Part shown: positions 1 to 64,000 of the stretch, piece after piece
Layout of the letters: each line of letters begins with the position of its first letter
How positions within the stretch are numbered: position 1 is the first letter of the stretch
DNA from: Planctomycetota bacterium
GTDB lineage: Bacteria; Planctomycetota; UBA8108; UBA1146
Reading direction: 5' to 3'
Length of the DNA: 64,000 bases
NCBI GenBank assembly: GCA_018694835.1
Contig: JABHOG010000015.1
Coordinates: forward strand, 108,192-172,191
Made by a program: the position numbers and the translations under genes
The notes under the pieces: model-generated
Seen by the model: the letters and a program-made list of their open reading frames with translations, nothing else
Database searches by the model: none
Told to the model about the DNA's origin: nothing

Positions 1-2
1 TC

Positions 3-296
3 ACCATGTCCGGACTGATGATCACGTTGTTCCTCGGGGGCTGGAGTGTGCCGTGGGTCGAAATCCCCACCGATCCCTCGATCTTCGACGTGGCACTCAG
101 CGTCGGTTTCTTCACGGTCAAATTGTTTGCCCTCTTGTTCTTCTACATCTGGACCCGCTGGACGCTTCCGCGATTCCGATACGATCAGTTGATGAGGATC
201 GGCTGGAAGGTCTTCATACCGGTGTCTCTTGCGAACATTGGCCTCACCGCCATTGCCGGCGTGCTGGGTTGGAAATGGCTGATCCCTCTGCCTTAA
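3..296 (+). CDS. nuoH: NADH-quinone oxidoreductase subunit H, C-terminal fragment (gene begins upstream of the window)
   Basis: The frame is open from the window edge. Hydrophobic C-terminus with ...WTLPRFRYDQLM... typical of NuoH/ND1. Followed by nuoI-N in canonical order. Confidence 0.85.
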   Translation, partial: TMSGLMITLFLGGWSVPWVEIPTDPSIFDVALSVGFFTVKLFALLFFYIWTRWTLPRFRYDQLMRIGWKVFIPVSLANIGLTAIAGVLGWKWLIPLP

Positions 297-321
297 CGAG
301 GGTAACTAGAACGGAGTTCTC

Positions 322-807
322 ATGGCAAACCACTCGGATGCCAGCGAGGAAAAGCTAGAACGTAAAACTGCAACCACCGAACCACGGGAGAAGGCGACCT
401 ACGCCGTGCCCGTGGCCAAGGGGTTGATCAATACGCTCAAGCACATCCTTCGAAATGAACCGAACACGATTCACTACCCCGATGAGAAGCGAACTCCATA
501 CCCTGGATACCGTGGAGAGCATCGCCTCAAGAGAGACGAGTTGGGTCGTGAGAAATGCGTGGCTTGCTTCATGTGCTCAACGGCGTGCCCGGCACACTGC
601 ATTGAAATCGTTGCCGAGGAAGCACCCTGGGATGATCGTGAAAAGCGACCCAGGCTCTTCAACATCGACATGATGCGTTGCATCTACTGCGGCATGTGCG
701 AAGAAGCCTGCCCCTGTGATGCCATTGAATTGACTCCTGTTTTCAACATTCCTGCTCGTACTCGTGCAGAAAAGATCTACGACAAGGACAAACTCCTTTC
801 CCTGTGA
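322..807 (+). CDS. nuoI: NADH-quinone oxidoreductase subunit I (2x[4Fe-4S] ferredoxin-type)
   Basis: Two CxxCxxCxxxCP motifs (CVACFMCSTACP and CIYCGMCEEACP). Size and position between nuoH and nuoJ fit. Confidence 0.95.
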   Translation: MANHSDASEEKLERKTATTEPREKATYAVPVAKGLINTLKHILRNEPNTIHYPDEKRTPYPGYRGEHRLKRDELGREKCVACFMCSTACPAHCIEIVAEEAPWDDREKRPRLFNIDMMRCIYCGMCEEACPCDAIELTPVFNIPARTRAEKIYDKDKLLSL

Positions 808-846
808 TTCTTCGAAATCTACGGGATCGAGTGAGGGGACCATCGG

Positions 847-1440
847 ATGAGCCCTGGTATTGAACAGCTGTTTTTCGGAATCGCAGCCGTAGTGGCGACG
901 GTGAGCTCCTTGCTCGTGGTCACCCGGCGCAATCCGATTTACTCGGCGATGTTTCTCATCGTCATGTTCGCAGCAGTTTCAGTGATCTTCATGTTGCTGG
1001 ACGCCACCTTTCTGGGGTTCATGCAACTGCTGGTCTATGCGGGGGCTATCATGGTCCTCTATCTCTTCGTCATCATGTTGATCAATCCGAGAGATGGAGA
1101 CCTCCCCGAAGAGAGTGGAGTCACCGAGAAATCCTTTGCTGCGGGAGTCGCATTACTGATCTTCTCGCTGTTGAGTTTCGCCATCTCCCACTCCAATGAA
1201 GTGGAACGGCTCTCCTCACTGGGACCTATTCCACTGATTCCAGAAGTCAGTGCTTCCCACGGCACCATTCGGGCTTTTGGACTGGAGTTGTTTCAGAAGC
1301 ACCTACTGGTCTTCGAACTGACTTCCGTACTGGTCCTGGCAGGAATCATCGGAGCCGTCCACCTGGCCTCTCGTGGCCGAAAGGATGGGTCCACAGCCCC
1401 CTCAGCAGCTGGAAAAGGGCTGGTGAACACAGATGTTTAG
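847..1440 (+). CDS. nuoJ: NADH-quinone oxidoreductase subunit J
   Basis: 197-aa polytopic membrane protein in the nuoJ position. Its end overlaps the nuoK start by 8 nt. Confidence 0.85.
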   Translation: MSPGIEQLFFGIAAVVATVSSLLVVTRRNPIYSAMFLIVMFAAVSVIFMLLDATFLGFMQLLVYAGAIMVLYLFVIMLINPRDGDLPEESGVTEKSFAAGVALLIFSLLSFAISHSNEVERLSSLGPIPLIPEVSASHGTIRAFGLELFQKHLLVFELTSVLVLAGIIGAVHLASRGRKDGSTAPSAAGKGLVNTDV

Positions 1441-1753
1441 CCTCCCCGCACTACTTTACCTCAGTGCTTTTCTCTTTTCTGTGGGCACCTATGGAGTGCT
1501 GGCGAGGCGCAACATCCTCGTGGTCCTGATGTCACTCGAACTGATGCTCAATGCCGTCAACATCGCACTGGTCTCCTTCGGTCGAGTACATGCTCTGACT
1601 GCATTCGCCGGAGAGCATAGCGGCCAGATCTTCACCTTGATGGTGCTGGCTGTCGCAGCCGCTGAAGCCGCCATTGGCCTCTCCTTGCTACTCGTGATCT
1701 GGCGGCGCTGGAATACGATTGATCTTCGCCAACTTTGCCGGTTGAACGGCTAG
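1433..1753 (+). CDS. nuoK: NADH-quinone oxidoreductase subunit K
   Basis: 106-aa protein with three TM helices. ...SLELMLNAVNI... and ...AAAEAAIGLSLLL... are typical of NuoK/ND4L. Confidence 0.9.
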   Translation: MFSLPALLYLSAFLFSVGTYGVLARRNILVVLMSLELMLNAVNIALVSFGRVHALTAFAGEHSGQIFTLMVLAVAAAEAAIGLSLLLVIWRRWNTIDLRQLCRLNG

Positions 1754-1762
1754 GGGGACCAC

Positions 1763-3763
1763 TTGGACATCAATCTCCTCTGGATACCTTTGCTACCCTT
1801 CCTGGGCTTCCTGATCACCGGGATGCTGGGGAAAAAAATTGGTAACAAGTCCGTCAATGCCATCGCTTGCGGTCTACCGATCCTCTCCTTTGTCATCTCC
1901 TATGCTGCATGGAGTCGACTCGTGTACGAAGGTACAGAGTTGCACTGGAGTGGCTTCCCCTGGATCTGGATCGAGGGACTGGTCGAAATCCCCTTCGCAC
2001 TTCACCTCGACGGCATTGCCGCCGTGATGTGCATGGTGATCACCGGAGTCGGATCACTGATCCACCTCTACTCGATCGGCTACATGAAGGGTGATCCCGG
2101 GTACCACCGCTATTTCGCATACCTCAATCTGTTCACCACATTCATGCTGATCCTGGTCCTCGGCGACAACCTGTTGCTGATGTTCATCGGCTGGGAAGGT
2201 GTCGGACTCTGCTCGTACCTGTTGATCGGATTCTGGTACGAAGAGGACGCCAACTGCGCTGCAGGCAAGAAGGCCTTCATCATGAACCGGGTGGGAGACT
2301 TTGCATTCCTGCTGGGAATCTTCTTGTGCCTCGCTCACTTCGGTTCTCTCGACATGTCGACTCTCACCGATGCTACAGCCATTTCGGCTCTTTCAGCGGA
2401 GACACTGTCGGTACCTCTTCTGGGTTCAGTGAGCGTGATCTCGATGATCGTCCTGCTGCTGTTCATCGGGGCCACCGGCAAGAGCGCGCAGATCCCCCTC
2501 TACGTGTGGCTCCCCGATGCCATGGCGGGGCCGACCCCGGTTTCTGCGTTGATCCACGCCGCCACCATGGTGACCTCGGGAGTATATCTCTGTTGCCGAC
2601 TGATGCCGCTGTTCGAGGCCGCCCCTGCAATCCTCGCAATCATCGCAGGAATCGGGGCGTGTACCGCACTGCTAGCAGCACTGATCGCATTTGGCCAAAA
2701 TGACATCAAGAAGGTTCTGGCCTACTCGACGGTCAGCCAGCTGGGCTACATGTTCTTCGCCATCGGCGTCGGAGCCTTTTCCGCAGCATTCTTCCATGTC
2801 GTCACCCACGCCTTCTTCAAAGCGCTGCTCTTTCTCGGATCCGGGTCGGTGATCCATGCGATGCATCATGAGCAAGACATGCGAAAGATGGGCGGTTTGC
2901 GAAAACAGCTCCCCTTCACTCACTTGACCTTCCTCATCGGAACACTGGCGATCGCTGGAGTCCCCCCCTTGGCGGGCTTCTTCTCCAAGGACGAGATTCT
3001 CTTTGCCGGTTATCAGCAGGGCTTCCTCATGGGCGTCGATTCGGCCGCTCTTTTCTGGGGAATCTCCTTTCTGACTGCCGGAATGACTGCGTTCTACATG
3101 ATTCGCTGCGTGGCGCTGACCTTCTGGGGCGAGAGTCGAGTCGACTCCAGCCTCGAGGGCAAGGTTCATGAACCCGGGGGCTGGATCGGCTTCGCCCTGT
3201 TCATGCTCGCCGTCGCCAGCATCCTCGGAGGATTCCTCAACGTTCCCGAGTTCCTTGGTGGCCACGCAACACTGGGCCACTTCACCGGATTGCACAGTTC
3301 AGCCGCCGCCCATGGTGCTGCCGCCAGCTTCTCGCCAGAGGTTCTTCATGCGGCGGAGTGGAAGAGCATGTTCTTGAGCCTGGCGGTTGCGGGTTCAGGA
3401 TTGCTGCTGGCCTTCTACTGCTACGGCAAAGGGCACTCTCTACGCAAAAGGTTCACCGAGAGTGGAGTGGGCCGCTGGCTCTGCCGACTTTCCCAACGGA
3501 AGTTCTATGTCGACGAGTTCTACGCAACCGTCTTTGTCCGTCCATTTGAAACGATGAGTCACCTGCTCTTCATCCTGATCGATCGAATCCTGATCGACGG
3601 GATCCTGGTCAGTGGCTCAGCACTGCTCACGCGAGGCCTTGGAAACTGGTTCCGCAAGATGCAAACCGGTTTCATTCCCGGTTACCTGCTGACATTTGGC
3701 TGCGGAGTACTACTACTGGTCTACATGATGCTGAGTCTCATCCAGCAAGGAGGAGCACAGTGA
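1763..3763 (+). CDS. nuoL: NADH-quinone oxidoreductase subunit L
   Basis: 666-aa antiporter-like subunit (...FIGWEGVGLCSYLLIGFW..., ...KSAQIPLYVWLPDAMAGPTPVSALIHAATMV...). TTG start preceded by GGGGGA. Confidence 0.95.
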   Translation: MDINLLWIPLLPFLGFLITGMLGKKIGNKSVNAIACGLPILSFVISYAAWSRLVYEGTELHWSGFPWIWIEGLVEIPFALHLDGIAAVMCMVITGVGSLIHLYSIGYMKGDPGYHRYFAYLNLFTTFMLILVLGDNLLLMFIGWEGVGLCSYLLIGFWYEEDANCAAGKKAFIMNRVGDFAFLLGIFLCLAHFGSLDMSTLTDATAISALSAETLSVPLLGSVSVISMIVLLLFIGATGKSAQIPLYVWLPDAMAGPTPVSALIHAATMVTSGVYLCCRLMPLFEAAPAILAIIAGIGACTALLAALIAFGQNDIKKVLAYSTVSQLGYMFFAIGVGAFSAAFFHVVTHAFFKALLFLGSGSVIHAMHHEQDMRKMGGLRKQLPFTHLTFLIGTLAIAGVPPLAGFFSKDEILFAGYQQGFLMGVDSAALFWGISFLTAGMTAFYMIRCVALTFWGESRVDSSLEGKVHEPGGWIGFALFMLAVASILGGFLNVPEFLGGHATLGHFTGLHSSAAAHGAAASFSPEVLHAAEWKSMFLSLAVAGSGLLLAFYCYGKGHSLRKRFTESGVGRWLCRLSQRKFYVDEFYATVFVRPFETMSHLLFILIDRILIDGILVSGSALLTRGLGNWFRKMQTGFIPGYLLTFGCGVLLLVYMMLSLIQQGGAQ

Positions 3764-5259
3764 TTCCCGAACTGCCATCCTTCAACCTTCCAGTTCTCAC
3801 ACTGGTGACCTTGACCCCGGCGATTGGAGCCTTGCTCATATCGCTGGTCGATCGCAATAACAAAGCTTTGTTGCGACAAGGTTCACTGATGATCAGTTGC
3901 CTGACGCTACTCTTTTCCCTATTGATGGTGGGCAACTTCGACAACTCGGTTGGCACCATGCAACTGGAGGAGAGTCACAGCTGGATCGCATCTCTGGGAA
4001 TCAACTACCATCTGGGAGTGGACGGGATCTCCATCCTGCTGGTACTGCTGACCTGTTTCTCGATGCCCCTGGTCTTTCTGAGCACCTGGAAAGCCATCGA
4101 TGATCGGGTCAAGGAGTTCCACATCGCCTTGCTGCTGTTGCAGACCGGCATGGTCGGAGCATTTGTCTCGCTCGACCTGATCCTGTTCTACCTCTTCTAC
4201 GAGGCGATGTTGATACCCATGTATCTCATCATCGGCATCTGGGGAGGGCGAGAAAGAGTCTACGCTGCACTCAAGTTCTTCATCTACACCATGGTCGGTA
4301 GTTTGATGATGTTCCTGGCGATTCTCTACCTCTACCAGCATGCCGGAACCTTTGATCTTCCACTGTTGCTCGAGCGTTTGCGCACCACTCATCTGCTCGA
4401 TGAAAATCAACAGTTCTGGTTGTTCTGCGCCTTCACCCTCTCCTTCGCCATCAAGGTACCACTCTTCCCCTTTCACACCTGGCTTCCAGATGCACACGTG
4501 CAAGCCCCCACAGCGGGCTCAGTGGTACTGGCTGGAGTGCTGCTCAAGATGGGCACCTACGGCTTGCTACGCTTCTCGATCCCGCTGTTCCACGAGGCCG
4601 CTTACAACCTGCAATCACTGATGTGTTGGTTGTCTGTGATCGGAATCATCTTCGGCGCATGCATGGCTTTGGTGCAAACTGACATCAAGAAACTGATCGC
4701 CTATTCCTCGGTGAGCCACCTCGGCTTCGTGGTCTTGGCTTGTTTCATCCCCAATGTCGAAACCATCACCGGTGCGATCCTGCAGATGGTCAATCACGGA
4801 CTCTCCACAGGGATGCTGTTCTTGATGATCGGAATCATCTATGAACGACGTCATACCCGCGAACTGGCCGATTACGGTGGGCTCGCAAAGGTGATTCCGC
4901 TCTTCACCATCTTCTTCCTGATCGCAGTGCTTTCGAGCATCGGGTTACCGGGGCTCAATGGCTTCATCGGAGAGTTCCTCATCCTGTACGGAGTGTTCAA
5001 GGTCTTCCCACTGTGGGGCGTGCTCGCTTCCACCGGAGTGGTCCTTGGGGCCCTGTACATGCTCAACATGGTCAAGAAATTCCTGTTCGGACCTCTGGTC
5101 CATCCCGAGAATCAAAAAGTGGCGGACCTCTCGCCTCGTGAAATCCTCTACCTGCTTCCCTTCGTCGTGATGATGGTCTGGATCGGGCTCTACCCGGCAC
5201 CCTTGATCAACATGGTGAAACCTACCCTGTCCCTGTACGTCGAGATGTTGGAGAGTTAG
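3760..5259 (+). CDS. nuoM: NADH-quinone oxidoreductase subunit M
   Basis: 499-aa antiporter-like subunit (...FAIKVPLFPFHTWLPDAHVQAPTAGSVVLAGVLLKMG...). GTG start after AGGAGGAG, with a GTGA overlap onto the nuoL stop. Confidence 0.95.
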   Translation: MIPELPSFNLPVLTLVTLTPAIGALLISLVDRNNKALLRQGSLMISCLTLLFSLLMVGNFDNSVGTMQLEESHSWIASLGINYHLGVDGISILLVLLTCFSMPLVFLSTWKAIDDRVKEFHIALLLLQTGMVGAFVSLDLILFYLFYEAMLIPMYLIIGIWGGRERVYAALKFFIYTMVGSLMMFLAILYLYQHAGTFDLPLLLERLRTTHLLDENQQFWLFCAFTLSFAIKVPLFPFHTWLPDAHVQAPTAGSVVLAGVLLKMGTYGLLRFSIPLFHEAAYNLQSLMCWLSVIGIIFGACMALVQTDIKKLIAYSSVSHLGFVVLACFIPNVETITGAILQMVNHGLSTGMLFLMIGIIYERRHTRELADYGGLAKVIPLFTIFFLIAVLSSIGLPGLNGFIGEFLILYGVFKVFPLWGVLASTGVVLGALYMLNMVKKFLFGPLVHPENQKVADLSPREILYLLPFVVMMVWIGLYPAPLINMVKPTLSLYVEMLES

Positions 5260-5268
5260 GAGCCCCTG

Positions 5269-6738
5269 ATGGAACTCACCATCTCCGGAGCCGAGATCCT
5301 GGCAATACTGCCGGCAGCAATCCTGGTCGTCACTGGCCTGGTGCAGTTATTCGCTGATCTGGGCCGGTCCGCAGAGGACAAGCACTCGGAAAAGACTCAC
5401 CTGGCGATGATCGGTGTCACCGGATTCTTGCTCGCCTTCGCAGCTCTCTTTGTCCAGGGCAGCGGTGCCTCGGCTGGAGAACTGTACGCAGGAGCGATGA
5501 CCGATGATCTGTTTGGCCGGATGGGTGCAGGAGTGGTCATCATGACCGGACTCTTCAGCACTTTGATGGCGGGTAGTTATCTCGCTAGCAGAGGCAGTAA
5601 CAGTGCCGAGTTCACCGCCCTGATCAGCTTCGGAGCGGGATCGATGGCGCTGCTCTGTCAGGCGACCAACCTGATCTCGATCTTTGTCGCCATCGAAACC
5701 CTGTCGCTGGCCGTCTATGTCATGGCGGGATACTTCAAAGATGAGCGAGCCGCCAGCGAAGGGGCATTCAAATACTTTGTTCTGGGTGCCTTCTCGAGTG
5801 GATTCCTACTACTGGGGATGGCTTTCATTTACGGCGCTACTGGTGGCTCTGTGGCTCTGACAGACATCGCAGCTTCCAATGGCCAGCAGGACACCCTGTT
5901 CAGCGTCGGAACCCTGCTGGTGCTGATCGGCTTCGCCTTCAAGGTCGGTGCGGTGCCCTTTCACTCCTGGGTACCCGATGTCTACCAGGGGGCTCCTGTG
6001 GTGGCGGTCGGTTGGATGGCAGTAGCGGTCAAAGCCTCCAGTCTCTTCTGCCTGTGCCGTTTCCTCCTCTTCACCGGAGGAGGCAATGATCTGGCCCAGT
6101 TGCTGGCCGCCATCTCGGTGGTCACGATTCTGCTGGGGAATCTCGCAGCCCTCAACCAGCAGAGTTTGAAGCGGATGATGGCTTACTCCGGAATCGCACA
6201 CACTGGCTACCTGCTGATCCCGCTGGTGGTCGCATTGTCGGGAGATGGCTCTTCTAGTGCCGCCAGCATTCCCTTCTACATGTTTGCTTACGCCGCCACC
6301 ACCCTGGCAGCGTTCGGTGTACTCGCAGCGATCAGCGTCGGATCTGATCGAGATCAGGTCCACGATCTCGATGGTCTCGCCAAGAACCGCCCGCTGCTGG
6401 CGCTGGGTTTCACGGTGGCGCTACTCTCACTGGCAGGGATCCCGCTCACTGCAGGATTCATTGGCAAGTTGTTAATTCTCAGTAATGCGATTCAACAAGG
6501 ATTCCTTCTGCTCGCTCTGGTGGGAATCATCGGCTCATTGATCAGTGTCTACTATTATCTGCGCCCAGTGGTTTCAATGTGGTTCCGAGAGCCCAAATCC
6601 TCCTTTGAACTGGTGCCCGCCTCCTGGGGCATCACCTTCACGGTCGCGCTCTGTGGATTCGCCACCATCTGCTTCGGGCTCTTTCCCGACTGGCTGATCG
6701 ATCTGTCAAAGCGCTCGGTCGAGGCGATTCTCGGCTGA
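5269..6738 (+). CDS. nuoN: NADH-quinone oxidoreductase subunit N
   Basis: 489-aa antiporter-like subunit (...FKVGAVPFHSWVPDVYQGAP...). AGGAG lies upstream of the ATG. Last gene of the nuo order. Confidence 0.9.
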   Translation: MELTISGAEILAILPAAILVVTGLVQLFADLGRSAEDKHSEKTHLAMIGVTGFLLAFAALFVQGSGASAGELYAGAMTDDLFGRMGAGVVIMTGLFSTLMAGSYLASRGSNSAEFTALISFGAGSMALLCQATNLISIFVAIETLSLAVYVMAGYFKDERAASEGAFKYFVLGAFSSGFLLLGMAFIYGATGGSVALTDIAASNGQQDTLFSVGTLLVLIGFAFKVGAVPFHSWVPDVYQGAPVVAVGWMAVAVKASSLFCLCRFLLFTGGGNDLAQLLAAISVVTILLGNLAALNQQSLKRMMAYSGIAHTGYLLIPLVVALSGDGSSSAASIPFYMFAYAATTLAAFGVLAAISVGSDRDQVHDLDGLAKNRPLLALGFTVALLSLAGIPLTAGFIGKLLILSNAIQQGFLLLALVGIIGSLISVYYYLRPVVSMWFREPKSSFELVPASWGITFTVALCGFATICFGLFPDWLIDLSKRSVEAILG

Positions 6739-6857
6739 TCACCTGTTGACTGGTATCGGCTCTGAGCGCCGCTAGAATGACCGACTGTGCGAGTCCTCTG
6801 CGAGTGCCAGGACCCGCTCTGATCGATCGGTCCAGCAGGCTCGGGGACGGGGGAAAC

Positions 6858-8057
6858 ATGCGTTCAGGATTTATTCTGCTCATCATCGTGCTGGCTGGCT
6901 GGTGGGGATACACCAGCTGGATCAGCGTCGTCCCTGGCAACCAAAGCACGCGGATCCCGGTTGTCGGAGTCGAGACCGACCCTCCCACTGTGGACGGTGG
7001 TGACAGCACGACAGCCGATGTGGAGGATCGCAGTAACCCTGCATCCACTGAGGATGATAGGTACAAGGGGATTCACGCCAACCTGATTGAACAGCTCCGT
7101 GGACAGATCGATGTCGATCCGGATGATGGTACTCGGGTACGCCTGGCCAGAACTCTGCTGGCGTCAGAACACCCCCGTTATGTCGGGGAAGCGTTTGGCA
7201 TCTTGACCAGAATTGAAAAATCAGGCGGAGAACTTTCAGCCACCGCCCGATCGATTCTTCTTCAACAAATCAGCGGTGCCGACCAGGTTCACCTCGCAAA
7301 ACAAATCGTCGCTGAAGGATCACTGGTTCCCGGCTACGGAAAAGCATGCTTGGTGCTGGCAGATTCAATCGGCTTTGATACTGATCCCACAGCAGTGAAG
7401 AGTTGGACCTATCTTTCAGATGCCTACAACAGTTCCGATGAAATCGAGTGGCGCGCTCCCATTCGTCAGAAGCTTCGTAACCTGGTCGATTTCTGGGTGA
7501 TCTCAAGTCGACCCTTTACCGATTCTGGAATCGTGACAGTGGTCAGTGGAGATTCTCTTTCGGCGATCGCCAAGCGCTGCAAGGTTTCGGTCGATTCCCT
7601 GAGAACGCTGAATCAGTTGAAATCAGATGTCATACATCCGGGTCAAAAATTGAAGTTCCTCTCCGGCAATGTCACCGTGGACATCGACAAGAGTGATTTC
7701 TGGCTCGATGTGTTCCTCGATGGCCGCTGGATCCAGGGCTTCGCCATCGGTCATGGCAAGGACAATTGTACGCCAGTAGGATCGTTCCAGGTCGACCTTG
7801 TACAGAAGAAGCCGATGTGGCAGCCGCGCGATGGCCGCCCCCCCATCGCCTATGGAGCCAAGGGAAACCCGCTCGGAGAGAGGTGGATCGGATTCGAGGA
7901 CAAGCCTTCCCATGCCGGAATCGGGATCCACGGTACCAGCGAGCCGGAGAGTATCGGTTCGATGGAGTCAGAGGGTTGTATTCGTCTGCGCAACGAAGAT
8001 GTTGTGGCGACATATCCCTGGCTTCGGGTCGGAACTCAGGTCCAGATCCACGATTGA
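6858..8057 (+). CDS. LysM-domain L,D-transpeptidase (YkuD family), N-terminally membrane-anchored
   Basis: LysM-like segment VVSGDSLSAIAKRCKVSVDSLRTLNQLKSDVIHPGQKLKF. YkuD catalytic motif GIHGTSEPESIGSMESEGCIRLRNEDV. I prefer the ATG at 6858 (MRSGFILLIIVLAGWW, a TM anchor) over the ORF-track start at 6777. Confidence 0.85.
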   Translation: MRSGFILLIIVLAGWWGYTSWISVVPGNQSTRIPVVGVETDPPTVDGGDSTTADVEDRSNPASTEDDRYKGIHANLIEQLRGQIDVDPDDGTRVRLARTLLASEHPRYVGEAFGILTRIEKSGGELSATARSILLQQISGADQVHLAKQIVAEGSLVPGYGKACLVLADSIGFDTDPTAVKSWTYLSDAYNSSDEIEWRAPIRQKLRNLVDFWVISSRPFTDSGIVTVVSGDSLSAIAKRCKVSVDSLRTLNQLKSDVIHPGQKLKFLSGNVTVDIDKSDFWLDVFLDGRWIQGFAIGHGKDNCTPVGSFQVDLVQKKPMWQPRDGRPPIAYGAKGNPLGERWIGFEDKPSHAGIGIHGTSEPESIGSMESEGCIRLRNEDVVATYPWLRVGTQVQIHD

Positions 8058-8078
8058 TCGGGAACTCATGAGTTCTCC

Positions 8079-10139
8079 TCAGGTGCGCAAACGCGCCTGG
8101 AACCGACCTGCGAGTCGTTGCATCAGACCTTCGATCGCCTCGTCCACTTCTTCATGGGTCAGCGATCGATCGGGAGCCCTGAACGCCACCGAGAAGGTGA
8201 CGCTTTTATGCCCCTGAGTCACCTGCTTCCCTCGATAGACATCGAGGAAGGTGAGTCCTTCGAAGTTTGCCATCTCCGCTGCGTCCACTTCGGAGGCGAT
8301 GTCACGCCACAACACCGACTCCTCGACGACGATGTTGAGGTCCCTGCGAACCCCCGGATGGCGTGAGAATTCCCGGTATCGGTGTTTGACCTCGCTATGG
8401 CCGATCAGCGTTCCCAGGTCGAGTTCGCCGCACCAGGTTTCTCCGGTGACTCCATCGAGAGGCGCAGCTCCCACCAGGCCCAGACGTTCGCTGAAGAAGT
8501 CGAGCGCTGCACAACTTCCCCCAGCAAGACCACAGGAGGTGGATACTGGATTCCAGGTCGAAGCACTCCTCGATTCGGTTCCGAGTCTCAGAAGTTCAAG
8601 CACCGCATCGGCGATTCCGCGCACCTGGCGGTACGCCTCCGAGGGGCGACTTCCATCCGCATTGCTGTGGACCCACGCGAGATGAATTTTCTCCACCGGT
8701 CGATCGACTCCTTCACGACGGTGAAAGACTCGAGCCACCTCGAACAATCGCACAGAATCGACTCCATGAAGTCGATTTCCACGGACACAGGAGAGTAGGC
8801 CCGGCAGCAAACTGCGCCGTAGCACTCCTTCATTCGAACGGACCGGGTTTCGGACCACCCACGGGTCTCCGAGACACCACCATTCCTCGAGTTCTCGATG
8901 GTCTCCTTCTGATCCGAAGGAAAAGGTGAGGGATTCATGGTGGCCAGTCCCCTCCAGTAGAGCCTTGACCCGCTCGACCAGCCCTGCATCGCGATCCTCA
9001 GGGACCACTCGTACCGCCATCTGGCGATCGGGCACCCTGTCGAGGCCGTGGATCCGTCCGACTTCCTCGATGAGGTCGATCTCCCGGGTGCAATCAGCAC
9101 GCCATGTAGGAGGCACCCAGAGGCTTCTGGCGTCGTCTCCGCCAGCGTGCTGGAAACCGAGAGCGCTCAGTACACGTGTCAGTTCTGCGGCGGGCACCGA
9201 CTCTCCGAGGATCAGTTCGGTTCGATCGAGGCGGATCGGGACCTCCGCCGGGGGATCCAGCAAGCCGTCTCGCATCGCCTCCCAGCAACCGGAGAGAACC
9301 TTGCAGTCCGTTTCCTGGCACAACAAGTGGAAGAATCGCCGAGATGCAATGTCGGCCGCGTCGATATCGACACGACGCTCGAATCGGTATGAGGAGTCAC
9401 TCGCCAGCCCCAAGCGACGAGAAGTGCTACGCACTGGCACCGGATCGAACCACGCGCTCTCCAGCAGAATCCTTCGGGTGGTCGAACCGACTCCGGTTTC
9501 CAGCCCCCCCATCACTCCCGCCAACGCCACCGCTCGGGAAGCATCGGCGATGACCAGATCTTCCGTGTCGAGGGTGTGATGGGTGCCATCCATCGCGGCG
9601 AAGTCTTCGCCATAACGAGCGCGGCGAATGATCAATTCCTCACCATCGAGTCGGTCCAGGTCAAAGGCGTGTAATGGTTGCCCCAGGTCCATCAGGACGT
9701 AATTGGTCAGATCGACCACCAGATTGATCGACCTCAGGCCGATCGACTCGAGACGCTTCCGCAACCACTGAGGACTCTCTGACACATCGACATCCAGGGC
9801 GACCCTGGCGGTGTAACGACCGCAACGGTCATCATCGTCGACCTCGATGCTGGTGATCTCACTGAGTCCCTTGCCCGTCGAATCCTTGTCCACCTCCGAG
9901 TAGTCGGTCTTCAATGGCTTGAGAGGTTGATCGAGCAGGCATGCCAGTTCCCTGGCCACCCCCCGATGACCCAGATGATCGGGTCGGTTGGATGTGACTT
10001 CCAGTTCGAAGACATGGTCGTCGCCATGAACCTCGATCGCCTCGCAATTGAGTCCACACATCGTCAGTCTGTGCGCCACGTCTTCGACCGGTTGATCGAT
10101 ATCGACATGTTCCCGTAGCCAGTCGAGGGAAACCTTCAT
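8079..10139 (-). CDS. pheT: Phenylalanine-tRNA ligase beta subunit (short form, 686 aa)
   Basis: Begins MKVSLDWLREHV, the typical PheT B1 start. B3/4, B5 and core regions are recognisable, and the C-terminus is an FDX-ACB-like domain (...VYRGKQVTQGHKSVTFSVAFRAPDRSLT...). Lies directly downstream of pheS. Confidence 0.9.
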   Translation of the reverse strand: MKVSLDWLREHVDIDQPVEDVAHRLTMCGLNCEAIEVHGDDHVFELEVTSNRPDHLGHRGVARELACLLDQPLKPLKTDYSEVDKDSTGKGLSEITSIEVDDDDRCGRYTARVALDVDVSESPQWLRKRLESIGLRSINLVVDLTNYVLMDLGQPLHAFDLDRLDGEELIIRRARYGEDFAAMDGTHHTLDTEDLVIADASRAVALAGVMGGLETGVGSTTRRILLESAWFDPVPVRSTSRRLGLASDSSYRFERRVDIDAADIASRRFFHLLCQETDCKVLSGCWEAMRDGLLDPPAEVPIRLDRTELILGESVPAAELTRVLSALGFQHAGGDDARSLWVPPTWRADCTREIDLIEEVGRIHGLDRVPDRQMAVRVVPEDRDAGLVERVKALLEGTGHHESLTFSFGSEGDHRELEEWWCLGDPWVVRNPVRSNEGVLRRSLLPGLLSCVRGNRLHGVDSVRLFEVARVFHRREGVDRPVEKIHLAWVHSNADGSRPSEAYRQVRGIADAVLELLRLGTESRSASTWNPVSTSCGLAGGSCAALDFFSERLGLVGAAPLDGVTGETWCGELDLGTLIGHSEVKHRYREFSRHPGVRRDLNIVVEESVLWRDIASEVDAAEMANFEGLTFLDVYRGKQVTQGHKSVTFSVAFRAPDRSLTHEEVDEAIEGLMQRLAGRFQARLRT

Positions 10140-10173
10140 CTGGACACTCCACTATCAAAAGTATGGTCCACCA

Positions 10174-11181
10174 TCAGGAAAACTGCTGGAGGAACCTGAC
10201 ATCGTTCTCGTAAAGATATCGGATATCAGGAATATTGAAGGAAGCCATCGTGACCCGTTCGATTCCCAACCCGAATGCAAAACCAGTCCACCGTTCGGGG
10301 TCGATTCCGACCGACTCGAGAACGTTGGGATCGACCATTCCACACCCCCCCATCTCCATCCAGCCACCACGCCAGAACAGATCCACTTCTGCACTCGGCT
10401 CGGTGAAGGGGAAAAAGGACGGCCTCAATCGCAGTTTCATTCCATCGTCCTGCAACAACTGCTGGAAGAAGGTCAGCAAGGTGGCCTTGAGATGACCAAA
10501 GGTCATCCCCTCGTCCACCACCAACCCTTCGAGTTGATTGAACATGTAGGAGTGAGTGGCATCGACAGTATCGGGTCGAAACACCTTGCCTGGAGCGATG
10601 ATCCTCAGGGGAGGAGGTGTATTCTCCATCACCCGGACCTGCACTGTCGACGTCTGACTGCGCATCAACAAATCATCTTCGAGGTAGAAGTTTTCCGCAG
10701 GATCGCGGGCGATGTGATCGACAGGGATATTGAGCCCGGTGAAGTTATGCCACTCGTCCTCGACCTCTGGACCATCCGCTACCTGGAATCCTAGATTGCC
10801 AAAGATACGAATCATCCGTGAAGCGACCTGGTGAACCGGATGGCGGCTCCCTCGTAAAGGCATCTGCCCTGGGAGAGTGACATCTGTGGCACGTCCAGCG
10901 GCAGTCGCCTTCGGCTTCGATTTCGGGCTACCGAGACGATCCTTGGCCGCCCCGAGCGCCGATTCCACCCGTTCCTTGACGAGATTGACCCGGGCTCCGA
11001 AGGAAGCGCGCTGCTCAGGTGGAAGAGCTCCCAGGGAACGGAGAACCTGCTTGAGGGTCCCCTTCTTCCCGAGCACCCCGACCCGAACCGATTCCAAACT
11101 CGAGGCATCCGAGGCGGACTCGATCGCCTGCAATGCTGCCGCCTCGATGGTATCTAGATCCACCTGGGATCCCTCGCTCAT
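10174..11181 (-). CDS. pheS: Phenylalanine-tRNA ligase alpha subunit
   Basis: Class II motifs are present (...FRPDTVDATHSYMFNQLEGLVVD..., ...GFAFGLGIERVTM...). The start is taken at the ATG at 11181-11179 (MSEGSQ...), which overlaps the rplT stop as ATGA. The ORF-track extension to 11283 lies inside rplT. Confidence 0.9.
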   Translation of the reverse strand: MSEGSQVDLDTIEAAALQAIESASDASSLESVRVGVLGKKGTLKQVLRSLGALPPEQRASFGARVNLVKERVESALGAAKDRLGSPKSKPKATAAGRATDVTLPGQMPLRGSRHPVHQVASRMIRIFGNLGFQVADGPEVEDEWHNFTGLNIPVDHIARDPAENFYLEDDLLMRSQTSTVQVRVMENTPPPLRIIAPGKVFRPDTVDATHSYMFNQLEGLVVDEGMTFGHLKATLLTFFQQLLQDDGMKLRLRPSFFPFTEPSAEVDLFWRGGWMEMGGCGMVDPNVLESVGIDPERWTGFAFGLGIERVTMASFNIPDIRYLYENDVRFLQQFS

Positions 11182-11534
11182 GATATTGCGCCGCGTGCAA
11201 TTCCTACGAGGGCGACGAAAGCCTCGTGATTTCGAATCGCCAGATCGGAGATCATCTTTCGATCCAGATCGACCTTGGCACACTTGAGACCATGAATGAA
11301 TCGACTATAGGAGATGTCTTGTTGGCCACAGGCCGCAGAGATCCGGGTGATCCAGAGTCGACGGATGATGCGTTTGCGTACCCGACGATCTCGCGTCGCA
11401 TAAGCTTCTGCCCGGATGATCGACTGCTTGGCAGTCCTGTACTGACGAGACGCGGCTCCGAAGAATCCACGAGCTTTTTTGAGAATCCGCTTTTGCTTGC
11501 GGTGACGAGCGACGCCAAAACTGACGCGTGCCAT
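11178..11534 (-). CDS. rplT: 50S ribosomal protein L20
   Basis: 118 aa, MARVSFGVARHRKQKRILKKARGFFGA...RRLWITRISAA... is a clear L20 sequence. Confidence 0.95.
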   Translation of the reverse strand: MARVSFGVARHRKQKRILKKARGFFGAASRQYRTAKQSIIRAEAYATRDRRVRKRIIRRLWITRISAACGQQDISYSRFIHGLKCAKVDLDRKMISDLAIRNHEAFVALVGIARGAIS

Positions 11535-11720
11535 CGTTGTCCCTTTCCAGTGAGCGATTCTCGGGAGGAATCTTTCGATTCACTAGGAACCTTCAGGTTC
11601 GTCCACCCCGTAATCACCGGCCGGCGCGCCCTTCGGCGCATTGATGAAAGTAACTAAATTTTACGATCTCGAACTATCGACCACCGGCGGCGAGCAGTGC
11701 TGCCACCAGTATCATCGCGA

Positions 11721-11924
11721 CTAGCCGATCCCGAGCAACGCCTTGATCACCTTGGCATCACATTCAGGGCATACTTCCGAACGACGTCCTCGACGAATCC
11801 GAGCCGCCGACCACGGGCCCATCCTGTGGCTCTTGCCTGCACGATGTCGCTTGATCTTACCTGTACCCGTCACCTTGACCCGCTTCTGCAGGCCCTTGTG
11901 CGGTTTGTGAGTCTTCCTGGCCAC
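11721..11924 (-). CDS. rpmI: 50S ribosomal protein L35
   Basis: (V/M)ARKTHKPHKGLQKRVKVTGTGKIKRHRAGKSHRM... matches the L35 pattern (KTHKGAAKRFK.TG.GKIKR..AGKSH). GTG start at 11924-11922 preceded by GGAAAGGGG. The longer track ORF (to 12062) runs into infC. Confidence 0.85.
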   Translation of the reverse strand: MARKTHKPHKGLQKRVKVTGTGKIKRHRAGKSHRMGPWSAARIRRGRRSEVCPECDAKVIKALLGIG

Positions 11925-11970
11925 GAGGGGCCCCTTTCCAATCGGAATCCTCTCGAGGACTCCGTTGTCG

Positions 11971-12480
11971 TCACTTCTTCTTTGCCAGAACCATCGCCAT
12001 CCGATTTCGGGCTTCCTGCAACGGCTCTCGTTCCATCTTTGCCAATTCTTCGAGGTCGGCATAGAACCTCATCAACACCTCGCGGCCCAGATCCGGGTGA
12101 CGCTGCTCGCGTCCCTTGAAGACCATCGTGACCAGCACCTTGTGGCCCTCTTCGAGGAAACCACGCACTCTGCGTAACTTGACATCGAAGTCGTGCTTCT
12201 CCGTTTTCGGCCGAAGTTTGACTTCCTTGATCTTACGGACCTTCTGGACCTGCTTGGAACTCTTCGACTGATCATACTTGAATTTGCCGAAATCCATCAA
12301 CTTGCACAGAGGAGGATCGGCATTGGGATTCATCTCGACCAGGTCGAGATCCTTCTCCTGGGCCATCTCCAGTGCTTCATTCAATTTGACGATTCCGACC
12401 TGTCCCCCCTCATCATCGATGAGGCGTACCTGGCCCGGAGCGGGCCTATCGATCACCCTGTACTTGGTCTTTTCGGCGAT
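11971..12480 (-). CDS. infC: Translation initiation factor IF-3, probable non-canonical ATC (AUC) start
   Basis: ...VRLIDDEGGQVGIVKLNEALEMAQEKDLDLVEMNPNADPPLCKLMDFGKFKY...KEVKLRPKTEKHDFDVK...VFKGRE... is collinear with IF-3. No ATG/GTG/TTG lies at the expected N-terminus, but a perfect AGGAGG (12492-12487) sits 6 nt upstream of ATC (12480-12478). Confidence 0.85.
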   Translation of the reverse strand: MAEKTKYRVIDRPAPGQVRLIDDEGGQVGIVKLNEALEMAQEKDLDLVEMNPNADPPLCKLMDFGKFKYDQSKSSKQVQKVRKIKEVKLRPKTEKHDFDVKLRRVRGFLEEGHKVLVTMVFKGREQRHPDLGREVLMRFYADLEELAKMEREPLQEARNRMAMVLAKKK

Positions 12481-12724
12481 GTCGTTCCTCCTACTCGAAA
12501 CTCCGCGGTCATCGTGACACTCCCACCTCCCTCGGAGGCGGTTTGAAACGACAAAATACCGGTACTGCGCCCGTGGGCCCATGGATGCACCGGGAAGTGG
12601 ACCATTTCTCGGCCCTGAGAACTCCGATGGATACACCGGAGAGGGGGCTGATGGCAAGCCGGAAACACTGATTTCTGTGGTAGATGCGTAAAAAATCGTC
12701 ATCTCGGGGCTGGCGCGGGCCCCC

Positions 12725-14539
12725 TCACTGCTGCGTTGAGTCTCCTGTTTCATCCCCAGACACCTGTGAGGAGGCCGGTTTCGGAGGGTCGGCGACCCTC
12801 AATCCGACCTCTTCCAGCTGCTGATCGGAGACATGGGTCGGAGCACCGGTCAACTGACACGTCCCTCGCTGAGTCTTGGGGAAGGCGATCACCTCGCGGA
12901 TCGAGTCGTCACCGGCCAAGATCATCACCAGCCGGTCGATTCCCAGGGCGATTCCTCCATGGGGTGGAGCTCCGTACTTCAATGCCTCTAACAGGAAACT
13001 GAACTTGCTACGAGCCTCCTCCGGGCTCAATCCAATCGCCTCGAATACCCGTTCCTGGAGGTCACGCTGGTGGATCCGGATACTCCCTCCCCCGACCTCG
13101 AAACCGTTCAGAACCAGGTCATAGGCTCTGGCACGCACCTTCAGAGGAGAGGATTCAAGTTGGTCCAGATCGTCGGGGTGCGGTGCCGTGAAGGGGTGGT
13201 GACAAGGAACAGGAGATCCCGTGGCCTCGTCCTCGTCGAACAGTGGAAATTCGGTCACCCAGCAGAACTCAAGGGCGCCCGGTTGGATATGACCCAGCTT
13301 TTGAGCCAGTTCTTTGCGCAGGAAGGACAATGAGTTGATCACAACTCGCTTCGATCGATCGGCGACGAAGTAGCACAGATCCCCCACTTGTAACCCACTG
13401 CGCTCGACCAGCTGGGTGCCCCCATCGCCTTCACAGAATCTCGCCACAGGCCCGGCCAGTCCGTCCTCGGTTCTCTTCATCCATGCGAGACCACCGGCAC
13501 CTTGATTCTTGACGATCGCTTCGAGCGATTCGATCTGTTTCCTCGACCATTCCGCTGCTCCGGGAACCCGTACCCCACGCACAGCACCGCCCGCTTCGAC
13601 GGCGCCAGAAAAGACCTTGAAACCAAGATCTTCGGCGAGATCTGACATTTCAAATATCTCCAGATCACTGCGCAGATCGGGTGCGTCACTCGAATATTTA
13701 AGCAGTGCCTCATCGTAAGAAATTCGACGGAAGGGAGTTTCCACCTCTTGCCCGGTCAAAGCTTTTACGACGTGCGCCATCAGGCCCTCGAGCACTTCGA
13801 TGACATCGTCTTCCTCGACACAGGCCATCTCGAGATCGAGTTGGGTGAATTCAGGCTGACGATCTGCTCGTAGGTCCTCATCACGGAAGCAACGAACGAT
13901 CTGCATGTATCGATCGAATCCAGCGACCATGAATAGTTGCTTGAAGATCTGAGGTGACTGGGGAAGAGCGTACAACTCACCAGGATTCAACCGGCTCGGC
14001 ACCAGGAAATCACGAGCTCCCTCTGGAGTGCTCTTGGTCAGCATCGGCGTCTCGAGGTCGATGAATCCCTTTTCATGAAGATGATTTCGCAGCTGATGTT
14101 GCAGATCAGATCTCAACTGAAAGCGACGTTGCACCTCTGGCCTTCTCATGTCGAGAAAACGGTACTGGAATCGCAATTCTTCGTTGACCAGATCCCCCCC
14201 TGCGAAATCGAAGGGCAGTGCGGGACAATCTCCCACCAACGTCGCAACCGTGGCGATCACTTCGATCTCTCCGGTCAGGAGGCGAGGATTCTTCATCCCA
14301 TCGGGACGAGATTGGATCCGACCTGTTACCTGTAGCACCTGCTCGGAACGTAAAGAGGTGAGTTCTGCTCCATCGATGGTTTCGGGTGAAAGGGTTACCT
14401 GAGTACGACCATAACGATCGCGCAAATCGATGAATCGCAACCCACCATGATCCCGGATGGTATCGATCCAGCCGACCAGAGTGACTTCCTCGCCGACATG
14501 TTCGGCACGAAGTTCTCCGCAGGTATGGCTTCTCAGCAT
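12725..14539 (-). CDS. aspS: Aspartate-tRNA ligase
   Basis: 604 aa. MLRSHTCGELR... N-terminal OB domain, class II motif 2 (...FRDEDLRADRQPEFTQLDLEM...) and motif 3 (...GGIALGIDRLVMIL...). Confidence 0.95.
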   Translation of the reverse strand: MLRSHTCGELRAEHVGEEVTLVGWIDTIRDHGGLRFIDLRDRYGRTQVTLSPETIDGAELTSLRSEQVLQVTGRIQSRPDGMKNPRLLTGEIEVIATVATLVGDCPALPFDFAGGDLVNEELRFQYRFLDMRRPEVQRRFQLRSDLQHQLRNHLHEKGFIDLETPMLTKSTPEGARDFLVPSRLNPGELYALPQSPQIFKQLFMVAGFDRYMQIVRCFRDEDLRADRQPEFTQLDLEMACVEEDDVIEVLEGLMAHVVKALTGQEVETPFRRISYDEALLKYSSDAPDLRSDLEIFEMSDLAEDLGFKVFSGAVEAGGAVRGVRVPGAAEWSRKQIESLEAIVKNQGAGGLAWMKRTEDGLAGPVARFCEGDGGTQLVERSGLQVGDLCYFVADRSKRVVINSLSFLRKELAQKLGHIQPGALEFCWVTEFPLFDEDEATGSPVPCHHPFTAPHPDDLDQLESSPLKVRARAYDLVLNGFEVGGGSIRIHQRDLQERVFEAIGLSPEEARSKFSFLLEALKYGAPPHGGIALGIDRLVMILAGDDSIREVIAFPKTQRGTCQLTGAPTHVSDQQLEEVGLRVADPPKPASSQVSGDETGDSTQQ

Positions 14540-14581
14540 TTCAATTCCCTTTCTCCACGCGAGGTCTTATCCGCATTGATT

Positions 14582-17500
14582 CTACGCAAATGCAGAGTTT
14601 CGGCCACCATTCCCGGAAAGAGATCCACTGGCCAACTCTGACACGCCAAGGAGCGAAGCCATCTCGCTCCAGCGGATGCCCTTCGGAGCGTTTTTGAGCC
14701 ACCGCTCGATCTCGGCCATCGCCGCCCTCCTCAACTTCTGCCCTGCGTCCAGATCCCCGGCTTGCTCCCGTACCTGGGCCCACCAGAAGAGGACCGAAGC
14801 ATGACCATGACGAGTTTCCAGTCGAACCACCCGTCGCCAGGCATTGCGAGCAACCCGCTCCTTTTCCTCGAGGGATGCGTGAGCGCTTCTCTCGAGCGAC
14901 AACCAGGTCGATATCGGCTGTGCACGTAGTCGAAGCGCATCGAGAGCTGCGATTTCAAGCCAATGATGGGCATCTTCCTCTTGATGCCTTCGCAACAACA
15001 CCCGTCGTCGATCGAGCGCATTGCGTGCCCTGCGCATTCCGAACGGCTCCGGATCCGATCCTGGCTCGGGGATTGCTCCGGTGGCAATTTTTCGCCGTTC
15101 GATCTGAGCCAGTGCGTTTTGCCCCACTCGATCGAGCAGTTCGACTCGTTCTCTACGTAAAGATCCGAGGTCTCGATCGGTTCCCCGCACTCGTAATGTC
15201 GTCAGTCCTCGATCGAGCAAGCTCATCGCTTGCGAGAGGAGACCGCTGGCAAATGCACAACGACTCTCGAGGATGATGTGGCGAGCATGAACGTCAACCG
15301 TCTCTCGCTCATGGGGCGCTCGATGGGGCGGTGTCGCCTGCAGGATCTGCCGCGCCGTCAGCGGCCGACCTGCCGCCAGTTCCGATGCCGCGACCAACAG
15401 ATTGCCTTCCCAGGCGACGATGCCCGCCGGTCCGTCGAGCATCAATGCCTCCTCGAGACAGCGGGAAGCTCCCTTGATCCACCCGGCTCCCGCCTCGCAG
15501 CGAGCCAACAGCAACAATGATCGGGGTAACTGCCCCCGGCAGTGCTGCCTCGCCTCGTCCACCAATGGTGCGATCTCTTGCAGTACCAGTGCCTCTTCTC
15601 CGAGACGAAGAGAAGACTCCGCAGCCTCGATTGCCGCCGCCAACGCCGCTTCTTTTCGATGCTCTTGACGACAAAGATGATGATGCCAACGGCTCCAGAT
15701 CCTCAGGGAACGCAGATCCTCCTTCGCTCTCGCTCGCAGGCACTGAGCCTCGGCAATTTGGCGCGAATGACCGCTTCTCATCGCATCTGCAAGAACCTGA
15801 TCGGAGAGATCCAATGCTTGTAAACGAGCTCCCCTGGACAGAGCGATACGGCAGCGCTCCAGCCGAAACTCGTTGATCATCTCATCGGGGCATTCCGAGT
15901 CGTCCATCTCGAACTGGGGAACGGCGCCGACTCCACGCCTCGCTAGCGTTCGGAGGATGCGAGACCGTTCGATGGCCACTCTGGTCTTCTCGCGTCGAGT
16001 CTCCAGATCATCCTGTGTCGGCATCACCACTTCATCGAGCAGCGCCAGAGCCGTTCGTGGATTCCCATCTCGACGACTGGTATCAGCCCTGAGTCGTGCC
16101 AGACGCAGCGAGGCCACGCTGCCCGGCTGCTGGTTTCGGGCCGAGATTCTCCATGCTCGATCGCGTTGCGATAGATTCCCCAGGTGATCCTCGACCATGC
16201 CGAGCAACTCCGCCCAACGCGGCACCATCGGTTCACGGAGCAGATCGACCAGCGGCCCCAGCAATTCTGAAAGGCGTGTCGCATCCCCAGAGACTCGCGC
16301 CTCATCCTCGAGCCAGGGCTCGAGACAGCGAGCCGCCAATTCGATCTGCCCGGCACTCAATCGATGATGGGCCACTGCCAGAGGATCGAGTCCTTCGAGA
16401 TTTGCGGCGCGCTCGTGCAGTTCTCTCCTCCGTGCAGGATCGAGTCCGACCAGCACCCCCTCCGCCTGGAACGGTTCACGCCAGTGCAGATCACCGTCGA
16501 TACGTATCCACTGATGCTGAACCAATCCAGCAGCGATCGACGGCATCGATCCGAGAGGAATAGATGCCACTTTTGCGACTGCGTGACCGGAGGCAGGCGC
16601 GCCCAGCACTGCCAGCGCTTCAAGCAAGGCACGGTCTTCTACTGCAAGTCTATGACACTCACCGACGACACGATCGCTCCAACGATCCTCTGGATGGCTG
16701 GAAGATTTGTTCCAGATCCAGCGAAGACCATCATGCTCCAGTTCTCCGCTTCTGATCCTGCCGATGAGGATCCGCTCCCAGATCGACGGGCTCCCAGCAC
16801 CCCACTGGATCAGACGTCGATGAAGCCTCGGCTCGACAGTAGCGCCGGGAAGCGCCGCTTCGAGCCACTGGTCCAGCCCGATGGCGGAAACGTGATCGGT
16901 TCTGACGATGATCGGTTGGCTGTTCGCCAGCGAAGAACCGACATAGCCCCCCGGCATCGTGGGACTCTCGATCCACCAGAGCAATTTGCAACCGCTGTGC
17001 TCGCTCCACTGCATCGCTTCTTGTAACGCTGGATTCCCCGCACCGGGATCATCGACCTTGACCACCATCATCGCACACCCGGTCGGAATCGATCGCGACA
17101 GTTGGAGTCGATGGTGGGTCGCCGTGCTGTCCAGATCGATCACCGGCAGCCCTGCGATCATCAGGTCGGTTCGAACTCGTCGGGCGATCTTACGACGATC
17201 TCCCTCTCGGCGATGGAGGTGCACCACGGTGCCCCCCACTTCTCTGCACTGGAGCAATGCCTCTCGCAGCAGATCGGGTAGTTCGGAACCGATTCCAGGA
17301 TAGCTCACCTGAGCGACCAGAGATTCGATCGATTCCGCCTCACATCCTCCCTCTTCAGCAGGAAAGGAGCGCTCCAGCAACGCCAGCACTTCCCCAGCAT
17401 CCGGAGGTCGATCGTCGGGTCGTTTCTCCAACATCTTCTCGATCAGTCGCCGTGCAGCCTCGGGTAGTCCCGGACGAAGGTCATCGATGGGAGTCGGATC

Positions 17501-18196
17501 TTCCTGCAGGTGAGCGCGACCCAGGCTGGATCGATCAAACTGCTGAAACGGCAACTTTCCACACCACCACTGATAGAGCAGTACACCCATCGAATAGATG
17601 TCTCCACGAGCATCGGGTCTTTCGCCGAGCCACTGCTCCGGTGGCATCGCATGAGGAGTACCGAGGATCTTTTCCTCGGACGGATGTCCTTCACGCTGAC
17701 AGAGTCCGAAGTCGAGCAGCACCGGCTCCAGTGGCTGGCCCTCACACGCTTCTTCCCGCAACCGGACATTGTCAGACTTGAGATCTCCGTGAACCCAACC
17801 ATTTCGATGCATGAAAGCCAGCGCCTGCAGGATCGGACGAGCCAGCGCCAACCAGTCGGGAAACCAGCAGCTGCCGGCCAGATCGGTAGAGACGGGACCG
17901 GAGAGCACTTCACTGCTGAACCAGCGCGCTCCATCCTGGGCATCGATCCCGTATTCATGGACCGACAGGATCGAAGGATGGCGGAGCCGGGTCAGATGTT
18001 CATATTCCCGCAGATGGCGCTGTCCTACAGGCCCTTGCGAATCCTTGGAATCGACCCGCTTGACCGCCACCAGATCGTCATCGATCGGGTCGTGACAGAG
18101 CCAGACCTCTCCCATTCCCCCTCGCCCGAGAAGGGATCGAGGAATGAAACGACCCGAGATGGGTCGATTTCCAGAGGGACGGTCCTGGATGGCCAC
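14582..18196 (-). CDS. Ser/Thr protein kinase with about 900-aa helical (TPR-like) C-terminal region
   Basis: N-terminal Hanks kinase with LGRGGMGEVW, VAVK, catalytic loop HGDLKSDNV, DFGL and GTPHAMPPEQ. The remainder is Leu/Ala/Arg-rich helical repeats. I saw no Walker A motif. Confidence 0.85.
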   Translation of the reverse strand: MAIQDRPSGNRPISGRFIPRSLLGRGGMGEVWLCHDPIDDDLVAVKRVDSKDSQGPVGQRHLREYEHLTRLRHPSILSVHEYGIDAQDGARWFSSEVLSGPVSTDLAGSCWFPDWLALARPILQALAFMHRNGWVHGDLKSDNVRLREEACEGQPLEPVLLDFGLCQREGHPSEEKILGTPHAMPPEQWLGERPDARGDIYSMGVLLYQWWCGKLPFQQFDRSSLGRAHLQEDPTPIDDLRPGLPEAARRLIEKMLEKRPDDRPPDAGEVLALLERSFPAEEGGCEAESIESLVAQVSYPGIGSELPDLLREALLQCREVGGTVVHLHRREGDRRKIARRVRTDLMIAGLPVIDLDSTATHHRLQLSRSIPTGCAMMVVKVDDPGAGNPALQEAMQWSEHSGCKLLWWIESPTMPGGYVGSSLANSQPIIVRTDHVSAIGLDQWLEAALPGATVEPRLHRRLIQWGAGSPSIWERILIGRIRSGELEHDGLRWIWNKSSSHPEDRWSDRVVGECHRLAVEDRALLEALAVLGAPASGHAVAKVASIPLGSMPSIAAGLVQHQWIRIDGDLHWREPFQAEGVLVGLDPARRRELHERAANLEGLDPLAVAHHRLSAGQIELAARCLEPWLEDEARVSGDATRLSELLGPLVDLLREPMVPRWAELLGMVEDHLGNLSQRDRAWRISARNQQPGSVASLRLARLRADTSRRDGNPRTALALLDEVVMPTQDDLETRREKTRVAIERSRILRTLARRGVGAVPQFEMDDSECPDEMINEFRLERCRIALSRGARLQALDLSDQVLADAMRSGHSRQIAEAQCLRARAKEDLRSLRIWSRWHHHLCRQEHRKEAALAAAIEAAESSLRLGEEALVLQEIAPLVDEARQHCRGQLPRSLLLLARCEAGAGWIKGASRCLEEALMLDGPAGIVAWEGNLLVAASELAAGRPLTARQILQATPPHRAPHERETVDVHARHIILESRCAFASGLLSQAMSLLDRGLTTLRVRGTDRDLGSLRRERVELLDRVGQNALAQIERRKIATGAIPEPGSDPEPFGMRRARNALDRRRVLLRRHQEEDAHHWLEIAALDALRLRAQPISTWLSLERSAHASLEEKERVARNAWRRVVRLETRHGHASVLFWWAQVREQAGDLDAGQKLRRAAMAEIERWLKNAPKGIRWSEMASLLGVSELASGSLSGNGGRNSAFA

Positions 18197-18391
18197 ATGA
18201 CTCCTGATTCAGGGAGAAAGCGCTCCTCCCGTCTAATTCTACGACGATCTGCTAAATTCGTCCTCCGGCCCCCATCGCAGTGAGGAAGGAGAACCAATCG
18301 AACGATGATCTGGATTCTTTGGCGAACACCGATAAAATGGGAGAGAGCGCATTCAAACCCCTCTCACAGAGTACAGATAAGGCTTTTATTG

Positions 18392-20860
18392 ATGCTCCAG
18401 TGGCCTGTTGCGACCCCCAGTACCCGACAATATGACTCAGCCCATCCATCGAGACTGCTGCTACCGAGCCTGATTCTCTCGCTACTGCTACTGCTGCCGA
18501 TGCCACAACTGGAGGGGCAAATCTCCGGAATTGTCATCGATGGGAGTACTCAGAACCCGATCCCCGGAGCATTGGTGACCTGGCAAGCGACATTGCAACA
18601 TACCGTCGCTGCTGCCGATGGAACCTTCAACCTCGATGGCGTCAACGGCACCTTGCTGGTGATCGCCGGTGCCAGCCAGGGCTACTACAACTCGAGCATC
18701 ATCGTCAGTACCCCGGCCAACTCGGTGCAGATCGAACTGGATCCAGTACCGGCCTCTGACGACCCCACTTACTCCTTCGTCATTCCTGACCAGTGCTCGG
18801 TATGTCATCCAGATCAATTCACTCAGTGGGAACCGTCCCGGATGGCGATGACCGGTCTCAACAGTTGGGTCTACGACCTGTTCGACGGCAGCGGGTCTGC
18901 CGGCGGCAGCGGTGGATTTGTCTACTCCCGTGATTCCGCTCATGCCTCTGCCGATCCCTCGGGACACTGCGCCTCTTGCCATCAACCGGAAGGGTGGATC
19001 GCCAATCCGATGCAACCGCTCGATCCGCTGTCAGGTCCCCTGACTGATCCCCAGCGGCGGGGCGTCTCCTGTGAGACGTGTCACAAGATCGCAGATGTGA
19101 ATGAGAGCCAGATCAATGCGACCGGCTTCGTCCCCGGTGCAGTGACCGTCACCCGCCCCGATACCAGTGGCCTGATCGAGCAGGTGATGTACGGGATGCT
19201 CGGAGATGTCGATTTCAATCTGGTGAACCAGATGCGCGGTAGTTATCAGCCACAACTGGCTGCCGAAGCGTGCGCCGTGTGCCACCAGTACAACAACGAC
19301 CCGGACCACGACAATGACTTCAACGAGAGCAGCAGTGTCGCCGCCCAGGAGACCTATTCGGAGTGGAAGAACTCACCTTATGGTGATCCGCAGGACCCGC
19401 TGTTTGAGAGTTGCGTCGATTGCCACATGCCGCCCTTTTCCGATGTACCGGTCGAGGCGTGCGCTGCGATGTTCCCTCCACTGCTGAGAGATCCCAGCAC
19501 CGTTCATTCCCATGACATCCAGGGGACCTCTGCCCAGTTCCTCGAGAATTCTGTGACGATGACTCTGGCAGCGCAACAGGTGGGAGACTCCCTGGTGGTC
19601 GATGTACAGATCGTCAATGATCAGGCGGGTCACTCGGTTCCGACCGGAGTCACCCTGCGCAACATGATTCTCAAGATCGAAGCGACCGGACCAGGAAATC
19701 AATCGTTGTCCCAGACCGCTGGCGACACCATCGATCCCCTTGGAGGGGTCGGAGATCCCGCCACGGGTCACTTCGCAGATCTTCCCGGCAAGTTGTTTGC
19801 CAAGGTCAATCAGGACATCGCAGGGAACTCGGGGGTGCTCTTCACCGAAGCGACCTCGATCCTCCTCGACACTCGCATCGCCGCTCTGGCCACCGACAAC
19901 ACCAGTGTTACCTTTGACATCAGTGGCATCGATGGCGAAGTGAATCTCGCGGCTCGTTTGATTTACCGACGTGCATCGCGGGCCATGGTCGATGCCAAGG
20001 GCTGGAGCACCGATGGTCTGGGGCAGCCTCTTGCCGATGCTCAGGCACCCCACTTCGGTCATCTGATGGAGTCGAGCGATCTGATCGTACCGGTCACTTC
20101 ATCCACACCACCCTTCCTCTTCCAGATCCCTGCGCTGGTGATCGGTAGCCAAGGTGAGGCAGAGTTTCAAATTCACCAGGTTTCAGGAGCTGCCATCGAC
20201 TGTGGAGCGTTTGCCGTCGGTGTTCGCAATGATCCGACCTGGCTCACTCCCAACCAGGTGACAGGATCTGCGACCTTGACCGATCTCGATGGCGGTGCCG
20301 GACCGGAGTTCTTCGAGATCAGTCTGTTCCCCGACGGCTGGACCGCAGCGGTGGTTTTTGACTTCCTGCTCATCGATACGCTGCAGTTTCCCCAGATCAC
20401 GACGCTGCTGACCACCACGTACACCGATCTGGGCATCGACCCTACGGCTCCGCCGAGCGGTGACATCTTGACCTTTGCCGACGACCTGGGAGTCCCGGGA
20501 GTCACCAACCTGGTCTCCTCTGCCGGAGGGCAGGCGTACTTTCCAGCCTTCGCTGCTGCGCCCGAAATCATCTTCAATGACAATCCCGCCTTCAGTCGTG
20601 GCGATTGCAACGGCGATGGCCTGATCGACATCGGAGATCCGATCTTCACCCTCGGATTCCTCTTCAACTCGGTCGGCTCCATCCCCTGTGACTCCAGTTG
20701 TGATGCCAATGATGATGCGCTGATCGATATTGCCGACCCGGTGCGGGTACTGTCATTCCTCTTCTCCGGAGCCATACCGCTGCCGCAACCCACCTATCCA
20801 ATCTGCGCCGAAGACCCGACGCCCGATATCCTCGAGTGCACCACCGACGTCTGCCCCTGA
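18392..20860 (+). CDS. Secreted multiheme cytochrome c (5 CxxCH) with N-terminal CarboxypepD_reg-like domain and C-terminal dockerin-like repeats
   Basis: Five CxxCH motifs: CSVCH, CASCH, CETCH, CAVCH and CVDCH. N-terminal GQISGIVIDGSTQNPIPGALV...DGTFNLDG. C-terminal GDCNGDGLIDIGDP and CDANDDALIDIADP (DxNxDGxIDxxD-type Ca loops). Signal-like RLLLPSLILSLLLLLP. The start is uncertain (18305 in the track; ATG at 18392 preferred). Confidence 0.8.
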   Translation: MLQWPVATPSTRQYDSAHPSRLLLPSLILSLLLLLPMPQLEGQISGIVIDGSTQNPIPGALVTWQATLQHTVAAADGTFNLDGVNGTLLVIAGASQGYYNSSIIVSTPANSVQIELDPVPASDDPTYSFVIPDQCSVCHPDQFTQWEPSRMAMTGLNSWVYDLFDGSGSAGGSGGFVYSRDSAHASADPSGHCASCHQPEGWIANPMQPLDPLSGPLTDPQRRGVSCETCHKIADVNESQINATGFVPGAVTVTRPDTSGLIEQVMYGMLGDVDFNLVNQMRGSYQPQLAAEACAVCHQYNNDPDHDNDFNESSSVAAQETYSEWKNSPYGDPQDPLFESCVDCHMPPFSDVPVEACAAMFPPLLRDPSTVHSHDIQGTSAQFLENSVTMTLAAQQVGDSLVVDVQIVNDQAGHSVPTGVTLRNMILKIEATGPGNQSLSQTAGDTIDPLGGVGDPATGHFADLPGKLFAKVNQDIAGNSGVLFTEATSILLDTRIAALATDNTSVTFDISGIDGEVNLAARLIYRRASRAMVDAKGWSTDGLGQPLADAQAPHFGHLMESSDLIVPVTSSTPPFLFQIPALVIGSQGEAEFQIHQVSGAAIDCGAFAVGVRNDPTWLTPNQVTGSATLTDLDGGAGPEFFEISLFPDGWTAAVVFDFLLIDTLQFPQITTLLTTTYTDLGIDPTAPPSGDILTFADDLGVPGVTNLVSSAGGQAYFPAFAAAPEIIFNDNPAFSRGDCNGDGLIDIGDPIFTLGFLFNSVGSIPCDSSCDANDDALIDIADPVRVLSFLFSGAIPLPQPTYPICAEDPTPDILECTTDVCP

Positions 20861-20865
20861 TCCGA

Positions 20866-21843
20866 TCAAGATTCGCTATCGGATCGATCGAATGCCCCCC
20901 CGGACCAGGCCCGCAACAAGCGGATCGGACTCCAACCGGTCACCTCATGTAGACGGCACAGATCATCACCGTGTAGTTTTCGCTCTCGCTCCAGTCGACG
21001 CTGGTCCGCCGACAGCCCCTTGTGAGCGGTGCCCTCAATTCCGGCACGACAGCCGGCCACTCCGAGGCCAGCGCACACCTCGATGATGTCGCGGGCACAG
21101 ATCACCAGGTGGGCCCCGTCGCGAATCAGCAGATGGCACCCCTGATGGCTGTCGGATTCCACCGGACCCGGTACTGCACAAACTTCACACCCCTGGTCGA
21201 GTGCATGTCGAGCAGTGCCCATCGAACCCGATCGAAGAGTCGCTTCGACCACCACCACTGCCACGCTACAGCCACTGATCAGCCGATTTCTGTGAGGGAA
21301 ATGATGGGGCCGAGGGGCAGCACCGGGAGGATATTCACTGATCAGGGCTCCTCCACACTGAACAATTCTTCGAGCGAGCGGTCGGTTTTTGGCGGGATAG
21401 ATCGCCGGTAGTCCGTTTCCCAGCAGGGCCATCGGAGGTGCAGGCACGAATGACGGAGCCTGCGATGGCGTCAAATTCTGCACCGCCGATCGCTTTCCCT
21501 CCTCACATCCGAGCACCGCTCCCTCGAGAGCCGCCGCATCGATACCGAGTGCCAGACCACTGACCACCCGGAAACCGCTCCTCGACAGTTCAGCGGCGAC
21601 TTGGAAGGCCCATCGAAGTCCTGCGACAGAGGCTTTTCGACTACCGACGATGGCGATGATCGGTGGGCCCACCGGTTTGTTGCCGCAGATCCATAGTTCC
21701 TGTGGAGGGCGATCGATCCAGCGCAATGGCTCGGGCCACTGGTGGCAGTTGGGAATCCACCGCCGGGGATCTTCCACCGTCGAGGAAGATCCAACAGTGC
21801 TTTCGCCCCTTCTCTCTGGTCGAAGTGAATCTGGGTGCTCCAT
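20866..21843 (-). CDS. dprA: DNA-processing protein DprA (Smf)
   Basis: ...VSGLALGIDAAALEGA... and ...HFPHRNRLISGCSVAVVVVEATLRSGSMGTARHALDQGCEVCAVPG... match the DprA Rossmann core. Confidence 0.85.
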   Translation of the reverse strand: MEHPDSLRPERRGESTVGSSSTVEDPRRWIPNCHQWPEPLRWIDRPPQELWICGNKPVGPPIIAIVGSRKASVAGLRWAFQVAAELSRSGFRVVSGLALGIDAAALEGAVLGCEEGKRSAVQNLTPSQAPSFVPAPPMALLGNGLPAIYPAKNRPLARRIVQCGGALISEYPPGAAPRPHHFPHRNRLISGCSVAVVVVEATLRSGSMGTARHALDQGCEVCAVPGPVESDSHQGCHLLIRDGAHLVICARDIIEVCAGLGVAGCRAGIEGTAHKGLSADQRRLERERKLHGDDLCRLHEVTGWSPIRLLRAWSGGAFDRSDSES

Positions 21844-22125
21844 CGATCCTCCTTCCGGTCCTCCTCCCCGACAAGATGACTTGGGCGATCATTGCTTCCA
21901 CCTCGGGGTTGAGCACAGTGCCCGGATTCGGGGCAACTGTTCATCGGTTCATTTCACCGCACTATTCTGACTCAATCGAGCCACGGCAAACCACGGGACA
22001 TATCCGTAAGTGCAAGTAATGGATCAACTTAAATAGTTTCTGAATCTATTGGCACTGTCATTGCAACCTACCCAGTGCGCCACCGGGCGACTGACCGTAA
22101 GAACGAAACCAGTACGGAGAATCGA

Positions 22126-22659
22126 ATGCAAAAGTCCACCGATCGTGAATACAAAAGCAGTTCCTTCCAAACCACCAAGCAGTGGGTTCATTTCAATCTG
22201 CAACACGATCTTCAAAACTGTCGTGGCTGTCGTCAGAGTGCCCGGCGGAGATTGCATGACGATGTGGATTCTTCACGCTGGTTCTGCAGCGATTGCCACG
22301 CCGGACGCTCCACTCCACTCTCGGTGCACCCGATGATTCGAGCATTGCTCGATGGTGAATCGGTGCCGAGAGTTCGATGTGAACGGAGCGGAGCGCGAAT
22401 TCACTGGAACGAGGCGTGGATTTCTAACGACTGCCAGCACGTATTCCGTCGCGAAGAGATGAAGCGAGACCAGGCGTTGCAGTCGATCGAACGCGCCCTC
22501 CAGTTGCTGGATAGCTCCTATCGTGGCCCGGATGCTCCTCGCAAGATCGACTCGCTGGTCCCCGATGTGGATCGACCCTGGGGCCCCAGAAAAACGGTCC
22601 CGATGGCGGCGGAGGCGGTCCAGATGACCGAATCCCCGCACGATAGCACGATGCTTTAA
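22126..22659 (+). CDS. Hypothetical protein with CxxC...CxxC zinc-ribbon-like motif
   Basis: ATG at 22126 preceded by GGAGA (5-nt spacer). Contains CRGCRQSARRRLHDDVDSSRWFCSDCH. I recognise no family. Confidence 0.45.
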   Translation: MQKSTDREYKSSSFQTTKQWVHFNLQHDLQNCRGCRQSARRRLHDDVDSSRWFCSDCHAGRSTPLSVHPMIRALLDGESVPRVRCERSGARIHWNEAWISNDCQHVFRREEMKRDQALQSIERALQLLDSSYRGPDAPRKIDSLVPDVDRPWGPRKTVPMAAEAVQMTESPHDSTML

Positions 22660-22781
22660 CCCCTCTTTTTGTAACCTCCGGAGGCACAGAATCGCAAGAT
22701 CTCGTGCCTCCGGAGCACACTTAGTGTATCCTCTCGCCGGGCGTTGCCGCCGCCCTGACAGTCCGTGAAAGGATCTCCTTC

Positions 22782-23204
22782 ATGGTTCGTGCTTCCCGGG
22801 TGGCTCCTTGCCTATTTGTCATGGCACTGATGTCGACCTTGATCCCGACCTTGCTCTCGGTAGGATTCGGTGCCCATCATACCTCCCATATCGATCAGTT
22901 ATTTCGCGACTTCGAACGTCAACCTCTGGATCATCCGGGACGAATCGCATTGAGAGCACTTCGCAATCGGTTCCGCGAGGAATCGATACTCCACCCCCCA
23001 GCCACCGAGTTGGAACAGTTGCAGAGGATCGATGCAGTGCTCCTATGCGCAGCCGGACTGGTCGATGACCGTCAGTACTTTGAGGTCACCGGGAGCAGCA
23101 AATCGCCACTACAACAATTACGATATGAATTGAGACAGATGCATCGAGAGACTCACCGGTTGAAGTTGCTCTCTTTCGACCGCCAGCGACGGAACACCCC
23201 TTGA
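22782..23204 (+). CDS. Hypothetical secreted protein
   Basis: 140 aa with signal-like N-terminus MVRASRVAPCLFVMALMSTLIPTLLSVGFGA. Its stop overlaps the next ORF start (TTGA). Confidence 0.5.
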   Translation: MVRASRVAPCLFVMALMSTLIPTLLSVGFGAHHTSHIDQLFRDFERQPLDHPGRIALRALRNRFREESILHPPATELEQLQRIDAVLLCAAGLVDDRQYFEVTGSSKSPLQQLRYELRQMHRETHRLKLLSFDRQRRNTP

Positions 23205-23830
23205 TCAGCAGATCCAACGTCCGACTCCGCGGACTCCATGGAGCGTGGTCGTTGGCGCTGCTCTTGGGCTTGCCATGGTTGATGGCCAGCGGCTGTGAAG
23301 GAACAGCGACTTCTCGGCGAGGAGATCGGGGAATCAACACAACCGTCTCACACCAGGAACAAACACTCTGGAGCCCGACCCTTTTCTGGAGTGGAATCCG
23401 ATTCCGATTCGAATTGATCCCCGGGCAGGAGAACCTGAAGCCGCAGTTTCTTCATGATGGACCACGAGATATCCTCCGCATCGGTGATCGACAGATCACC
23501 CTGGTCCGCACTCGATTCAAGGTCGGAGAGACCTTCTACAACTGGCCCGAAGATAGTGTCATCTGGATCTACCGGGTGGCGAATCGACAGCGCCCCTTTT
23601 TCCGCCGGCAGGGTTCCTTGCAACTGACCTGGATTGGCGATGGCAAGAATCCTGTAGTAGAAGAACAGCAAGGGGATGGCACCATCGTGTGGACCCTGGC
23701 GGATGCTCGAGTGACTCGAGACCCCCAGGGAACGGTCCTCTACCAGGGACGAGGTCCAGACCTGAGGAAGAGTGGTCCGTGGAACCTGTTGCTCGATTCC
23801 CGTGGTGAGAGGGTCCAGGACTCACGATGA
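23201..23830 (+). CDS. Hypothetical lipoprotein
   Basis: 209 aa. Signal peptide with a lipobox-like ...LGLPWLMASGC. The stop overlaps the rlmN start as ATGA. Confidence 0.55.
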   Translation: MISRSNVRLRGLHGAWSLALLLGLPWLMASGCEGTATSRRGDRGINTTVSHQEQTLWSPTLFWSGIRFRFELIPGQENLKPQFLHDGPRDILRIGDRQITLVRTRFKVGETFYNWPEDSVIWIYRVANRQRPFFRRQGSLQLTWIGDGKNPVVEEQQGDGTIVWTLADARVTRDPQGTVLYQGRGPDLRKSGPWNLLLDSRGERVQDSR

Positions 23831-24942
23831 AACCCCAGGAACCGCAGACAGATCACCCCTTCGACCATCCTCCCGACCAGTTGGATTCGCGTCTCGAACA
23901 GTGGTGCCAGGAACAGCAGCAGCCAAAATTCCGCGCCAAGCAAGTGCGTCAGCATCTGATTGATCAGCGCATCTACGATCCATTGGAGATGACCTCGCTG
24001 CCGGCAGAATTGCGCCAAGGACTGGCAGAAGGCATCCTCAGTTCTCCACTGGTTGTCGCCGATCAGCTCAATTCCACCGATGGGACCATCAAATTCCGTT
24101 TCATGCTGACAGACGGTCTCTCCATCGAGTCGGTCTGGATTCCAACCGACGATCGTGGAACCCTCTGCCTCTCCAGCCAGGTCGGTTGTGCTGCCGGTTG
24201 TACCTTCTGTGCCACCGGAACGATGAAACTGACCCGCAACCTGCATCCGAGGGAGATTGTCGCCCAGTGGCTGGCAGTGCACGCCACCACCGTGGCTCAA
24301 GGACTTTGTGGTGTCACCCAGGTAGTCTTCATGGGGATGGGCGAACCACTCCACAACTATCCTGCAGTCTCCAGAGCGATCGATTGGTTTTCATCTGCAC
24401 AGGGCTTTCAGTTCAGCCCCCGCAGGATCACCGTTTCGACCGTCGGAATCGTTCCCAAGATCGAGCAACTGGTCCACGACCATCCACAGGTAAGGCTCGC
24501 GGTCAGCCTTCACAGCGCAATCACCGAGACTCGTAACAGCATCGTTCCGATCAATCAACACCACTCCATCGAGGATCTGTCCGAGGTGCTGGTGAAGATC
24601 CGTGATGGCTCTCGAAGAATCAGCATCGAATACGTGGTTCTTCCTGGAATCAATGATGGTCCGGATCAGGCGAAAGCGCTGGCTCGATTCGCAGGAAAGT
24701 GCGGCGCACACATCAACCTGTTACCGTTTCACCCCTACGAAGGTGCGCTTTATGCAGCCGCGGGAGCGGCCGAGGTGGGTCAGTTCCTTTCACTGGTGCA
24801 GAAGCAATACGAGGGTTCTGTCACCGCGCGACGCAGCCGTGGGCTCGACATCGATGGAGCGTGCGGTCAGTTAGTCCTGAACAATCTCAAGAAACCCGCC
24901 ACCACGGATGGAACCGAACCGGGTGCATCCAAAAAGAGGTGA
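23827..24942 (+). CDS. rlmN: 23S rRNA/tRNA adenine-C2 methyltransferase RlmN (radical SAM)
   Basis: Radical-SAM cluster CAAGCTFCATG, followed by ...NVVFMGMGEPLHNY-like (VVFMGMGEPLHNY) and ...INLLPFHP... motifs typical of RlmN/Cfr. Confidence 0.9.
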   Translation: MKPQEPQTDHPFDHPPDQLDSRLEQWCQEQQQPKFRAKQVRQHLIDQRIYDPLEMTSLPAELRQGLAEGILSSPLVVADQLNSTDGTIKFRFMLTDGLSIESVWIPTDDRGTLCLSSQVGCAAGCTFCATGTMKLTRNLHPREIVAQWLAVHATTVAQGLCGVTQVVFMGMGEPLHNYPAVSRAIDWFSSAQGFQFSPRRITVSTVGIVPKIEQLVHDHPQVRLAVSLHSAITETRNSIVPINQHHSIEDLSEVLVKIRDGSRRISIEYVVLPGINDGPDQAKALARFAGKCGAHINLLPFHPYEGALYAAAGAAEVGQFLSLVQKQYEGSVTARRSRGLDIDGACGQLVLNNLKKPATTDGTEPGASKKR

Positions 24943-24993
24943 GACCCCGACTCGCAGGATCTCACCTCTGTATCACGATTTCATCGGTAGTGG

Positions 24994-26154
24994 CTAGCGC
25001 CCATCCACGACTGGATCTGGAGCGGGAACCGGCGCCGGTTTTGGCGCTGGTTTTGGCTTGGGCTTCTCCCACACGGGCTTTTTCGGTTTCGGCTTTGGCT
25101 TCTCCCAGACCGGTTTCTTGTCGCTATCCTTGGGGGTGGCTTCCTTGGCTCCCTCCAGTTCCTTGGCACGCTCCGCTTCTCGCTCACGGCGTACTTCATC
25201 GAAGGAGCGACCCTCTGGACGTCCAAACTTGGTCGAGGAAACCCCCGCATTGAGTGCGATCTCGTCATAGTTCTGTTCGAGACTCAGTTCTCCGTCCTCA
25301 AAGATCTTCTTGGTGGTCGGAACCTTGACCCAGCGATTGCGATCGTCACTGAATCGGATTCGGGTGTATTCACTGTAGAATACCTCCTTCTTGACCACCG
25401 CAGGAGCTTGCCCCTCGCTCCATGTCTTGCTCAGAAGCAATCCGTCATCGATGGAGAAGGCATAGTTCAGCACCTGGTTACCCGCGAACGCCTTCAACTC
25501 GACGATCTTGCACGGTGTACCGAGAATATCTCCGTCATCCTTGAGGCTCGCGATGTAGCCATTCTCGGCGAAGGAGATGAAGAAATCGTCGATATGCTTG
25601 TCCCACACGAACACGATGAGGGTCTTGCCGGCCAGGGGCGAAACCGCACCCATCGCCTTGACCCAGGCTTTCTCACCGTCGTATACCTGAACAAAGGTGA
25701 GAGGCTCGTTGTTCTTGGTCAGACCGAGACCCGGTAGCTGCCACTCTTCACGAATCATCAAGACGCCATCACCGGTGCGCTTGAGGAATCGTGCCATCTT
25801 CATGACGGTCTCGTTGGTCGGGTCGATCTTCTTGTTCTTGAATATCTCGACTCGATCACTGATCGAGAGCAAGGTCTCGCGTCCCCCGACCGCATCGAGG
25901 TATTTCTGAATTACCTCGAGAGCCGCGGGTTCGCTGGCAGGAATGCCTACCTCTCCGCCGAGAATGTCGTCTTCATCTACGATCGGCTTGGTTTCCTTCG
26001 CCTCTTGAGATGGTTCCTCTGCTGGGGGCGGATCTTGAATTGAAGTCAATGCCTGAGCGGGATCAGTGAAGGTCAACGTAGTGACCAGCAGCAATCCCAG
26101 CAATAACATGAGACCGGTCAGGTATTTCCCGGCGAGGATTCCATGATTCATCAA
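24994..26154 (-). CDS. Secreted hypothetical protein with Lys/Pro-rich repeat tail
   Basis: 386 aa. Signal peptide MMNHGILAGKYLTGLMLLLGLLLVTTLTFTDPAQA. C-terminus KKPVWEKPKPKP x2 followed by APKPAPVPAPDP. Confidence 0.7.
   Translation of the reverse strand: MMNHGILAGKYLTGLMLLLGLLLVTTLTFTDPAQALTSIQDPPPAEEPSQEAKETKPIVDEDDILGGEVGIPASEPAALEVIQKYLDAVGGRETLLSISDRVEIFKNKKIDPTNETVMKMARFLKRTGDGVLMIREEWQLPGLGLTKNNEPLTFVQVYDGEKAWVKAMGAVSPLAGKTLIVFVWDKHIDDFFISFAENGYIASLKDDGDILGTPCKIVELKAFAGNQVLNYAFSIDDGLLLSKTWSEGQAPAVVKKEVFYSEYTRIRFSDDRNRWVKVPTTKKIFEDGELSLEQNYDEIALNAGVSSTKFGRPEGRSFDEVRREREAERAKELEGAKEATPKDSDKKPVWEKPKPKPKKPVWEKPKPKPAPKPAPVPAPDPVVDGR
25049..25120 (-). repeat. 36-nt imperfect tandem duplication encoding KKPVWEKPKPKP x2
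   Basis: ggttttggcttgggcttctcccacacgggcttttt versus ggtttcggctttggcttctcccagaccggtttctt, 36 nt apart. Confidence 0.85.
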
Positions 26155-26323
26155 AAGTGGTCCTTCCTGGCTGTCGGACAGCGGAACTGCTCGACCTCGA
26201 GTCGGTGTTCGGTCCTGCAGTGCCCGCTTTGCGGATCAACAGGGGAGTGTTCGATTCAGAGTATCCCGTGATCCACGGATTTCGGAATCGAGCCTTCAAG
26301 GATACTCTCGATCGACCCTCGGG

Positions 26324-27625
26324 TCAAAACGACCCGGAGGCCCCATTCAGCACTTTATCGGGGCCACTGGAGGCGGGAACCGGCGTTACCGCAGGAGCCG
26401 GATCCATCAAGTGAGCGAATCCTTCCCGACGAAGCCACGAACGAACCGTCTGTAACGGTACGAACAGCCCCATGTGGGGAACCACCATCGGAGAGCGTTT
26501 GCCATAGGTGTAAATCATGCTGCTGATCCCTACCAGCTGGCCTTCTCCCGAGAGGAAGATCCCACCTCCCGAATTTCCGAAGAAAGTGGGAGCGCTGACC
26601 ATCCAGAAGATCTCATCGCCGACTGGCTTGTACTGGGAGGAGATCTCACCAAAGGTGGGGAGCGGTTGGTTTCCGAGGGGACAACCGACAGCATAGACGG
26701 TGTCAAAAACCGACAACTTCAAGCACACAGGCTCGCTGGCGGATTCTGCGACGAAGGGCCAGCGAGAGGTTCGATCGACTCTCACCAGGGATAGATCGGA
26801 GTCCTTGAGGGAAGCGATCTCCACTCCACGAAACACCTCACTGCCGAGACGCCCGATTTCTGGATCGAAGAAGCGAATCTCATTGACCACGACATCATCG
26901 AGAGCGAAGTCTCGGACCTCTTCGACGACATGGTAGGCGGTGACGATCCAGGTCGCCCAAAGGTTTTCATCGACCAGTTCACTGCTGACCACGACACCGC
27001 TGCCAACGGTGCCATTTCCTCTCAACTGGACGATCGGATAGATCATCCGCTCAACTTTTTTCTGCTGGCTAGAGGCGGCCACCGGGACCGGGGCTGGAAT
27101 CATCGATTCAATACGCGCCTCGATCCGTGAATCCAGGTCCTCGATGGTCTGACGGGTTCGATCGATTTCAGTGCCCACCCAGCGCTTCAATCCTGCGCTG
27201 GAATGGTTCATCTGCTCGAGGATTCTGTCCCGCTCCTCTTCCAATATCGCGCTGGTGTAGGGAACACTGCTGGCTCCCTCGCCGATGACACTCCACCGAT
27301 CGAATTTGACCACATCCAGAGGATCGGAGGCGGCGGTCTCGAGTGATGTCGTTGGGGAGAGATTTACATCCGGATCCTCTGCGGTGAAGGCTGCGTCGAG
27401 GAAGACGTCATGCCCCATCGCTTCGACCGGATCGATCTGACCGTCTCTACTGGCCGATAACCCCCAGAAAAAGGAGGTCGCAACGCAGATGATCAGAATG
27501 CCGCGTAATTGAGTGTGTAACTGCAACTTTCCCCCGTTCCAGCACGAGACCTTCTCGTCACTGTGTGGCCTACCGGACAGGCTGGCCGACAGAGGAGAAT
27601 ACGATGGGAAGGGAAGGTCGGGCAA
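26324..27625 (-). CDS. Membrane-anchored trypsin-like serine peptidase (S1 family)
   Basis: Candidate triad: His in VTAYHVV, Asp in LKDSDLSLVRV, Ser in FFGNSGGGIF. One N-terminal TM segment (GILIICVATSFFWGL). The exact start is uncertain. Confidence 0.75.
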   Translation of the reverse strand: MPDLPFPSYSPLSASLSGRPHSDEKVSCWNGGKLQLHTQLRGILIICVATSFFWGLSASRDGQIDPVEAMGHDVFLDAAFTAEDPDVNLSPTTSLETAASDPLDVVKFDRWSVIGEGASSVPYTSAILEEERDRILEQMNHSSAGLKRWVGTEIDRTRQTIEDLDSRIEARIESMIPAPVPVAASSQQKKVERMIYPIVQLRGNGTVGSGVVVSSELVDENLWATWIVTAYHVVEEVRDFALDDVVVNEIRFFDPEIGRLGSEVFRGVEIASLKDSDLSLVRVDRTSRWPFVAESASEPVCLKLSVFDTVYAVGCPLGNQPLPTFGEISSQYKPVGDEIFWMVSAPTFFGNSGGGIFLSGEGQLVGISSMIYTYGKRSPMVVPHMGLFVPLQTVRSWLRREGFAHLMDPAPAVTPVPASSGPDKVLNGASGSF

Positions 27626-27687
27626 AGTGACCGAGAGGCCCCAAGTACGGTATCGACTCTGAATAGGGCACAGCGGAGGCTGAGGTC

Positions 27688-30429
27688 CTATGAGGTCGAA
27701 GTGACCGTTTCCGGTTCACTCGAACTTCCCCCGGGATCGGAGGTGTAGATCAGTTTCAACAGGCGATCGGGCACGTGCACCACCCGGTCCGCAGGGCGTC
27801 CGCCGGTTTTTTTCACCACCGACTCCAGTTTCAGCGCCTGATCGATGACGAGGTTCTTGGGGGCATCGAGATCAACGGTGATTCGATCGACGATCTTCTC
27901 GTTGACCTGGACCGCCAATGAGACCTGAGAAGGTTGGAGCAGTTCCTCGCTGTGCTCGGGCCAGGATTCTTCATCGAGACGATCCGTTTCTCCCAGGCCT
28001 TCCCACAATTCATGGGCCATGTGCGGAGCGAAGGGAGCCAGCAGTACCACGAAGGTCTTGAGGGTCTGCCGATCCACCTCTTCCATGCTGATCTTGTCGC
28101 TGCGGAGCAACTTGACGAATTCCATGAAGGCACTGACCGCCTTGTTGAGGCGGAAGGTACGGATCGCCCGGCTCACTCTCCGGATCAGTCGATGTTTTGC
28201 CACCAGTACATCGCGGCTCACGAATCGACCTTCTCCGACCCTGGCGAGGATCGCCTCATGGGTCCGTTGGAGGAAGCGTGCACAACCACGCAATCCTTCC
28301 TCGTTCCACTCTGCATGATCTTGCGCAGGACCGAGGAACAAGAGATGAAGCCTCATCGCATCGGCGCCGTAGCGTTCCAGGTAGTCTGCGGCCAGCACTC
28401 GTGGCCCACGATGGGCTGTTGCGGGATCGGCACTTTCCGAAACATCCGCGGATCGAATTCGCCCCTGACTGAAGAGACGCCGAAATGGCTCTTCCCGACG
28501 AGTGATTCCCAGATCCTTGAGGAAATGGCTGATGAATCGTACATAGAGCAGGTGCAACTCGGCGTGCTCGATTCCTCCGACACACAAATTCACGGGAGCC
28601 CACTGCTGAACCAGCTCGGGTGCGGCAATTTGGCCGACCAGCGTCGGATCGAGGGATCGAAGATGGGTCCAACAGGATGCGATCCAGTCCGGCATCGTAT
28701 CGGTACAGCGGCGAGCGGCGGCACCACAACCGGGACAAGTCGTGTCGACCCACTGCGGGTACGCTGCCAGCGGGCTGCTCCCCTCAGAGGAGTTTTCGAC
28801 CTTTGCAATCTCTGGCAGCAATACCGGTAATTGATCCTCGGGGACAGGTACCTTGCCACACTCATCGCATTCGATGATGGGAATCGGTTCGCCCCAGATT
28901 CTTTGACGCTCGAAGGCCCAGTCGTGCAATTTCCAGTCGACATGCGATTCGACCAGATCGCGTGATTCCAGTGAACTCTGGATCGAGCGAGCGGAATCTC
29001 CCCCGTCGCTCCCCCTGCGTCGTCCCGACCGCCTCCTCCTTCGTCCCGACTGCTGACTTCCGCGAGTATGGGGCAGACCAAAGTTGTTGGCAAATTCGAG
29101 ATGAGCGGGATGCGCCGAGGGGATGCCGAGAATCGCACCGAAGCGAATCTCGGGGAGCACGTAACTGCTGACCCAGATCGGCATCTTATCGAGGGTCACG
29201 GGGTTGAGGCAGTAGGCTCCGGTCGGCACGCCATCGGGAGCTCCCCTGGATGTCACCCGATCTCGTTCAGAGAGTTGCCGACACTTCTCGATGTACTCGA
29301 TAACATCATCGCGCTGAATCGCATCGACGATGCCTTCCAGCAGCGGGTGCTCTGGACTGAGTACGACAAAGGTCGCATCGGCCAGAGCATCGATTCTCCG
29401 GGAGAAGACATCGATCTCTTCCCAGCCATCGTGAAGTTCTGCGCTGGCCTTGAGGGTCAGACGTGTGCCCTCCCTGCGGCCGATCCAGTTGCGTTGGAGT
29501 AGTTTGGTACGAGCGGGCCACTTCAGTTGCTTGAGACCCGTGTGAAGCGGCTCCGCATAATCGGTGATCGCCACCTTCCAGCCATTCTCGTAACGCACCA
29601 GGCCCTTCTCGTGCAACTTGAGGAAGATCCACTGTGACCAGCGATAGCAGTCGGGATCAGAACTGTTCAGTTCATGATCCCAATGCACCATCGCCCCGAA
29701 GTAGTTCAGCTGGTCACGCATCTTCTCGATCCCTTGTTCGACCACCTGCTTCGGTGGAAGACCAGAGGCTCTGGCTTCCTCTTCGATGGACAGGCCAAAG
29801 GAATCCCAGCCGATCGGACGGAAGACATCTCGGCCGCGCGCCTTCTGGTAGCGCGCCACGACATCATTGATGGCGATCCCCCGCAGTTGATTGACACTGA
29901 AACCATCGAGGGAAGGATAGGGAAACATGTCGAGACAATAGAAGGGGCGAAAATCGTCAGTCGATGCTGTCGTCGAAGGGTCCGGCGAAGATTCGGAACT
30001 TTGGCCGTCGTCAGCGCTCTCCGCATCATCACTGGTCTTCTCAGCGGTCGACTGTTCGCCACTGGTTTCTTCGATGACAGCTTCATCGGTGACAGATTCT
30101 TCGATCACGGCTTCTTCAACAATGGGCTCTTCACTACTCGAGTCCGCACCGTTCAAATCCGCAGCGAAGGCTCCCTCATCCGGCCGTTTCTCATCCGCCG
30201 CTGTTTCATCCACCGCTGTTTCATCCGCCGAAGATTCCTCACCCGAAGATTCCTCACCCGAAGATTCCTCAGCAGTGGCGGCTGGCTCCGCATCTACTGG
30301 AGCGGACTCGGGAATTGGATCGGGGATCGGTGCACTCGCTGCGGGGGTGCTACGAATCGGCGATAAGGGAGGATTCTGTTGCCAGATCTCCCTCCAGCGC
30401 TGTTCCAGTTGGTGCAGATCGACGGTCAA
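27688..30429 (-). CDS. Leucyl-tRNA-synthetase-like protein lacking HIGH, KMSKS and CP1 editing signatures (probable pseudo-synthetase paralog)
   Basis: Collinear with LeuS: FYCLDMFPYPS..., ...RPIGWDSFGL..., ...QRNWIGRREG..., ...ERQRIWGEPIPII..., ...VGGIEHAELHLLYVRF..., ...ERYGADAMRL.... The signature positions differ, as described in the findings. Confidence 0.8.
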   Translation of the reverse strand: MTVDLHQLEQRWREIWQQNPPLSPIRSTPAASAPIPDPIPESAPVDAEPAATAEESSGEESSGEESSADETAVDETAADEKRPDEGAFAADLNGADSSSEEPIVEEAVIEESVTDEAVIEETSGEQSTAEKTSDDAESADDGQSSESSPDPSTTASTDDFRPFYCLDMFPYPSLDGFSVNQLRGIAINDVVARYQKARGRDVFRPIGWDSFGLSIEEEARASGLPPKQVVEQGIEKMRDQLNYFGAMVHWDHELNSSDPDCYRWSQWIFLKLHEKGLVRYENGWKVAITDYAEPLHTGLKQLKWPARTKLLQRNWIGRREGTRLTLKASAELHDGWEEIDVFSRRIDALADATFVVLSPEHPLLEGIVDAIQRDDVIEYIEKCRQLSERDRVTSRGAPDGVPTGAYCLNPVTLDKMPIWVSSYVLPEIRFGAILGIPSAHPAHLEFANNFGLPHTRGSQQSGRRRRRSGRRRGSDGGDSARSIQSSLESRDLVESHVDWKLHDWAFERQRIWGEPIPIIECDECGKVPVPEDQLPVLLPEIAKVENSSEGSSPLAAYPQWVDTTCPGCGAAARRCTDTMPDWIASCWTHLRSLDPTLVGQIAAPELVQQWAPVNLCVGGIEHAELHLLYVRFISHFLKDLGITRREEPFRRLFSQGRIRSADVSESADPATAHRGPRVLAADYLERYGADAMRLHLLFLGPAQDHAEWNEEGLRGCARFLQRTHEAILARVGEGRFVSRDVLVAKHRLIRRVSRAIRTFRLNKAVSAFMEFVKLLRSDKISMEEVDRQTLKTFVVLLAPFAPHMAHELWEGLGETDRLDEESWPEHSEELLQPSQVSLAVQVNEKIVDRITVDLDAPKNLVIDQALKLESVVKKTGGRPADRVVHVPDRLLKLIYTSDPGGSSSEPETVTSTS
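30186..30273 (-). repeat. In-frame 15-nt tandem repeats in the acidic insertion of the LeuS-like gene
   Basis: cgaagattcctcacc occurs three times (30229-30273, last copy with 1 mismatch), encoding (G)EESS repeats. gctgtttcatcc(a/g)cc occurs twice (30200-30229), encoding DETA(V/A). Confidence 0.9.
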
Positions 30430-30550
30430 ACGAATCCTCGATCCTAGGGGGACTATTCAGGGCCTTTTCGGGGCCTTTTCTCGTGACCATTGCAGATCCT
30501 CTGGAAGCGCTGATCCTAGGCCCTCTGACTCGTCTCGACAATCGGTTCCC

Positions 30551-30578
30551 TTGACCCGAGAAACGGTCGGGCTATGCT
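30551..30578 (+). promoter_or_regulatory. Candidate sigma70-type promoter for tRNA-Ala
   Basis: TTGACC (30551-30556), 16-nt spacer, then TATGCT (30573-30578), about 57 nt upstream of the tRNA. Pattern match only. Confidence 0.35.
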
Positions 30579-30635
30579 TTTGCCTGCTGGAGATCTCAGA
30601 GATCGTACCAGGGTAGACGCACCAGAATCGATATT

Positions 30636-30711
30636 GGGGCTGTAGCTCAGCTGGGAGAGCGCCTGACTGGCAGTCAGGAGGTCAGGGGTTCGAGCCCCCT
30701 CAGCTCCACCA
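30636..30711 (+). tRNA. tRNA-Ala (anticodon GGC), CCA encoded
   Basis: Hand-folded cloverleaf. Acceptor GGGGCTG/CAGCTCC with the G3:U70 Ala identity pair, D arm GCTC/GAGC, anticodon stem CCTGA/TCAGG with loop CTGGCAG, T arm AGGGG-TTCGAGC-CCCCT, discriminator A plus CCA. Confidence 0.95.
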
Positions 30712-30728
30712 ATTTGAACCGATGCGCT

Positions 30729-30759
30729 CCTTCGTCTTGCGACGAAGGGGCGTTTTTTT
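30729..30759 (+). terminator. Rho-independent terminator after tRNA-Ala
   Basis: Stem CCTTCGTC / GACGAAGG with TTGC loop, followed by GGCG and TTTTTTT (30753-30759). Confidence 0.85.
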
Positions 30760-30818
30760 GATACATGAATAGATCGGCGAATCTGGCGGTCCGATCGGTG
30801 GCGAGGAGAGTGCTGGAA

Positions 30819-31262
30819 TCAAGGATCGACAGATGTCGACGGATCCCCCTTCGATGATCGATTTCGAATGCCGTGAAAACCCGCCAGCAGACCGGCGACC
30901 AGCGCCGAGACGACGGCACAGAAGAGCGACATCGGCATCAGGATCAATCCGGTCATGTCACCACTGCCCGCCTCGACCGCCAGCGCCGTGGCAGCGCCTC
31001 CGATCAGCGCAGCGAAGGTAGACGCCACCCAGACCCTCTTGTGGCGAAGTTGATGGATCACTGCGATGACCACGATGAACGCCACCACGCAGTGTGGAAT
31101 CGACGCATCGTAATAAAAAGAAGCCAGCACTGGCGCAAGGCCATGGAAGTCCATCATTCCTCCGCAATCGATCGGTCGAAGCCAGGTCTCCATCGAAGTG
31201 AAGTGACCCCCATGCTGACGCAGGTGCGCCAATACGCTACCCCTCATGGTGAATTCTGACAC
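30819..31262 (-). CDS. Hypothetical small membrane protein
   Basis: 147-aa ORF with three or four hydrophobic segments (VVAFIVVIAVI, AALIGGAATALAV, LFCAVVSALVAGLLAGF). No family recognised. Confidence 0.4.
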   Translation of the reverse strand: MSEFTMRGSVLAHLRQHGGHFTSMETWLRPIDCGGMMDFHGLAPVLASFYYDASIPHCVVAFIVVIAVIHQLRHKRVWVASTFAALIGGAATALAVEAGSGDMTGLILMPMSLFCAVVSALVAGLLAGFHGIRNRSSKGDPSTSVDP

Positions 31263-31428
31263 GGTTCAATTCGTCACAATGGCCGTGGTATCGTTCAGAA
31301 CAGTGCGCTTTATGCTATTTATCGGAGATTCAACCCCACAGTTCCCCCAGCAGTGGTCCTGAGATCGGTACTGTCCAGCGGCAACTCCCCGATGTACATC
31401 CTTTTCAGTCCATCTGTCTGTAGCCGAA

Positions 31429-32652
31429 ATGACCTGCCAACGATCGGAGCGGATCATACAAGAAGTCGTTGTCGATCAGCCCTACCAGTTCGTACCACCC
31501 CACCGTGGTGGCCTGTTGCCCAGATTGCTCGGGAATCTGTTGATTCCCCGACTGCTGCGCCAGCGCTACGGGATCGTCGATTCCGAGGTCCATGGTGCCG
31601 ATAAAATACGAGCCGCCATCGATGCCGGTCACGGGATCCTGATCACACCCAATCATCCTCGTCCGGCGGATCCGATGGCCCTCTATCCCCTGTGCCAGGC
31701 GACTCAATCTCTCTTCTACGCCATGGCCAGCTGGCACATCTTCATGGAAGGGAAGTTACAGAGGTTCGTCATCCGCATGATGGGAGCCTTCAGTATCTAT
31801 CGCGAGGGAATGGATCGCGCGTCACTGCAGTGTGCGATGGAGATCCTCGAGAAAGCGGAACGCCCACTGGTGATCTTTCCTGAAGGAGCGGTTTCCCGCA
31901 CCAATGATCTTCTCAACCCGTTGATGGAGGGGATCTCGACCATCGCCCGCGGTGCCGCTCGCAAGCGAGCAGCGGGCGACGGCGGCAAGGTGGTCATCTT
32001 TCCCCTGGCGTTTCGATATCATTTCGAGGGGAACATCGAAGAAACTCTGGAGCCGGTCCTCTCGCAGATCGAACAGCGCCTCTCCTGGGCACCACAGCAG
32101 CAGTTAAACCTGCTGCAGCGGATACGCCGTGTCGGAGTGGCCCTGCTCGGACTGAAGGAGATCGAACACCTCGGTGCTACCCAGAGTGGCGACCTCTTTG
32201 CCCGGGTCGATCGTCTGATCGATCACTTGCTACACCCACTGGAGGAGGAGTGGCTCGACGGGCCGCAGAGCGGTGGCGTGGTCAAAAGAAGCAAGAACTT
32301 GCGACGGGTGATTCTCAAGGGGATGGTTTCAGGTGACATCGAGGACAGCGAGAGGGAACGGCGCTGGCAGCAGTTTTCGGCTCTCTACCTGGCACAGCAG
32401 TTGTCGCTCTATCCGCGCGGATATCTTTCCGAGGATTCCCCGGTGGAGCGCTTGCTCGAGACGGTCGAGCGATTCGAGGAGGATCTAACCGATGTCGCCC
32501 GTCCTTACCCACCACAGCGGGTGACCCTGCACGTCTGCGACCCCATCGAGGTGCCGGCAGAAAAAGTTCGAGGAGAAGATCTGTTGATGCAACAGGTCGA
32601 AAGTAGCCTGAAGGCCGCTCTGGGACTTTCGAAGGATGGGACGGCCGGATGA
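31429..32652 (+). CDS. Lysophospholipid/glycerol-phosphate acyltransferase family protein (PlsC-like)
   Basis: HX4D motif in ITPNHPRPAD and FPEG motif in VIFPEGAVSRT. The 407-aa size indicates an extra C-terminal domain. Confidence 0.8.
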   Translation: MTCQRSERIIQEVVVDQPYQFVPPHRGGLLPRLLGNLLIPRLLRQRYGIVDSEVHGADKIRAAIDAGHGILITPNHPRPADPMALYPLCQATQSLFYAMASWHIFMEGKLQRFVIRMMGAFSIYREGMDRASLQCAMEILEKAERPLVIFPEGAVSRTNDLLNPLMEGISTIARGAARKRAAGDGGKVVIFPLAFRYHFEGNIEETLEPVLSQIEQRLSWAPQQQLNLLQRIRRVGVALLGLKEIEHLGATQSGDLFARVDRLIDHLLHPLEEEWLDGPQSGGVVKRSKNLRRVILKGMVSGDIEDSERERRWQQFSALYLAQQLSLYPRGYLSEDSPVERLLETVERFEEDLTDVARPYPPQRVTLHVCDPIEVPAEKVRGEDLLMQQVESSLKAALGLSKDGTAG

Positions 32653-33365
32653 AGTGGAATGCCGATCGCTGGAAACGGGTAGCGCTGGTCGTCTGCGCCC
32701 TGGGACTGTGGTTCTTCACCCAGTCCCTACTCGGCTCCAGGCCGATGGCGGAGGGCTCCCCACTGGCGGGGCAGATCCTCTCCGAAGGGGATGGCCTGTT
32801 CCTGGCGACCGAAGCTGGCCATCAGGCGCTGCACGACCAGCCCGCACTGGCGGATGGATTGCTGATCACCAGTTCCATCTTCATCGACCTGCTGGCGATC
32901 TACCTGATCGCTTCCTCCATCTTCGGCAGCACCATGCGACCTTTCCTGGCCCTTCTGATGCTGTTTTCCCTGCGTCAGATCTGTCAGATGCTGAGCCCAC
33001 TTCCCGCCCCTGCCGGCATGATCTGGCACGATCCCGGCTTTCCATCACTCCTGGTCACCTACCAGGTAGCCAATGACTTCTTCTTCTCGGGCCATACCGC
33101 CATCGCCTGCCTCGGTGCCATCGAACTGGCGAGGCGAGGCTCCCTCTGGTGGATCCCCGCCCTGCTGGTCGCGTTGTTCGAGATGTCTGCGGTGATCCTG
33201 TTGCGAGCACATTACACCATGGATGTTTATACGGGAGCGGTGACCGCAGGACTGGTCGCCATCATCGCCGCCTGGATCGCCCCGAAGATTGATTCGTACC
33301 TCTCCACCGACCCACATCCGCTCGCCTCAACGATCAATCCTGGGCCGCGCCCACGAGGAAATTGA
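32649..33365 (+). CDS. PAP2_C / sphingomyelin-synthase-like integral membrane phosphotransferase
   Basis: FFFSGHTAIA and LRAHYTMDVYTG reproduce the SGHT and HYTxDV motifs of the SMS/PAP2_C family. Polytopic membrane protein. ATGA overlap with the upstream acyltransferase. Confidence 0.7.
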   Translation: MKWNADRWKRVALVVCALGLWFFTQSLLGSRPMAEGSPLAGQILSEGDGLFLATEAGHQALHDQPALADGLLITSSIFIDLLAIYLIASSIFGSTMRPFLALLMLFSLRQICQMLSPLPAPAGMIWHDPGFPSLLVTYQVANDFFFSGHTAIACLGAIELARRGSLWWIPALLVALFEMSAVILLRAHYTMDVYTGAVTAGLVAIIAAWIAPKIDSYLSTDPHPLASTINPGPRPRGN

Positions 33366-33512
33366 GTTGACGCAGAATTCTACCCTTGCCTCGAGCGAGC
33401 CCACTCCTGACAATGAGGTGCCAGTTTGGCCCACCCCGCAGGCCGCAGCAACGGAAGCGAGTCCGACTTGATCTTCTACCGATCCCGTAAGTTCGGGTCA
33501 CGAGAGCGTTTC

Positions 33513-35057
33513 ATGCCGATCTCGGAGCGGATCCGCACTCTCTCCCATGGACTTTTTCTGCTGCTGATCGGAATGCTGATCAGTGCGGATCTACTGGCAT
33601 TCCAGTTTCCCGATGCCGCCGAGCCCGCAGAGCCATCTCTCCGCAATGTTGCGGTGGTAATCAACATCGATCAGCAGATCGACGATAACGTGGTCAAACG
33701 CTTCGATCGCACCATCCAGTTGCTGGTCGAACGAGAAGTTCGAATCGTGATCATCCAGCTCTCCACTCCCGGTGGAACCATCGAGGCCAGTCGACGGCTG
33801 GCGGAATCGATCGACAACCTGTCCGATCAGGACATCACCACCTTTGGCTGGGTACCCAACGGTCAGCAAGCTTATAGCGGCGGCACCATGGTCGCTCTGG
33901 CGTGCACCCACCTGGTGATGGGAGACAACAGCCGCATCGGAGATGTTCAGCCGATCGATATCTTTGGTAACGAACTGCCGGAGAAGATCCAGACCACCGT
34001 CAGGGCCGACATGCGTCGCTGGGCGCGAGATCGCGGTTATCCGATCGCCCTGGCCGAGGCGATGGTCACCAAGGAGATCTCGGTGCTGCAAGTGCGAACC
34101 GCCAACGGACGCACCCGTTACCTGACTGAACAGGAGTACCAGGACTTGCCGGAAGAGGAGCGCAACTCCGCCCAGAAACAGCGCATCGTGGAGCGTGGTG
34201 AGATCCTCACCATCGACGAGAAGGAAGCGTTCGAGTACGGATTCATCTCCCACATCTGCCTGACCCAGGAACAACTCCTGACCGATTTCGGCCTGACTCA
34301 GATGCGTGCACTCAATGCCGGTGAGGCCCTCGGAGAACAAAGGATCGGTGCTCCGGGTGGATTCGCTCTCGACTCCTTCCGCGACTGGGGCAGATTCATC
34401 AAATTCCTGCTGATCTTCGGAGCCGCACTGGCTCTGGTGATCGAATTCAAACTACCGGGAGTGGGCCTCGGGGCCGCACTTTCGCTCGGTTTCTTGAGCC
34501 TGTTCCTGTTCAGTAGTTATGCCGATGGCAATGTCGGCTGGATCGAGCTGTCGCTGTTTGGCCTCGGACTGGTCCTGCTGACGCTGGAACTGTTTGTGAT
34601 CCCTGGTTTCGGCATCTCGGGAATCCTCGGCGTGGTGATCGTCTGTGTCTCGCTGGGACTGTGCTATCAACCTGTCGACGATGTGCTGAGTCTCAGACAG
34701 TTGAGCAAGGACACGTTGCAGGTGGGTGGCGGCCTGACCACTGGATTATTCACGCTACTGATTCTCGCTTACATCTTGCCGAGTCGCTCCAAGAGCAGCG
34801 GTTCCATCATCGATCACTCGACTTTGGAAACAGACGATAGCGCCATCGCCTCCCCGGGATTCGAGGGCGCCACACTTCAGGTCGGCCAGCAAGGATCTCC
34901 CATGCAGGACCTACACCCCTCTGGCAAGGTCGACTTCGAGGGAAAATCGATCGATGTGGTCTCCGAAGGAGGCTTCATCGAAAAGGATATTCGAGTGGAA
35001 GTGGTCGAAGTCGAAGGCAACCGGGTGGTCGTTCGTCCCGTGGTCGAGGAGGCCTGA
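33513..35057 (+). CDS. NfeD-family membrane protease (ClpP-class N-domain, TM block, C-terminal OB domain)
   Basis: ...VVINIDQQIDDNVVKRFDRTIQ...VRIVIIQLSTPGGTIEAS...AYSGGTMVALAC..., then about five TM helices, then a C-terminal ...LHPSGKVDFEGKSIDVVSEGGFIEKDIRVEVVEVEGNRVVV OB-fold. ATG at 33513 preferred (MPISERIRTL...). Confidence 0.85.
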   Translation: MPISERIRTLSHGLFLLLIGMLISADLLAFQFPDAAEPAEPSLRNVAVVINIDQQIDDNVVKRFDRTIQLLVEREVRIVIIQLSTPGGTIEASRRLAESIDNLSDQDITTFGWVPNGQQAYSGGTMVALACTHLVMGDNSRIGDVQPIDIFGNELPEKIQTTVRADMRRWARDRGYPIALAEAMVTKEISVLQVRTANGRTRYLTEQEYQDLPEEERNSAQKQRIVERGEILTIDEKEAFEYGFISHICLTQEQLLTDFGLTQMRALNAGEALGEQRIGAPGGFALDSFRDWGRFIKFLLIFGAALALVIEFKLPGVGLGAALSLGFLSLFLFSSYADGNVGWIELSLFGLGLVLLTLELFVIPGFGISGILGVVIVCVSLGLCYQPVDDVLSLRQLSKDTLQVGGGLTTGLFTLLILAYILPSRSKSSGSIIDHSTLETDDSAIASPGFEGATLQVGQQGSPMQDLHPSGKVDFEGKSIDVVSEGGFIEKDIRVEVVEVEGNRVVVRPVVEEA

Positions 35058-35059
35058 AG

Positions 35060-35536
35060 ATGGAGTGGTGGCTACTTTCTGTCCTGTGCCTCACTGGCCT
35101 GATCCTGCTCTTCCTCGAGGTCTTCATTCCCAGCGGCGGAGTGCTCGCCATCGCAGCGGTGCTGTGTATCGGATACTCCATCTGGGAGTTATGGATTCAG
35201 GATTACCAGCTCCTGGCGGTCATCTGTGTCGCATTCACCGTCCTCTACACCGTCATTCTGTTCAAACTTTGGGTCAAAAAATTCGGTCTCAAGACCAGTC
35301 TCGATGGCGCAGATTCTCTCGGAGATGACGTTCGTGCATCGAGAGCACTGGTGGGCCAACGAGGGTTGGTGATGTCGGACCTCAGACCCGCCGGAATCGC
35401 TCTGGTCGGTGGCCGTCGACTCGACGTGGTGGCCAATACCGGCTACATCGAAAAGGGCGATTCCGTCGTCATCGTTCAATCGGATGGCAATCGAATCGTC
35501 GTCCGAAAGTCAACCGAAGAATCTCAAGATGAATAA
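35060..35536 (+). CDS. Short NfeD-like protein (TM + OB-fold domain)
   Basis: 158 aa with N-terminal TM helices and C-terminal ...LRPAGIALVGGRRLDVVANTGYIEKGDSVVIVQSDGNRIVV. Lies immediately upstream of floA. Confidence 0.8.
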   Translation: MEWWLLSVLCLTGLILLFLEVFIPSGGVLAIAAVLCIGYSIWELWIQDYQLLAVICVAFTVLYTVILFKLWVKKFGLKTSLDGADSLGDDVRASRALVGQRGLVMSDLRPAGIALVGGRRLDVVANTGYIEKGDSVVIVQSDGNRIVVRKSTEESQDE

Positions 35537-35572
35537 ATACAAATGCGTGACCACACCAGTCAGGAGTAACCA

Positions 35573-36640
35573 GTGACCAGTTTATTCGAGTTCTCGTCTG
35601 CATGGATGATCGCACTGCAGGATGGCCCCGATGTCCTCGACATCGTCTTCATGTTCCTGATCATTGCGCTCCTCGTGGTGCTGTTCATCTTCTTCATCAC
35701 CTTCGGACGCCTCTACATCCAGGCCCTCTCATCGGGCATCAAGATCAGCGTCTTTGCCTTCATCGGAATGTGGCTGAGAAAAGTCAGCCCCAGGATCATC
35801 ATCGATTGCCTGATCATGGCGGTCAAAGCCGGGGTCAAGGATGCGGAATCCAACAAGCTCGAAGCGCACTACATGGCCAAGGGGAACGTACGGCGCGTCG
35901 TGCAATCGCTGGTCGCCGCCCATAAGGCCAACATCGATCTCAACTTCGACCAGGCAGCAGCGATCGATCTGGCGGGACGCGATGTTCTCGACGCCGTCCG
36001 AACCAGCGTTCTCCCCAAGGTGATCGACTGCCCCTCCCCAGGCCAGGCTCGCACCACCATCGATGCGGTCGCAGGTGACGGTATTCAGTTGCGTGCTCGT
36101 GCGCGAGTGACGGTACGAACCAACCTGGCCCGACTGGTGGGAGGTGCCACCGAGGAGACCATCATCGCCAGGGTCGGTGAAGGAATCGTCACCACCATCG
36201 GCTCCGCCACCACTCACAAGGACGTGCTCGCCAACCCCGACATGATGTCGAGGATGGTACTGGAAAAAGGTCTCGATTCTGGAACCTCCTTCGAAATCCT
36301 GTCGATCGACATTGCGGATGTCGATGTCGGAGAGAACATCGGCGCAAAATTGCAGGCAGAGCAGGCAGAAGCGGACAAGAGAGTCGCCCAGGCAATGGCA
36401 GAAAAGAAGCGTGCCCTGGCGGTAGCCCAGGAACAGGAAAATATCGCAGGAATCGCATTGAACCGCGCCAAACTGGTCCTCGCCGAAGCAGAAGTTCCGA
36501 AGGCCATCTCGGAAGCCTTGCGCGAGGGCAACCTTGGAGTGATGGACTATTATCGACTGAAAAATCTTCAGGCCGATACGTCGATGCGGCAGTCGATAGG
36601 GGATGAAGATGATGGATCTCACGATGATCCGATCGAGTAA
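35573..36640 (+). CDS. floA: Flotillin-like protein FloA (SPFH/UPF0365)
   Basis: GTG start after AGGAG. ...[40 protein letters not shown]...[15 protein letters not shown]...[15 protein letters not shown]... is collinear with Bacillus YqfA/FloA. Confidence 0.85.
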
Positions 36641-36655
36641 CGGAGTCGATCAGCC

Positions 36656-37387
36656 ATGAAAGACTTCAATTGGATCTACCTGCTGATGTTTGTGGTTCTG
36701 CCGATGCTCAAGAACATCCTGGAATCGAGGAGCAAAAAGAAGAAGGCGGCGGCGAAGCTGCTGGCCACTCGATCCGCTGAAGATCTCAAGCAATCGGCTC
36801 GTATTAGCGCCAGGCAACGGGGCTTCCCCGATCCTCTGTCCGATGCCGAGTTGACCGAAGCTGAATTGGAAGAGGATGTTCAAGCGTGGGTCGATGTGCA
36901 ACCTGGAAGCACGAGTCCCACTGCGCCGGCCCCCACCCCCCTGGGTGGAGGGTGGGTCGAGGTCAGCGGAGCACCGACGTCTGTGTCCACCCACTCGCCC
37001 ACCCACCCGGCCATGCGCCTGGAACCACGATCTCACCTCGATCCACCGCAGGACCCCATCGACCTGCTCGCTCAATTTCGCCAGGAGCTGACGGTCGAGG
37101 AGTACGAGAAGTGGCTCGAAGTCACCGGATCCAAGGATACGAGTCGATCCCCCAGCGTGACGGAGGATCCATACTCCAACGTCGAAAAGCGCTCCTCTGC
37201 AAACAACTGGAATTCACAGATCAGTTTATCAGGCCCCGCTCTCTCCTCTTTCACTGCGGCGGCACAGGGCCGTCACAAAAAGCAACGGTTGACGCTGACC
37301 AGGAATCAGTTGCGAGATCGATTGCTCTGGCGTGAGATTCTCGGACCTCCGGTATCTCTACGACCACCCGATGAATCGCACCTGTGA
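36656..37387 (+). CDS. Hypothetical membrane-anchored protein (last gene of the floA operon)
   Basis: 243 aa with N-terminal TM (NWIYLLMFVVLPML) followed by a low-complexity charged/Pro-rich region. No family recognised. Confidence 0.5.
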   Translation: MKDFNWIYLLMFVVLPMLKNILESRSKKKKAAAKLLATRSAEDLKQSARISARQRGFPDPLSDAELTEAELEEDVQAWVDVQPGSTSPTAPAPTPLGGGWVEVSGAPTSVSTHSPTHPAMRLEPRSHLDPPQDPIDLLAQFRQELTVEEYEKWLEVTGSKDTSRSPSVTEDPYSNVEKRSSANNWNSQISLSGPALSSFTAAAQGRHKKQRLTLTRNQLRDRLLWREILGPPVSLRPPDESHL

Positions 37388-37479
37388 TGACACCTGCTCG
37401 ATTCGAGGAGATCAGGTGACGGAGATCGATCTGTCCCCTACCATGTCGAGGTACGAGAAATTTACGCATCAGGAACCGG

Positions 37480-37566
37480 GCCGGAGTGGCGGAATTGGCA
37501 TACGCGGCGGATTCAAAATCCGCTGACTTTCGGGTCTTGTGGGTTCGAGTCCCACCTCCGGTACCA
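37480..37566 (+). tRNA. tRNA-Leu (anticodon CAA), class II with long variable arm, CCA encoded
   Basis: Hand fold. Acceptor GCCGGAG/CTCCGGT, D stem GCG/CGC with an 11-nt loop, anticodon stem GCGGA/TCCGC with loop TTCAAAA, 15-nt variable arm, T arm GTGGG-TTCGAGT-CCCAC, discriminator A plus CCA. Confidence 0.9.
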
Positions 37567-37760
37567 CAATCAGATCATCTACCAGATCAGTGAGCGCTCT
37601 CGGCACCGCTGGAGTGTACTCGGCTTCATCTTCCTGATGCACTCTCACCCGATGAATACTCTCCGGTATCCCAGTTCTCTCCGGCCACTGAAGAAGTCCA
37701 CCACACCGATCGATCCACCCCGTGCAGCCGTTGCGTTGCCAGCGTGAGAGCCCAACGGTG

Positions 37761-37800
37761 CAAAACGAAAAGAGGCACATCGGTAATCCGATGTGCCTCT
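37761..37800 (-). terminator. Rho-independent terminator of rplM-rpsI (may also stop plus-strand tRNA-Leu transcripts)
   Basis: Perfect 13-bp stem AGAGGCACATCGG / CCGATGTGCCTCT with TAAT loop (37771-37800). On the minus strand it is followed by TTTCGTTTTG. Confidence 0.8.
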
Positions 37801-37857
37801 TGTGGATCTGATTTATTTCGGACCGCAACGCTACTTTGTCGAAGTGCGATCAGTGGT

Positions 37858-38256
37858 TTAACGCTTGGAGAACTGGAACGACTTCCGTGCCTTCTTGCGA
37901 CCCGGCTTTTTCCGTTCCACCATCCGAGAATCGCGCGTCAGGAAGGTATCCTTACGCAGCGCAGCCTCGTTCTCTTCGCTGACTCGTGCCAGTGCCCTGG
38001 AGAGTCCCATCACCACCGCTCCCACCTGGCCGGTGGTTCCACCGCCCTTGATGTTTGCCCAGACATCAAACGAGCCCTCCGCCTGTACCGCACGCAGCGG
38101 ATCGGAGAGTCGAGCCTGGTCGGGGCTGAGTCGGAAATACTCCGTGTGAGCCTTGCCATTGATGGTGATCTTGCCGCTTCCTTCACGGATGCGGACCCGT
38201 GCCACGGAAGTCTTGCGTCGTCCTACGCCCCAGACATAATCGTTCGGCTTCGCCAA
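37858..38256 (-). CDS. rpsI: 30S ribosomal protein S9
   Basis: 132 aa, ...GVGRRKTSVARVRI...GGGTTGQVGAV...RDSRMVERKKPGRKKARKSFQFSKR. Confidence 0.95.
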   Translation of the reverse strand: MAKPNDYVWGVGRRKTSVARVRIREGSGKITINGKAHTEYFRLSPDQARLSDPLRAVQAEGSFDVWANIKGGGTTGQVGAVVMGLSRALARVSEENEAALRKDTFLTRDSRMVERKKPGRKKARKSFQFSKR

Positions 38257-38303
38257 AACGTTCCTCCTGCTAACCCCTGACCCTCTGGCCAGGAGCAGTT
38301 AAT

Positions 38304-38792
38304 TCATGATTTCTTTTTGATCCTTGAAGATGTGAACTCGACCTTCTCGAAGTGTGACTGCTGTGCCTGAAGCGAATGCTCGGCTCCGGCGAACACCTTG
38401 AGTTTCGACAGCATCTTACGACCCAGACGAGTCTTCGGAAGCATCCTTCGAACCGCCAAACGAATCACCTCTTCAGGCTTCTTGTCGAGCATCCAGCTGA
38501 GAGTGTTACTCTTCAAACCACCCATGTAACCGGTGTGGTAGTAGTAAAGTTTCTTTTCACGCTTCTCCCCGGAGACCTGGATCTCGCGAGCATTGGTCAC
38601 GACGACAAAATCGCCCCCGTCGACATGCGGGGTGTATGTCGGCTTGTTCTTGCCCATCAGGATGCGGGCGATCTCCACCGCCATGTGTCCGAGAATCTCC
38701 TCGGAAGCATCGACGTGGTACCACTGACGAACCACATCTTCTTTGCGCTGATTGAATGTGCGCTGAGGACTGTATTTTTGCATCTTCTCCAC
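38304..38792 (-). CDS. rplM: 50S ribosomal protein L13
   Basis: ...RQWYHVDASEEILGHMAVEIARILMGKNKPTYTPHVDGGDFVVVTNA...YYYHTGYMGGLK...MLPKTRLGRKMLSKLKVFAG.... The start may instead be the second ATG (38783). Confidence 0.95.
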   Translation of the reverse strand: MEKMQKYSPQRTFNQRKEDVVRQWYHVDASEEILGHMAVEIARILMGKNKPTYTPHVDGGDFVVVTNAREIQVSGEKREKKLYYYHTGYMGGLKSNTLSWMLDKKPEEVIRLAVRRMLPKTRLGRKMLSKLKVFAGAEHSLQAQQSHFEKVEFTSSRIKKKS

Positions 38793-39009
38793 CTAGAGAG
38801 TCGCCACGGTACCTACCGGCACCGGACCGACCAGTTCTGATCCAAGGTCATGTCGATCTGAAATTGCACAAAACGCTCGACCTGTTACTCACCGACCGGG
38901 AAAGGATCCGCCTGGATCGGTACCCTGAAAAGGTCGAACGGAAGCCCGGATCCTATTTCCAGCGGGATTTCCTGTCAACGGCCATCCACTGTTCTGGGGC
39001 GGATTTCCG

Positions 39010-41301
39010 TCATTTATTGAGTCTTTCGAGGATCGCCTGACGCGCCTCCTCGAGCATCTGCAGCAGAGTTCTGGAGTGGTCGACCCCAGATTCCCCCAGA
39101 AGCGGCAGCCTGTGCTCTAGACGCTCCCTGAGGTGCGGCAGGTCTCCTCCCCCCGCCTGGGTCAGCCAGTACTCCACCGCTCTATCGTCGAGCCACGGCT
39201 GCTGAGGGAAGGCCACAGAGGAGCCTACCCGCTGCCACACCTCATCGATCGCCTCCGAAACATCCCGAGTAGCCGTAGAAGTGGGGTTGCCAGCCACCAG
39301 GATCACCTCTCCAGTACCCGGTGGACGCCAGATCTGTACCGGCCCGAGTGCTTTTCGGAAGGAAGAAAGGATCCCAGCAAACTCCTGAATTCCGATGCGA
39401 TAGAGCTGGAGCCACTGGATCACCACCCCATCTGCAGTGATCCGACGACTCAGCAATCTATGGAAATCGGGAGCAAATAGTGGCGCTGACCAGGGTAACC
39501 ACGGTTCCGATGGTTGGATCACTATGGCATTCCACAGACGTGGATCTCGAGCCAGTAGCGCCCGGGCATCCTGGATCCGGATACTGGGGGAGTTCTTTCC
39601 CCGTAGTGCCCAGTGTTCGATGGGAAAGGCCACCTCACCGGCACTGGAGAGCAGGACATCCTTGACCGCCGGTTCAATCTCTGAAACGACGATCTTTCCC
39701 GTCCAGGTGGAGGCCGCAGAGGCTACGGTAGTGCCCCCACCGAGCCCGACGATGAAGAGGTCGCCCTGCCCGGGACCGACCCAACTCGGCAACAGTCCCA
39801 GCAATACCTCGGTCGGCAGGTCCGCCATCGAAGGCGCTGAAGAATCGATGGCCACGCTACCCTCGATCCGTCCACCGACTCTCAGATAACTGGTGTTCTG
39901 GAGCAAGTCCCTTTCGATCTGCACGGTTCCGAGGCGACCCTGAACGCTGGTCAGGATTTCCCGGTTCTTCCACGCAGAAAGCGCCGTGCCCTCGATGATC
40001 TCCGAGCGAGACCACTGGAAGACCCCCGCTCCGAGCAACGATGCATCCCAGAACTGAGATGCGGACGCCAGCAGAAGCGCTCCACAGAGGTAGGAAGAAG
40101 CGGCTCCGCCGTGGCCTGACCGGAGCATCGGCAGACCGCCCACCAGTGTGGCGAATCCGCAGGCACCGAAGAGCCAAAGGGGACCATATTGAGGAATGAT
40201 CCAGAACGCAGCCATACTGGCACCGATCATCGATCCCAACAGGTTGAACCCTTGCAAGTACCCGGCACCGCGATCGAGTCGTCCCACTTGCCCATGGGAG
40301 ACCATCAACGAGGGGAGAATCAGACCGCAACAGAAACTTGGCAATCCGAGGATTCCCATCAACAGCAAGGACTTGATCACCACAAGGGTGACTCCCTGGT
40401 TCTCACCGACCCATCGAATGGCGGCAAGATAGAAGTATGGGCTCCAGGAAATCAGCAGCAAAGAGAGACCTTGAGAGATCAACCAGGAAGACCAGGCGAC
40501 TCTGAGGAAGCGAGCCTCACCAAATTTCTTGCGCATTTCTGGCATCAAGAGTGCACCCGCTGCGGCGCCCAGCAACGAAACTCCAGTCGAGATCCCGAAC
40601 ACCAGCAAACTCGAACCCAGTACTTCACCGAGCACTCGTACCCAACCCAGTTGTAACGCAAGCGAGATGCATCCGACCCAAGTTGCCATCAGAGTGGCTC
40701 GCTTGCTCACTCGACGATCTTCTCGGATCAACTCCGATTCCGTCGGCGTCACTGGTTCAGAAGGCAACGATGCCAGGCCCAGGAGCAACAGGCTCATCAC
40801 CAGAGTTCCGTGGACTCCCAGTAACGGCAACAGAAGCACCGGAGTCACGATGGCTCCCAGTGCACTTCCCAGATCGATGGCTGCGACTCCAGAGGAGGAT
40901 CGATGGAGCACTTCCGATGAATGGGTTCGAAATGCGGTCGTCACCGCAGCTCCAAGGGGGATCGAAGCACAGAGAAGTGGCAAGGAAACCACGATTTTAC
41001 CCAGCGTTGTCGAGACCAGCTCAAAACCTTCGATGAGCATGGGCAACAGGTAACCGACCCACACCACCGCCGCGACACAACCGAGCAGTGCGATTCGACA
41101 CCAGGTCGCAGGGACCGACCTGCGCTCCTTTACCGAAGCGGAGAAGATCTGACCGATGGCAAATCCGGCCAACGCCACCGTCACTGCCAGTGCAACCCCA
41201 TCGAGAGCACTGCCGAGAATCTTACCCAGTTGCCTGGCCAGTAAGATCTCCAGCATCATGGTCGAGGTTCCCACCAGTGCGAGTAGTCGATTGGCGGTCA
41301 A
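39010..41301 (-). CDS. Fused polytopic membrane / spermidine-synthase-like protein
   Basis: 763 aa. About 12 N-terminal TM helices, then a C-terminal SAM-fold spermine/spermidine-synthase-like domain (...DLFIVGLGGGTTVASAA...IVIQPSEPWLPWSAPLFAPDFH...). ATGA-type 4-nt overlap with the upstream gene. Confidence 0.75.
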   Translation of the reverse strand: MTANRLLALVGTSTMMLEILLARQLGKILGSALDGVALAVTVALAGFAIGQIFSASVKERRSVPATWCRIALLGCVAAVVWVGYLLPMLIEGFELVSTTLGKIVVSLPLLCASIPLGAAVTTAFRTHSSEVLHRSSSGVAAIDLGSALGAIVTPVLLLPLLGVHGTLVMSLLLLGLASLPSEPVTPTESELIREDRRVSKRATLMATWVGCISLALQLGWVRVLGEVLGSSLLVFGISTGVSLLGAAAGALLMPEMRKKFGEARFLRVAWSSWLISQGLSLLLISWSPYFYLAAIRWVGENQGVTLVVIKSLLLMGILGLPSFCCGLILPSLMVSHGQVGRLDRGAGYLQGFNLLGSMIGASMAAFWIIPQYGPLWLFGACGFATLVGGLPMLRSGHGGAASSYLCGALLLASASQFWDASLLGAGVFQWSRSEIIEGTALSAWKNREILTSVQGRLGTVQIERDLLQNTSYLRVGGRIEGSVAIDSSAPSMADLPTEVLLGLLPSWVGPGQGDLFIVGLGGGTTVASAASTWTGKIVVSEIEPAVKDVLLSSAGEVAFPIEHWALRGKNSPSIRIQDARALLARDPRLWNAIVIQPSEPWLPWSAPLFAPDFHRLLSRRITADGVVIQWLQLYRIGIQEFAGILSSFRKALGPVQIWRPPGTGEVILVAGNPTSTATRDVSEAIDEVWQRVGSSVAFPQQPWLDDRAVEYWLTQAGGGDLPHLRERLEHRLPLLGESGVDHSRTLLQMLEEARQAILERLNK

Positions 41302-43994
41302 GGCGATCCCTCCTCGGATTGCTGATCCTGACGCTCATCCTTCTCCACCGCATTCAGCGCATCTTCGATTCTCGAGCGGAGTTGAGGATCCTCGTCTTCA
41401 TTTTCGAGCAGGTGCTTTCGGTACCATTTTGCCGCTTCTGGTAATTTTCCGGCCTGGTGAGCCATCGCACCGATCTGGCGGAAAAGTCGCGGTTCCTGCA
41501 CTCCCACTTGTTGCTGATCCAACAACATCTTCAGTGCGGATTCAGCGCCCTCTACCTGCCGAAAAACCTCTGCCGCTTCCAGGATGAAGGCTCCACGCCC
41601 CACCACCTCGACTCGATCGAGCAGGTCACGGTAACCCACGAGAGCCAGCGGCCAGTCCTTTTGTCCGGCATCGAGCCGAGCCACCCTCAGGATCAGATCG
41701 ATTCGGCGTTGCTTCTCGGCCGGGCCTTCGGCGTGTTTCTGCGCCTCCACCAGCGCTTCGCGCGCCTTACCGGGCTGCCCCCTCCCGAGCATCCGATCTG
41801 CCAGCATCGAAAGCGCAGTGATGCGAGTCGTATCGATCTGAGCCGGTGCGGTGCCATCCTTCAACTTCTTGCGGATCGCCGCCTGCTGGATGCCCTGAAG
41901 AGCCTGTGGATTATCCGGCACCACCTGCAACACCGTACGGAAGTGTTCCAGCGCGGCATCGATCTGATCGGTGGAGAGTAGAAGTTCGCCGAGTGACAGA
42001 TGCGAGGGAAGATGTGTGGGATCACTTTCGAGAACTCGAATCAGCAACTGACGCGCCTCTGTCGATTTCCCGAGCCCCAGCCAGGCCTCTGCTTTCCGGT
42101 ACAGAGCACTACTTCGACGTCCCTCCTCATCGAGATGAAGAAGCGCCTCATCGAATCGTGCCAATGCTTCTTCGAAGTTTTTCTCCTCCAACGCCATCAT
42201 CCCCGCCTGATACTCGACACGGGAGATGGCTCTTCCACTGATCTGCTCCGCCAGTGCTCTCGCTTCTTCGAAGTAACGGGTTCGATTTTCCGATTCAGAG
42301 GTTGCGGCCAGATACAGGGTGGCATCGAGACGGACAGGGTCCTGCACCCGGTCGAGAAGCACCAGTTGTAGTGCTGCATCTCGGGCCCCGGGGTAGTCCC
42401 CCAGTCGCTCCTTGACCTTGAGAGACTCGTACAGCGGTGCTTGCTGGAGAGCAACGGCGGTCCCATCAGTATCCTCTTCAGCCAGCAAGATGTTGAGGTC
42501 CCGATCCGCCTGGGTCAAATTTCCATCTCCGCCGATCTCTGCCAGTAAACCGGCTCGAATCTGCAACGCCTGGAGATACATCCCCTGCTGCAATCGATCC
42601 CGCGATTCCTCGCTAAGGATCTCGATGGTGTGGCCAAGATCGGCGATCGCCATCGACTTCCAGCCACGATTTCTGGCCGCTTCAGCGTGTCCAAACCAGG
42701 CGCGTGCACAGTTGGGCTGCTCCGCCACGGCACTGTCCCAAAGAGGATAAGGGCCCTCCCAATCCACCAGCCGATCCCGAGTCATCAAGGTCATCAAGAT
42801 CCCTAGAACCACCACAATGGTGATCCTGGAACCCGGGGTGCGACCTTCGAAGAAGCAGAGCATCGCAGCCCACGGGATCAGTAATGCGACCATCGGCAAG
42901 TAGATAAACCTCTCCGCAAAGCGTTCAGGGTGAGGAAAAATCTGCAGGACAGGGGAAAGCAAGACGATAAAGAGGGGCACCACCATTGCGGCCAGATAGG
43001 CCCGCTGACGAAAGCGTCTCCATGAGTACAGCAAACCTCCCGCAACCAGTAACCAGCTCGCCGCAGTAGTCCAGGGCTGGAGCCATCCAGTCGAGGCGGA
43101 AAATGCTGCGTGTGAATAATCGACCGACAATCCGACCGGCCAGAGAAACAGACCGACGTAGGAGATCATAGCCCGCCCGGCGGTCATCACTGTCGTCAAC
43201 GGAGACCCACCCCAGTAACTGGCCCCGGCACCGGGATCCTGAATCGACAGGATTCGGATCGACATCGCCAGCATGACCAGCGTCACAGGAATCCACATAC
43301 GGCTCCAGTAGCGCCACTCTTTCCGGTCGGATGGTCCCCCAGGATCGATCCAGGTCAGCGCCAAGAGCACCAGTGGCAAAGTGGCGGCCATCTCCTTGGC
43401 GGCCATCGAAAGCCCCCCCAGTAGCGCCACCAGCAGCACGCGACCCCAACCGGGCCTGGTCCCCCCGCCCAGAGCCAGCAGCAAGGCTCCCAGGTAGGCC
43501 GCTGTGAACAGTACATCTCGTCGACCGGAGATCCACGCCACGGCTTCGGTTTGAACTGGGTGAACCAGGAATGCCATCGCCACCGCAAAGGATGTGAAGT
43601 GCCCACCTGGGGGATAGATTCGAAACGCCAGCAAGTAGAGCAGGGCCGCACACAAACCATGCAGGAGAAGATTATGCAGGTGGAATATCACCGAAGCTTG
43701 ATCCCGATCGAGACCCAGTTTCATCGAAACCAAGGCATCCAGACGATAGGAGAAAAAGCGTAAAGGTCGAAATCCGACGCGCACCTGATCGGTCGATGGG
43801 TCGGGTTCAGAGACCACTGTCCACCACTGAGTCAGCTCTTCTGGAACTCCATCGAAGGATCTCCACAGCCATTCATTCTTCTCGACCAATCGGACATCAT
43901 CGAAGACCCAATCCCCGTCAAGGACAGGGAAGTAGACCAGTACCGATGCGATGCATGCGAGAATGATAATTCCACATCGAAGTCGCTGGCTCAT
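41298..43994 (-). CDS. TMTC/PMT-like GT-C glycosyltransferase with C-terminal TPR array
   Basis: 898 aa. N-terminal ...DGDWVFDDVRLVEKNEW... (the F-x-DD motif of TMTC/DUF1736-type GT-C enzymes), about 10 TM helices, then about 450 aa of TPR repeats. Confidence 0.7.
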   Translation of the reverse strand: MSQRLRCGIIILACIASVLVYFPVLDGDWVFDDVRLVEKNEWLWRSFDGVPEELTQWWTVVSEPDPSTDQVRVGFRPLRFFSYRLDALVSMKLGLDRDQASVIFHLHNLLLHGLCAALLYLLAFRIYPPGGHFTSFAVAMAFLVHPVQTEAVAWISGRRDVLFTAAYLGALLLALGGGTRPGWGRVLLVALLGGLSMAAKEMAATLPLVLLALTWIDPGGPSDRKEWRYWSRMWIPVTLVMLAMSIRILSIQDPGAGASYWGGSPLTTVMTAGRAMISYVGLFLWPVGLSVDYSHAAFSASTGWLQPWTTAASWLLVAGGLLYSWRRFRQRAYLAAMVVPLFIVLLSPVLQIFPHPERFAERFIYLPMVALLIPWAAMLCFFEGRTPGSRITIVVVLGILMTLMTRDRLVDWEGPYPLWDSAVAEQPNCARAWFGHAEAARNRGWKSMAIADLGHTIEILSEESRDRLQQGMYLQALQIRAGLLAEIGGDGNLTQADRDLNILLAEEDTDGTAVALQQAPLYESLKVKERLGDYPGARDAALQLVLLDRVQDPVRLDATLYLAATSESENRTRYFEEARALAEQISGRAISRVEYQAGMMALEEKNFEEALARFDEALLHLDEEGRRSSALYRKAEAWLGLGKSTEARQLLIRVLESDPTHLPSHLSLGELLLSTDQIDAALEHFRTVLQVVPDNPQALQGIQQAAIRKKLKDGTAPAQIDTTRITALSMLADRMLGRGQPGKAREALVEAQKHAEGPAEKQRRIDLILRVARLDAGQKDWPLALVGYRDLLDRVEVVGRGAFILEAAEVFRQVEGAESALKMLLDQQQVGVQEPRLFRQIGAMAHQAGKLPEAAKWYRKHLLENEDEDPQLRSRIEDALNAVEKDERQDQQSEEGSP

Positions 43995-45130
43995 CGCAAC
44001 ACCTCCGAAAGAACCGCCTTGATCGAATCTCCACAGCGGCGACGAGAGAACCGATCCTTGTCCTGTTTCTCGAGTTGCTGCCTGGCACTCACCAGAGTTT
44101 GAGGATCAGCAGCGAGTTGGACCAGTAAACCGGCGAGAGACTCGCGGATTTCCTCATCTCGGTCGCCCTGCAGGGCAAACCAACCATCACTGCCCGAATA
44201 CAGGGCAGGGATCCCTCCCACAGGAGTCGCGGCCACCGGCAAGTTCCGGGCGATCGCTTCCTGAATCACCAGTGGTGTTCCCTCGGAGTCACTGGGCAGT
44301 AACAGGAGATGGCTTCGATCCATTGCCGCTCTCACCTCGGAAATCGATTGATTCCCACGCACATCGATCCGCTGGGCATCATCGAGGCGCTCGAGAGGTC
44401 CCTCGCCGATCACCTCAAGCGACAGCGAAGCTCCTCGCTGGACCGCTTCTCGAACCGCTTTCAGTACCCGCAGATACCCCTTCGATGCGATCCGCTCTCC
44501 CACCCAGAGCAAGCGAATGGGATAGGCAGGAGCCGCTGACCGGGGTGCTTCGATGAACTCGGGGTCGATGCCCACAGGAAGCACCTGAACACCAGTGAGG
44601 CGGTGGCGATCATGAAGTTCCTTTGCCATCTCATCGCTGGCAGCCAGAATTCGATCTGCAGAAGACAAACCCATCTTCAGCAGGGTCTTGCCCAGTGCGG
44701 TACGGCCGTATCGATGGATATCAGAGCCATGACACCAGACGACGTATGGACAGCGCAGTCGTCGAGCATTACGACGGGCCACCGCAGCGGCGGGAACCGC
44801 CCAGTGGGTCAGGATCACTGATGGTTGCGTCAACGGTTTCCAGCGACACGCGGCACCGTGCATGCCTTGCATCCAGGATACTTTCGCCAGCAGACTCATC
44901 TCTCCTTGCCTCGGGGATCTGCCTTCAGAACGGTAGCGAAATCTACGCACCTTCAGTGGCCCATCGATCTGTTCCAGAGGATCTTCATCGTGGATTCGAG
45001 GGGCCACGACTTCGGTTTCGAAGTCGGCTGCCAGTTCAAGGTGTAAATCGCGGATGAACCGTGCCCGCGACGGCTCACGAAGACCTGGCCAGGAAGCAGT
45101 GAGAACCCGAAGTGCGGGCATTCGAATCAC
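43991..45130 (-). CDS. Glycosyltransferase family 4 (GT-B fold)
   Basis: 379 aa. C-terminal ...LLLLPSDSEGTPLVIQEAIARNLPVAATPVGGIP... (E-x7-E-type retaining GT motif). 4-nt overlaps on both sides. Confidence 0.8.
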   Translation of the reverse strand: MIRMPALRVLTASWPGLREPSRARFIRDLHLELAADFETEVVAPRIHDEDPLEQIDGPLKVRRFRYRSEGRSPRQGEMSLLAKVSWMQGMHGAACRWKPLTQPSVILTHWAVPAAAVARRNARRLRCPYVVWCHGSDIHRYGRTALGKTLLKMGLSSADRILAASDEMAKELHDRHRLTGVQVLPVGIDPEFIEAPRSAAPAYPIRLLWVGERIASKGYLRVLKAVREAVQRGASLSLEVIGEGPLERLDDAQRIDVRGNQSISEVRAAMDRSHLLLLPSDSEGTPLVIQEAIARNLPVAATPVGGIPALYSGSDGWFALQGDRDEEIRESLAGLLVQLAADPQTLVSARQQLEKQDKDRFSRRRCGDSIKAVLSEVLR

Positions 45131-46089
45131 TGCTGATGCTCCCGTGTTTCATGCCTGGATTTGTCGACTCGGTAGGCGGGCCGACTACGTTCCTTCGCGC
45201 CCATCCATTCCGCCATCACTCCTGCCAGCAACAGTTGGAGTCCCGCCAGAACCAGCATCGCTCCCAGCGCCAGCAGCGGGAATCGATGCTGGATCGATCC
45301 CTCGAAGATTCTGAGATAGGCGATGAAGGCCAGAATCACGCTCCCGGGAATAGTCGAAACCAGGCCCCATTTCAGGAACAAGATCCCAGGGCGAGAATGC
45401 CCCTGCAGCAGCGCCAAAACCACCACCAGATCCAATGCTGCAGAAAAAGCTCTCATCGGACCGAAGTGGGAATTCCCGGTCTGTCGCTTTCGATGCGACA
45501 CCTGAACTTCCCGTACCCGATACCCCCAGTGATTGGCCACCAGTTGCATGAAACGGAATCGCCCCCCGGAGAGGGGCAATTCGCGAGCCAGTTCCTTACG
45601 CATCAGTTTGAATCCACAGTTCCCGTCATGAAGAGGCGGTCCTCCCACCAGACGGACCGCTTTGTTGTAAAGGAAGGAGGAGATCCTCTTACCGACACCA
45701 TCTCGACGCTGGTGACGCCAGCCGATAACCATATCGGCTCCTTGCTCCATGACACTGAGAAGTCGATCCAATTCCTCAGGTGACTCCTGAAGATCAGCAT
45801 CGATGGTGGCGATCAAACTTCCACGAGCTTGATCGAATCCTGCTCCCAGAGCATCCCCCTTGCCGAAGGGTCGGCGAAGGCGCACACAATGCAGTCGATG
45901 GTCCGCCGCGCACAGTTGCTCCAGTATTTCACCGGTGCCATCACGAGAACCATCGTCGACCAGGATGACTTCAAAGGATTCGATTCTCGACTCTTCCAGA
46001 GCAGGCACCAACTGGGTGATCAGATCGACCACTCCGGCCCTCTCGTCACGAATCGGGACCACCATCGAAAGATCGGGGACGAGTGTCAT
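45127..46089 (-). CDS. Glycosyltransferase family 2, polyprenyl-phosphate sugar synthase type (Dpm1/ArnC/GtrB-like)
   Basis: ...SMVVPIRDERAGV...ILVDDGSRDGT...DADLQESPEE... plus two C-terminal TM helices. Confidence 0.8.
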   Translation of the reverse strand: MTLVPDLSMVVPIRDERAGVVDLITQLVPALEESRIESFEVILVDDGSRDGTGEILEQLCAADHRLHCVRLRRPFGKGDALGAGFDQARGSLIATIDADLQESPEELDRLLSVMEQGADMVIGWRHQRRDGVGKRISSFLYNKAVRLVGGPPLHDGNCGFKLMRKELARELPLSGGRFRFMQLVANHWGYRVREVQVSHRKRQTGNSHFGPMRAFSAALDLVVVLALLQGHSRPGILFLKWGLVSTIPGSVILAFIAYLRIFEGSIQHRFPLLALGAMLVLAGLQLLLAGVMAEWMGAKERSRPAYRVDKSRHETREHQQ

Positions 46090-46821
46090 CTAGAGCACCT
46101 CCGGAACCTCGACACCGCATTCACGCAGCACCTCGGCAAGATCCCAGAAATTTTGAATGATGTGATCGGGCGGAGATTGCCCGACGATATTCCTGAATCG
46201 GTCTTCACGCTGGACCAGAACCGTGATCATGCCGATCTCGTTGGCGGGATCGATGTCCATCAGCGGGTTGTCTCCGACATAGACGCACTCCGACGGTCGT
46301 AAATTGAGATCGATGCAGGCACGTTGATACAATTTTGGATTGGGTTTAGAAATTCCGACCTGATGAGAGATGAAGATCGATTTCTGCTGGAAGAACTCGA
46401 GCAAACGTAACCGAACCAACTTCTCGGCCTGCTTGATCTCGAGGCCCTCTGTGATGATTCCCAGCAATAGTTCGGTCTGCCGCAACCGACGAAGTACTTC
46501 CACAGCATCGACGAATGGTTCCAGCAACCGGGTCTTTGTATCGTGATAGGCGACAATACCCGCTGCGGTGATCACTGCAGGGTTGAGCCCCTTCAGAGTT
46601 CTACGTGGCAATCGCAACAGTAACTTGTCGAAGTGTTTTTCGTAGTTGGATGAGAACTCCAGCACAACTTCTGCCAGTTCTTCGAGCAACTCCTCCCGAG
46701 AAACGGGGAGGCCAGCTCCGACCATCGCATCCACGCTCGCCTCACGCGCCCGTGAAGCAAATTCAGAGGTAGAAAATAGAGTGCCATCGATGTCAAAAAA
46801 GACTGCCCTGATTTCACTCAT
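46090..46821 (-). CDS. HAD-superfamily hydrolase
   Basis: Motif I FFDIDGTLF and motif IV VGDNPLMDI. AGGAAGGA lies upstream. Its stop abuts the GT2 start. Confidence 0.8.
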   Translation of the reverse strand: MSEIRAVFFDIDGTLFSTSEFASRAREASVDAMVGAGLPVSREELLEELAEVVLEFSSNYEKHFDKLLLRLPRRTLKGLNPAVITAAGIVAYHDTKTRLLEPFVDAVEVLRRLRQTELLLGIITEGLEIKQAEKLVRLRLLEFFQQKSIFISHQVGISKPNPKLYQRACIDLNLRPSECVYVGDNPLMDIDPANEIGMITVLVQREDRFRNIVGQSPPDHIIQNFWDLAEVLRECGVEVPEVL

Positions 46822-46835
46822 TGGGTGTCCTTCCT

Positions 46836-46884
46836 GACAAGAAACAGGGGTCGTATCCAGGCGAACACCTGGGATACGACCCCC
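46836..46884 (-). terminator. Hairpin terminator ending the secretin/ExbBD cluster
   Basis: 15-bp stem with one bulge, GGGGTCGTATCCAGG / CCTGGGATACGACCCC (46847-46883), 6-nt loop. On the minus strand it is followed by TGTTTCTTGTC (a weak U-tract). Confidence 0.6.
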
Positions 46885-46932
46885 GACTCCAGTGGCAACT
46901 TTAAGCTGCTCATCCGACGATTCTAAATCGAA

Positions 46933-49746
46933 TCAGTTATAGAGCTTCTGCTCTTCAGCGCGCAGGTCGATAATCTTGGCAGTGATGAGGATGTAGAGAC
47001 TCCTCTTCTCGTTCAAGTAAGCCTTCCTCCGGAACAGATTCTTGAGGAGCGGAATGTTACCCAGAATCGGCACCTGTGACTTGTGGCTCATCTGATTCAG
47101 ACTTCGGAATCCGCCCAGCAATACAGACCCACCATCGGGAACTGTCACCGACGTGAACGCCTGCTGCAGCGAGATCTCGGGCAGATCGATTTCCACCAGG
47201 CTTGCCGCATTGTTGAGAGTTCCGAGACTGATGGTCACGGTAGAGATCACACCATTGATGAGACTGGCCAAAGTCGGACGCACATCGACGGTGATGTAAC
47301 GGCGATCGGCAGAGATCACCGGTCGCACATCCAGCACCACCCCGTCCTGGAAAGTATCGATCACCGGGTCAGCCACCTCGGAAACCACCAGTCCAGTACC
47401 TCCGGAAACCAGCTCGTAATCCTGAACATAGGAACGCTGAGTGATCACCGAAACGTGAACCCGCTGACCGTTGGAAGCGGTCACCTGAGGTGCAGTGACG
47501 ATTCGTGCCGCTCGCTGTTCCTGACTCGCACGGATGATGGCGTTGATCTGGAACGGATCGAGCCAGGTCACCTGCATCGACAAGCCACGCAAAGTGGCGT
47601 TGAGTCGATTACCACGTGCGGCTCCGACAAACCCGTCGAGGATGTGCTGCATTCGCCCAGCAGTTCGATCCTGCCCCATGATCAGTGCAGGATCGGTGGG
47701 ATCCCCTAGATTGTTGAATCCGATGTCTGAGCCACCGGTTCCAGAAGCATTCAGGTTGCCATATGCAGTACCAAAACCCTGTCCGGGAGGCTGCCCGAGG
47801 TTGCGAGAATCAACTCCGATATCCTCCAGGAAGTCCTCAACCATGTCGATAAAGCGTGCCTCAACCACGACAAAGACGTCGCTGTTGGCCCGCAAGTTCT
47901 CGAGGAAATCCATGATGGAAAGGTGCAATTCCCTGGTGGCTGTGACGAGGATCTGTCCCTTATGACCGCTGATGGTCGAACCGGACTCATCCCAGATATC
48001 TGTTCCACCGGTCGATTCCTGGATCAACTCGACCAGATCATCCGGAGTCAGTTCAGCATCTTCTTCCTCGTCGAATCCTCCGAAATCGAAGGGGTTACTA
48101 CCCCCTCCTTCTTCTCCACCATCGTTACTGGTGACCCGAATCGAAGGACCAGGGAAATCACGGATCTTGTTGAGGATATCGGTGACGTTGTAAATCTCGA
48201 AAATGAGGTTTCCGAAAGCGTTTTCCGGTTCCGTGATGAACAGAATGTTTTCACGGAAGGTGTACGCCTTTCCGGTCGACTTCATGATGAGGTCCAGCGC
48301 CTCTCCCAGTTTCACTCCTTCAAGTGAAAGATTCACCGGCACATCGGCGCCCTCGATCTCGTTATCGATCTGGATGTTGAGATCACTGACACTACGAAGG
48401 AAAGCCACTACCTCTGCGAGGTTGGCATCGGGGAAATCGAACGAGGTCGATCCGGAAGCCAGTGTTCTACGGATCTTGCGAATCTCCGGTGATTCCTCGA
48501 GGTTATTGGAGGAAAGCCCGCTCAGCCGCTGCTGCACTTCACCTTGCCAGAAATCACGTGAATCGGGAAAGCGGAACGGATCTTCGTAAGGGATCGCCGA
48601 TCGCTCGAGGTCTTCCCAAACGCGAGTCTCTTGCTCCTTGTTACGGGAGAGGTAATTGACATACCGATGAGATGCCATGTACTCCTGCGCTCGCTCCTGC
48701 AGTCGTCTGGCAGCCCCATTCTGAGGGTCAATCTGAAGAATCGTCTTGCACAGTTGCGAGGCCTCGCGGAAGTCCTCACGGACCATCGCGTCCTCGATCC
48801 TGTCCATCAGGGTGGAAATCCGCTCGATGCGACGTTTCTCCGCCTCAGAGGTCAGACGCTCCGCCTCGCGAATGGCAAACACTTCACGATCACGGCGATT
48901 GGTTTCTTCGCTGCTGATCTTCAGGTTTCGGGCACGGTCGTAGAGGGATTGTGCCTCCTCCTGCATGTCCGAGACATCGACCCCGTACTCGAACCAGATC
49001 AGTCTTTCTCTGGCTCGCTGCAGCAGATCGAGAGCTTCTTCAGTCCGATTCTCCTCCAGCGCAGTTTTACCCTCTGCCAGGAAGCGAGTCGCTTCGCTGA
49101 GACGCTGCTGCTCGAGAACCTTGACCTCTTCACCAAACTGCTGAAGCACCGTGAGGATCTCACCATCACGACGGCCCAGGAACATCAGGCAGCGTGCCAG
49201 ATTCTTCTTGGCTTCCTGCAGGCTCGGATCGCTATTCAGAGCTCTACGGTAAGCGCGCTCCGCAGCAGAGTAGTCCGCTTCTGCAAAGAAACGATCTGCC
49301 TGGCTCACCAACCACTGGGCAGTTTTGCGCCGCTCCTGTACCTCAAGCGAGATATCGTCAGCGATCTTTCCCACCGAATCATCAGCGTCTTGGCTCGCTG
49401 AAGATGTGCGAGAAGCGTCTTGGCTCGCTGAAGATGTGCGAGAGAAGAGATCCTGCTGGGAGTCGTCCGCAACAGCTCTAGGTGGCTCCAGCGCTACCTC
49501 AGTCGGCGCAGCCGCTCGAACCCCGTCAGAGCTTCCGCTGCAACCGGATAGCGATGTGACGAGGATTCCAGCGGACAGGAGTCCGCACAGAACCACTGCG
49601 AAATTTGTAAACGCACGTGAAATTGAAACACGTGTACTTGAAGCTTGGGTCTCGTTCACGAGAGCACCCTTTCTTTTTTCGCCAGCATCTTCTTGGTGAA
49701 GAAACAGACGAGCTCGACATTTAGCGATCAAATTACAGCACGGCAC
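46933..49746 (-). CDS. Secretin B (GspD/PilQ superfamily) with long helical TPR-like N-terminal region; probable lipoprotein
   Basis: C-terminal secretin core ...VTVPDGGSVLLGGFRSLNQMSHKSQVPILGNIPLLKNLFRRK...SLYILITAKII.... N0-like ...FDFPDANLAEVVAFLRSVSDLNIQID.... Lipobox ILVTSLSGC. The probable true start is the GTG at 49659. Confidence 0.85.
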   Translation of the reverse strand: MPCCNLIAKCRARLFLHQEDAGEKRKGALVNETQASSTRVSISRAFTNFAVVLCGLLSAGILVTSLSGCSGSSDGVRAAAPTEVALEPPRAVADDSQQDLFSRTSSASQDASRTSSASQDADDSVGKIADDISLEVQERRKTAQWLVSQADRFFAEADYSAAERAYRRALNSDPSLQEAKKNLARCLMFLGRRDGEILTVLQQFGEEVKVLEQQRLSEATRFLAEGKTALEENRTEEALDLLQRARERLIWFEYGVDVSDMQEEAQSLYDRARNLKISSEETNRRDREVFAIREAERLTSEAEKRRIERISTLMDRIEDAMVREDFREASQLCKTILQIDPQNGAARRLQERAQEYMASHRYVNYLSRNKEQETRVWEDLERSAIPYEDPFRFPDSRDFWQGEVQQRLSGLSSNNLEESPEIRKIRRTLASGSTSFDFPDANLAEVVAFLRSVSDLNIQIDNEIEGADVPVNLSLEGVKLGEALDLIMKSTGKAYTFRENILFITEPENAFGNLIFEIYNVTDILNKIRDFPGPSIRVTSNDGGEEGGGSNPFDFGGFDEEEDAELTPDDLVELIQESTGGTDIWDESGSTISGHKGQILVTATRELHLSIMDFLENLRANSDVFVVVEARFIDMVEDFLEDIGVDSRNLGQPPGQGFGTAYGNLNASGTGGSDIGFNNLGDPTDPALIMGQDRTAGRMQHILDGFVGAARGNRLNATLRGLSMQVTWLDPFQINAIIRASQEQRAARIVTAPQVTASNGQRVHVSVITQRSYVQDYELVSGGTGLVVSEVADPVIDTFQDGVVLDVRPVISADRRYITVDVRPTLASLINGVISTVTISLGTLNNAASLVEIDLPEISLQQAFTSVTVPDGGSVLLGGFRSLNQMSHKSQVPILGNIPLLKNLFRRKAYLNEKRSLYILITAKIIDLRAEEQKLYN
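49385..49444 (-). repeat. 30-nt tandem duplication inside secretin B
   Basis: gcgtcttggctcgctgaagatgtgcgaga(a/g) occurs twice back to back (29/30 identical), encoding SRTSSASQDA twice. Confidence 0.95.
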
Positions 49747-49779
49747 GAAAACAACCGTTTTAGTACCGACTCAAATTCT

Positions 49780-50292
49780 TCACTCCAGCGGAACTTCCGG
49801 CTGGGCAAAGGCGATGTTCACGATTTCTTGTCTGGCACAGATGTTCAAAACATCGATGACATACTTGTACGGTACTTCCTTGGCAAAGTCGATGACCACT
49901 GGCAAGGAGCCGTTGCCATCGAGTGGAACGTATCTCGATTTCATGCCGCTGATGTAATCCTCGATGAAGTTGAGGTCAGGACCAGCAACTCCGGTAAATT
50001 GCTCGTAATCCGATTCCAACTGCTCATTTAGCGGTACCTGGGACTGATCGGCCCAGGCGATCACTTGCCCCCCCTGGTTCATCAGGGTGATCCTGCACGT
50101 CTCTGACAGGATCGGGCGGCTATTAGATTCGCCACGATTTTTCGGTAAATAGGACCTCAGAGTGCCTTCAGGCATCTTGAATTTGGTCGCCAACATGAAG
50201 AAAATCAACAGGAGAAATACGACGTCGATCATCGATGTCATGTCGGTTTCCACTTCTCCGGGATCGCCTTTTGCTTTTTTACGTCGGGCCAT
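49780..50292 (-). CDS. exbD: ExbD/TolR-family protein (paralog 2)
   Basis: 170 aa, ...DMTSMIDVVFLLLIFFM... TM with the conserved Asp, followed by a periplasmic domain. Confidence 0.85.
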   Translation of the reverse strand: MARRKKAKGDPGEVETDMTSMIDVVFLLLIFFMLATKFKMPEGTLRSYLPKNRGESNSRPILSETCRITLMNQGGQVIAWADQSQVPLNEQLESDYEQFTGVAGPDLNFIEDYISGMKSRYVPLDGNGSLPVVIDFAKEVPYKYVIDVLNICARQEIVNIAFAQPEVPLE

Positions 50293-50343
50293 CGTATCTC
50301 CTTTCCATTCTCATCGTTCTTACCATTGGTTCCACCTCAGCCA

Positions 50344-50847
50344 TCAAGGCTGATCGGAGTAAGGATCTTCCAGTCTCTCGTTGATCGCAGAGCAACTGAC
50401 CTGATAGATCCCCGCTTTCTGACAAGCGCCAAAGATGCTGTGTATGTTTCCGGCATCGGCTCCCTGATCACAGCGAATCGTCACATGCAGAGTGGAAAGT
50501 TTTTTGCCTGATGGATTATTCGGGTTGTCCTCGAATTTCCCATGCGCAGCCACTTCCCCTTTCAGTTCGGTCTCCAGTTCTTTCGGAGTCAACGGCGATC
50601 CATTCATCAACTGAATGATCTGCTTGTTTTCCTTATCGAACGACACGTTCACCACCAAAATCACCTGATCTGGTTGTGGCTCCTCAACCTTCGCTTCATT
50701 CGCAACCGGCAAGATGACCACCGCCTGCTGGACCGACAACTCGGTCACTACCATGAAGAAAACGATGAGCAGGAACACGATGTCGATCATCGGGGTCATG
50801 TCCATTTCAACACCGTAGTCAGTTTTTTTGGCTCGCTTCGATGCCAT
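50344..50847 (-). CDS. exbD: ExbD/TolR-family protein (paralog 1)
   Basis: 167 aa, ...MDMTPMIDIVFLLIVFFMV.... Confidence 0.85.
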   Translation of the reverse strand: MASKRAKKTDYGVEMDMTPMIDIVFLLIVFFMVVTELSVQQAVVILPVANEAKVEEPQPDQVILVVNVSFDKENKQIIQLMNGSPLTPKELETELKGEVAAHGKFEDNPNNPSGKKLSTLHVTIRCDQGADAGNIHSIFGACQKAGIYQVSCSAINERLEDPYSDQP

Positions 50848-50869
50848 CTCTACTTCTCCAGCAATCTAT

Positions 50870-51604
50870 TCACTGAGCCTGGTGATCGTCGAACTGTTCC
50901 ATCAATTCTGTAGCCACGCTACTCACTTCAACTGCGGCAGCTTCAATTTTGGTCTTGAAGATGAAGTAAGCGACGGTCATAGGAATCGCCACGATGAGCC
51001 CCATCATCGTCGTCATCAGCGCTTGTGAAATCCCCTGCGCCAGGTCCTTTGGTTTCGGCGAAGTCTTACTCATGGCGATGACGTTGAACGCCGTCACCAT
51101 GCCGATCACGGTACCCAGTAGTCCGAGCATCGGAGAAATGGCCGCAATCAAGGAGATGAAACTGATCTTTCGGTGGAGATCCGCAGATTCAACTTCACCG
51201 GCTTCCTCCATCGCATCCTGAATCTCGTCATAGGGGCGGTCGATCTTGGGTAAACCTGCAGCCAGTACACTGGAAAAGTAACTGGGTTGCTGCTCACACG
51301 CATCGAGAGCCGACTCAAAATCGCCCGTTTCGAACAGCCCTTCCACATGACCGACCAGTTCCGGGGGTACCAGAACATCGCGGCGCATCTGGATGGCATT
51401 CATGATGATCAAGGTCACTCCCACAATCGAGAGCAATATCAGGATCACACCCACTGCTCCGGCAGCCTTGATGTTGTCCAGCACAGATACTGTCGTCGGC
51501 GCAACTTCCTGAGCATGTACTTCCTCAGTGAATGCGACGCCGAGTGTGATCAACAGTAGAGCCAGCACTGCAGTTCTTCCGCAGGTGGTACTCAACTTCT
51601 TCAT
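50870..51604 (-). CDS. exbB: MotA/TolQ/ExbB proton-channel protein with N-terminal signal-like segment
   Basis: ...ISLIAAISPMLGLLGTVIGMVTAF...GISQALMTTMMGLIVAIPM.... ATG at 51604 (MKKLSTT...) preceded by GAGAGGAA is preferred over the track start at 51637. Confidence 0.85.
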   Translation of the reverse strand: MKKLSTTCGRTAVLALLLITLGVAFTEEVHAQEVAPTTVSVLDNIKAAGAVGVILILLSIVGVTLIIMNAIQMRRDVLVPPELVGHVEGLFETGDFESALDACEQQPSYFSSVLAAGLPKIDRPYDEIQDAMEEAGEVESADLHRKISFISLIAAISPMLGLLGTVIGMVTAFNVIAMSKTSPKPKDLAQGISQALMTTMMGLIVAIPMTVAYFIFKTKIEAAAVEVSSVATELMEQFDDHQAQ

Positions 51605-51662
51605 CGTCTTGATTCCTCTCAACAGTCCCGGAAACACCGGGAAAACTGAATCGACAATTAAT

Positions 51663-52799
51663 CTAATGATTCCAAACAGAGTTTGGTGCCAACTTTTGTA
51701 ACCTCTGGGTCAATTCTTCGACTCTATCGTTCAATCCAAGTTCCTTGGCAGCGCTCTTGGCCCGAAACAACGATTCCGCGAGGATGTCACCATTGCCAGT
51801 GGTAGCGATCACCGCAGCCCTGAAGTAGCGAATCAGTGCCCATTGCAACTGAGTTCGATCGCCACCCGCCTGGCCATGACTGGCTCTTCCCCAGATCAAC
51901 CATGCCCTCGCTCTGGAAGCGGTTGTTGCTGTGGAATTTCGATCACGATTTTCCAGCACTTTTTGGCGAACAGTATCGGTCGCGGAAGACCATTGTTTCT
52001 GTCCCAACTGACAACTGGCATATCCTAGCCACGCAACGGTGCCCATCGAAGCCCCTGCCTGAGAATCGTTGGCGACCGCGGAGAACAGTTCACGAGCTTC
52101 GGTCCATTTTTCCTGGGCGAGCAACACCTCTGCCTTGCCCAGGGTCCCTCCCTGGATCCACTTCTTGCCCAGGTCTCCCTGGGCCAGTGGCTGGAGTGCC
52201 TGCAAGGCATCGGACCACTTCCCGGAACTCTTGTAGGCGGCCGACAGGCCCATCCGGGCGTACGGCACATAGAAGTCCTTTTTCGGCTCGTATGCTGCGA
52301 TGAAGGCATCAAAAGCACCAATCGCCGCAGTCAGTTTCGAGGAATCTTGCTGTCCCAGACGTAGTAGCGCCTCTGCCAGAAGATAACTGGCATTGGACCG
52401 ATGACGGTCGGCTCCCTGACTGCTGGCAGCTGTCAGAGCGCTCACCGCTCCTTCCAGATCTCCTTGCTCAAGCGCCCCACGCCCCCGGGAGAGATTAGCA
52501 GGCTCTCCGGAGAAGCGAAGTTCCAGCACCTTTTCGGAGGAGAGTTTCTGGGCAGTGCTGACCCCGGGTAACCGGTACTCGACCTGTTCCCAGGTAGCGG
52601 TCGAGATGGTGACCCCCTCGTAGTTCCTGCCTCCTGTGACGATGATTTCATCGGCACGAACAGAAGAGTGGCCCACCAGTCCACTGGTGAGTACGGCGAA
52701 TACGGTCAATATCCATCGACTCCACCCTTGAGCTGCGTGAGCGGTCAGAACGAGACTATTTTCTAATTTCATCAATTCGTCTTTCATCGTCACTGGCAA
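51663..52799 (-). CDS. Periplasmic TPR-like protein (378 aa)
   Basis: Signal/anchor WILTVFAVLTSGLVGHSSVRA followed by helical repeats (...YLLAEALLRLGQ..., ...GKAEVLLAQEKWTEARELF...). Tightly abuts or overlaps the upstream gene. Confidence 0.7.
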   Translation of the reverse strand: MPVTMKDELMKLENSLVLTAHAAQGWSRWILTVFAVLTSGLVGHSSVRADEIIVTGGRNYEGVTISTATWEQVEYRLPGVSTAQKLSSEKVLELRFSGEPANLSRGRGALEQGDLEGAVSALTAASSQGADRHRSNASYLLAEALLRLGQQDSSKLTAAIGAFDAFIAAYEPKKDFYVPYARMGLSAAYKSSGKWSDALQALQPLAQGDLGKKWIQGGTLGKAEVLLAQEKWTEARELFSAVANDSQAGASMGTVAWLGYASCQLGQKQWSSATDTVRQKVLENRDRNSTATTASRARAWLIWGRASHGQAGGDRTQLQWALIRYFRAAVIATTGNGDILAESLFRAKSAAKELGLNDRVEELTQRLQKLAPNSVWNH

Positions 52800-55645
52800 T
52801 CTTTTTCCAGTTGATCAAATCGTGGCTGAAGACTCTCGGGAGCGAACGCTGAAGTTTCCCCTCCAGCCTTCAATCTGCGACTGCCGATCAGTCCTATCAC
52901 CTGCTCGCACTGCTTTCTGGCCTTCATTACTTCCAGGTATTGAAGCCAGGTAGACCAGTAATCGCGCTCAAATAGTGGTGGAATTCCACCTCCAAAGAGC
53001 AACGACTGTCTCCTCTGATCCAGGATCGCCAGTGCCGATCGAAGATCATCCGACATCATCTCGAGGCGACTATCATCACGATCTGCTTCATACAGACCAC
53101 GATTCGCAGATGCTCGTTGAACCAGCACAAATGGAGCATCTGGATAGGCGCCGTTGTAGGTGTCATCGGCATATTTGTCGATCAGGTCATCGAGACTCGC
53201 GAGGGCGTCCCGATGCTTTCCAGCAGCGTTGGCTGCCTTGGCGAGGAAGTAAGCCACCCCGATATCAAGAACGGGATCACCTGCGCCCTTCGCATCGTTC
53301 TGTGCCTCTGCCAGCATCGTGGCCGCTTCGTTGGAAAACTTTGCATCGATCAGGATCGAGGCCAGGCCCAGTTTCACTGCTGGCGCTGCCTGGTCGAACT
53401 GGGAACCGGGCAACTGGATCCACTCCAGCACCAGTTCTCCCGCACGACGAGAATTCGCCACAGTTGACGAAACCTTGCAAGCCTCGATGAGGTAGTAGGT
53501 TCCGGCCACCAGGGAGTGTTCCGTCGACCAGTTCTTACGAATCTCAGTCAGGCTCTTCTCGGCCTCTACCAGTTGCCCTTCGGCACAGAGGATTTCGTGC
53601 AAGAGCAAGATCGCTCCCTCACGATAAACACTGCTTCCCGACAACTCCTCGAGCACTGGCTTGAGCGCCTCGATGGCGGAGGAGGGGTTCTTGCCCCGAT
53701 CACTCCAGTAGATACGACCCAATTCAAAGCGAAGAGAAGATTCTCCAGAGACATCGCGATCGCTGCGAGCATCCGCCAGCAGTGCTCGTATTTCACCGGC
53801 GGCATCACGAGTTCCCTGTTCCAAATCGGTACTCAATCGAAAGAGGCAACGTGCTCCCGCCGCTCGAGCTCGATAGAAAAACGGAACCGTCATTTCTCCC
53901 GCCCCATCGTCATACTTCGAGGCGATTCGACGGAACAGGTCACGTGCATTGCTGTATTCTCCTCGGTCCTCAGCCTCACTCGCTTGCTGCAGTTTTAACT
54001 GCTCGCTACCGAGGCCCTGGGAGTTGTCAGCAAAGAGTTTCTCAGCGACCGGAATCAGTTCAGCCCAAGCACCACCGCGGTCACTTCCCAGATCCCCAAC
54101 GATGGCAAAGAAGTTCTGGCTGGCCATCGCCACGATATCGCTCTCGGGGTATTGTTCGACCAACACCTGGTACGCGATGGCCGCTTCTTCGACACGGCCC
54201 AGGGCATCACAGGACTCGCCAATCTCGTAGAGGGCTTTCGCCTTCCATTGCCGAGAGATCTTGTCGTCATTACGACAGCCGAGCGCCCTCTTGGCTGATT
54301 CTGCCGCCTTCAGCGGCTGACCTCGGTCGCGAAATCCTGCAGCGGCACGAACATACAATTCGGGTGTCAAATTCCCGACATTCATCTCGAGCAGACGACT
54401 GATTCCGCGAGCCAGACGATCGAGAGTTTCACGAGTGGAGGAAGGGTCGGCCTTCCAGTTGTCCACCGTGTCGTAACTTTGAATCAGTTGCGCCATCAAG
54501 GACAGTCCAGTGCTTCGATCACCACCGGCGATTCGCGAGATCGCCTCCTCAACATCCAGCACCGCCACCAGTGGAGCGATTTCTGGATCTTCTGGAGTAC
54601 TGCGGTATGGAAAATTGGGGTCCACTTCCTCGTAGAGGTACTCGAGTAAATCGAGTGCTTCAGTGGCCATCGATGCTCGGTTGTATGCAGCCAGCGATCC
54701 CGCGAGGGATTCGACTCTCATACTGCGTATGAATCGGATGACTTCCGGGTCATAGGGAGGGTCTCCACTCGGCTCAATATCGACCAGCAGTTCCAGTTCA
54801 GCGGCGGCTTCCTGCGGGTGCCCTGAAGCCGCCAGAGCCTTACCGTAGATCAACTGTGCACGATAGCGCCGGGCGAAGTTATCGTATCGAAGGTCGACAA
54901 ATTGCTTGGAGAGAAGTGCCAGTTCGTCGAACAATGCCGACTTGGCCGCCGATTCGTCCGCCAACAATCCGCAGTACACCTGGATCGCCGACAGTTCCTG
55001 GAACTCCCAGAGATCTCGGATCTGCACCTTCTCCACCAGGGTTTGTGCCAGAGTTCGCTTACTCTCGGAGTCCTTCTCGGCAATCACCTTGGCCTGAATC
55101 AAATCCACATCCGAGTTCTGGATACGAATATTATCTTTCAGAATCCGTCGCACCTCGTCCTCCCAGAGTCGATCGCGTTTCTCGATGAAACGCTGTCGAT
55201 CGGAAGGGCTGGTGGCGAACACCGCCTCGGTATTGGCGTCACTGAGGCGCAGCATGGCAGCCAGTACGGCTTCCAGCTTCGCCCCCTTCGAGCGCATATG
55301 ATTGGGATACTTCTTGGCCAGAACTCGAATCGATTCTTCGTAGCCATCGATATCACCCTCGACTCGAGTCGCATCGGCGAGGTAGTACTCCAGGCTCGCT
55401 CGAGCAGAAGAACTCGCCGTTTTCTTGCGAGAGTCGATCCAGATCCGCGCCAGATCAGGGCTGTTGTAGGAGATGAGTAATTCGCGGAGCAGCGATTGCT
55501 CTTCAGAAGTGAGGTCACCACGCCCGAGGCTCTGTGCACCGACCGCGGACGTCGCTAGAAGCGACATTCCGATCGAAACACAAAGCAGTGCAATGCCTCG
55601 AAGGCGGCACTGCCCTGTTCGGTTACATGATTCCATCAATTCCAC
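52790..55645 (-). CDS. Large periplasmic all-helical TPR-like protein (951 aa)
   Basis: Signal peptide ...IALLCVSIGMSLLATSAVGAQS, then about 900 aa of helical-repeat-like sequence. No enzymatic motif seen. Confidence 0.7.
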   Translation of the reverse strand: MELMESCNRTGQCRLRGIALLCVSIGMSLLATSAVGAQSLGRGDLTSEEQSLLRELLISYNSPDLARIWIDSRKKTASSSARASLEYYLADATRVEGDIDGYEESIRVLAKKYPNHMRSKGAKLEAVLAAMLRLSDANTEAVFATSPSDRQRFIEKRDRLWEDEVRRILKDNIRIQNSDVDLIQAKVIAEKDSESKRTLAQTLVEKVQIRDLWEFQELSAIQVYCGLLADESAAKSALFDELALLSKQFVDLRYDNFARRYRAQLIYGKALAASGHPQEAAAELELLVDIEPSGDPPYDPEVIRFIRSMRVESLAGSLAAYNRASMATEALDLLEYLYEEVDPNFPYRSTPEDPEIAPLVAVLDVEEAISRIAGGDRSTGLSLMAQLIQSYDTVDNWKADPSSTRETLDRLARGISRLLEMNVGNLTPELYVRAAAGFRDRGQPLKAAESAKRALGCRNDDKISRQWKAKALYEIGESCDALGRVEEAAIAYQVLVEQYPESDIVAMASQNFFAIVGDLGSDRGGAWAELIPVAEKLFADNSQGLGSEQLKLQQASEAEDRGEYSNARDLFRRIASKYDDGAGEMTVPFFYRARAAGARCLFRLSTDLEQGTRDAAGEIRALLADARSDRDVSGESSLRFELGRIYWSDRGKNPSSAIEALKPVLEELSGSSVYREGAILLLHEILCAEGQLVEAEKSLTEIRKNWSTEHSLVAGTYYLIEACKVSSTVANSRRAGELVLEWIQLPGSQFDQAAPAVKLGLASILIDAKFSNEAATMLAEAQNDAKGAGDPVLDIGVAYFLAKAANAAGKHRDALASLDDLIDKYADDTYNGAYPDAPFVLVQRASANRGLYEADRDDSRLEMMSDDLRSALAILDQRRQSLLFGGGIPPLFERDYWSTWLQYLEVMKARKQCEQVIGLIGSRRLKAGGETSAFAPESLQPRFDQLEKDCQ

Positions 55646-55704
55646 TCCCGCCTCCCCGTCGCGGGCATCGACATCTCTGTCGTGCGATTTGTCACTCAGT
55701 AGGC

Positions 55705-58209
55705 TCAGTTAAACCTTTTGGACTCTTCGTCACGGATCACCGTGATTTTCGAACTGATGAGTACGAACAGGTTGGACTGCATCCGCGCCTGACCCTTTCG
55801 ACCCAACAGGAAATCGAGGAAGGGCAATCTCGAAATACTCGGGATCCCGACCTGTGCATCCTGCGTCACGGTTCGTTTGAGGCCACCGACCAGCACGGTT
55901 CCACCGTCCGGAATCGTCACGGTGGTCTTGATATTGGTGACCGACAACACCGGGAACTCGACCCTCAGATTGGTCAGCCCCAGGGTCAACACCTTGAAAC
56001 GAGATGGCAATTGCACCGCTAGCGTCGGCTCGATCTCCAGGATGACGTACTTCCGGTCATGACTGACGGTAGGACGAACCTGCAGGATGGAACCCGCATT
56101 GAGGATCCCGATGACGGGATTGATCACCGGAACCACTCCGGTCTGATTCACTTCTGCGTCCTCGATGTAGGCACTCTGGTCCACCACGAGAGAGTGGGAG
56201 ATCTGGGTATTGAATGCCGTCACCCGTGGCGCATTGAGCCGCCTGAACTGCTGCGACTTCTGGTTCGCCTCGAGGATGGCCTCGAGTGCGTAGGAATCGA
56301 GTACGTTGTACTGCAGGGCAAATCCACCACGATTACTGATCTCGAAGGGCGAGACGGAAGAACCCAGTGGAAGCGAAAATGCATTGTAAGCCGCGGCTCG
56401 CACATCGATCTCACCCTGTGCGTCGACGATTTCGAAACCGGAAGCGATTTGCGCACCCGCACCATCGGTGTCACTGATCGGGTTGGGCAGGTTGGAGTTG
56501 AAGGGGTTTCCGTAATCGACCCCAATCGATTCCAGGAAGTTGTCCTGGAGGTCGATGAAGCGGGCTTCCACGGTCACCATCACTCCGGTGGACTTACGCA
56601 ACGCGTCCAGCAGTTGGATCAACTTGCGATGGTTTTCCAGCGTCGTACGAGCGACCAGTTTTCCATTCTGATACTTGACGCTCTCCCCGTCCGGCTCACC
56701 CTCGTCGCCGAACAGTGCGGTGATCACCAGTTCGACCAGCAAGTCGCTGTCGAGAGTAGTTTCCTGGGTGTCTTCTTCTCCGCCGAGATCAAACAGCCCT
56801 CCTCCGCCTCCAGCATCTCCATCCTGGCTCGACTGAAGTGCCAGTTTTGGTGCTCTGAAATCGGGGTGGTCCTTGGTGATGTCGGAGACCTCATAGAATT
56901 CGAGGAACAGATCATTTCGCACCGAATCGGATGGACCGATGAGAACTGCTCCTGAACGGATGACGTAGGAGAAAGGCGGATCGTTCCCTGTAAGAACCAG
57001 CTTGAGAACGTTCTCCAGGGGAAGGTCCGTGACCTCGGCCAGGCGGACGAGACCGTCGCCACCTTCAATCGCATCGCGCGCTTCCTTGGTCAAAACGAAG
57101 TTAATTCCAGAGAGGTCAGATAGGAACTCCATCACCTGGCCAAACGGCTCATCCGGGAACTCAACGCTGGCGACCCGGACTCGCAACTTGCTCCGGATGC
57201 TTTTTTCCTGTGGGCTCTCGGTCGCTTGCAGTCTCGTTTCGAGCGACTGCTCCCGGCGCAGAATCCGGCTCCAGTCTTCTCGTGATGGGAAGTTAAAGAT
57301 CTCGGTGTAAGGGATCTCGGACTCGAGTTGAGAGATAAAGGTTCGGTCCCATTCCAACGATGTTTGCATTCCCGTATCGAGAACCTCGTACATGTGGCGC
57401 AAGTCCGCAGCTTCCCTGCGCAACGCTCGTACGTCTTGACGAGAAGGATCGAGATTCAGAACGGTATCGCAAAGATCGATCACCCCTTCGTAATCTCGTT
57501 CCGAAAAGAGTCGTCGAGCTTGACGCAGGACTTCTTCGATTCGATTCTGGATGAAAGACACGGAACGAGCCATCTCCGACTCCGCTTGGGAGAGGATCCG
57601 TATTTCTTGTTCGCGTCGAGCCGAAGCGACCGATTGCTGACGCAATTCCGTGGCTTCCTGTTTCGATTGCTTGGCTCGGTTTTGCAGATCACTGAGGTCG
57701 AAATCGAAGGGGAACCAGCGGATCCTCTCCAATACCTGATCAAAGATGTTGATCGCCTTATCAAAGTTGTCATCGTCCATCGCTCGGCGACCGTTGAGAT
57801 AAAGGCGGTCGAGTTCGAAAACGTCCTGCTGAAGGCGGACATTCTTCTCCTCCACCAATCGACGGCGCAGATCCTGGATATCACCACTACGATCGCCAAG
57901 GATCAGTAGCACTGTTTCCAGTTTTTGACGAGCATCTGCATTGCCCGGATCGAGGCGCACTGCTTCTTGCAACTTCTCCTCAGCCTCGACATACCGGAGT
58001 TCGTTCATCAACTTCTGAGCCGCCCCACTGGCGGACTGAGAAGCCTTCACGCGCTCCTGGCCATCGAGGGAGATATCGCGGATCAGTTCATCCACCTCGC
58101 CAGCCTGGAAGGCGTGGACGGGACTCGCCGTTTGGCAAACGAGCAGCAAAAGGTACGCGAAGAGCAGCACACTGATTCGCGCAAAGGATGCTCGTAAGAT
58201 ATTCGTCAT
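55705..58209 (-). CDS. Secretin A (GspD/PilQ superfamily) with helical TPR-like N-terminal region
   Basis: Signal peptide ...LLLLVCQTASPVHA. N0-like ...VEFPDEPFGQVMEFLSDLSGINFVL.... Secretin core ...VTIPDGGTVLVGGLKRTVTQDAQVGIPSISRLPFLDFLLGRK...NLFVLISSKI.... Confidence 0.85.
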   Translation of the reverse strand: MTNILRASFARISVLLFAYLLLLVCQTASPVHAFQAGEVDELIRDISLDGQERVKASQSASGAAQKLMNELRYVEAEEKLQEAVRLDPGNADARQKLETVLLILGDRSGDIQDLRRRLVEEKNVRLQQDVFELDRLYLNGRRAMDDDNFDKAINIFDQVLERIRWFPFDFDLSDLQNRAKQSKQEATELRQQSVASARREQEIRILSQAESEMARSVSFIQNRIEEVLRQARRLFSERDYEGVIDLCDTVLNLDPSRQDVRALRREAADLRHMYEVLDTGMQTSLEWDRTFISQLESEIPYTEIFNFPSREDWSRILRREQSLETRLQATESPQEKSIRSKLRVRVASVEFPDEPFGQVMEFLSDLSGINFVLTKEARDAIEGGDGLVRLAEVTDLPLENVLKLVLTGNDPPFSYVIRSGAVLIGPSDSVRNDLFLEFYEVSDITKDHPDFRAPKLALQSSQDGDAGGGGGLFDLGGEEDTQETTLDSDLLVELVITALFGDEGEPDGESVKYQNGKLVARTTLENHRKLIQLLDALRKSTGVMVTVEARFIDLQDNFLESIGVDYGNPFNSNLPNPISDTDGAGAQIASGFEIVDAQGEIDVRAAAYNAFSLPLGSSVSPFEISNRGGFALQYNVLDSYALEAILEANQKSQQFRRLNAPRVTAFNTQISHSLVVDQSAYIEDAEVNQTGVVPVINPVIGILNAGSILQVRPTVSHDRKYVILEIEPTLAVQLPSRFKVLTLGLTNLRVEFPVLSVTNIKTTVTIPDGGTVLVGGLKRTVTQDAQVGIPSISRLPFLDFLLGRKGQARMQSNLFVLISSKITVIRDEESKRFN

Positions 58210-58520
58210 CGATCTCTCCTTGCTTCACACGGTCAATTTTCGGTCCCCGGATCGAAGGAGCCCCACAGGGGAGTTCCCGTTTCGCCGAGGTGCATCCAGA
58301 GACCGGCGGTTCCGATCTCGTAATTTCTCTCTGATCTCTTTCTGATCAGGGTCTCCGAAGAGGATTCTTCAGATCTCCTGTCAGCCACCCGAGATCGCAT
58401 CCGACGATCCCGGTCACAGTCAAAGTCGCTCGCTGTCAAATTCGCTATCGCTACGAAACTTTAAACATGTAATCTTCTCACCGAACATGCCGCTGCGCGT
58501 GTCCATGATCGGCTCTTTGA

Positions 58521-59627
58521 TCAATCGTCACCACCGCCGAAGAGACCGCCACCGCCACTGGGTCGTGGACGTGCGGGTTTGGCCGGTGGGGCTTCGACGG
58601 AATCGTCCTCTATAGCATCTGCTGAGGTTTCATCACCCATCGGTTCGTCCGCTGGATCCGCATCGGTATTGACCCAATCACTGGGATCGAGCCGCTGCGG
58701 GTCACCATTGTTCTTGAGATACATCCGCTTCCCCGCAGAGTTCTTGAGAACGACGGTTCGCCCATCTGCGGTGTCCTGGATTCGCTCGAGGCGATATCCC
58801 GTGCCAAACAGTTCAGCACCAGCCGTTCCCTGTGGACTCTCGGTGATGATTTTGGTATTTCGCTTGGTTTCGCCAGAGGCCCAGTCCCAAACGGTATTTT
58901 GAACCGTCACACGCCCTGGGACAAAGTTTCCTCCACCATCCAATTTTCCGATCTGAGCACCACTGACGCGCCAGATCGCATTGGCCGGATAAAGGACAGA
59001 AGCGCTGGGTCCTGAAGTGACCACGTCGGTTCCACTGGCGAAGGGAACAGAACTGGTCGAGCGAGCTCGCATGGTGATGCGATAACTATAGGACTTGCCC
59101 GTCTCCAATCCCGAGTCGAACTCCGCAACAAAGTCTGCGCCGGTCTGGACCGAGGAAAAGGTCGAGACCTTGGACCACTCCGATCCCCCCTCGCTCATCT
59201 CTAGATTGCAAGAAACCACGTCGGCTCGCTCAAAGATGCCATGACGTCCGCTGACCCTGTGCAAGGTCGACTTGCTACTTCCTTCACGAATCACTTCCAC
59301 CTTGGCAATCCAGCCTGGAGCCAGTTCTGGTGGAAGGATCACAGCAGTTCGGAACAGTTCCAATCGAGCAGGACGGCGATAGAAGACCCACTCCGGAATC
59401 TTCGTTTCCCCCTGGAAGGAGAAGGCCTTCTTGACCTCATTTTCGACTTCAGGAGCAGCCTGATTTCCGACCGATTGTTGCGCCTGAGTGCTTTGGATCT
59501 TCCCTGTGGCATTGGTGATCGCATCGGAGATTTCGGCCCCCTGATCGCCAATGAATGCCGAAGAAGCGAATCCAACCAGCAGTAAAACCACCGCAGCACC
59601 GATGGCAATCTTGTCGATGTTTTGCAC
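58521..59627 (-). CDS. Bitopic hypothetical protein in the PilP position
   Basis: GTG start. N-terminal TM IAIGAAVVLLLVGFASSAF, beta-rich periplasmic part and an acidic/Gly tail. Assigned by position only. Confidence 0.55.
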   Translation of the reverse strand: MQNIDKIAIGAAVVLLLVGFASSAFIGDQGAEISDAITNATGKIQSTQAQQSVGNQAAPEVENEVKKAFSFQGETKIPEWVFYRRPARLELFRTAVILPPELAPGWIAKVEVIREGSSKSTLHRVSGRHGIFERADVVSCNLEMSEGGSEWSKVSTFSSVQTGADFVAEFDSGLETGKSYSYRITMRARSTSSVPFASGTDVVTSGPSASVLYPANAIWRVSGAQIGKLDGGGNFVPGRVTVQNTVWDWASGETKRNTKIITESPQGTAGAELFGTGYRLERIQDTADGRTVVLKNSAGKRMYLKNNGDPQRLDPSDWVNTDADPADEPMGDETSADAIEDDSVEAPPAKPARPRPSGGGGLFGGGDD

Positions 59628-59641
59628 TTATTGCCTCGTTC

Positions 59642-60466
59642 CTACTGACTGCCCGCGGCAACAACGCCGGCGGGCACATTCATTTCAAGGAGTACCCAGA
59701 CGACAGGTTCAGAAGCGAGCCCATCGGCTCCTTCTTCCACTTCCTCCACCACCTCGTAAATCAGTCCCTCTCTGGTCTTCGCCAGAGAGAACTTTTGGAT
59801 TTCGAAGTCGACATAAGTATGGCGCAGCAATCCGTCGATTAATCCACCGACGCTTGCCGGCGGCAACTTGGCCAGGAAGGAGATAGGGATCCCGCCCTCG
59901 CTCTTCTCCTTGGAACTGGACTTTTTGCGTTGCTGATTGATCTTCAGCCCATCGTCAGCGATGGACGCTCCCCGGATGGCGAGGACCCGATCGACAAGGT
60001 CCTTCTGAATCCGCCACACTCGCTCGTAACTCTGCAGTTGGTCGGGGTCGGCGAGGTTGTCCTGAATCTTGAACGGGAAATCCTTGGTCTCCCCCGCATA
60101 TCCAGTGTGATGGACATAACGACTCACCAGCAAACCAAAACTGTCACGGTATCGAGTGGACCAGGAACTCAAATCTCCGACCGCGCCCTCGGTGAAGAGG
60201 TTCGCTCGATTGATGTGAAACTGTTCCGCTTTGGCGATTTGTTTGTCCCAGTTGAGAAGGAAGTCTCTCTTTGCTTCTACCAGTTCCGAGGTGGGTAGAT
60301 CGTCCGGGCTCATCTTCGCGTACTTCTCGATATCCCTTTTGGAACTCTTCAACTTCTTGGTTACAGATTCGTACTCAGTCATCTTTGGCATCACGAACAG
60401 GGCAAAAAGTATCACCCAGCCGACCAAGATGACCCCGAGTAGTGACCAGAAAACCTTGTCGTTCAT
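59642..60466 (-). CDS. Bitopic coiled-coil protein in the PilO position
   Basis: N-terminal TM FWSLLGVILVGWVILFALFV, then a predicted coiled coil and an alpha/beta domain. Topology and position resemble PilO. No motif-level proof. Confidence 0.55.
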   Translation of the reverse strand: MNDKVFWSLLGVILVGWVILFALFVMPKMTEYESVTKKLKSSKRDIEKYAKMSPDDLPTSELVEAKRDFLLNWDKQIAKAEQFHINRANLFTEGAVGDLSSWSTRYRDSFGLLVSRYVHHTGYAGETKDFPFKIQDNLADPDQLQSYERVWRIQKDLVDRVLAIRGASIADDGLKINQQRKKSSSKEKSEGGIPISFLAKLPPASVGGLIDGLLRHTYVDFEIQKFSLAKTREGLIYEVVEEVEEGADGLASEPVVWVLLEMNVPAGVVAAGSQ

Positions 60467-60475
60467 CTTGCCCCC

Positions 60476-62359
60476 CTATTCATTCTCAGTTTCGGAATCG
60501 ATGTCGATCCCTGGAAGGGGTGGATGAATCCAACGGATTTTCCACGGATAGAGGTTGGTACCATGATTGAGTGTCGCATCGGTCTTGGTTCCTCGTCCGC
60601 CTCCGACCTTGATCCCCTCGGACTTCAAGAACATCAGCATCGTTTCGGCAAGAACCGTTCTCTCGACTCTCGCGGTTCCAGCGTCCGCCTCACCAAAGAG
60701 TTCGGTCAATCGCTTCTCGATGGGAGCGACGATCAACTGATTCAACTTCTCGTCATTGGATGCGGCATTTCCCGCATCGTAGCGGAAGCCATGGACGACC
60801 ACCTCGTAACGGTCCTCAAAGACCCGAACACCGCTATCTTTACCTGAACTGGCTTTTTCGAGCACCACTCCATCCGCAGTGACCACGATCTTGCGGATAT
60901 CGAGTCCCGCCAGCCAGGTCTTCTGTCCATTGAGGATCTCCTGGTCCGCTTCGATATTGCGCAGAACACTATCCTTCTCAGGACCGTCTTCCGCCCTCTT
61001 CGACAGGACATTGGCACCCAGTTCGGCGGGAACCACCGATCCAACGATGCCGAGGATTTCGCGTGGCATCAGCCGTCCAGTTCCTCTCGCCAGCAAAACG
61101 CCCTGTTTGGTCAACATCTCCTTCGAGTCGTCGCCAGTCAGCTCGTCGAGCCGATCCTCATTCTTCTTCAGTTCCTTGACGATCCCCGCCTTGGAGAGAA
61201 CCGCCTCTGCATCTCGGATCTTTCCTCCGAAATTCAGACTGAAGAACAGGATCAAGATGTAAAGGCTCGCTGCTGCGACCAGCACTTTCTTCTTCTTCTT
61301 CTGGAACTCGACCGCTTCCCGCTTCTCCTGGGGGAGCAGGTTCAAGTCGACTTCCGCCAGACCAAGTCCCTGAAGAGCACCGCCGATGGCAGTGCAATAG
61401 GTTGCCGTCTCCTGCTGAATTCCAGAAGGTAGGGCATCGGTCCCGATTCTCACTCTTGCCAGGTTCTTGGTCAGTTGGACACGGATTCGAAGATTCTCTT
61501 CAAGAAACTTCCGCAGACCTACCAACTTTGAACTGCCGCCAAACAGGAACAGATCTTCGATCTTGATCTCTCCCACTCTGGACTTGAAGTAACCGATGGA
61601 ACGGTTGATCTCACTGACAAGATCACGCAGCAGAGGTTGAACCTCTTTGAAGATCTTTGCCGCATGCTCCGATTGAGCCGCAGTCACCTTGAGGTTCTCG
61701 GCCTCCTGTTCGGAGCACCCAAATTTATCCTGCAATGCTTGTGTGAAGTCTTTGCCGGCAATCGGTAAGGAACGGAACCAAAAACGGGAACCGTTGACGA
61801 TAATCAAGTCGGTGTGATCGGACCCGATCTCCAAAGCGACGATCGGTCGAGTCGGGCGCAGGTCGAAACGAATCAGGTTCAGCAGACCCACGTTACCCAG
61901 GGTCAGCACGTCCACTTCCAACTCGTCCTGGGAGTAATCGACCAGCAGATCAGAAATCTCTTCCGATCGAACTGCAAAGATTCCTACTTCTTTTTCACCA
62001 TCCTCGGTATCGCCACTGACATGGCTTCCCCAGATCACTTCATCGATCGGTAATGGGATGTTCTGTTGCGCCTCGTATCCGATCAACTCGTCCAGTTTCT
62101 TGCCCGCCACCGGCGGGATCGGAATGAAACTGGTCAATGCGGAGCGACTTGGCAACGTCACGACGAGCGCACCTGAAAGATCATACTGTGCAGCCAGCGC
62201 AGAAACCGCTGCAGCAGAGGAATCGACCTCGGAACCACCTGGATTATCGATCTTTGCGGCGGCGACAACTTCCGCACCATTTCCAGATCGCTGAAGTTTC
62301 ACCGCCTTGAGGGACGTGCGTCCCGCATCGATGCACCAAACTTCATCAAAGTCGGACAT
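60476..62359 (-). CDS. pilM: PilM-like actin-fold ATPase fused to a PilN-like TM/periplasmic region
   Basis: ...VWCIDAGRTSLKAVKL..., ...IVALEIGSDHTDLIIV..., ...LFLFGGSSKLVGLRKFLEENL... (ASKHA fold, PilM-like). Then KKKKKVLVAAASLYILILFFSLNFGG TM and a 260-aa periplasmic part. GAGAGAGG lies upstream of the ATG. Confidence 0.8.
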   Translation of the reverse strand: MSDFDEVWCIDAGRTSLKAVKLQRSGNGAEVVAAAKIDNPGGSEVDSSAAAVSALAAQYDLSGALVVTLPSRSALTSFIPIPPVAGKKLDELIGYEAQQNIPLPIDEVIWGSHVSGDTEDGEKEVGIFAVRSEEISDLLVDYSQDELEVDVLTLGNVGLLNLIRFDLRPTRPIVALEIGSDHTDLIIVNGSRFWFRSLPIAGKDFTQALQDKFGCSEQEAENLKVTAAQSEHAAKIFKEVQPLLRDLVSEINRSIGYFKSRVGEIKIEDLFLFGGSSKLVGLRKFLEENLRIRVQLTKNLARVRIGTDALPSGIQQETATYCTAIGGALQGLGLAEVDLNLLPQEKREAVEFQKKKKKVLVAAASLYILILFFSLNFGGKIRDAEAVLSKAGIVKELKKNEDRLDELTGDDSKEMLTKQGVLLARGTGRLMPREILGIVGSVVPAELGANVLSKRAEDGPEKDSVLRNIEADQEILNGQKTWLAGLDIRKIVVTADGVVLEKASSGKDSGVRVFEDRYEVVVHGFRYDAGNAASNDEKLNQLIVAPIEKRLTELFGEADAGTARVERTVLAETMLMFLKSEGIKVGGGRGTKTDATLNHGTNLYPWKIRWIHPPLPGIDIDSETENE

Positions 62360-63056
62360 GAATACCTCTCTCTAACGATGGGCAAACACCGTTACGCCTT
62401 CACAGCATGCAATCACGGTCAAACAAACAATGCCCCGCAGTGATCTGCCGATCCAAAAGGAGCGTCAGATCACAGGGCTGCAACTCTGCGCACATCCAAA
62501 GTTCTGGTCACGCCAGGAACTAATTGCGCATAGTTTCCGTTCCCCCGTAGGGATCACAGAGTTAGAGGAACCCAACAGTCGCTGCTCCATCTGCAAGATC
62601 GATTCGCTTCACTACTGACCGCTTTGAAATCAGTTACCCATCGCTCGGATCTTGTAGAACCGTCGACACGCTTCGCCAGAAAGGACCGATATCGATCCAC
62701 TCCGGACGATCCAATTTCAGCGCAGTCATCGAACGAATAACTCGCCACGATGTCCACAACCCCTGTCGGACGGAGGTTGCCCTCCGCATCGCTCCGTGCC
62801 TGTAGGGTTCCGTTCCCGATGCCAGCATGAGCCTTGTTCGAAGGCCTACTGGAGGGTTCGGTCCCGAGTCACGGGGCGCATTCCTTCCCTGATCACGGCT
62901 CACGTCTGAACTCCACTGCCGCATCAATTCTGGGCCGATGGCCACGGCAGCGGGAGATCGAAACGGTCCCCGGGAAAACGGAGTATAGATCCCTGAGGGA
63001 GTGAGTCAACTTGCCTCAGGATATGGAGTTGACCCCTCAGAGTGACGGTCGAAGTT

Positions 63057-63812
63057 TCAAGCGCGGGGACCAGGTGGGGTCAAGCCCAGAGCCTCGATGA
63101 CTCGCTGTAGATCGTGCCAGCACTCGGCCTTGAACTGCGGCTGACCCAGCAGAAAAGCAGGGTGGTAGGTGGCCACCACGGGAATTCCCCGCCAGATATG
63201 GCCCTGACCCCTCATATTCGCCAGAGAAGTCTCCTGCCCGGTGAACCAGCAGGCAGCGGTACGCCCGAGAGCCACGATCATGGTCGGTTTCAGCTGGTCG
63301 ATCTGCGCCTCCAGATAGCCCTGACACGCAGCCACTTCCTCAGGTTGGGGCTGGCGATTTTCGGGCGGACGGCACTTCAATACATTGGTAATGTAAACCC
63401 GGTCACGAGAGAGTCCCAGCGCCGCGATCATCCGATCGAGCAGTTGCCCGGCCGGACCGACGAAGGGCTCCCCACACCGATCTTCTTCTTCAGCCGGGGC
63501 ATCGCCCACCAGCAGTAGATCTGCCGAAGGGTCTCCGACTCCGAATGCGGTCATATTTCGAGTTTCGCACAGGTCACAATCTCGACACTCTGCGACCGTT
63601 GCCGCCTGTTGCTCCAGCGAACCCTTCGAAGTGGCAGCGGCCTGCACACTGCTGGAATCGACCCCGCTGGAATCGACCCCGCTGAACTGCGGAGCAGTGC
63701 GAACCCGTTGAATCCCCCATCCGAGCAATCCTCGTAAATGGGGCTCAATACCCAGATGTAGCGGTTTCCCTCTCTGATCGCTGGATTCGGTGGCTGGATC
63801 TTCAAGATTCAA
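63057..63812 (-). CDS. Uracil-DNA glycosylase, family 4 (4Fe-4S type)
   Basis: ...CRDCDLCETRNMTAFGVGDPSADLLLVGDAPAEEEDRCGEPFVGPAGQLLDRMI...VYITNVLKCRPPENRQP.... An N-terminal extension of about 80 aa precedes the core. Start uncertain (TTG in the track). Confidence 0.85.
   Translation of the reverse strand: MNLEDPATESSDQRGKPLHLGIEPHLRGLLGWGIQRVRTAPQFSGVDSSGVDSSSVQAAATSKGSLEQQAATVAECRDCDLCETRNMTAFGVGDPSADLLLVGDAPAEEEDRCGEPFVGPAGQLLDRMIAALGLSRDRVYITNVLKCRPPENRQPQPEEVAACQGYLEAQIDQLKPTMIVALGRTAACWFTGQETSLANMRGQGHIWRGIPVVATYHPAFLLGQPQFKAECWHDLQRVIEALGLTPPGPRA
63651..63680 (-). repeat. Perfect 15-nt tandem duplication in the UDG N-terminal extension
   Basis: gctggaatcgacccc occurs twice, encoding SGVDS-SGVDS. 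Confidence 0.95.
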
Positions 63813-64000
63813 CGCTGCCGCTCCTTCCCGATGCCGATCGCCAGTTTCGTGGCGCTCATCTTCGGTCCCCTACGCTGATCGAGGATTCCATCGACCTCGA
63901 CCCCACGGCGCAAAGTACCATCCGCATCATCGAATTGAACCCGCAGACCCTCGCGAGAAAGACCCTCGGCGACCGGTCTTTGATCCTCATTGGTCTGCTT
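63809..64000 (-). CDS. C-terminal fragment of an unidentified CDS running off the window
   Basis: Minus-strand frame open from 64000 to a TGA at 63811-63809 (63 codons, ...VEVDGILDQRRGPKMSATKLAIGIGKERQR*). The stop overlaps the UDG TTG as TTGA. No family recognised. Confidence 0.35.
   Translation of the reverse strand, partial: KQTNEDQRPVAEGLSREGLRVQFDDADGTLRRGVEVDGILDQRRGPKMSATKLAIGIGKERQR

Follow-up and report, generated by a model that had tools for sequence, protein, structure and literature searches.

The window (the whole 64-kb stretch of DNA that was analysed) carries a gene for a protein related to leucyl-tRNA synthetase (LeuRS), followed by genes for a membrane-anchored serine protease and for a third, unannotated protein (Table 1). 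The protease gives weak DegQ/DegS matches, includes one TM-like segment and no PDZ domain, and its catalytic residues (H232/D277/S352) are intact in 53/53 orthologues. Its probable start, taken from gene callers on near-identical contigs, is a TTG at 27526, which lies 33 codons inside the longest ORF with GGGGGA 5' to it and leaves about six residues before the TM segment, with almost no cytoplasmic part. The preliminary description placed the protease 62 nt downstream of the LeuRS-like gene on the same strand. The adjacency is correct but the distance applies only to the longest protease ORF and becomes approximately 161 nt with the start at 27526; intergenic gaps are typically about 100-300 nt. 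Pfam and NCBIfam searches with the third protein of the window gave no match, and one orthologue has a weak LolA_like match (E 0.02). This gene is conserved from 94% down to 33% identity in 34 species (dN/dS 0.098). The consensus scan that identified the hairpin directly 3' of it listed nothing similar on the minus strand from the LeuRS-like gene down to 24935..24969, and the segment from the LeuRS-like gene through the third gene would fit a single transcription unit.

Table 1. Features of the LeuRS-like gene and its downstream neighbours (window coordinates; Tth, T. thermophilus LeuRS)
Feature	Position	Strand	Basis or remark
LeuRS-like gene, probable LeuRS-derived pseudo-synthetase	27688..30429	-	913-aa ORF; Pfam, TIGR00396, Tth LeuRS and AF2/Foldseek matches
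Acidic low-complexity insert, residues 29-157	29959..30345	-	Composition (41 D/E, 3 K/R); pLDDT <50
HIGH equivalent S178-V-N-Q181 (Tth H49-M-G-H52)	29887..29898	-	HMMER and MAFFT alignments
ZN (zinc-knuckle) deletion junction, residues 279-283 (RYENG)	29581..29595	-	No counterpart of Tth 151-189 ('NWCP...LANEEV')
SRRIDA at the position of the editing T-rich motif TTRPDT	29386..29403	-	Alignments
RFGAILGIPSAHPAH at the position of the editing motif GTGAIMAVPAHDxRD	29101..29145	-	Second Asp (Tth D347) is His
Arg-rich loop, residues 458-475, within ...SGRRRRRSGRRRGSDGG...	29005..29058	-	Replaces the canonical post-CP1 segment
Retained canonical motif GGIEHAELHLLY (Tth G537-Y548)	28543..28578	-	Family/canonical alignment
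KMSKS-loop equivalent P669-A-T-A-H673, then R-G-P-R-V (Tth 637-641)	28396..28425	-	Alignments
Family-specific basic block, first helices of the anticodon-binding domain, residues 728-778	28096..28248	-	Net charge
Membrane-anchored DegP/HtrA-like trypsin-fold serine protease	26324..27625	-	Pfam Trypsin_2
Third gene, unannotated protein with N-terminal signal/anchor sequence and Lys/Pro-rich tail	24994..26154	-	Conserved neighbour
Terminator-like hairpin, 15-bp stem then T run	24935..24969	-	Consensus scan; directly 3' of the third gene

The LeuRS-like ORF starts with TTG, and relatives with an ATG start have the same N-terminus (MTVDLHQLEQRW). Pfam identifies editing, anticodon-binding and class I domains. 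The protein scores 594.6 bits against TIGR00396, above the equivalog cutoff of 548.4, and 85.7 bits against TIGR00395 (cutoff 648.5); its best matches are bacterial LeuRS, with which it shares 30-40% identity. HMMER matches it to T. thermophilus LeuRS (2v0c/1h3n) with an E value of 3e-144. An AF2 model (pLDDT 77.5) submitted to Foldseek retrieved LeuRS in 50 of the 50 top matches (E 5e-63, TM-score about 0.7). The LeuRS fold and domain order are recovered by Pfam, HMMER alignment, AF2 and Foldseek alike, confirming the collinearity with LeuS initially noted by eye. Many core motifs are kept (among them MFPYPS, GWD, RQRxWGEPIP and GGxEHxxLHLLY), as are 116 of 251 canonical near-invariant columns. 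The acidic insert, of about 130 aa, separates the N-terminal helix from the first Rossmann strand; the linker at this point measures 0-164 aa in the family versus 8-17 aa in canonical LeuRS. The large leucine-specific domain of Thermus LeuRS is absent from the window protein; it is absent also from the closest canonical LeuRS and its absence is not special.

Motifs were placed by HMMER alignment to T. thermophilus LeuRS (2v0c/1h3n) and in a 40-sequence MAFFT alignment, using 32 family sequences and a comparison set of 87 canonical LeuRS sequences. At the HIGH position, where H, G and H are each found in 100% of canonical LeuRS, the family has S (31/32), N (26/32, with S in the other 6) and Q (32/32), and none of the 32 sequences retains either His or the Gly. 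The preliminary description had recognised this replacement but its position (29890-29901, F-S-V-N) was one residue off. It had also reported KMSKS to be missing from about 28390-28467, a range within which the aligned equivalent falls. The family pattern here is x-x-x-x-H-R-G-[PD]-R-[VI] (H673 in 24/32, R677 in 30/32), no K-M-S-K-S-like string occurs in any family member, and the loop is predicted to be disordered (pLDDT <50 in the AF2 model). Loss of the Zn/connective segment holds for the window protein. In the MAFFT alignment, however, this deletion is confined to its subclade (P0001-14, P0022 and P0032 only) and deeper members retain a segment 'KWCxxC...LANEE'. HIGH, KMSKS and the ZN domain have catalytic roles in LeuRS; the ZN domain makes contact with ATP, through R178 at the gamma-phosphate, and with the CCA end of the tRNA (PMC13454842). 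The motif losses stand against both solved LeuRS structures and the 87 canonical sequences.

Other parts of the site are retained. G618, G619, E621, H622, H626 and Y629 are invariant both in the family and in canonical LeuRS and belong to the motif GGIEHAELHLLY, which we take to line the adenosine/leucine pocket. The main family also keeps the pocket-aligned M40, F41, Y43, D80, E540, H541, H545 and Q574 (Tth numbering). The roles of individual residues in the leucine pocket and editing site are presumed here. Arginines have been added at the synthetic pocket (R204, R657, R674 and R677), and the 43 family-specific invariant residues include 11 gains of R/K. As judged from the alignments, the replaced motifs have not simply been lost but are fixed to new conserved residues. 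The two editing motifs, TTRPDT (read as SRRIDA) and GTGAVMAVPGHDxRD, had likewise been described as replaced, and the HMMER and MAFFT alignments bear this out. T247, T248 and T252 of the T-rich motif vary among family members, the position of Tth D347 is occupied by H in 26, Q in 3 and L in 3, and dN/dS of CP1 is relaxed (0.216). We infer that the window protein would be incapable of Leu-AMP synthesis, tRNA charging and editing.

Both the anticodon-binding and the C-terminal regions had appeared to be retained. This is true of the former (14/16 canonical invariant positions kept), but for the latter only of the predicted fold: 0/9 canonical invariant positions remain, and the net positive charge of the domain has been lost. 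In LeuRS, the C-terminal domain binds the variable arm and D-loop of tRNA(Leu) (PMC13454842). Because its invariant residues and positive charge are missing, canonical docking of tRNA(Leu) is doubtful. The family has gained two strongly basic surfaces. The basic block at the start of the anticodon-binding domain has a net charge of +10.5 compared with -1.4 in canonical LeuRS, holds a cluster of family-specific invariant residues and is also present in two further orthologues (P0135 and L045). The Arg-rich post-CP1 loop is conserved across the family and has a low pLDDT; the region around it has a net charge of +6.6 versus -2.4 in canonical LeuRS.

The family is monophyletic, is separated from canonical LeuRS by a sharp score break and includes few 50%-identity representatives among 1.84 billion proteins. 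Among canonical LeuRS, the clade closest to it belongs to other phyla (Aminicenantes, Omnitrophica and others). The same motif substitutions are a fixed trait of 33 protein clusters, the most divergent of which shows 44% identity. The ORF is intact (about 830-1050 aa) in these 33 clusters and in 34 species genomes, and identical sequence was recovered in independent assemblies. Overall dN/dS is 0.136. The two Rossmann halves give 0.035 (in the 'dead' half, the lowest in the protein) and 0.085, residues 701-830 of the anticodon-binding domain, which take in the basic block, give 0.044, and the acidic insert gives 0.37, the highest in the gene. Divergence is about as fast as that of the neighbouring RlmN gene and much faster than that of FloA. 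The family combines a synthetase fold, loss of the catalytic signatures and purifying selection and, together with fixation of the losses throughout its members, this supports the original proposal of a pseudo-synthetase recruited to another role.

The hosts are uncultured marine and sediment MAGs, mostly labelled as Planctomycetota, and comprise at least 34 species-level genomes. Positional orthologues, followed downstream by the genes for the trypsin-like protease and the unannotated exported protein, occur in 34 species genomes and on 31 metagenome contigs. The order LeuRS-like gene, protease, exported protein is found at every locus that is long enough, down to 23% identity of the LeuRS-like protein; in one lineage (L014 and L049) a housekeeping ProRS gene lies between the first two. 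Synteny is just as strong over the wider region, which spans about ten genes and includes FloA/NfeD upstream as well as RlmN and DprA downstream, and adjacency alone is therefore weak evidence of partnership. The neighbourhood of the LeuRS-like gene includes no biosynthetic, acceptor or tailoring genes, and no gene for leucine biosynthesis or for any other metabolic partner is linked to it.

All LeuRS-type genes readable at the positional-orthologue loci are non-canonical, so that catalysis was probably lost in the common ancestor of the clade, before its diversification. Loss of HIGH and KMSKS is common to both clades and to all branches, some of which are far more eroded. In clade B (L045-L047), positional orthologues score 347, 141 and 136 bits against TIGR00396 (595 for the window protein), and have also lost the synthetic-site motifs, among them those of the presumed leucine pocket. 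A function common to the whole clade cannot, therefore, need this pocket. Since positional orthologues erode to 136-141 bits without any synthetic-site motif, a separate, real LeuRS is presumably encoded elsewhere in these genomes. A second leuS was found neither in the 64-kb window, nor in approximately 600 kb of the 34 genome loci, nor in the screened metagenome loci. Given the erosion series, it is very unlikely that the window gene is the sole leuS of its genome.

We consider it rather probable that the gene encodes a LeuRS-derived pseudo-synthetase, a non-catalytic polyanion-binding (probably RNA- or tRNA-binding) protein with a regulatory or scaffold role. Such a protein would act by binding and not by catalysis, which is the weakest step of the proposal. 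Its remodelled synthetic pocket would keep the presumed leucine- and adenosine-contacting positions, with His changed to S, N or Q and Arg added. The two basic surfaces (one on the Arg-rich post-CP1 loop, the other on the helices that open the anticodon-binding domain) may bind a polyanion, most likely tRNA(Leu) or another RNA, and the protein might have a role outside aminoacylation, whether as sensor, scaffold or sequestering factor.

The new residues at the former active site are strictly conserved, which might equally well signal a new catalytic activity. As a minority possibility, the remodelled site (S178, N180, Q181, R204, R657, H673, R674 and R677 with the retained presumed leucine pocket) might catalyse a new ATP-independent reaction, for example with Leu-tRNA(Leu) or leucine as donor. 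This would suit the near-invariance of the replaced motif residues, the low dN/dS of the Rossmann halves and the pocket positions presumed to be retained in the main family. Clade B, however, has lost the whole pocket while the gene and its neighbours persist, candidate acceptor genes and partner biosynthetic genes are missing from the surroundings, and predicted disorder of the KMSKS-equivalent loop also argues against an enzyme. It is improbable that the protein is instead a cytoplasmic adaptor or regulator of an envelope module, formed by the protease and the exported (possibly LolA-like) protein, acting through protein-protein contacts and not RNA. Although the constant three-gene order in 34 genomes and 31 metagenome contigs (where long enough), the single strong terminator-like hairpin 3' of the third gene and the universally intact protease triad point in this direction, the ten-gene neighbourhood is equally syntenic, ProRS intervenes in the L014/L049 lineage, intergenic gaps are mostly of about 100-300 nt, and the protease start at 27526 leaves hardly any residues before the TM segment.

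That the organism relies on this protein as its only functional LeuRS, working with non-canonical motifs, appears highly improbable. The TIGR00396 score above cutoff, the retained presumed leucine pocket and the failure to find a second leuS in the loci covered would agree with it, as would the P0135 orthologue, which has housekeeping aaRS genes (ProRS, AspRS) around it and carries the annotation leucine--tRNA ligase. Nevertheless, H49, G51 and H52 and the whole of KMSKS are replaced in all members (with ZN deleted in the window protein's subclade), the HIGH/KMSKS loss is common to the family and to its strongly eroded orthologues, genomes whose orthologues score 136-141 bits without synthetic-site motifs need another LeuRS, and the gene diverges at about the rate of RlmN and far more rapidly than FloA. 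Decay to a pseudogene, misassembly or a spare LeuRS for antibiotic self-resistance is scarcely credible. Loss of catalytic motifs would fit decay, but a dN/dS of 0.14, an ORF that is unbroken throughout the 33 clusters and 34 species genomes, and the agreement of independent assemblies speak against it. Divergent second LeuRS copies for self-resistance do exist (for example, AgnB2; 5ah5 is among the Foldseek matches); these are active enzymes that need HIGH and KMSKS, whereas the present family has lost these signatures and has no biosynthetic cluster nearby.

Two bolder ideas are quite unlikely to be correct: that the protein is a LeuRS-derived, ATP-free enzyme using Leu-tRNA(Leu) or bound leucine to modify a target linked to the envelope protease module, or that it is a bacterial sensor of leucine or uncharged tRNA(Leu) like LARS1. 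If true, an enzyme with such an Arg-rich site would parallel, in class Ia, the transition by which synthetases gave rise to cyclodipeptide synthases or aminoacyl-transferases, and the sensor would be an analogue of the signalling role of eukaryotic LARS1.

Synthetase-derived proteins (for example, HisZ, PoxA, YadB and the cyclodipeptide synthases) have been a repeated source of new biology. The LeuRS-like family provides a natural series from loss of only the ATP motifs to loss of almost everything and, with its selected rebuilt site, basic surfaces and fixed gene partners, offers handles on the reuse of a full-length class Ia scaffold. In the literature searched, which includes a 2022 review, no bacterial LeuRS-like protein is described; for LeuRS, the review lists no LeuRS-like protein and only two archaeal duplicates of unknown role (PMC9437257). 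Some family members are deposited as 'leucine--tRNA ligase', and TIGR00396, which the window protein passes, belongs to the set of 120 bacterial phylogenomic marker proteins (PMC10073702). Because members are annotated or scored as LeuRS, marker trees, completeness and contamination estimates and metabolic reconstructions could be distorted for the Planctomycetota clade carrying the family.

Compared with bacterial LeuRS (T. thermophilus 2bte/1h3n, E. coli 4aq7), the window protein has the same Rossmann core, CP1, anticodon-binding and C-terminal domains in the same order. It differs in lacking HIGH, KMSKS, ZN (in its subclade), the T-rich motif, the editing Asp and the canonical C-terminal-domain residues, and in carrying the acidic insert, Arg-rich loop and basic anticodon-binding-domain surface. 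Cyclodipeptide synthases also evolved from class I synthetases, losing the ATP motifs and keeping the amino-acid pocket, and are in this respect a possible parallel. They are, however, small (about 230-300 aa), consist of the Rossmann core only and are encoded in biosynthetic clusters, whereas the window protein keeps every LeuRS accessory domain and has no tailoring genes nearby. HisZ and SLIMP are, similarly, adenylation-free synthetase paralogues under selection for binding or regulation, but belong to class II. HisZ mediates allosteric inhibition of histidine biosynthesis when histidine is present (PMC9437257), and the main LeuRS-like family appears to keep the leucine pocket. The partner of HisZ is HisG, while the LeuRS-like gene has conserved envelope-protease and exported-protein genes beside it and no metabolic partner. 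Duplicate LeuRS-type proteins that aminoacylate poorly or not at all occur in archaea and are a precedent for the proposed reading: LeuRS-I of Sulfolobaceae and LeuRS2 of Halobacteria (PMC9437257; PMC4005665). These duplicates bind tRNA(Leu) with charging absent or barely present and are thought to have tRNA-dependent roles outside translation; LeuRS-I has a disrupted CP1 editing domain but still makes leucyl-adenylate and thus has a working ATP site (PMC9437257). Both are archaeal, whereas the present family is of bacterial type (86 bits against TIGR00395), retains neither HIGH nor KMSKS and occurs only in a Planctomycetota clade, where it has conserved neighbours of its own.

The 913-residue product of the LeuRS-like ORF is clearly built on a leucyl-tRNA synthetase (LeuRS) fold. 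Pfam recognises LeuRS editing, class I anticodon-binding and class I catalytic domains in it, and the bacterial LeuRS model TIGR00396 (leuS_bact, NCBIfam) scores 594.6 bits against a cutoff of 548.4. A phmmer search of PDB sequences matches T. thermophilus (Tth) LeuRS in three collinear pieces (E 3e-144). AlphaFold2, run with the family alignment, gives a model with a mean pLDDT of 77.5 and low confidence only at residues 29-157, 458-475, 664-673 and 900-913; the 50 PDB structures that match it best are without exception LeuRS (top match 2bte_A, E 5e-63, TM 0.70-0.73).

The preliminary description had proposed, from the sequence alone, that the synthetase signatures are replaced and that the protein is a pseudo-synthetase. 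Alignment to LeuRS (phmmer, and MAFFT with canonical LeuRS) placed every motif it had named and upheld the losses. HIGH (Tth H49-M-G-H52) is replaced by S178-V-N-Q181, one residue away from the position first assigned. KMSKS (Tth 637-641) reads P669-A-T-A-H673, followed by R-G-P-R-V. The zinc-knuckle (ZN) domain (Tth 151-189), described as a missing connective segment, has no counterpart. In the CP1 editing region, TTRPDT has become SRRIDA and GTGAIMAVPAHDxRD has become RFGAILGIPSAHPAH, with His in place of D347. Tested as a LeuRS, the protein therefore fails on HIGH, KMSKS, the ZN domain and the editing residues and passes on the TIGR00396 score. Loss of the leucine-specific domain was also considered as a family feature, and was dropped because the nearest canonical LeuRS lack this large domain too.

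The gene is no isolated accident but one member of a family. Among 5.8 billion proteins searched, scores drop abruptly from a group of 33 proteins (P0001-P0033; at least 776 bits, 44-99% identity) to ordinary LeuRS (at most 617 bits). All named members come from Planctomycetota MAGs. In a MAFFT alignment all 33 read GFSV[NS]Q at the HIGH position and x-x-x-x-H-R-G-[PD]-R-[VI] at the KMSKS position, and in every one of them the editing motifs have degenerated. Only the subclade of the window has the ZN deletion. The family is monophyletic with a long stem. Exhaustive HMMER searching of 1.84 billion 50%-identity representatives yielded only a handful of family representatives and one deeper branch, P0135 (MBN1420086.1). 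These named members are deposited under either of two labels, 'class I tRNA ligase family protein' and 'leucine--tRNA ligase'; the latter is carried by some orthologues (P0024, P0135) and the former by near-identical ones. TIGR00396 is one of 120 bacterial marker proteins (PMC10073702) and, since its cutoff is passed here, family members could be taken for the LeuRS marker in this clade, or be picked up beside it.

Phyletic distribution, which the preliminary description had suggested checking together with dN/dS, was established by scanning one genome per GTDB species. The LeuRS-like alignment proved unsuitable as a query: a trial on viral contigs picked the pattern [LM]QR[NH]WIGR, which is present in canonical LeuRS, and the lineage-specific third gene of the locus was therefore used as anchor. 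(Three IMG/VR viral contigs, L010-L012, found through a motif that canonical LeuRS also has, carry full-length LeuRS homologues with 29-33% identity to the window protein.) The scan returned 34 uncultured species-level MAGs, nearly all labelled Planctomycetota. Among the assemblies bearing the family are GCA_018693485.1, GCA_964422295.1, GCA_964605665.1, GCA_046154185.1, GCA_973788605.1 and GCA_016928275.1, together with the WGS sets DCAA01, NHDG01, MWEK01, DHGK01, JAYZTT01 and PAIH01. The order LeuRS-like gene, protease, anchor, convergent rlmN is found in all 34 wherever the contig is long enough. One contig labelled 'Bacillota bacterium isolate MAG 7' (QNYK01000062.1) carries a full Planctomycetota-type locus with 72% identity to the window, and is thus probably a taxonomic mislabel or binning error. 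The HIGH position is SVNQ, SVSQ or SANQ in 28 of 28 readable main-family genes. A metagenome scan added 31 loci, in which every LeuRS-type gene is non-canonical.

More distant loci carry a more eroded LeuRS-type gene in the same position. That of L045 (1158 aa; TIGR00396 347 bits) has lost GWD, WIGR and GGxEH...LHLLY, and its editing-type strings (VFTTRVET, GAIMGVPAHE) are better kept than those of the main family. Those of L046 (772 aa, 141 bits) and L047 (807 aa, 136 bits) retain none of the synthetic-site motifs, and their KMSKS loop is deleted. P0135, labelled 'leucine--tRNA ligase', reads RLEQ at HIGH and VIHGA at KMSKS but still has a ZN domain, the residues aligned with the pocket and the second of the editing Asps. 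Its synteny is the same except that an inserted ProRS gene separates the LeuRS-like gene from that of the protease, with AspRS just past DprA (L014 10262-11707 and 18045-19823; L049 3-578).

A tree of the three neighbouring genes divides the loci into clade A (the main family, including the window) and clade B (P0135, L044/L045 and L046/L047). Since loss of both HIGH and KMSKS is common to the two, the simplest history would be a single loss in their common ancestor, in which case another LeuRS must have been present there by then. The pseudo-synthetase may have come from the ancestral leuS of this site or from a copy inserted here, and a hint of the former is the position of the P0135-lineage locus among housekeeping synthetase genes; no outgroup with a canonical leuS there was found among the 34 genome or 31 metagenome loci.

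A canonical leuS is likewise absent from the window, from approximately 600 kb of genome loci and from the metagenome loci. The nearest canonical LeuRS clade, with some 40% identity, comes from other phyla. Its closest members, P0034, P0035 and P0134, were rejected as same-genome housekeeping enzymes because their relatives are in Aminicenantes, Wallbacteria, Omnitrophica, Aerophobetes and Latescibacteria and the P0035 contig carries ZapA. Named long LeuRS representatives from the exhaustive search are from CPR bacteria. HIGH, KMSKS and the ZN domain have catalytic roles (PMC13454842) and, given this and the erosion series, we infer with high confidence that genomes bearing the family encode a separate LeuRS. 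The window also includes an apparently ordinary pheT, which means that this genome has one or more canonical synthetase genes of normal appearance.

The gene is under purifying selection. Comparison with a 92%-identical orthologue (L013) gives an overall dN/dS of 0.136; values for the two genes downstream are comparable (0.179 and 0.098). By region, dN/dS is 0.035 for the N-terminal Rossmann half, site of the former HIGH, 0.044 for the anticodon-binding domain, 0.085 for the C-terminal Rossmann half, 0.216 for CP1 and 0.37 for the acidic insert. In 87 canonical LeuRS, 251 alignment columns reach 90% conservation or more; the family keeps 116 of them, including M40, F41, Y43, D80, E540, H541, H545 and Q574 (Tth numbering), which we take to be the leucine/adenosine pocket. 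Other positions are fixed to new residues (H49S, G51N, H52Q, H75R, Y535C, D347H, and a Gly/Val-to-Arg switch in the KMSKS loop), and R657 is Arg throughout the family where the canonical 'QGM' motif has Met. Canonical invariant positions are kept at 14 of 16 sites in the anticodon-binding domain and at 0 of 9 in the C-terminal domain. Gains of Arg or Lys account for 11 of 43 family-specific invariant residues. Net charge is +10.5 at residues 728-778 (canonical, -1.4) and +6.6 in the post-CP1 loop with the GRRRRRSGRRRG run (canonical, -2.4).

An N-terminal acidic linker is expanded in most members (0-164 aa, compared with 8-17 aa in canonical LeuRS). The idea that it masks the basic patches intramolecularly was rejected: charges do not co-vary (Spearman rho about 0), and the insert is short or missing in several members. 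In the L045 gene (4758-8231), roughly 330 aa of acidic sequence rich in Glu, Ala and Pro are inserted within the second Rossmann half, unlike the N-terminal insert of the main family; acidic disordered inserts seem to have arisen more than once.

Principal features of the window
Feature	Position	Strand	Evidence or remarks
pheT (PheRS beta chain)	8079-10139	-	B3_4, B5, tRNA_synthFbeta, FDX-ACB domains
Third gene	24994-26154	-	Scan anchor
Protease	26324-27625	-	Trypsin_2
LeuRS-like ORF (913 aa)	27688-30429	-	ORF, Pfam, NCBIfam
tRNA-Ala(GGC)	30636-30711	+	206 nt upstream of LeuRS-like start
Strong terminator-like hairpin	30724-30753	+	Behind tRNA-Ala(GGC)
tRNA-Leu(CAA)	37480-37566	+	Downstream of FloA, about 7 kb from LeuRS-like gene
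Large region	39010-62359	-	Resembles a duplicated machinery of type IV pilus or type II secretion-like kind
Secretin genes	46933-49746; 55705-58209	-	In large region
Several long TPR proteins	41298-43994; 52790-55645	-	In large region
PilM/FtsA-like gene	60476-62359	-	In large region

In every member looked up, two genes come next on the strand of the LeuRS-like gene, one for a Trypsin_2 protease and then one for an unannotated protein of about 350-390 aa. Upstream is NfeD/FloA, oppositely oriented, and rlmN (bona fide by TIGR00048, 302 bits; cutoff 290) is convergent downstream. The protease is predicted to be DegP/HtrA-like, with one N-terminal TM segment and no PDZ domain; its His/Asp/Ser triad is intact in 53 of 53 orthologues. 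The third protein carries a signal or anchor sequence at its N-terminus and ends in a tail of Lys/Pro-rich repeats (KPVWEKPKPKPKKPVWEKPKPKPAPKPAP); orthologues have similar Pro/Lys-rich tails. It belongs to no known family (a weak LolA_like match in one orthologue is the only hint), and its single-sequence structure model (pLDDT 42) is too poor for use. A scan located a terminator-like hairpin with a 15-bp stem after the third gene and nothing comparable earlier on that strand.

An Rfam search gave only the two tRNAs and revealed neither a leader nor a riboswitch upstream. In the window, tRNA-Ala (in opposite orientation to the LeuRS-like gene), a 147-aa membrane ORF, and acyltransferase and PAP2 genes separate the LeuRS-like gene from NfeD1b. 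This block looks specific to the window's subclade since NfeD1b directly adjoins the LeuRS-like gene in the deeper loci examined (L006-L008); for the same reason a link to either tRNA was rejected, and no conserved link of tRNA-Leu(CAA) to the family was seen.

The LeuRS fold, replaced signatures, purifying selection, conserved synteny and graded erosion across the clade support the pseudo-synthetase reading, and we conclude with high confidence that the window protein would neither aminoacylate nor edit. With moderate-to-low confidence, its role may be binding rather than catalysis: the Arg-rich rebuilt pocket and two new basic surfaces could be binding sites for RNA, perhaps tRNA(Leu), or for some other polyanion. 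The C-terminal domain, which in real LeuRS holds the variable arm and D-loop of tRNA(Leu) (PMC13454842), is without its conserved residues and positive charge, which argues against binding of tRNA(Leu) in the canonical mode. Nor would a pocket function extend to the whole clade, as the pocket is lost in clade B.

The main rival to a binding role is a new catalytic activity at the rebuilt site, which is itself conserved. The protein might also be an adaptor of the co-encoded envelope protease module. The fixed gene order would suit such an adaptor, but the region is generally syntenic and one lineage has ProRS inserted before the protease, both of which weaken this reading.

We found no account in the literature of a LeuRS-like pseudo-synthetase from Planctomycetota or other bacteria. 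A 2022 review includes no LeuRS-like protein, only the archaeal duplicates LeuRS-I and LeuRS2, of which LeuRS-I can form Leu-AMP and bind tRNA(Leu) yet is unable to charge it (PMC9437257). The family differs from LeuRS in failing the HIGH, KMSKS, ZN-domain and editing-residue tests, even though the window protein exceeds the TIGR00396 cutoff. In its working it most resembles the class of synthetase-derived pseudoenzymes such as HisZ. It can be described as a full-length class Ia pseudo-synthetase of bacteria, its motifs rebuilt and its gene partners fixed.

Follow-up and report, generated by a model that had tools for sequence, protein, structure and literature searches.

A minus-strand cluster of 10 co-directional genes (46933-62359; ORF coordinates) in the 64,000-nucleotide stretch of DNA analysed here (the window), from an uncultured marine Planctomycetota MAG, encodes an ExbB/ExbD-type stator between two secretins. 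Because this gene order recurs in many Planctomycetota species, the cluster probably specifies one undescribed envelope-spanning machine; the fuller reading, a single Planctomycetota-specific PMF-energised secretin machine coupled through TPR proteins, is our best explanation, and we regard it as about evenly balanced. We found no published description of a two-secretin plus ExbBD architecture in the literature. The interpretation given in a preliminary description of this DNA, an energised trans-envelope machine without a TonB or TolA partner, was partly supported, as the recurrence of the stator between secretins and the missing transducer both held.

Results

Operon-like layout

The preliminary description had counted eleven genes, where the ORF count is ten; all ORFs were found at the coordinates and on the strand it gave (Table 1). 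The short intergenic gaps it reported agreed with our recomputed values, which were 9, 14 and 311 nt from g1 to g4, 59 nt between g4 and g5, a 10-nt overlap of g5 and g6, and 25, 22, 51 and 33 nt from g6 to g10. The 311-nt gap 5' of secretin A could leave room for an internal promoter. The only minus-strand promoter-like match within 45.5-63.2 kb lies ~620 nt upstream of g1; this putative promoter is a sigma-70 consensus match only, in a group whose promoters are uncharacterised. The hairpin terminator proposed after the last gene is real: a 114-nt hairpin region folded at -52 kcal/mol (z = -5.3), none of 200 shuffles folded equally well, and terminator-like matches inside the cluster were at chance level (17 observed versus 15.2 expected).

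Table 1. Coordinates of the cluster genes and flanking features in the window
Feature	Position	Strand	Size or remark
g1	60476-62359	minus	627 aa
g2	59642-60466	minus	274 aa
g3	58521-59627	minus	368 aa
g4, secretin A	55705-58209	minus	834 aa
g5	52790-55645	minus	951 aa
g6	51663-52799	minus	378 aa
g7, ExbB	50870-51637	minus	255 aa
g8, ExbD 1	50344-50847	minus	167 aa
g9, ExbD 2	49780-50292	minus	170 aa
g10, secretin B	46933-49746	minus	937 aa
Sigma-70-like promoter match	62982-63009	minus	TTGACT-16-TATACT
Terminator-like GC-rich hairpin + U-rich tract	46847-46884	minus	3' of secretin B gene
HAD-type hydrolase, TIGR02253 family	46090-46821	minus	NCBIfam 181.7 bits, cut-off 169.75

Inner-membrane platform

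Pfam searches confirmed PilM, two secretins, ExbB, two ExbD and TPR domains, so that the preliminary description was upheld for the cluster and its domain families, and not for gene count, TPR protein sizes or the PilN and PilP labels. The g1 protein consists of a PilM-type actin-fold domain (residues 10-330; PilM_2, 1.6e-25, Pfam; PilM 2ych, 9e-22, PDB), a TM helix at ~357-379 and a 250-aa periplasmic domain, which is the topology of GspL or of a fused PilM-PilN-like protein. In NCBIfam it matched Amuc_1101_fam (6.5e-51; 174 bits, below the 650-bit cut-off) and, weakly, GspL (E 0.005). Its C-terminal part gave zero Pfam matches and zero profile similarity to g2; of the earlier PilM plus PilN-like assignment, PilM stood and PilN did not, with no PilN/PilO similarity detectable.

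The g2 protein, which had been placed in the PilO position, gave zero matches at the sequence level (Pfam, NCBIfam). It is bitopic: its AF2 model (pLDDT 64) shows a TM helix at the N-terminus, a coiled-coil of some length and a core of alpha/beta type. In a Foldseek search of the PDB the top 11 matches to this model were PilO (3jc8_Oa) and Amuc_1100 (6lad, 6kny, 6laf) at probability 0.93-1.0 and E 3e-3 to 4e-2, with PilO 2rjz also present. It thus models as a PilO/Amuc_1100-like fold, with moderate model confidence and weak Foldseek E-values.

The PilP-like label given to the 368-aa g3 protein failed every test. This bitopic protein runs from a TM helix and a disordered linker into a tandem pair of beta-sandwich (FN3/Ig-like) domains and ends in a tail that is acidic and disordered. 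Sequence searches gave zero Pfam, NCBIfam and PDB matches; the AF2 model was all-beta-sandwich with a core pLDDT > 90, and its Foldseek matches were weak and of FN3 type only, with neither TonB_C nor PilP among the 50 best listed. It models as a membrane-anchored beta-sandwich pair, unlike TonB.

Two paralogous secretins

Secretin A comprises a signal peptide, a helical/TPR region of ~300 aa, an N0 (STN-like) domain, an N-domain carrying a Gly-rich acidic loop and the secretin domain (Pfam Secretin, 6.9e-18, plus TPR_2). Its NCBIfam matches to MshL, PilQ, GspD and Amuc_1098_fam each fell below the respective cut-off, and its orthologues in Planctomycetota MAGs share 55-98% identity. Secretin B (Pfam Secretin, 4.1e-26, plus TPR_19; PDB PilQ 9sh1, 3.7e-11) is a full-length paralogue of secretin A (29% identity, E 6e-105, along 850 residues). 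A lipobox, LSGC, can be read in its sequence, and its true start is probably downstream of the annotated GTG. In both proteins the TPR family matches lie in the N-terminal parts (Pfam). The STN/N0 domain ascribed to the secretins was sub-threshold in the window (E 0.04-0.19; 0.19 for g4), and a stronger, precomputed Pfam STN match was present on the orthologue in loci L002/L003. In Planctopirus limnophila, deletion of three pilQ-like genes, which may not be orthologues of g4 and g10, was non-lethal, with no phenotype reported (PMC11958385).

Motor block

The g5 protein, with a signal-peptide-like N-terminus, is a secreted TPR/helical-repeat protein (TPR_6, 4e-13, and further TPR families; Pfam), and the secreted g6 protein has a small N-terminal beta-rich region followed by TPRs of the BamD/YfiO/CpoB type (TPR_19, 5e-11; Pfam). 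Read directly, both N-termini are signal-peptidase-I-type signal peptides with no lipobox, and both proteins weakly match YbgF/CpoB and BamD in NCBIfam. Of the two "giant" TPR proteins described earlier, that term suits the one of 951 aa and not the one of 378 aa. Positional equivalents of g5 of ~950-1000 aa with TPR matches occur in distant loci, and the g6 family is alignable across 13 distant loci, its distant members matching Pfam YfiO.

The g7 protein has a signal-peptide-like N-terminus and three TM helices (MotA_ExbB, 1.2e-30, Pfam; ExbB 7ajq/6ye4, 5e-13, and TolQ 8odt, 6e-9, PDB). Its best NCBIfam match was TolQ (4.7e-22, below cut-off), and it is, as predicted from these matches, an ExbB/TolQ-type proton-channel subunit. 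Both g8 (ExbD, 3.2e-19, Pfam; TolR, 8.7e-12, NCBIfam; ExbD 7ajq_F, PDB) and g9 (ExbD, 2.8e-17, Pfam) have an Asp-containing TM helix (TPMIDIVF and SMIDVVF, respectively); their similarity to each other is confined to the first 45 residues, the periplasmic domains being unrelated in sequence.

Absence of a transducer

The preliminary description's claim of a cluster lacking a TonB/TolA partner, TonB-dependent receptor, pilin and ATPase held up: profile searches detected no TonB_C, TolA, vWA, pilin, PilB/PilT or TonB-dependent receptor there. The same domains were absent from 30 window ORFs, mainly in 8-64 kb, in a scan that covered the stretches 1-8 kb and 20.8-25 kb only in part, and TolB, Pal and a platform protein were likewise missing from the cluster and from these scanned ORFs. 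TonB_C, TolA and vWA were absent even at E<=5 from the unassigned parts of the cluster proteins, the TM helices of g1-g3 contain no His, and no cluster protein has a transducer-type TM helix. Operons of the pilMNOPQ type usually lie apart from pilin and ATPase genes, so the missing pilin and ATPase count as weak evidence. Genome surveys report TonB and TonB-dependent receptors missing from most Planctomycetes, and the cluster motor would therefore need a non-TonB partner (PMC3422733).

Conservation and modularity

We compared 80 species-level genome loci recruited by secretin-A alignment, a sample that, being recruited through the secretin family, is silent on genomes without these secretins. 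The secretin-ExbB-secretin arrangement was complete in 29 of the 80 and compatible in 20 more that were cut by contig ends; a stator between two secretins is thus more than a local accident. The recurring order was secretin, ~1000-aa TPR, ~380-390-aa TPR, ExbB, ExbD, ExbD, secretin, HAD; in some lineages a sulfatase-family lipoprotein lies between the motor block and the second secretin. The order persists at 26-30% secretin identity, in loci that include records labelled Phycisphaerae, Phycisphaera, Phycisphaeraceae and Isosphaeraceae and that retain TPR proteins of ~1000 and ~390 aa between the first secretin and ExbB. In many loci, distant lineages included, the HAD gene comes after the second secretin (among them L055, L056, L058, L068-L070, L075, L078 and L080).

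Two loci, L033 and L034, which are not each other's closest relatives, lack exactly TPR-TPR-ExbB-ExbD-ExbD, with both secretins adjacent and the PilM-type genes kept. The five-gene block therefore behaves as a separable module in which the TPR proteins are tied to the stator, and the secretins can exist without a locally encoded stator; in these genomes either the secretins work without the block or the block has been relocated. In at least two further loci (L045, L052) a PilM-type gene and a secretin occur with no ExbB within ~9-10 kb downstream, indicating that simpler paralogous clusters exist, as in Akkermansia.

Discussion

The front half of the cluster is related to the Amuc_1101-1098 genes of Akkermansia muciniphila (Verrucomicrobiota), part of the 'pili-like' Amuc_1098-Amuc_1102 cluster (PMC5332112). 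There, the order taken from locus-tag numbering and product descriptions is likewise an extended PilM-like protein (Amuc_1101), Amuc_1100, Amuc_1099 and the secretin Amuc_1098; g1 matches Amuc_1101_fam, both secretins match Amuc_1098_fam and the g2 model matches Amuc_1100 crystal structures. The NCBIfam scores are, however, far under the family cut-offs (174 versus 650 bits; 75 and 117 versus 750 bits), and the Akkermansia cluster as published has a single secretin and no TPR-ExbB-ExbD block. With PilMNOP-PilQ and GspL-M-C-D the cluster shares a PilM domain, a PilO-like second gene, a bitopic third protein and a secretin with N0/N domains, and it resembles GspL of type II secretion in that its PilM domain is fused to a part that spans the membrane. 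It differs in that PilN and PilP cannot be recognised, the secretins have TPR regions where AMIN domains would be expected, there is a second secretin, and a PMF stator is embedded in the operon; pilin, platform protein and ATPase were found neither in the cluster nor in the scanned ORFs.

The stator shares its Pfam families, and an Asp in each ExbD TM helix, with TonB-ExbB-ExbD and Tol-Pal, and among solved structures those nearest to it are ExbB/ExbD and TolQ/TolR complexes, yet it has two ExbD paralogues rather than one and TonB, TolA, TolB, Pal and TonB-dependent receptors were not found. Motors of this type acting on non-TonB outputs have precedents. Clusters in the same superphylum, PVC, combine a TPR gene and tolQ-like gene with two heterologous tolR-like genes, as here, followed by an inner-membrane vWA transducer whose TM helix carries a TonB/TolA-type SHLS/His motif (PMC12204202, Mol Biol Evol 2025); in our cluster there is no vWA domain or His-bearing TM helix, and what comes after the motor block is a secretin or, in some lineages, the sulfatase-family lipoprotein and then a secretin. 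Secretins are nowhere mentioned in that paper. The second precedent, the Myxococcus Agl-Glt/Nfs core (AglR-AglQ-AglS with GltD, GltE, GltG and GltC), drives an envelope-spanning complex and not TonB-dependent receptors (PMC3169522).

In the single machine that we favour, g1, with its cytoplasmic PilM-type domain, TM helix and periplasmic domain, would form the inner-membrane platform together with the PilO/Amuc_1100-fold g2 and with g3 in place of PilP or GspC, and the outer-membrane part would be the two secretins with their long helical/TPR N-terminal regions. The motor block would supply two secreted TPR scaffolds and, by analogy with ExbB5-ExbD2 and TolQ5-TolR2, a 5:2 stator of g7 with g8 and g9 as a heterodimeric ExbD pair. 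We infer physical coupling, protein contacts, function, transport direction and cargo; on the evidence of gene order, the periplasmic domains of ExbD would most likely be coupled to the secretin N-terminal regions by way of the TPR scaffolds. Coupling via the TPR proteins is the most likely route because no TonB/TolA-like transducer was found and the TPR genes are gained and lost with the stator. In such a machine the PMF may serve to open, assemble or anchor the secretin channels so that a fibre or macromolecule can pass. Weighing against this reading are the loci that keep both secretins without the block (L033, L034) or a PilM-type gene and a secretin without ExbB (L045, L052), the moderate confidence of the g2 model, the 311-nt gap and the non-lethal deletion of pilQ-like genes in P. 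limnophila.

It is rather unlikely, though plausible, that two independent systems share the operon: a T4P/T2SS-like alignment complex (g1-g4, perhaps joined by g10 as an additional or spare secretin) and a reduced Tol-like system for envelope maintenance. The latter, built from TolQ, two TolR and CpoB/BamD-like TPR proteins, would stabilise or constrict the outer membrane and make no contact with the secretins. In NCBIfam, g7 and g8 indeed match TolQ and TolR better than they match ExbB and ExbD, and g5 and g6 weakly match Tol-Pal YbgF/CpoB and BamD, but the Tol matches are all far under their curated cut-offs and TolA, TolB and Pal are absent from the cluster and the scanned window ORFs. Such a division would fit the clean loss of the block in L033 and L034 with both secretins retained, the motorless PilM-secretin clusters of L045, L052 and Akkermansia, and the fact that g1-g4 need no extra explanation, pilMNOPQ operons normally being without pilin and ATPase genes; against it, an unrelated insert between two paralogous secretin genes is unlikely to stay in place, with gene order and orientation unchanged, at secretin identities as low as 26-30%.

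The likeness to Agl-Glt/Nfs raises an improbable alternative, in which the motor and TPR proteins move or assemble a surface polymer (polysaccharide coat, holdfast or fibre), the secretins act as the outer-membrane conduit and downstream HAD-GT2-GT4-TPR genes supply glycan. The part list matches (one TolQ-type, two TolR-type and secreted TPR proteins of ~1000 and ~400 aa; PMC3169522), the HAD gene comes after the second secretin in most lineages, and genes for an ArnC-like GT2, a GT4 and an 898-aa TPR protein lie downstream of the cluster in the window and in L001. The likeness is nevertheless one of domain classes, TPR proteins being ubiquitous; g5 and g6 do not match NCBIfam GltE at E<=0.01, there is no GltG/GltJ-type TonB-like protein, secretin B and the HAD gene have a strong hairpin between them, and the Agl-Glt outer-membrane parts are small beta-barrels (GltA/B/H) where here they are secretins. 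We consider it very improbable that the TPR proteins are solely secretin assembly factors (pilotins or chaperones) with the motor genes as passengers. The known secretin pilotins PilF/PilW, Tgl and TadD are TPR lipoproteins, and the downstream 898-aa TPR protein weakly matches PilW; g5 and g6, however, have no lipobox, and they are lost with ExbB/ExbD while the secretins persist, the opposite of what is expected of an obligatory pilotin.

A role of the cluster in uptake at crateriform pits, raised in the preliminary description, is speculation; the words secretin, PilQ, ExbB, TonB, type IV and TolQ are all absent from the key cell-biology paper on these pits. In favour of the single-machine reading, translating the window in all six frames gives just two occurrences of a Gly-rich motif, GG..LF..GG..D/E: one in the N-domain loop of secretin A, the other at the C-terminus of g3 (GGGLFGGDD, invariant across 23 orthologues). 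This hints at a docking site common to the two proteins.

A stator block without a TonB or TolA transducer between two secretins

The ten genes of the cluster (46933-62359; g1 to g10 in order of transcription) encode a PilM-type protein (g1), two smaller proteins (g2, g3), secretin A (g4), two TPR proteins (g5, g6), ExbB (g7), two ExbD proteins (g8, g9) and secretin B (g10). All reading frames of the preliminary description were present on the minus strand; its count of eleven was wrong, since it lists ten and ten are found in the sequence. Pfam searches confirmed its assignments to the PilM_2, MotA_ExbB, two Secretin and two ExbD families. The two ExbD proteins are alike in the TM region only, with an Asp in the TM helix of each. 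TPR families in Pfam matched g5 (951 aa) and g6 (378 aa), and neither protein carries a lipobox.

No TonB_C or TolA protein is encoded in the cluster, in agreement with the preliminary description: none was detected with Pfam or NCBIfam, nor at E <= 5 on the unassigned parts. The cluster also contains no VWA domain, and the gene following g9 encodes a secretin. The Tol-Pal system was not matched, as TolQ and TolR, the best NCBIfam matches of the stator, were far under their cut-offs (79 versus 221 bits and 46 versus 127 bits), and no TolA, TolB or Pal was found; matches to CpoB (YbgF) were weak TPR matches. Across the window, 30 ORFs were scanned, mainly at 8-64 kb (several in 1-8 kb and 20.8-25 kb were left out), and none of these matched a pilin, PilB, PilT, PilC, TonB, TolA or a TonB-dependent receptor, the last of which the preliminary description had likewise not recognised in the cluster. 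An 851-aa ORF gave a CarboxypepD_reg-like match that was sub-threshold only. The TonB system is represented by ExbB and ExbD subunits, with no TonB or TonB-dependent receptor in the cluster or the ORFs scanned.

Secretins A and B are full-length paralogues (29% identity over 850 residues, E 6e-105) with a common architecture of helical/TPR region, N0 domain, N-domain and secretin domain. Their N-terminal thirds matched TPR families in Pfam and are TPR-rich, not AMIN, and the N0 (STN) signal was sub-threshold in both (E 0.04-0.19). PilQ was the best PDB match for the secretin, and scores against TIGR02515 PilQ, MshL and GspD were all far under the cut-offs, as were those against the Amuc_1098 family (75 and 117 bits versus a cut-off of 750). 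The N-domain bears a Gly-rich acidic loop, found at the matching position in most family sequences inspected. The motif GG..LF..GG..D/E has only two occurrences in the six-frame translation of the window, one in the secretin A loop and one at the g3 C-terminus, and the secretin B loop is similar (GGGSNPFDFGGFDEEED). Judging from these sequences, the motif may be a docking peptide shared by g3 and secretin A.

Features of the cluster, its surroundings and related loci of other genomes (L-numbers); coordinates without an L-number count along the window
Feature	Location	Strand	Details
g1, PilM-type, 627 aa		minus	Pfam PilM_2, 1.6e-25, 90 bits (cut-off 27)
g4, secretin A, 834 aa		minus	Pfam Secretin, 6.9e-18
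g7, ExbB, 255 aa		minus	Pfam MotA_ExbB, 1.2e-30, 106 bits, above cut-off
g8, ExbD, 167 aa		minus	Pfam ExbD, 3.2e-19, 70 bits, above cut-off
g9, ExbD, 170 aa		minus	Pfam ExbD, 2.8e-17, 63 bits, above cut-off
g10, secretin B, 937 aa		minus	Pfam Secretin, 4.1e-26
Gly-rich motif, secretin A N-domain loop	56770-56811	minus	GGGGLFDLGGEED
Gly-rich motif, g3 C-terminus	58524-58556	minus	GGGGLFGGGDD
Gap before secretin A	58210-58520		311 nt
Sigma-70-like match	63009-62982		upstream of g1
Non-coding stretch	62360-63056		~700 nt, between UDG gene and g1
103-aa ORF	62634-62945		Arg/Trp-rich
Hairpin after last gene	~46847-46884		GC-rich with U-rich tail
Downstream conserved set	39010-46821	minus	HAD hydrolase (TIGR02253 family), ArnC-like GT2 (polyprenyl-phosphate sugar transferase type), GT4, 898-aa TPR protein, 763-aa protein
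Same downstream set	L001 7536-14468
851-aa ORF	18305-20860		CarboxypepD_reg-like, sub-threshold
Ser/Thr protein kinase	14582-18196	minus	~1200 aa
Similar-sized kinase	L004 2999-6442		adjoins distant TPR-secretin
Most distant TPR-secretin relative	L085 1343-4785		24% identity
Sulfatase-family lipoprotein	L055 7537-9300
Sulfatase-family lipoprotein	L077 10316-12166		also carries TPRs
Sulfatase-family lipoprotein	L063 10327-12243
Sulfatase-family lipoprotein	L070 10533-12374
Sulfatase-family lipoprotein	L074 10445-12325
Three ExbD genes after ExbB	L028 9066-10244
Three ExbD genes after ExbB	L035 18383-19528
Three ExbD genes after ExbB	L062 8968-10185

Inner-membrane proteins g1 to g3

The best family match of g1 was the Akkermansia Amuc_1101 PilM-like family (6.5e-51; 174 bits versus a cut-off of 650). 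It matched PilM in the PDB (2ych, 9e-22) and scored 114.5 bits against TIGR01175 pilM, under the 133-bit cut-off. After the PilM domain (residues 10-330) come a single TM helix and 250 aa of periplasmic sequence, the region that the preliminary description had called PilN-like. The periplasmic part had no Pfam match even at E <= 5, and the g1 and g2 families showed no profile similarity (hhalign probability 0.5%), so that "PilN-like" is a statement on topology only and was dropped as a label for the g1 C-terminus. The cluster holds no separate PilN gene; g1 offers a TM helix and a periplasmic domain.

Sequence searches of g2 and g3 against the PDB gave no match, nor did g2 match Pfam or NCBIfam, and structure models, built on alignments of 23 and 12 sequences, were alone informative. 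The AF2 model of g2 (pLDDT 64) combines a TM helix with long helices and an alpha/beta core. Its eleven best Foldseek PDB matches, at probabilities of 0.93-1.0, were PilO of the Myxococcus pilus machine (3jc8_Oa, 0.96) and crystal structures of Akkermansia Amuc_1100 (0.93-1.0); Pseudomonas PilO 2rjz ranked lower (0.89); E-values to PilO and Amuc_1100 were 3e-3 to 0.13. With moderate confidence, g2 is thus predicted to have a PilO fold (TM, coiled-coil, ferredoxin-like core).

The model of g3 (core pLDDT >90) consists of a TM helix, a disordered linker, two tandem FN3/Ig-like beta-sandwich domains and a disordered acidic tail ending in GGGLFGGDD, an ending invariant in 23 orthologues. Foldseek returned weak FN3-type matches only, and PilP, GspC and the TonB C-terminal domain were absent among the 50 best listed. 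With a TM anchor, no lipobox and this double sandwich, g3 does not match PilP, a lipoprotein whose HR beta-sandwich binds secretin N0, although the preliminary description had put it in the PilP position. A TonB-like role had been considered for g3 on account of its TM anchor and Pro/acid-rich tail and was ruled out by the beta-sandwich model and the lack of a TonB_C signal. None of the TM helices of g1 to g3 carries the His of the TonB/TolA SHLS motif.

Conservation and separability of the block

MAGs of uncultured Planctomycetota, many from marine sources, were the origin of all secretin A orthologues (55-94% identity), and a relative at 67% identity (L002/L003) keeps the whole ten-gene order with both flanks. 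One genome per species was scanned with the secretin A alignment, and the 80 loci obtained were annotated by phmmer with the window proteins. The complete order secretin ... ExbB-ExbD-ExbD ... secretin was present in 29 of the 80, a count that, given recruitment through this secretin family, describes constancy around such secretins and not prevalence among planctomycetes. In a further 20 loci one secretin and the ExbB block are followed by the end of the sequence; 23 hold a single secretin, mostly on short contigs, and four no full-length secretin. ExbB was not detected in four loci with two secretins, one of them a Phycisphaeraceae record (L082). The order is kept down to 26-30% secretin identity, for instance in L070, L078, L080 and L086 and in two records that bear the labels Phycisphaera mikurensis (L077) and Isosphaeraceae (L063). 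The linkage of secretin and ExbBD genes, for which the preliminary description had proposed a neighbourhood comparison, is therefore conserved in relatives.

Distant loci carry a ~950-1000-aa and a ~350-400-aa TPR protein (the latter of BamD/YfiO type) between the first secretin and ExbB. In several distant lineages the gene of a ~600-aa sulfatase-family lipoprotein separates the second ExbD gene from that of the second secretin, and three loci encode three ExbD proteins instead of two. Almost everywhere, distant lineages included, the second secretin is followed by a HAD hydrolase. This gene opens a conserved downstream set whose composition suggests a lipid-linked periplasmic glycosylation pathway; its 763-aa protein had a weak MFS/spermidine-synthase-like match. 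Clear cluster orthologues also occur in MAG records labelled Bacillota (L017), Proteobacteria (L031) and Ca. Kuenenia stuttgartiensis (L070). These labels are probably taxonomic mislabels or binning errors; the ORFs of L070 look Arg/Ala-rich, suggesting a GC-rich genome and making its label doubtful. The most distant TPR-secretin relative found (L085) adjoins a TPR protein and a protein of 322 aa that bears a prepilin N-methylation motif (PF07963), which shows a link to pilin-like proteins for some members of this secretin family.

The secretin A and B genes lie side by side in L033 (JBJXGE01) and in L001/L034 (L034: JAKEFC01), only 128 and 11 nt apart, and the upstream genes (PilM-type, g2, g3) and those from the HAD hydrolase onward are kept. 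The two are not nearest relatives (57% identity in secretin A): the closest relative of L033 is L040, and the block is present there, as it is in more distant lineages. This is most simply explained if exactly TPR-TPR-ExbB-ExbD-ExbD was lost or relocated on at least two independent occasions. The block is dispensable or relocatable in some lineages. That precisely these five genes are missing implies an evolutionary tie of the TPR proteins to the stator, and that both secretins are kept implies that no stator need be encoded nearby for secretins to persist.

One machine or two systems

The cluster combines known kinds of parts, a secretin scaffold and an ExbBD/TolQR-type motor with TPR partners. 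We favour, at about an even chance, a single machine in which the stator acts via the TPR proteins on the secretins, because a TonB, TolA or vWA transducer is lacking, the TPR proteins travel with the stator, and the block lies between two paralogous secretins in loci of many species. In such a machine, g1-g4 would form the PVC-type counterpart of a PilM-N-O-P-Q or GspL-M-C-D scaffold, akin to Akkermansia Amuc_1101 to Amuc_1098, and g5-g9 would provide two secreted TPR scaffolds and a stator of TolQ/ExbB type whose ExbD pair is heterodimeric. The periplasmic ExbD domains would act on the TPR/N0 regions of the secretins by way of the TPR proteins; whatever concerns contacts, stoichiometry, cargo or direction is inferred. 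Of the trans-envelope machine put forward in the preliminary description, the conserved, TonB-less linkage holds; the block is missing locally in some lineages, and the coupling is what we infer.

The clean loss of the block in L033/L034, and matches leaning to TolQ, TolR and CpoB, would also fit two unrelated systems in one operon, a pilus- or T2SS-like scaffold beside a reduced Tol-like system; the persistence of the interleaved gene order speaks against this reading, which we consider rather unlikely. An Agl-Glt- or Nfs-like polymer-handling machine tied to the downstream glycosylation genes appears improbable. Parts of these classes, and in addition the TonB-like GltG, make up the Agl-Glt core (PMC3169522), and by composition the cluster resembles the Agl-Glt/Nfs core in an AglR-type channel with two TolR-type paralogues. 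g5 and g6 gave no match to NCBIfam NF033758 gliding_GltE at E <= 0.01, and no TonB-like protein is present. That the TPR proteins are mere pilotins is very improbable and was rejected as the main reading, since lipoboxes are absent from them and their presence follows that of the stator, not that of the secretins.

Relation to known systems and to planctomycete envelope biology

In the usual view secretins are passive channels of the outer membrane, and cytoplasmic ATPases serve them. If a secretin system had its own proton-motive stator, this would be a novel means of energising such channels, and a stator acting through TPR proteins on secretins would, if true, be a new energy-coupling mode for the superfamily. 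ExbBD/TolQR-type motors with non-canonical outputs are being found in growing number, and the cluster contributes one without TonB. Most Planctomycetota are reported to lack TonB and TonB-dependent receptors, which Speth et al. found in only four of the planctomycete genomes examined (PMC3422733). Planctomycetota nevertheless take up large polymers, and neither the route of this uptake nor the make-up of their outer-membrane pits has been established (PMC5394234, PMC11131199). An operon that is widely conserved and has two secretins and a motor of its own is a concrete candidate for polymer uptake or pits, one that genetics can test; the interest of the cluster lies in this lead on a side of planctomycete envelope biology that awaits explanation. 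Genetic tools exist in Planctopirus limnophila, in which a 2025 paper deleted three pilQ-like genes (Plim_0794, Plim_3284/3281 and Plim_3688) without lethality and with no phenotype reported (PMC11958385). It is a long shot that the cluster is the structural and energetic basis of these pits (crateriform structures) and fibres, as a PMF-driven secretin gate by which macromolecules (polysaccharide, protein or DNA) would be imported or extruded through the outer membrane; the ExbB-ExbD1-ExbD2 stator would then act via the TPR proteins directly on the secretins.

Compared with the type IV pilus alignment complex, PilM is present in g1, the PilO fold of g2 is of moderate confidence and PilP is not matched by g3. 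g1 and the secretins are related to the Amuc_1098-1102 family and are not members, scoring under its equivalog cut-offs. In Akkermansia only the Amuc_1098-1102 cluster itself has been published, its products being abundant in the envelope fraction and called "pili-like" (PMC5332112); our comparison places Amuc_1100 and Amuc_1098, both much studied, in a wider PVC family of PilM/PilO/secretin machines. g6-g9 match the TPR, tolQ-like and two divergent tolR-like genes of a PVC TPR-tolQ-tolR-tolR-vWA cluster, in a paper that never mentions secretins (PMC12204202). Downstream, that cluster has an inner-membrane vWA protein with a TonB/TolA-type TM helix, where ours has a secretin and no VWA. We found no description of this architecture in open-access papers or bioRxiv on Planctomycetes and secretin, ExbB/ExbD, TolQ or crateriform, a coverage in which absence is not proof, and none of the relevant words is present in the cell-biology paper of Boedeker et al.

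Signals and flanking regions

ORF coordinates bore out the short intergenic gaps described from the sequence (9, 14, 311 and 59 nt, a 10-nt overlap, then 25, 22, 51 and 33 nt), as well as the hairpin after the last gene (-52 kcal/mol for a 114-nt region, z = -5.3). Terminator-like matches inside the cluster were at chance level (17 versus 15.2 expected). An alignment of ten relatives across the 311-nt gap revealed no clear RNA element or small gene and conservation of the ribosome-binding region (AAGCAAGGAGAGATCG) only; the remainder is variable, with many short GC hairpins, and could conceivably harbour a promoter or attenuator internal to the operon.

The non-coding stretch upstream of g1 points to a long 5' leader. 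The 103-aa ORF within it, not pilin-like and without relatives in any locus, is treated as non-coding and part of this leader. An Rfam scan of the window gave two tRNAs only, far from the cluster, and no match in this stretch. Neighbouring genes are housekeeping genes (aminoacyl-tRNA synthetases, ribosomal protein L13, FloA/NfeD, UDG). The window also encodes a large Ser/Thr protein kinase, and one of similar size stands next to a distant TPR-secretin in L004, beside PP2C and VWA proteins, which may be coincidence.
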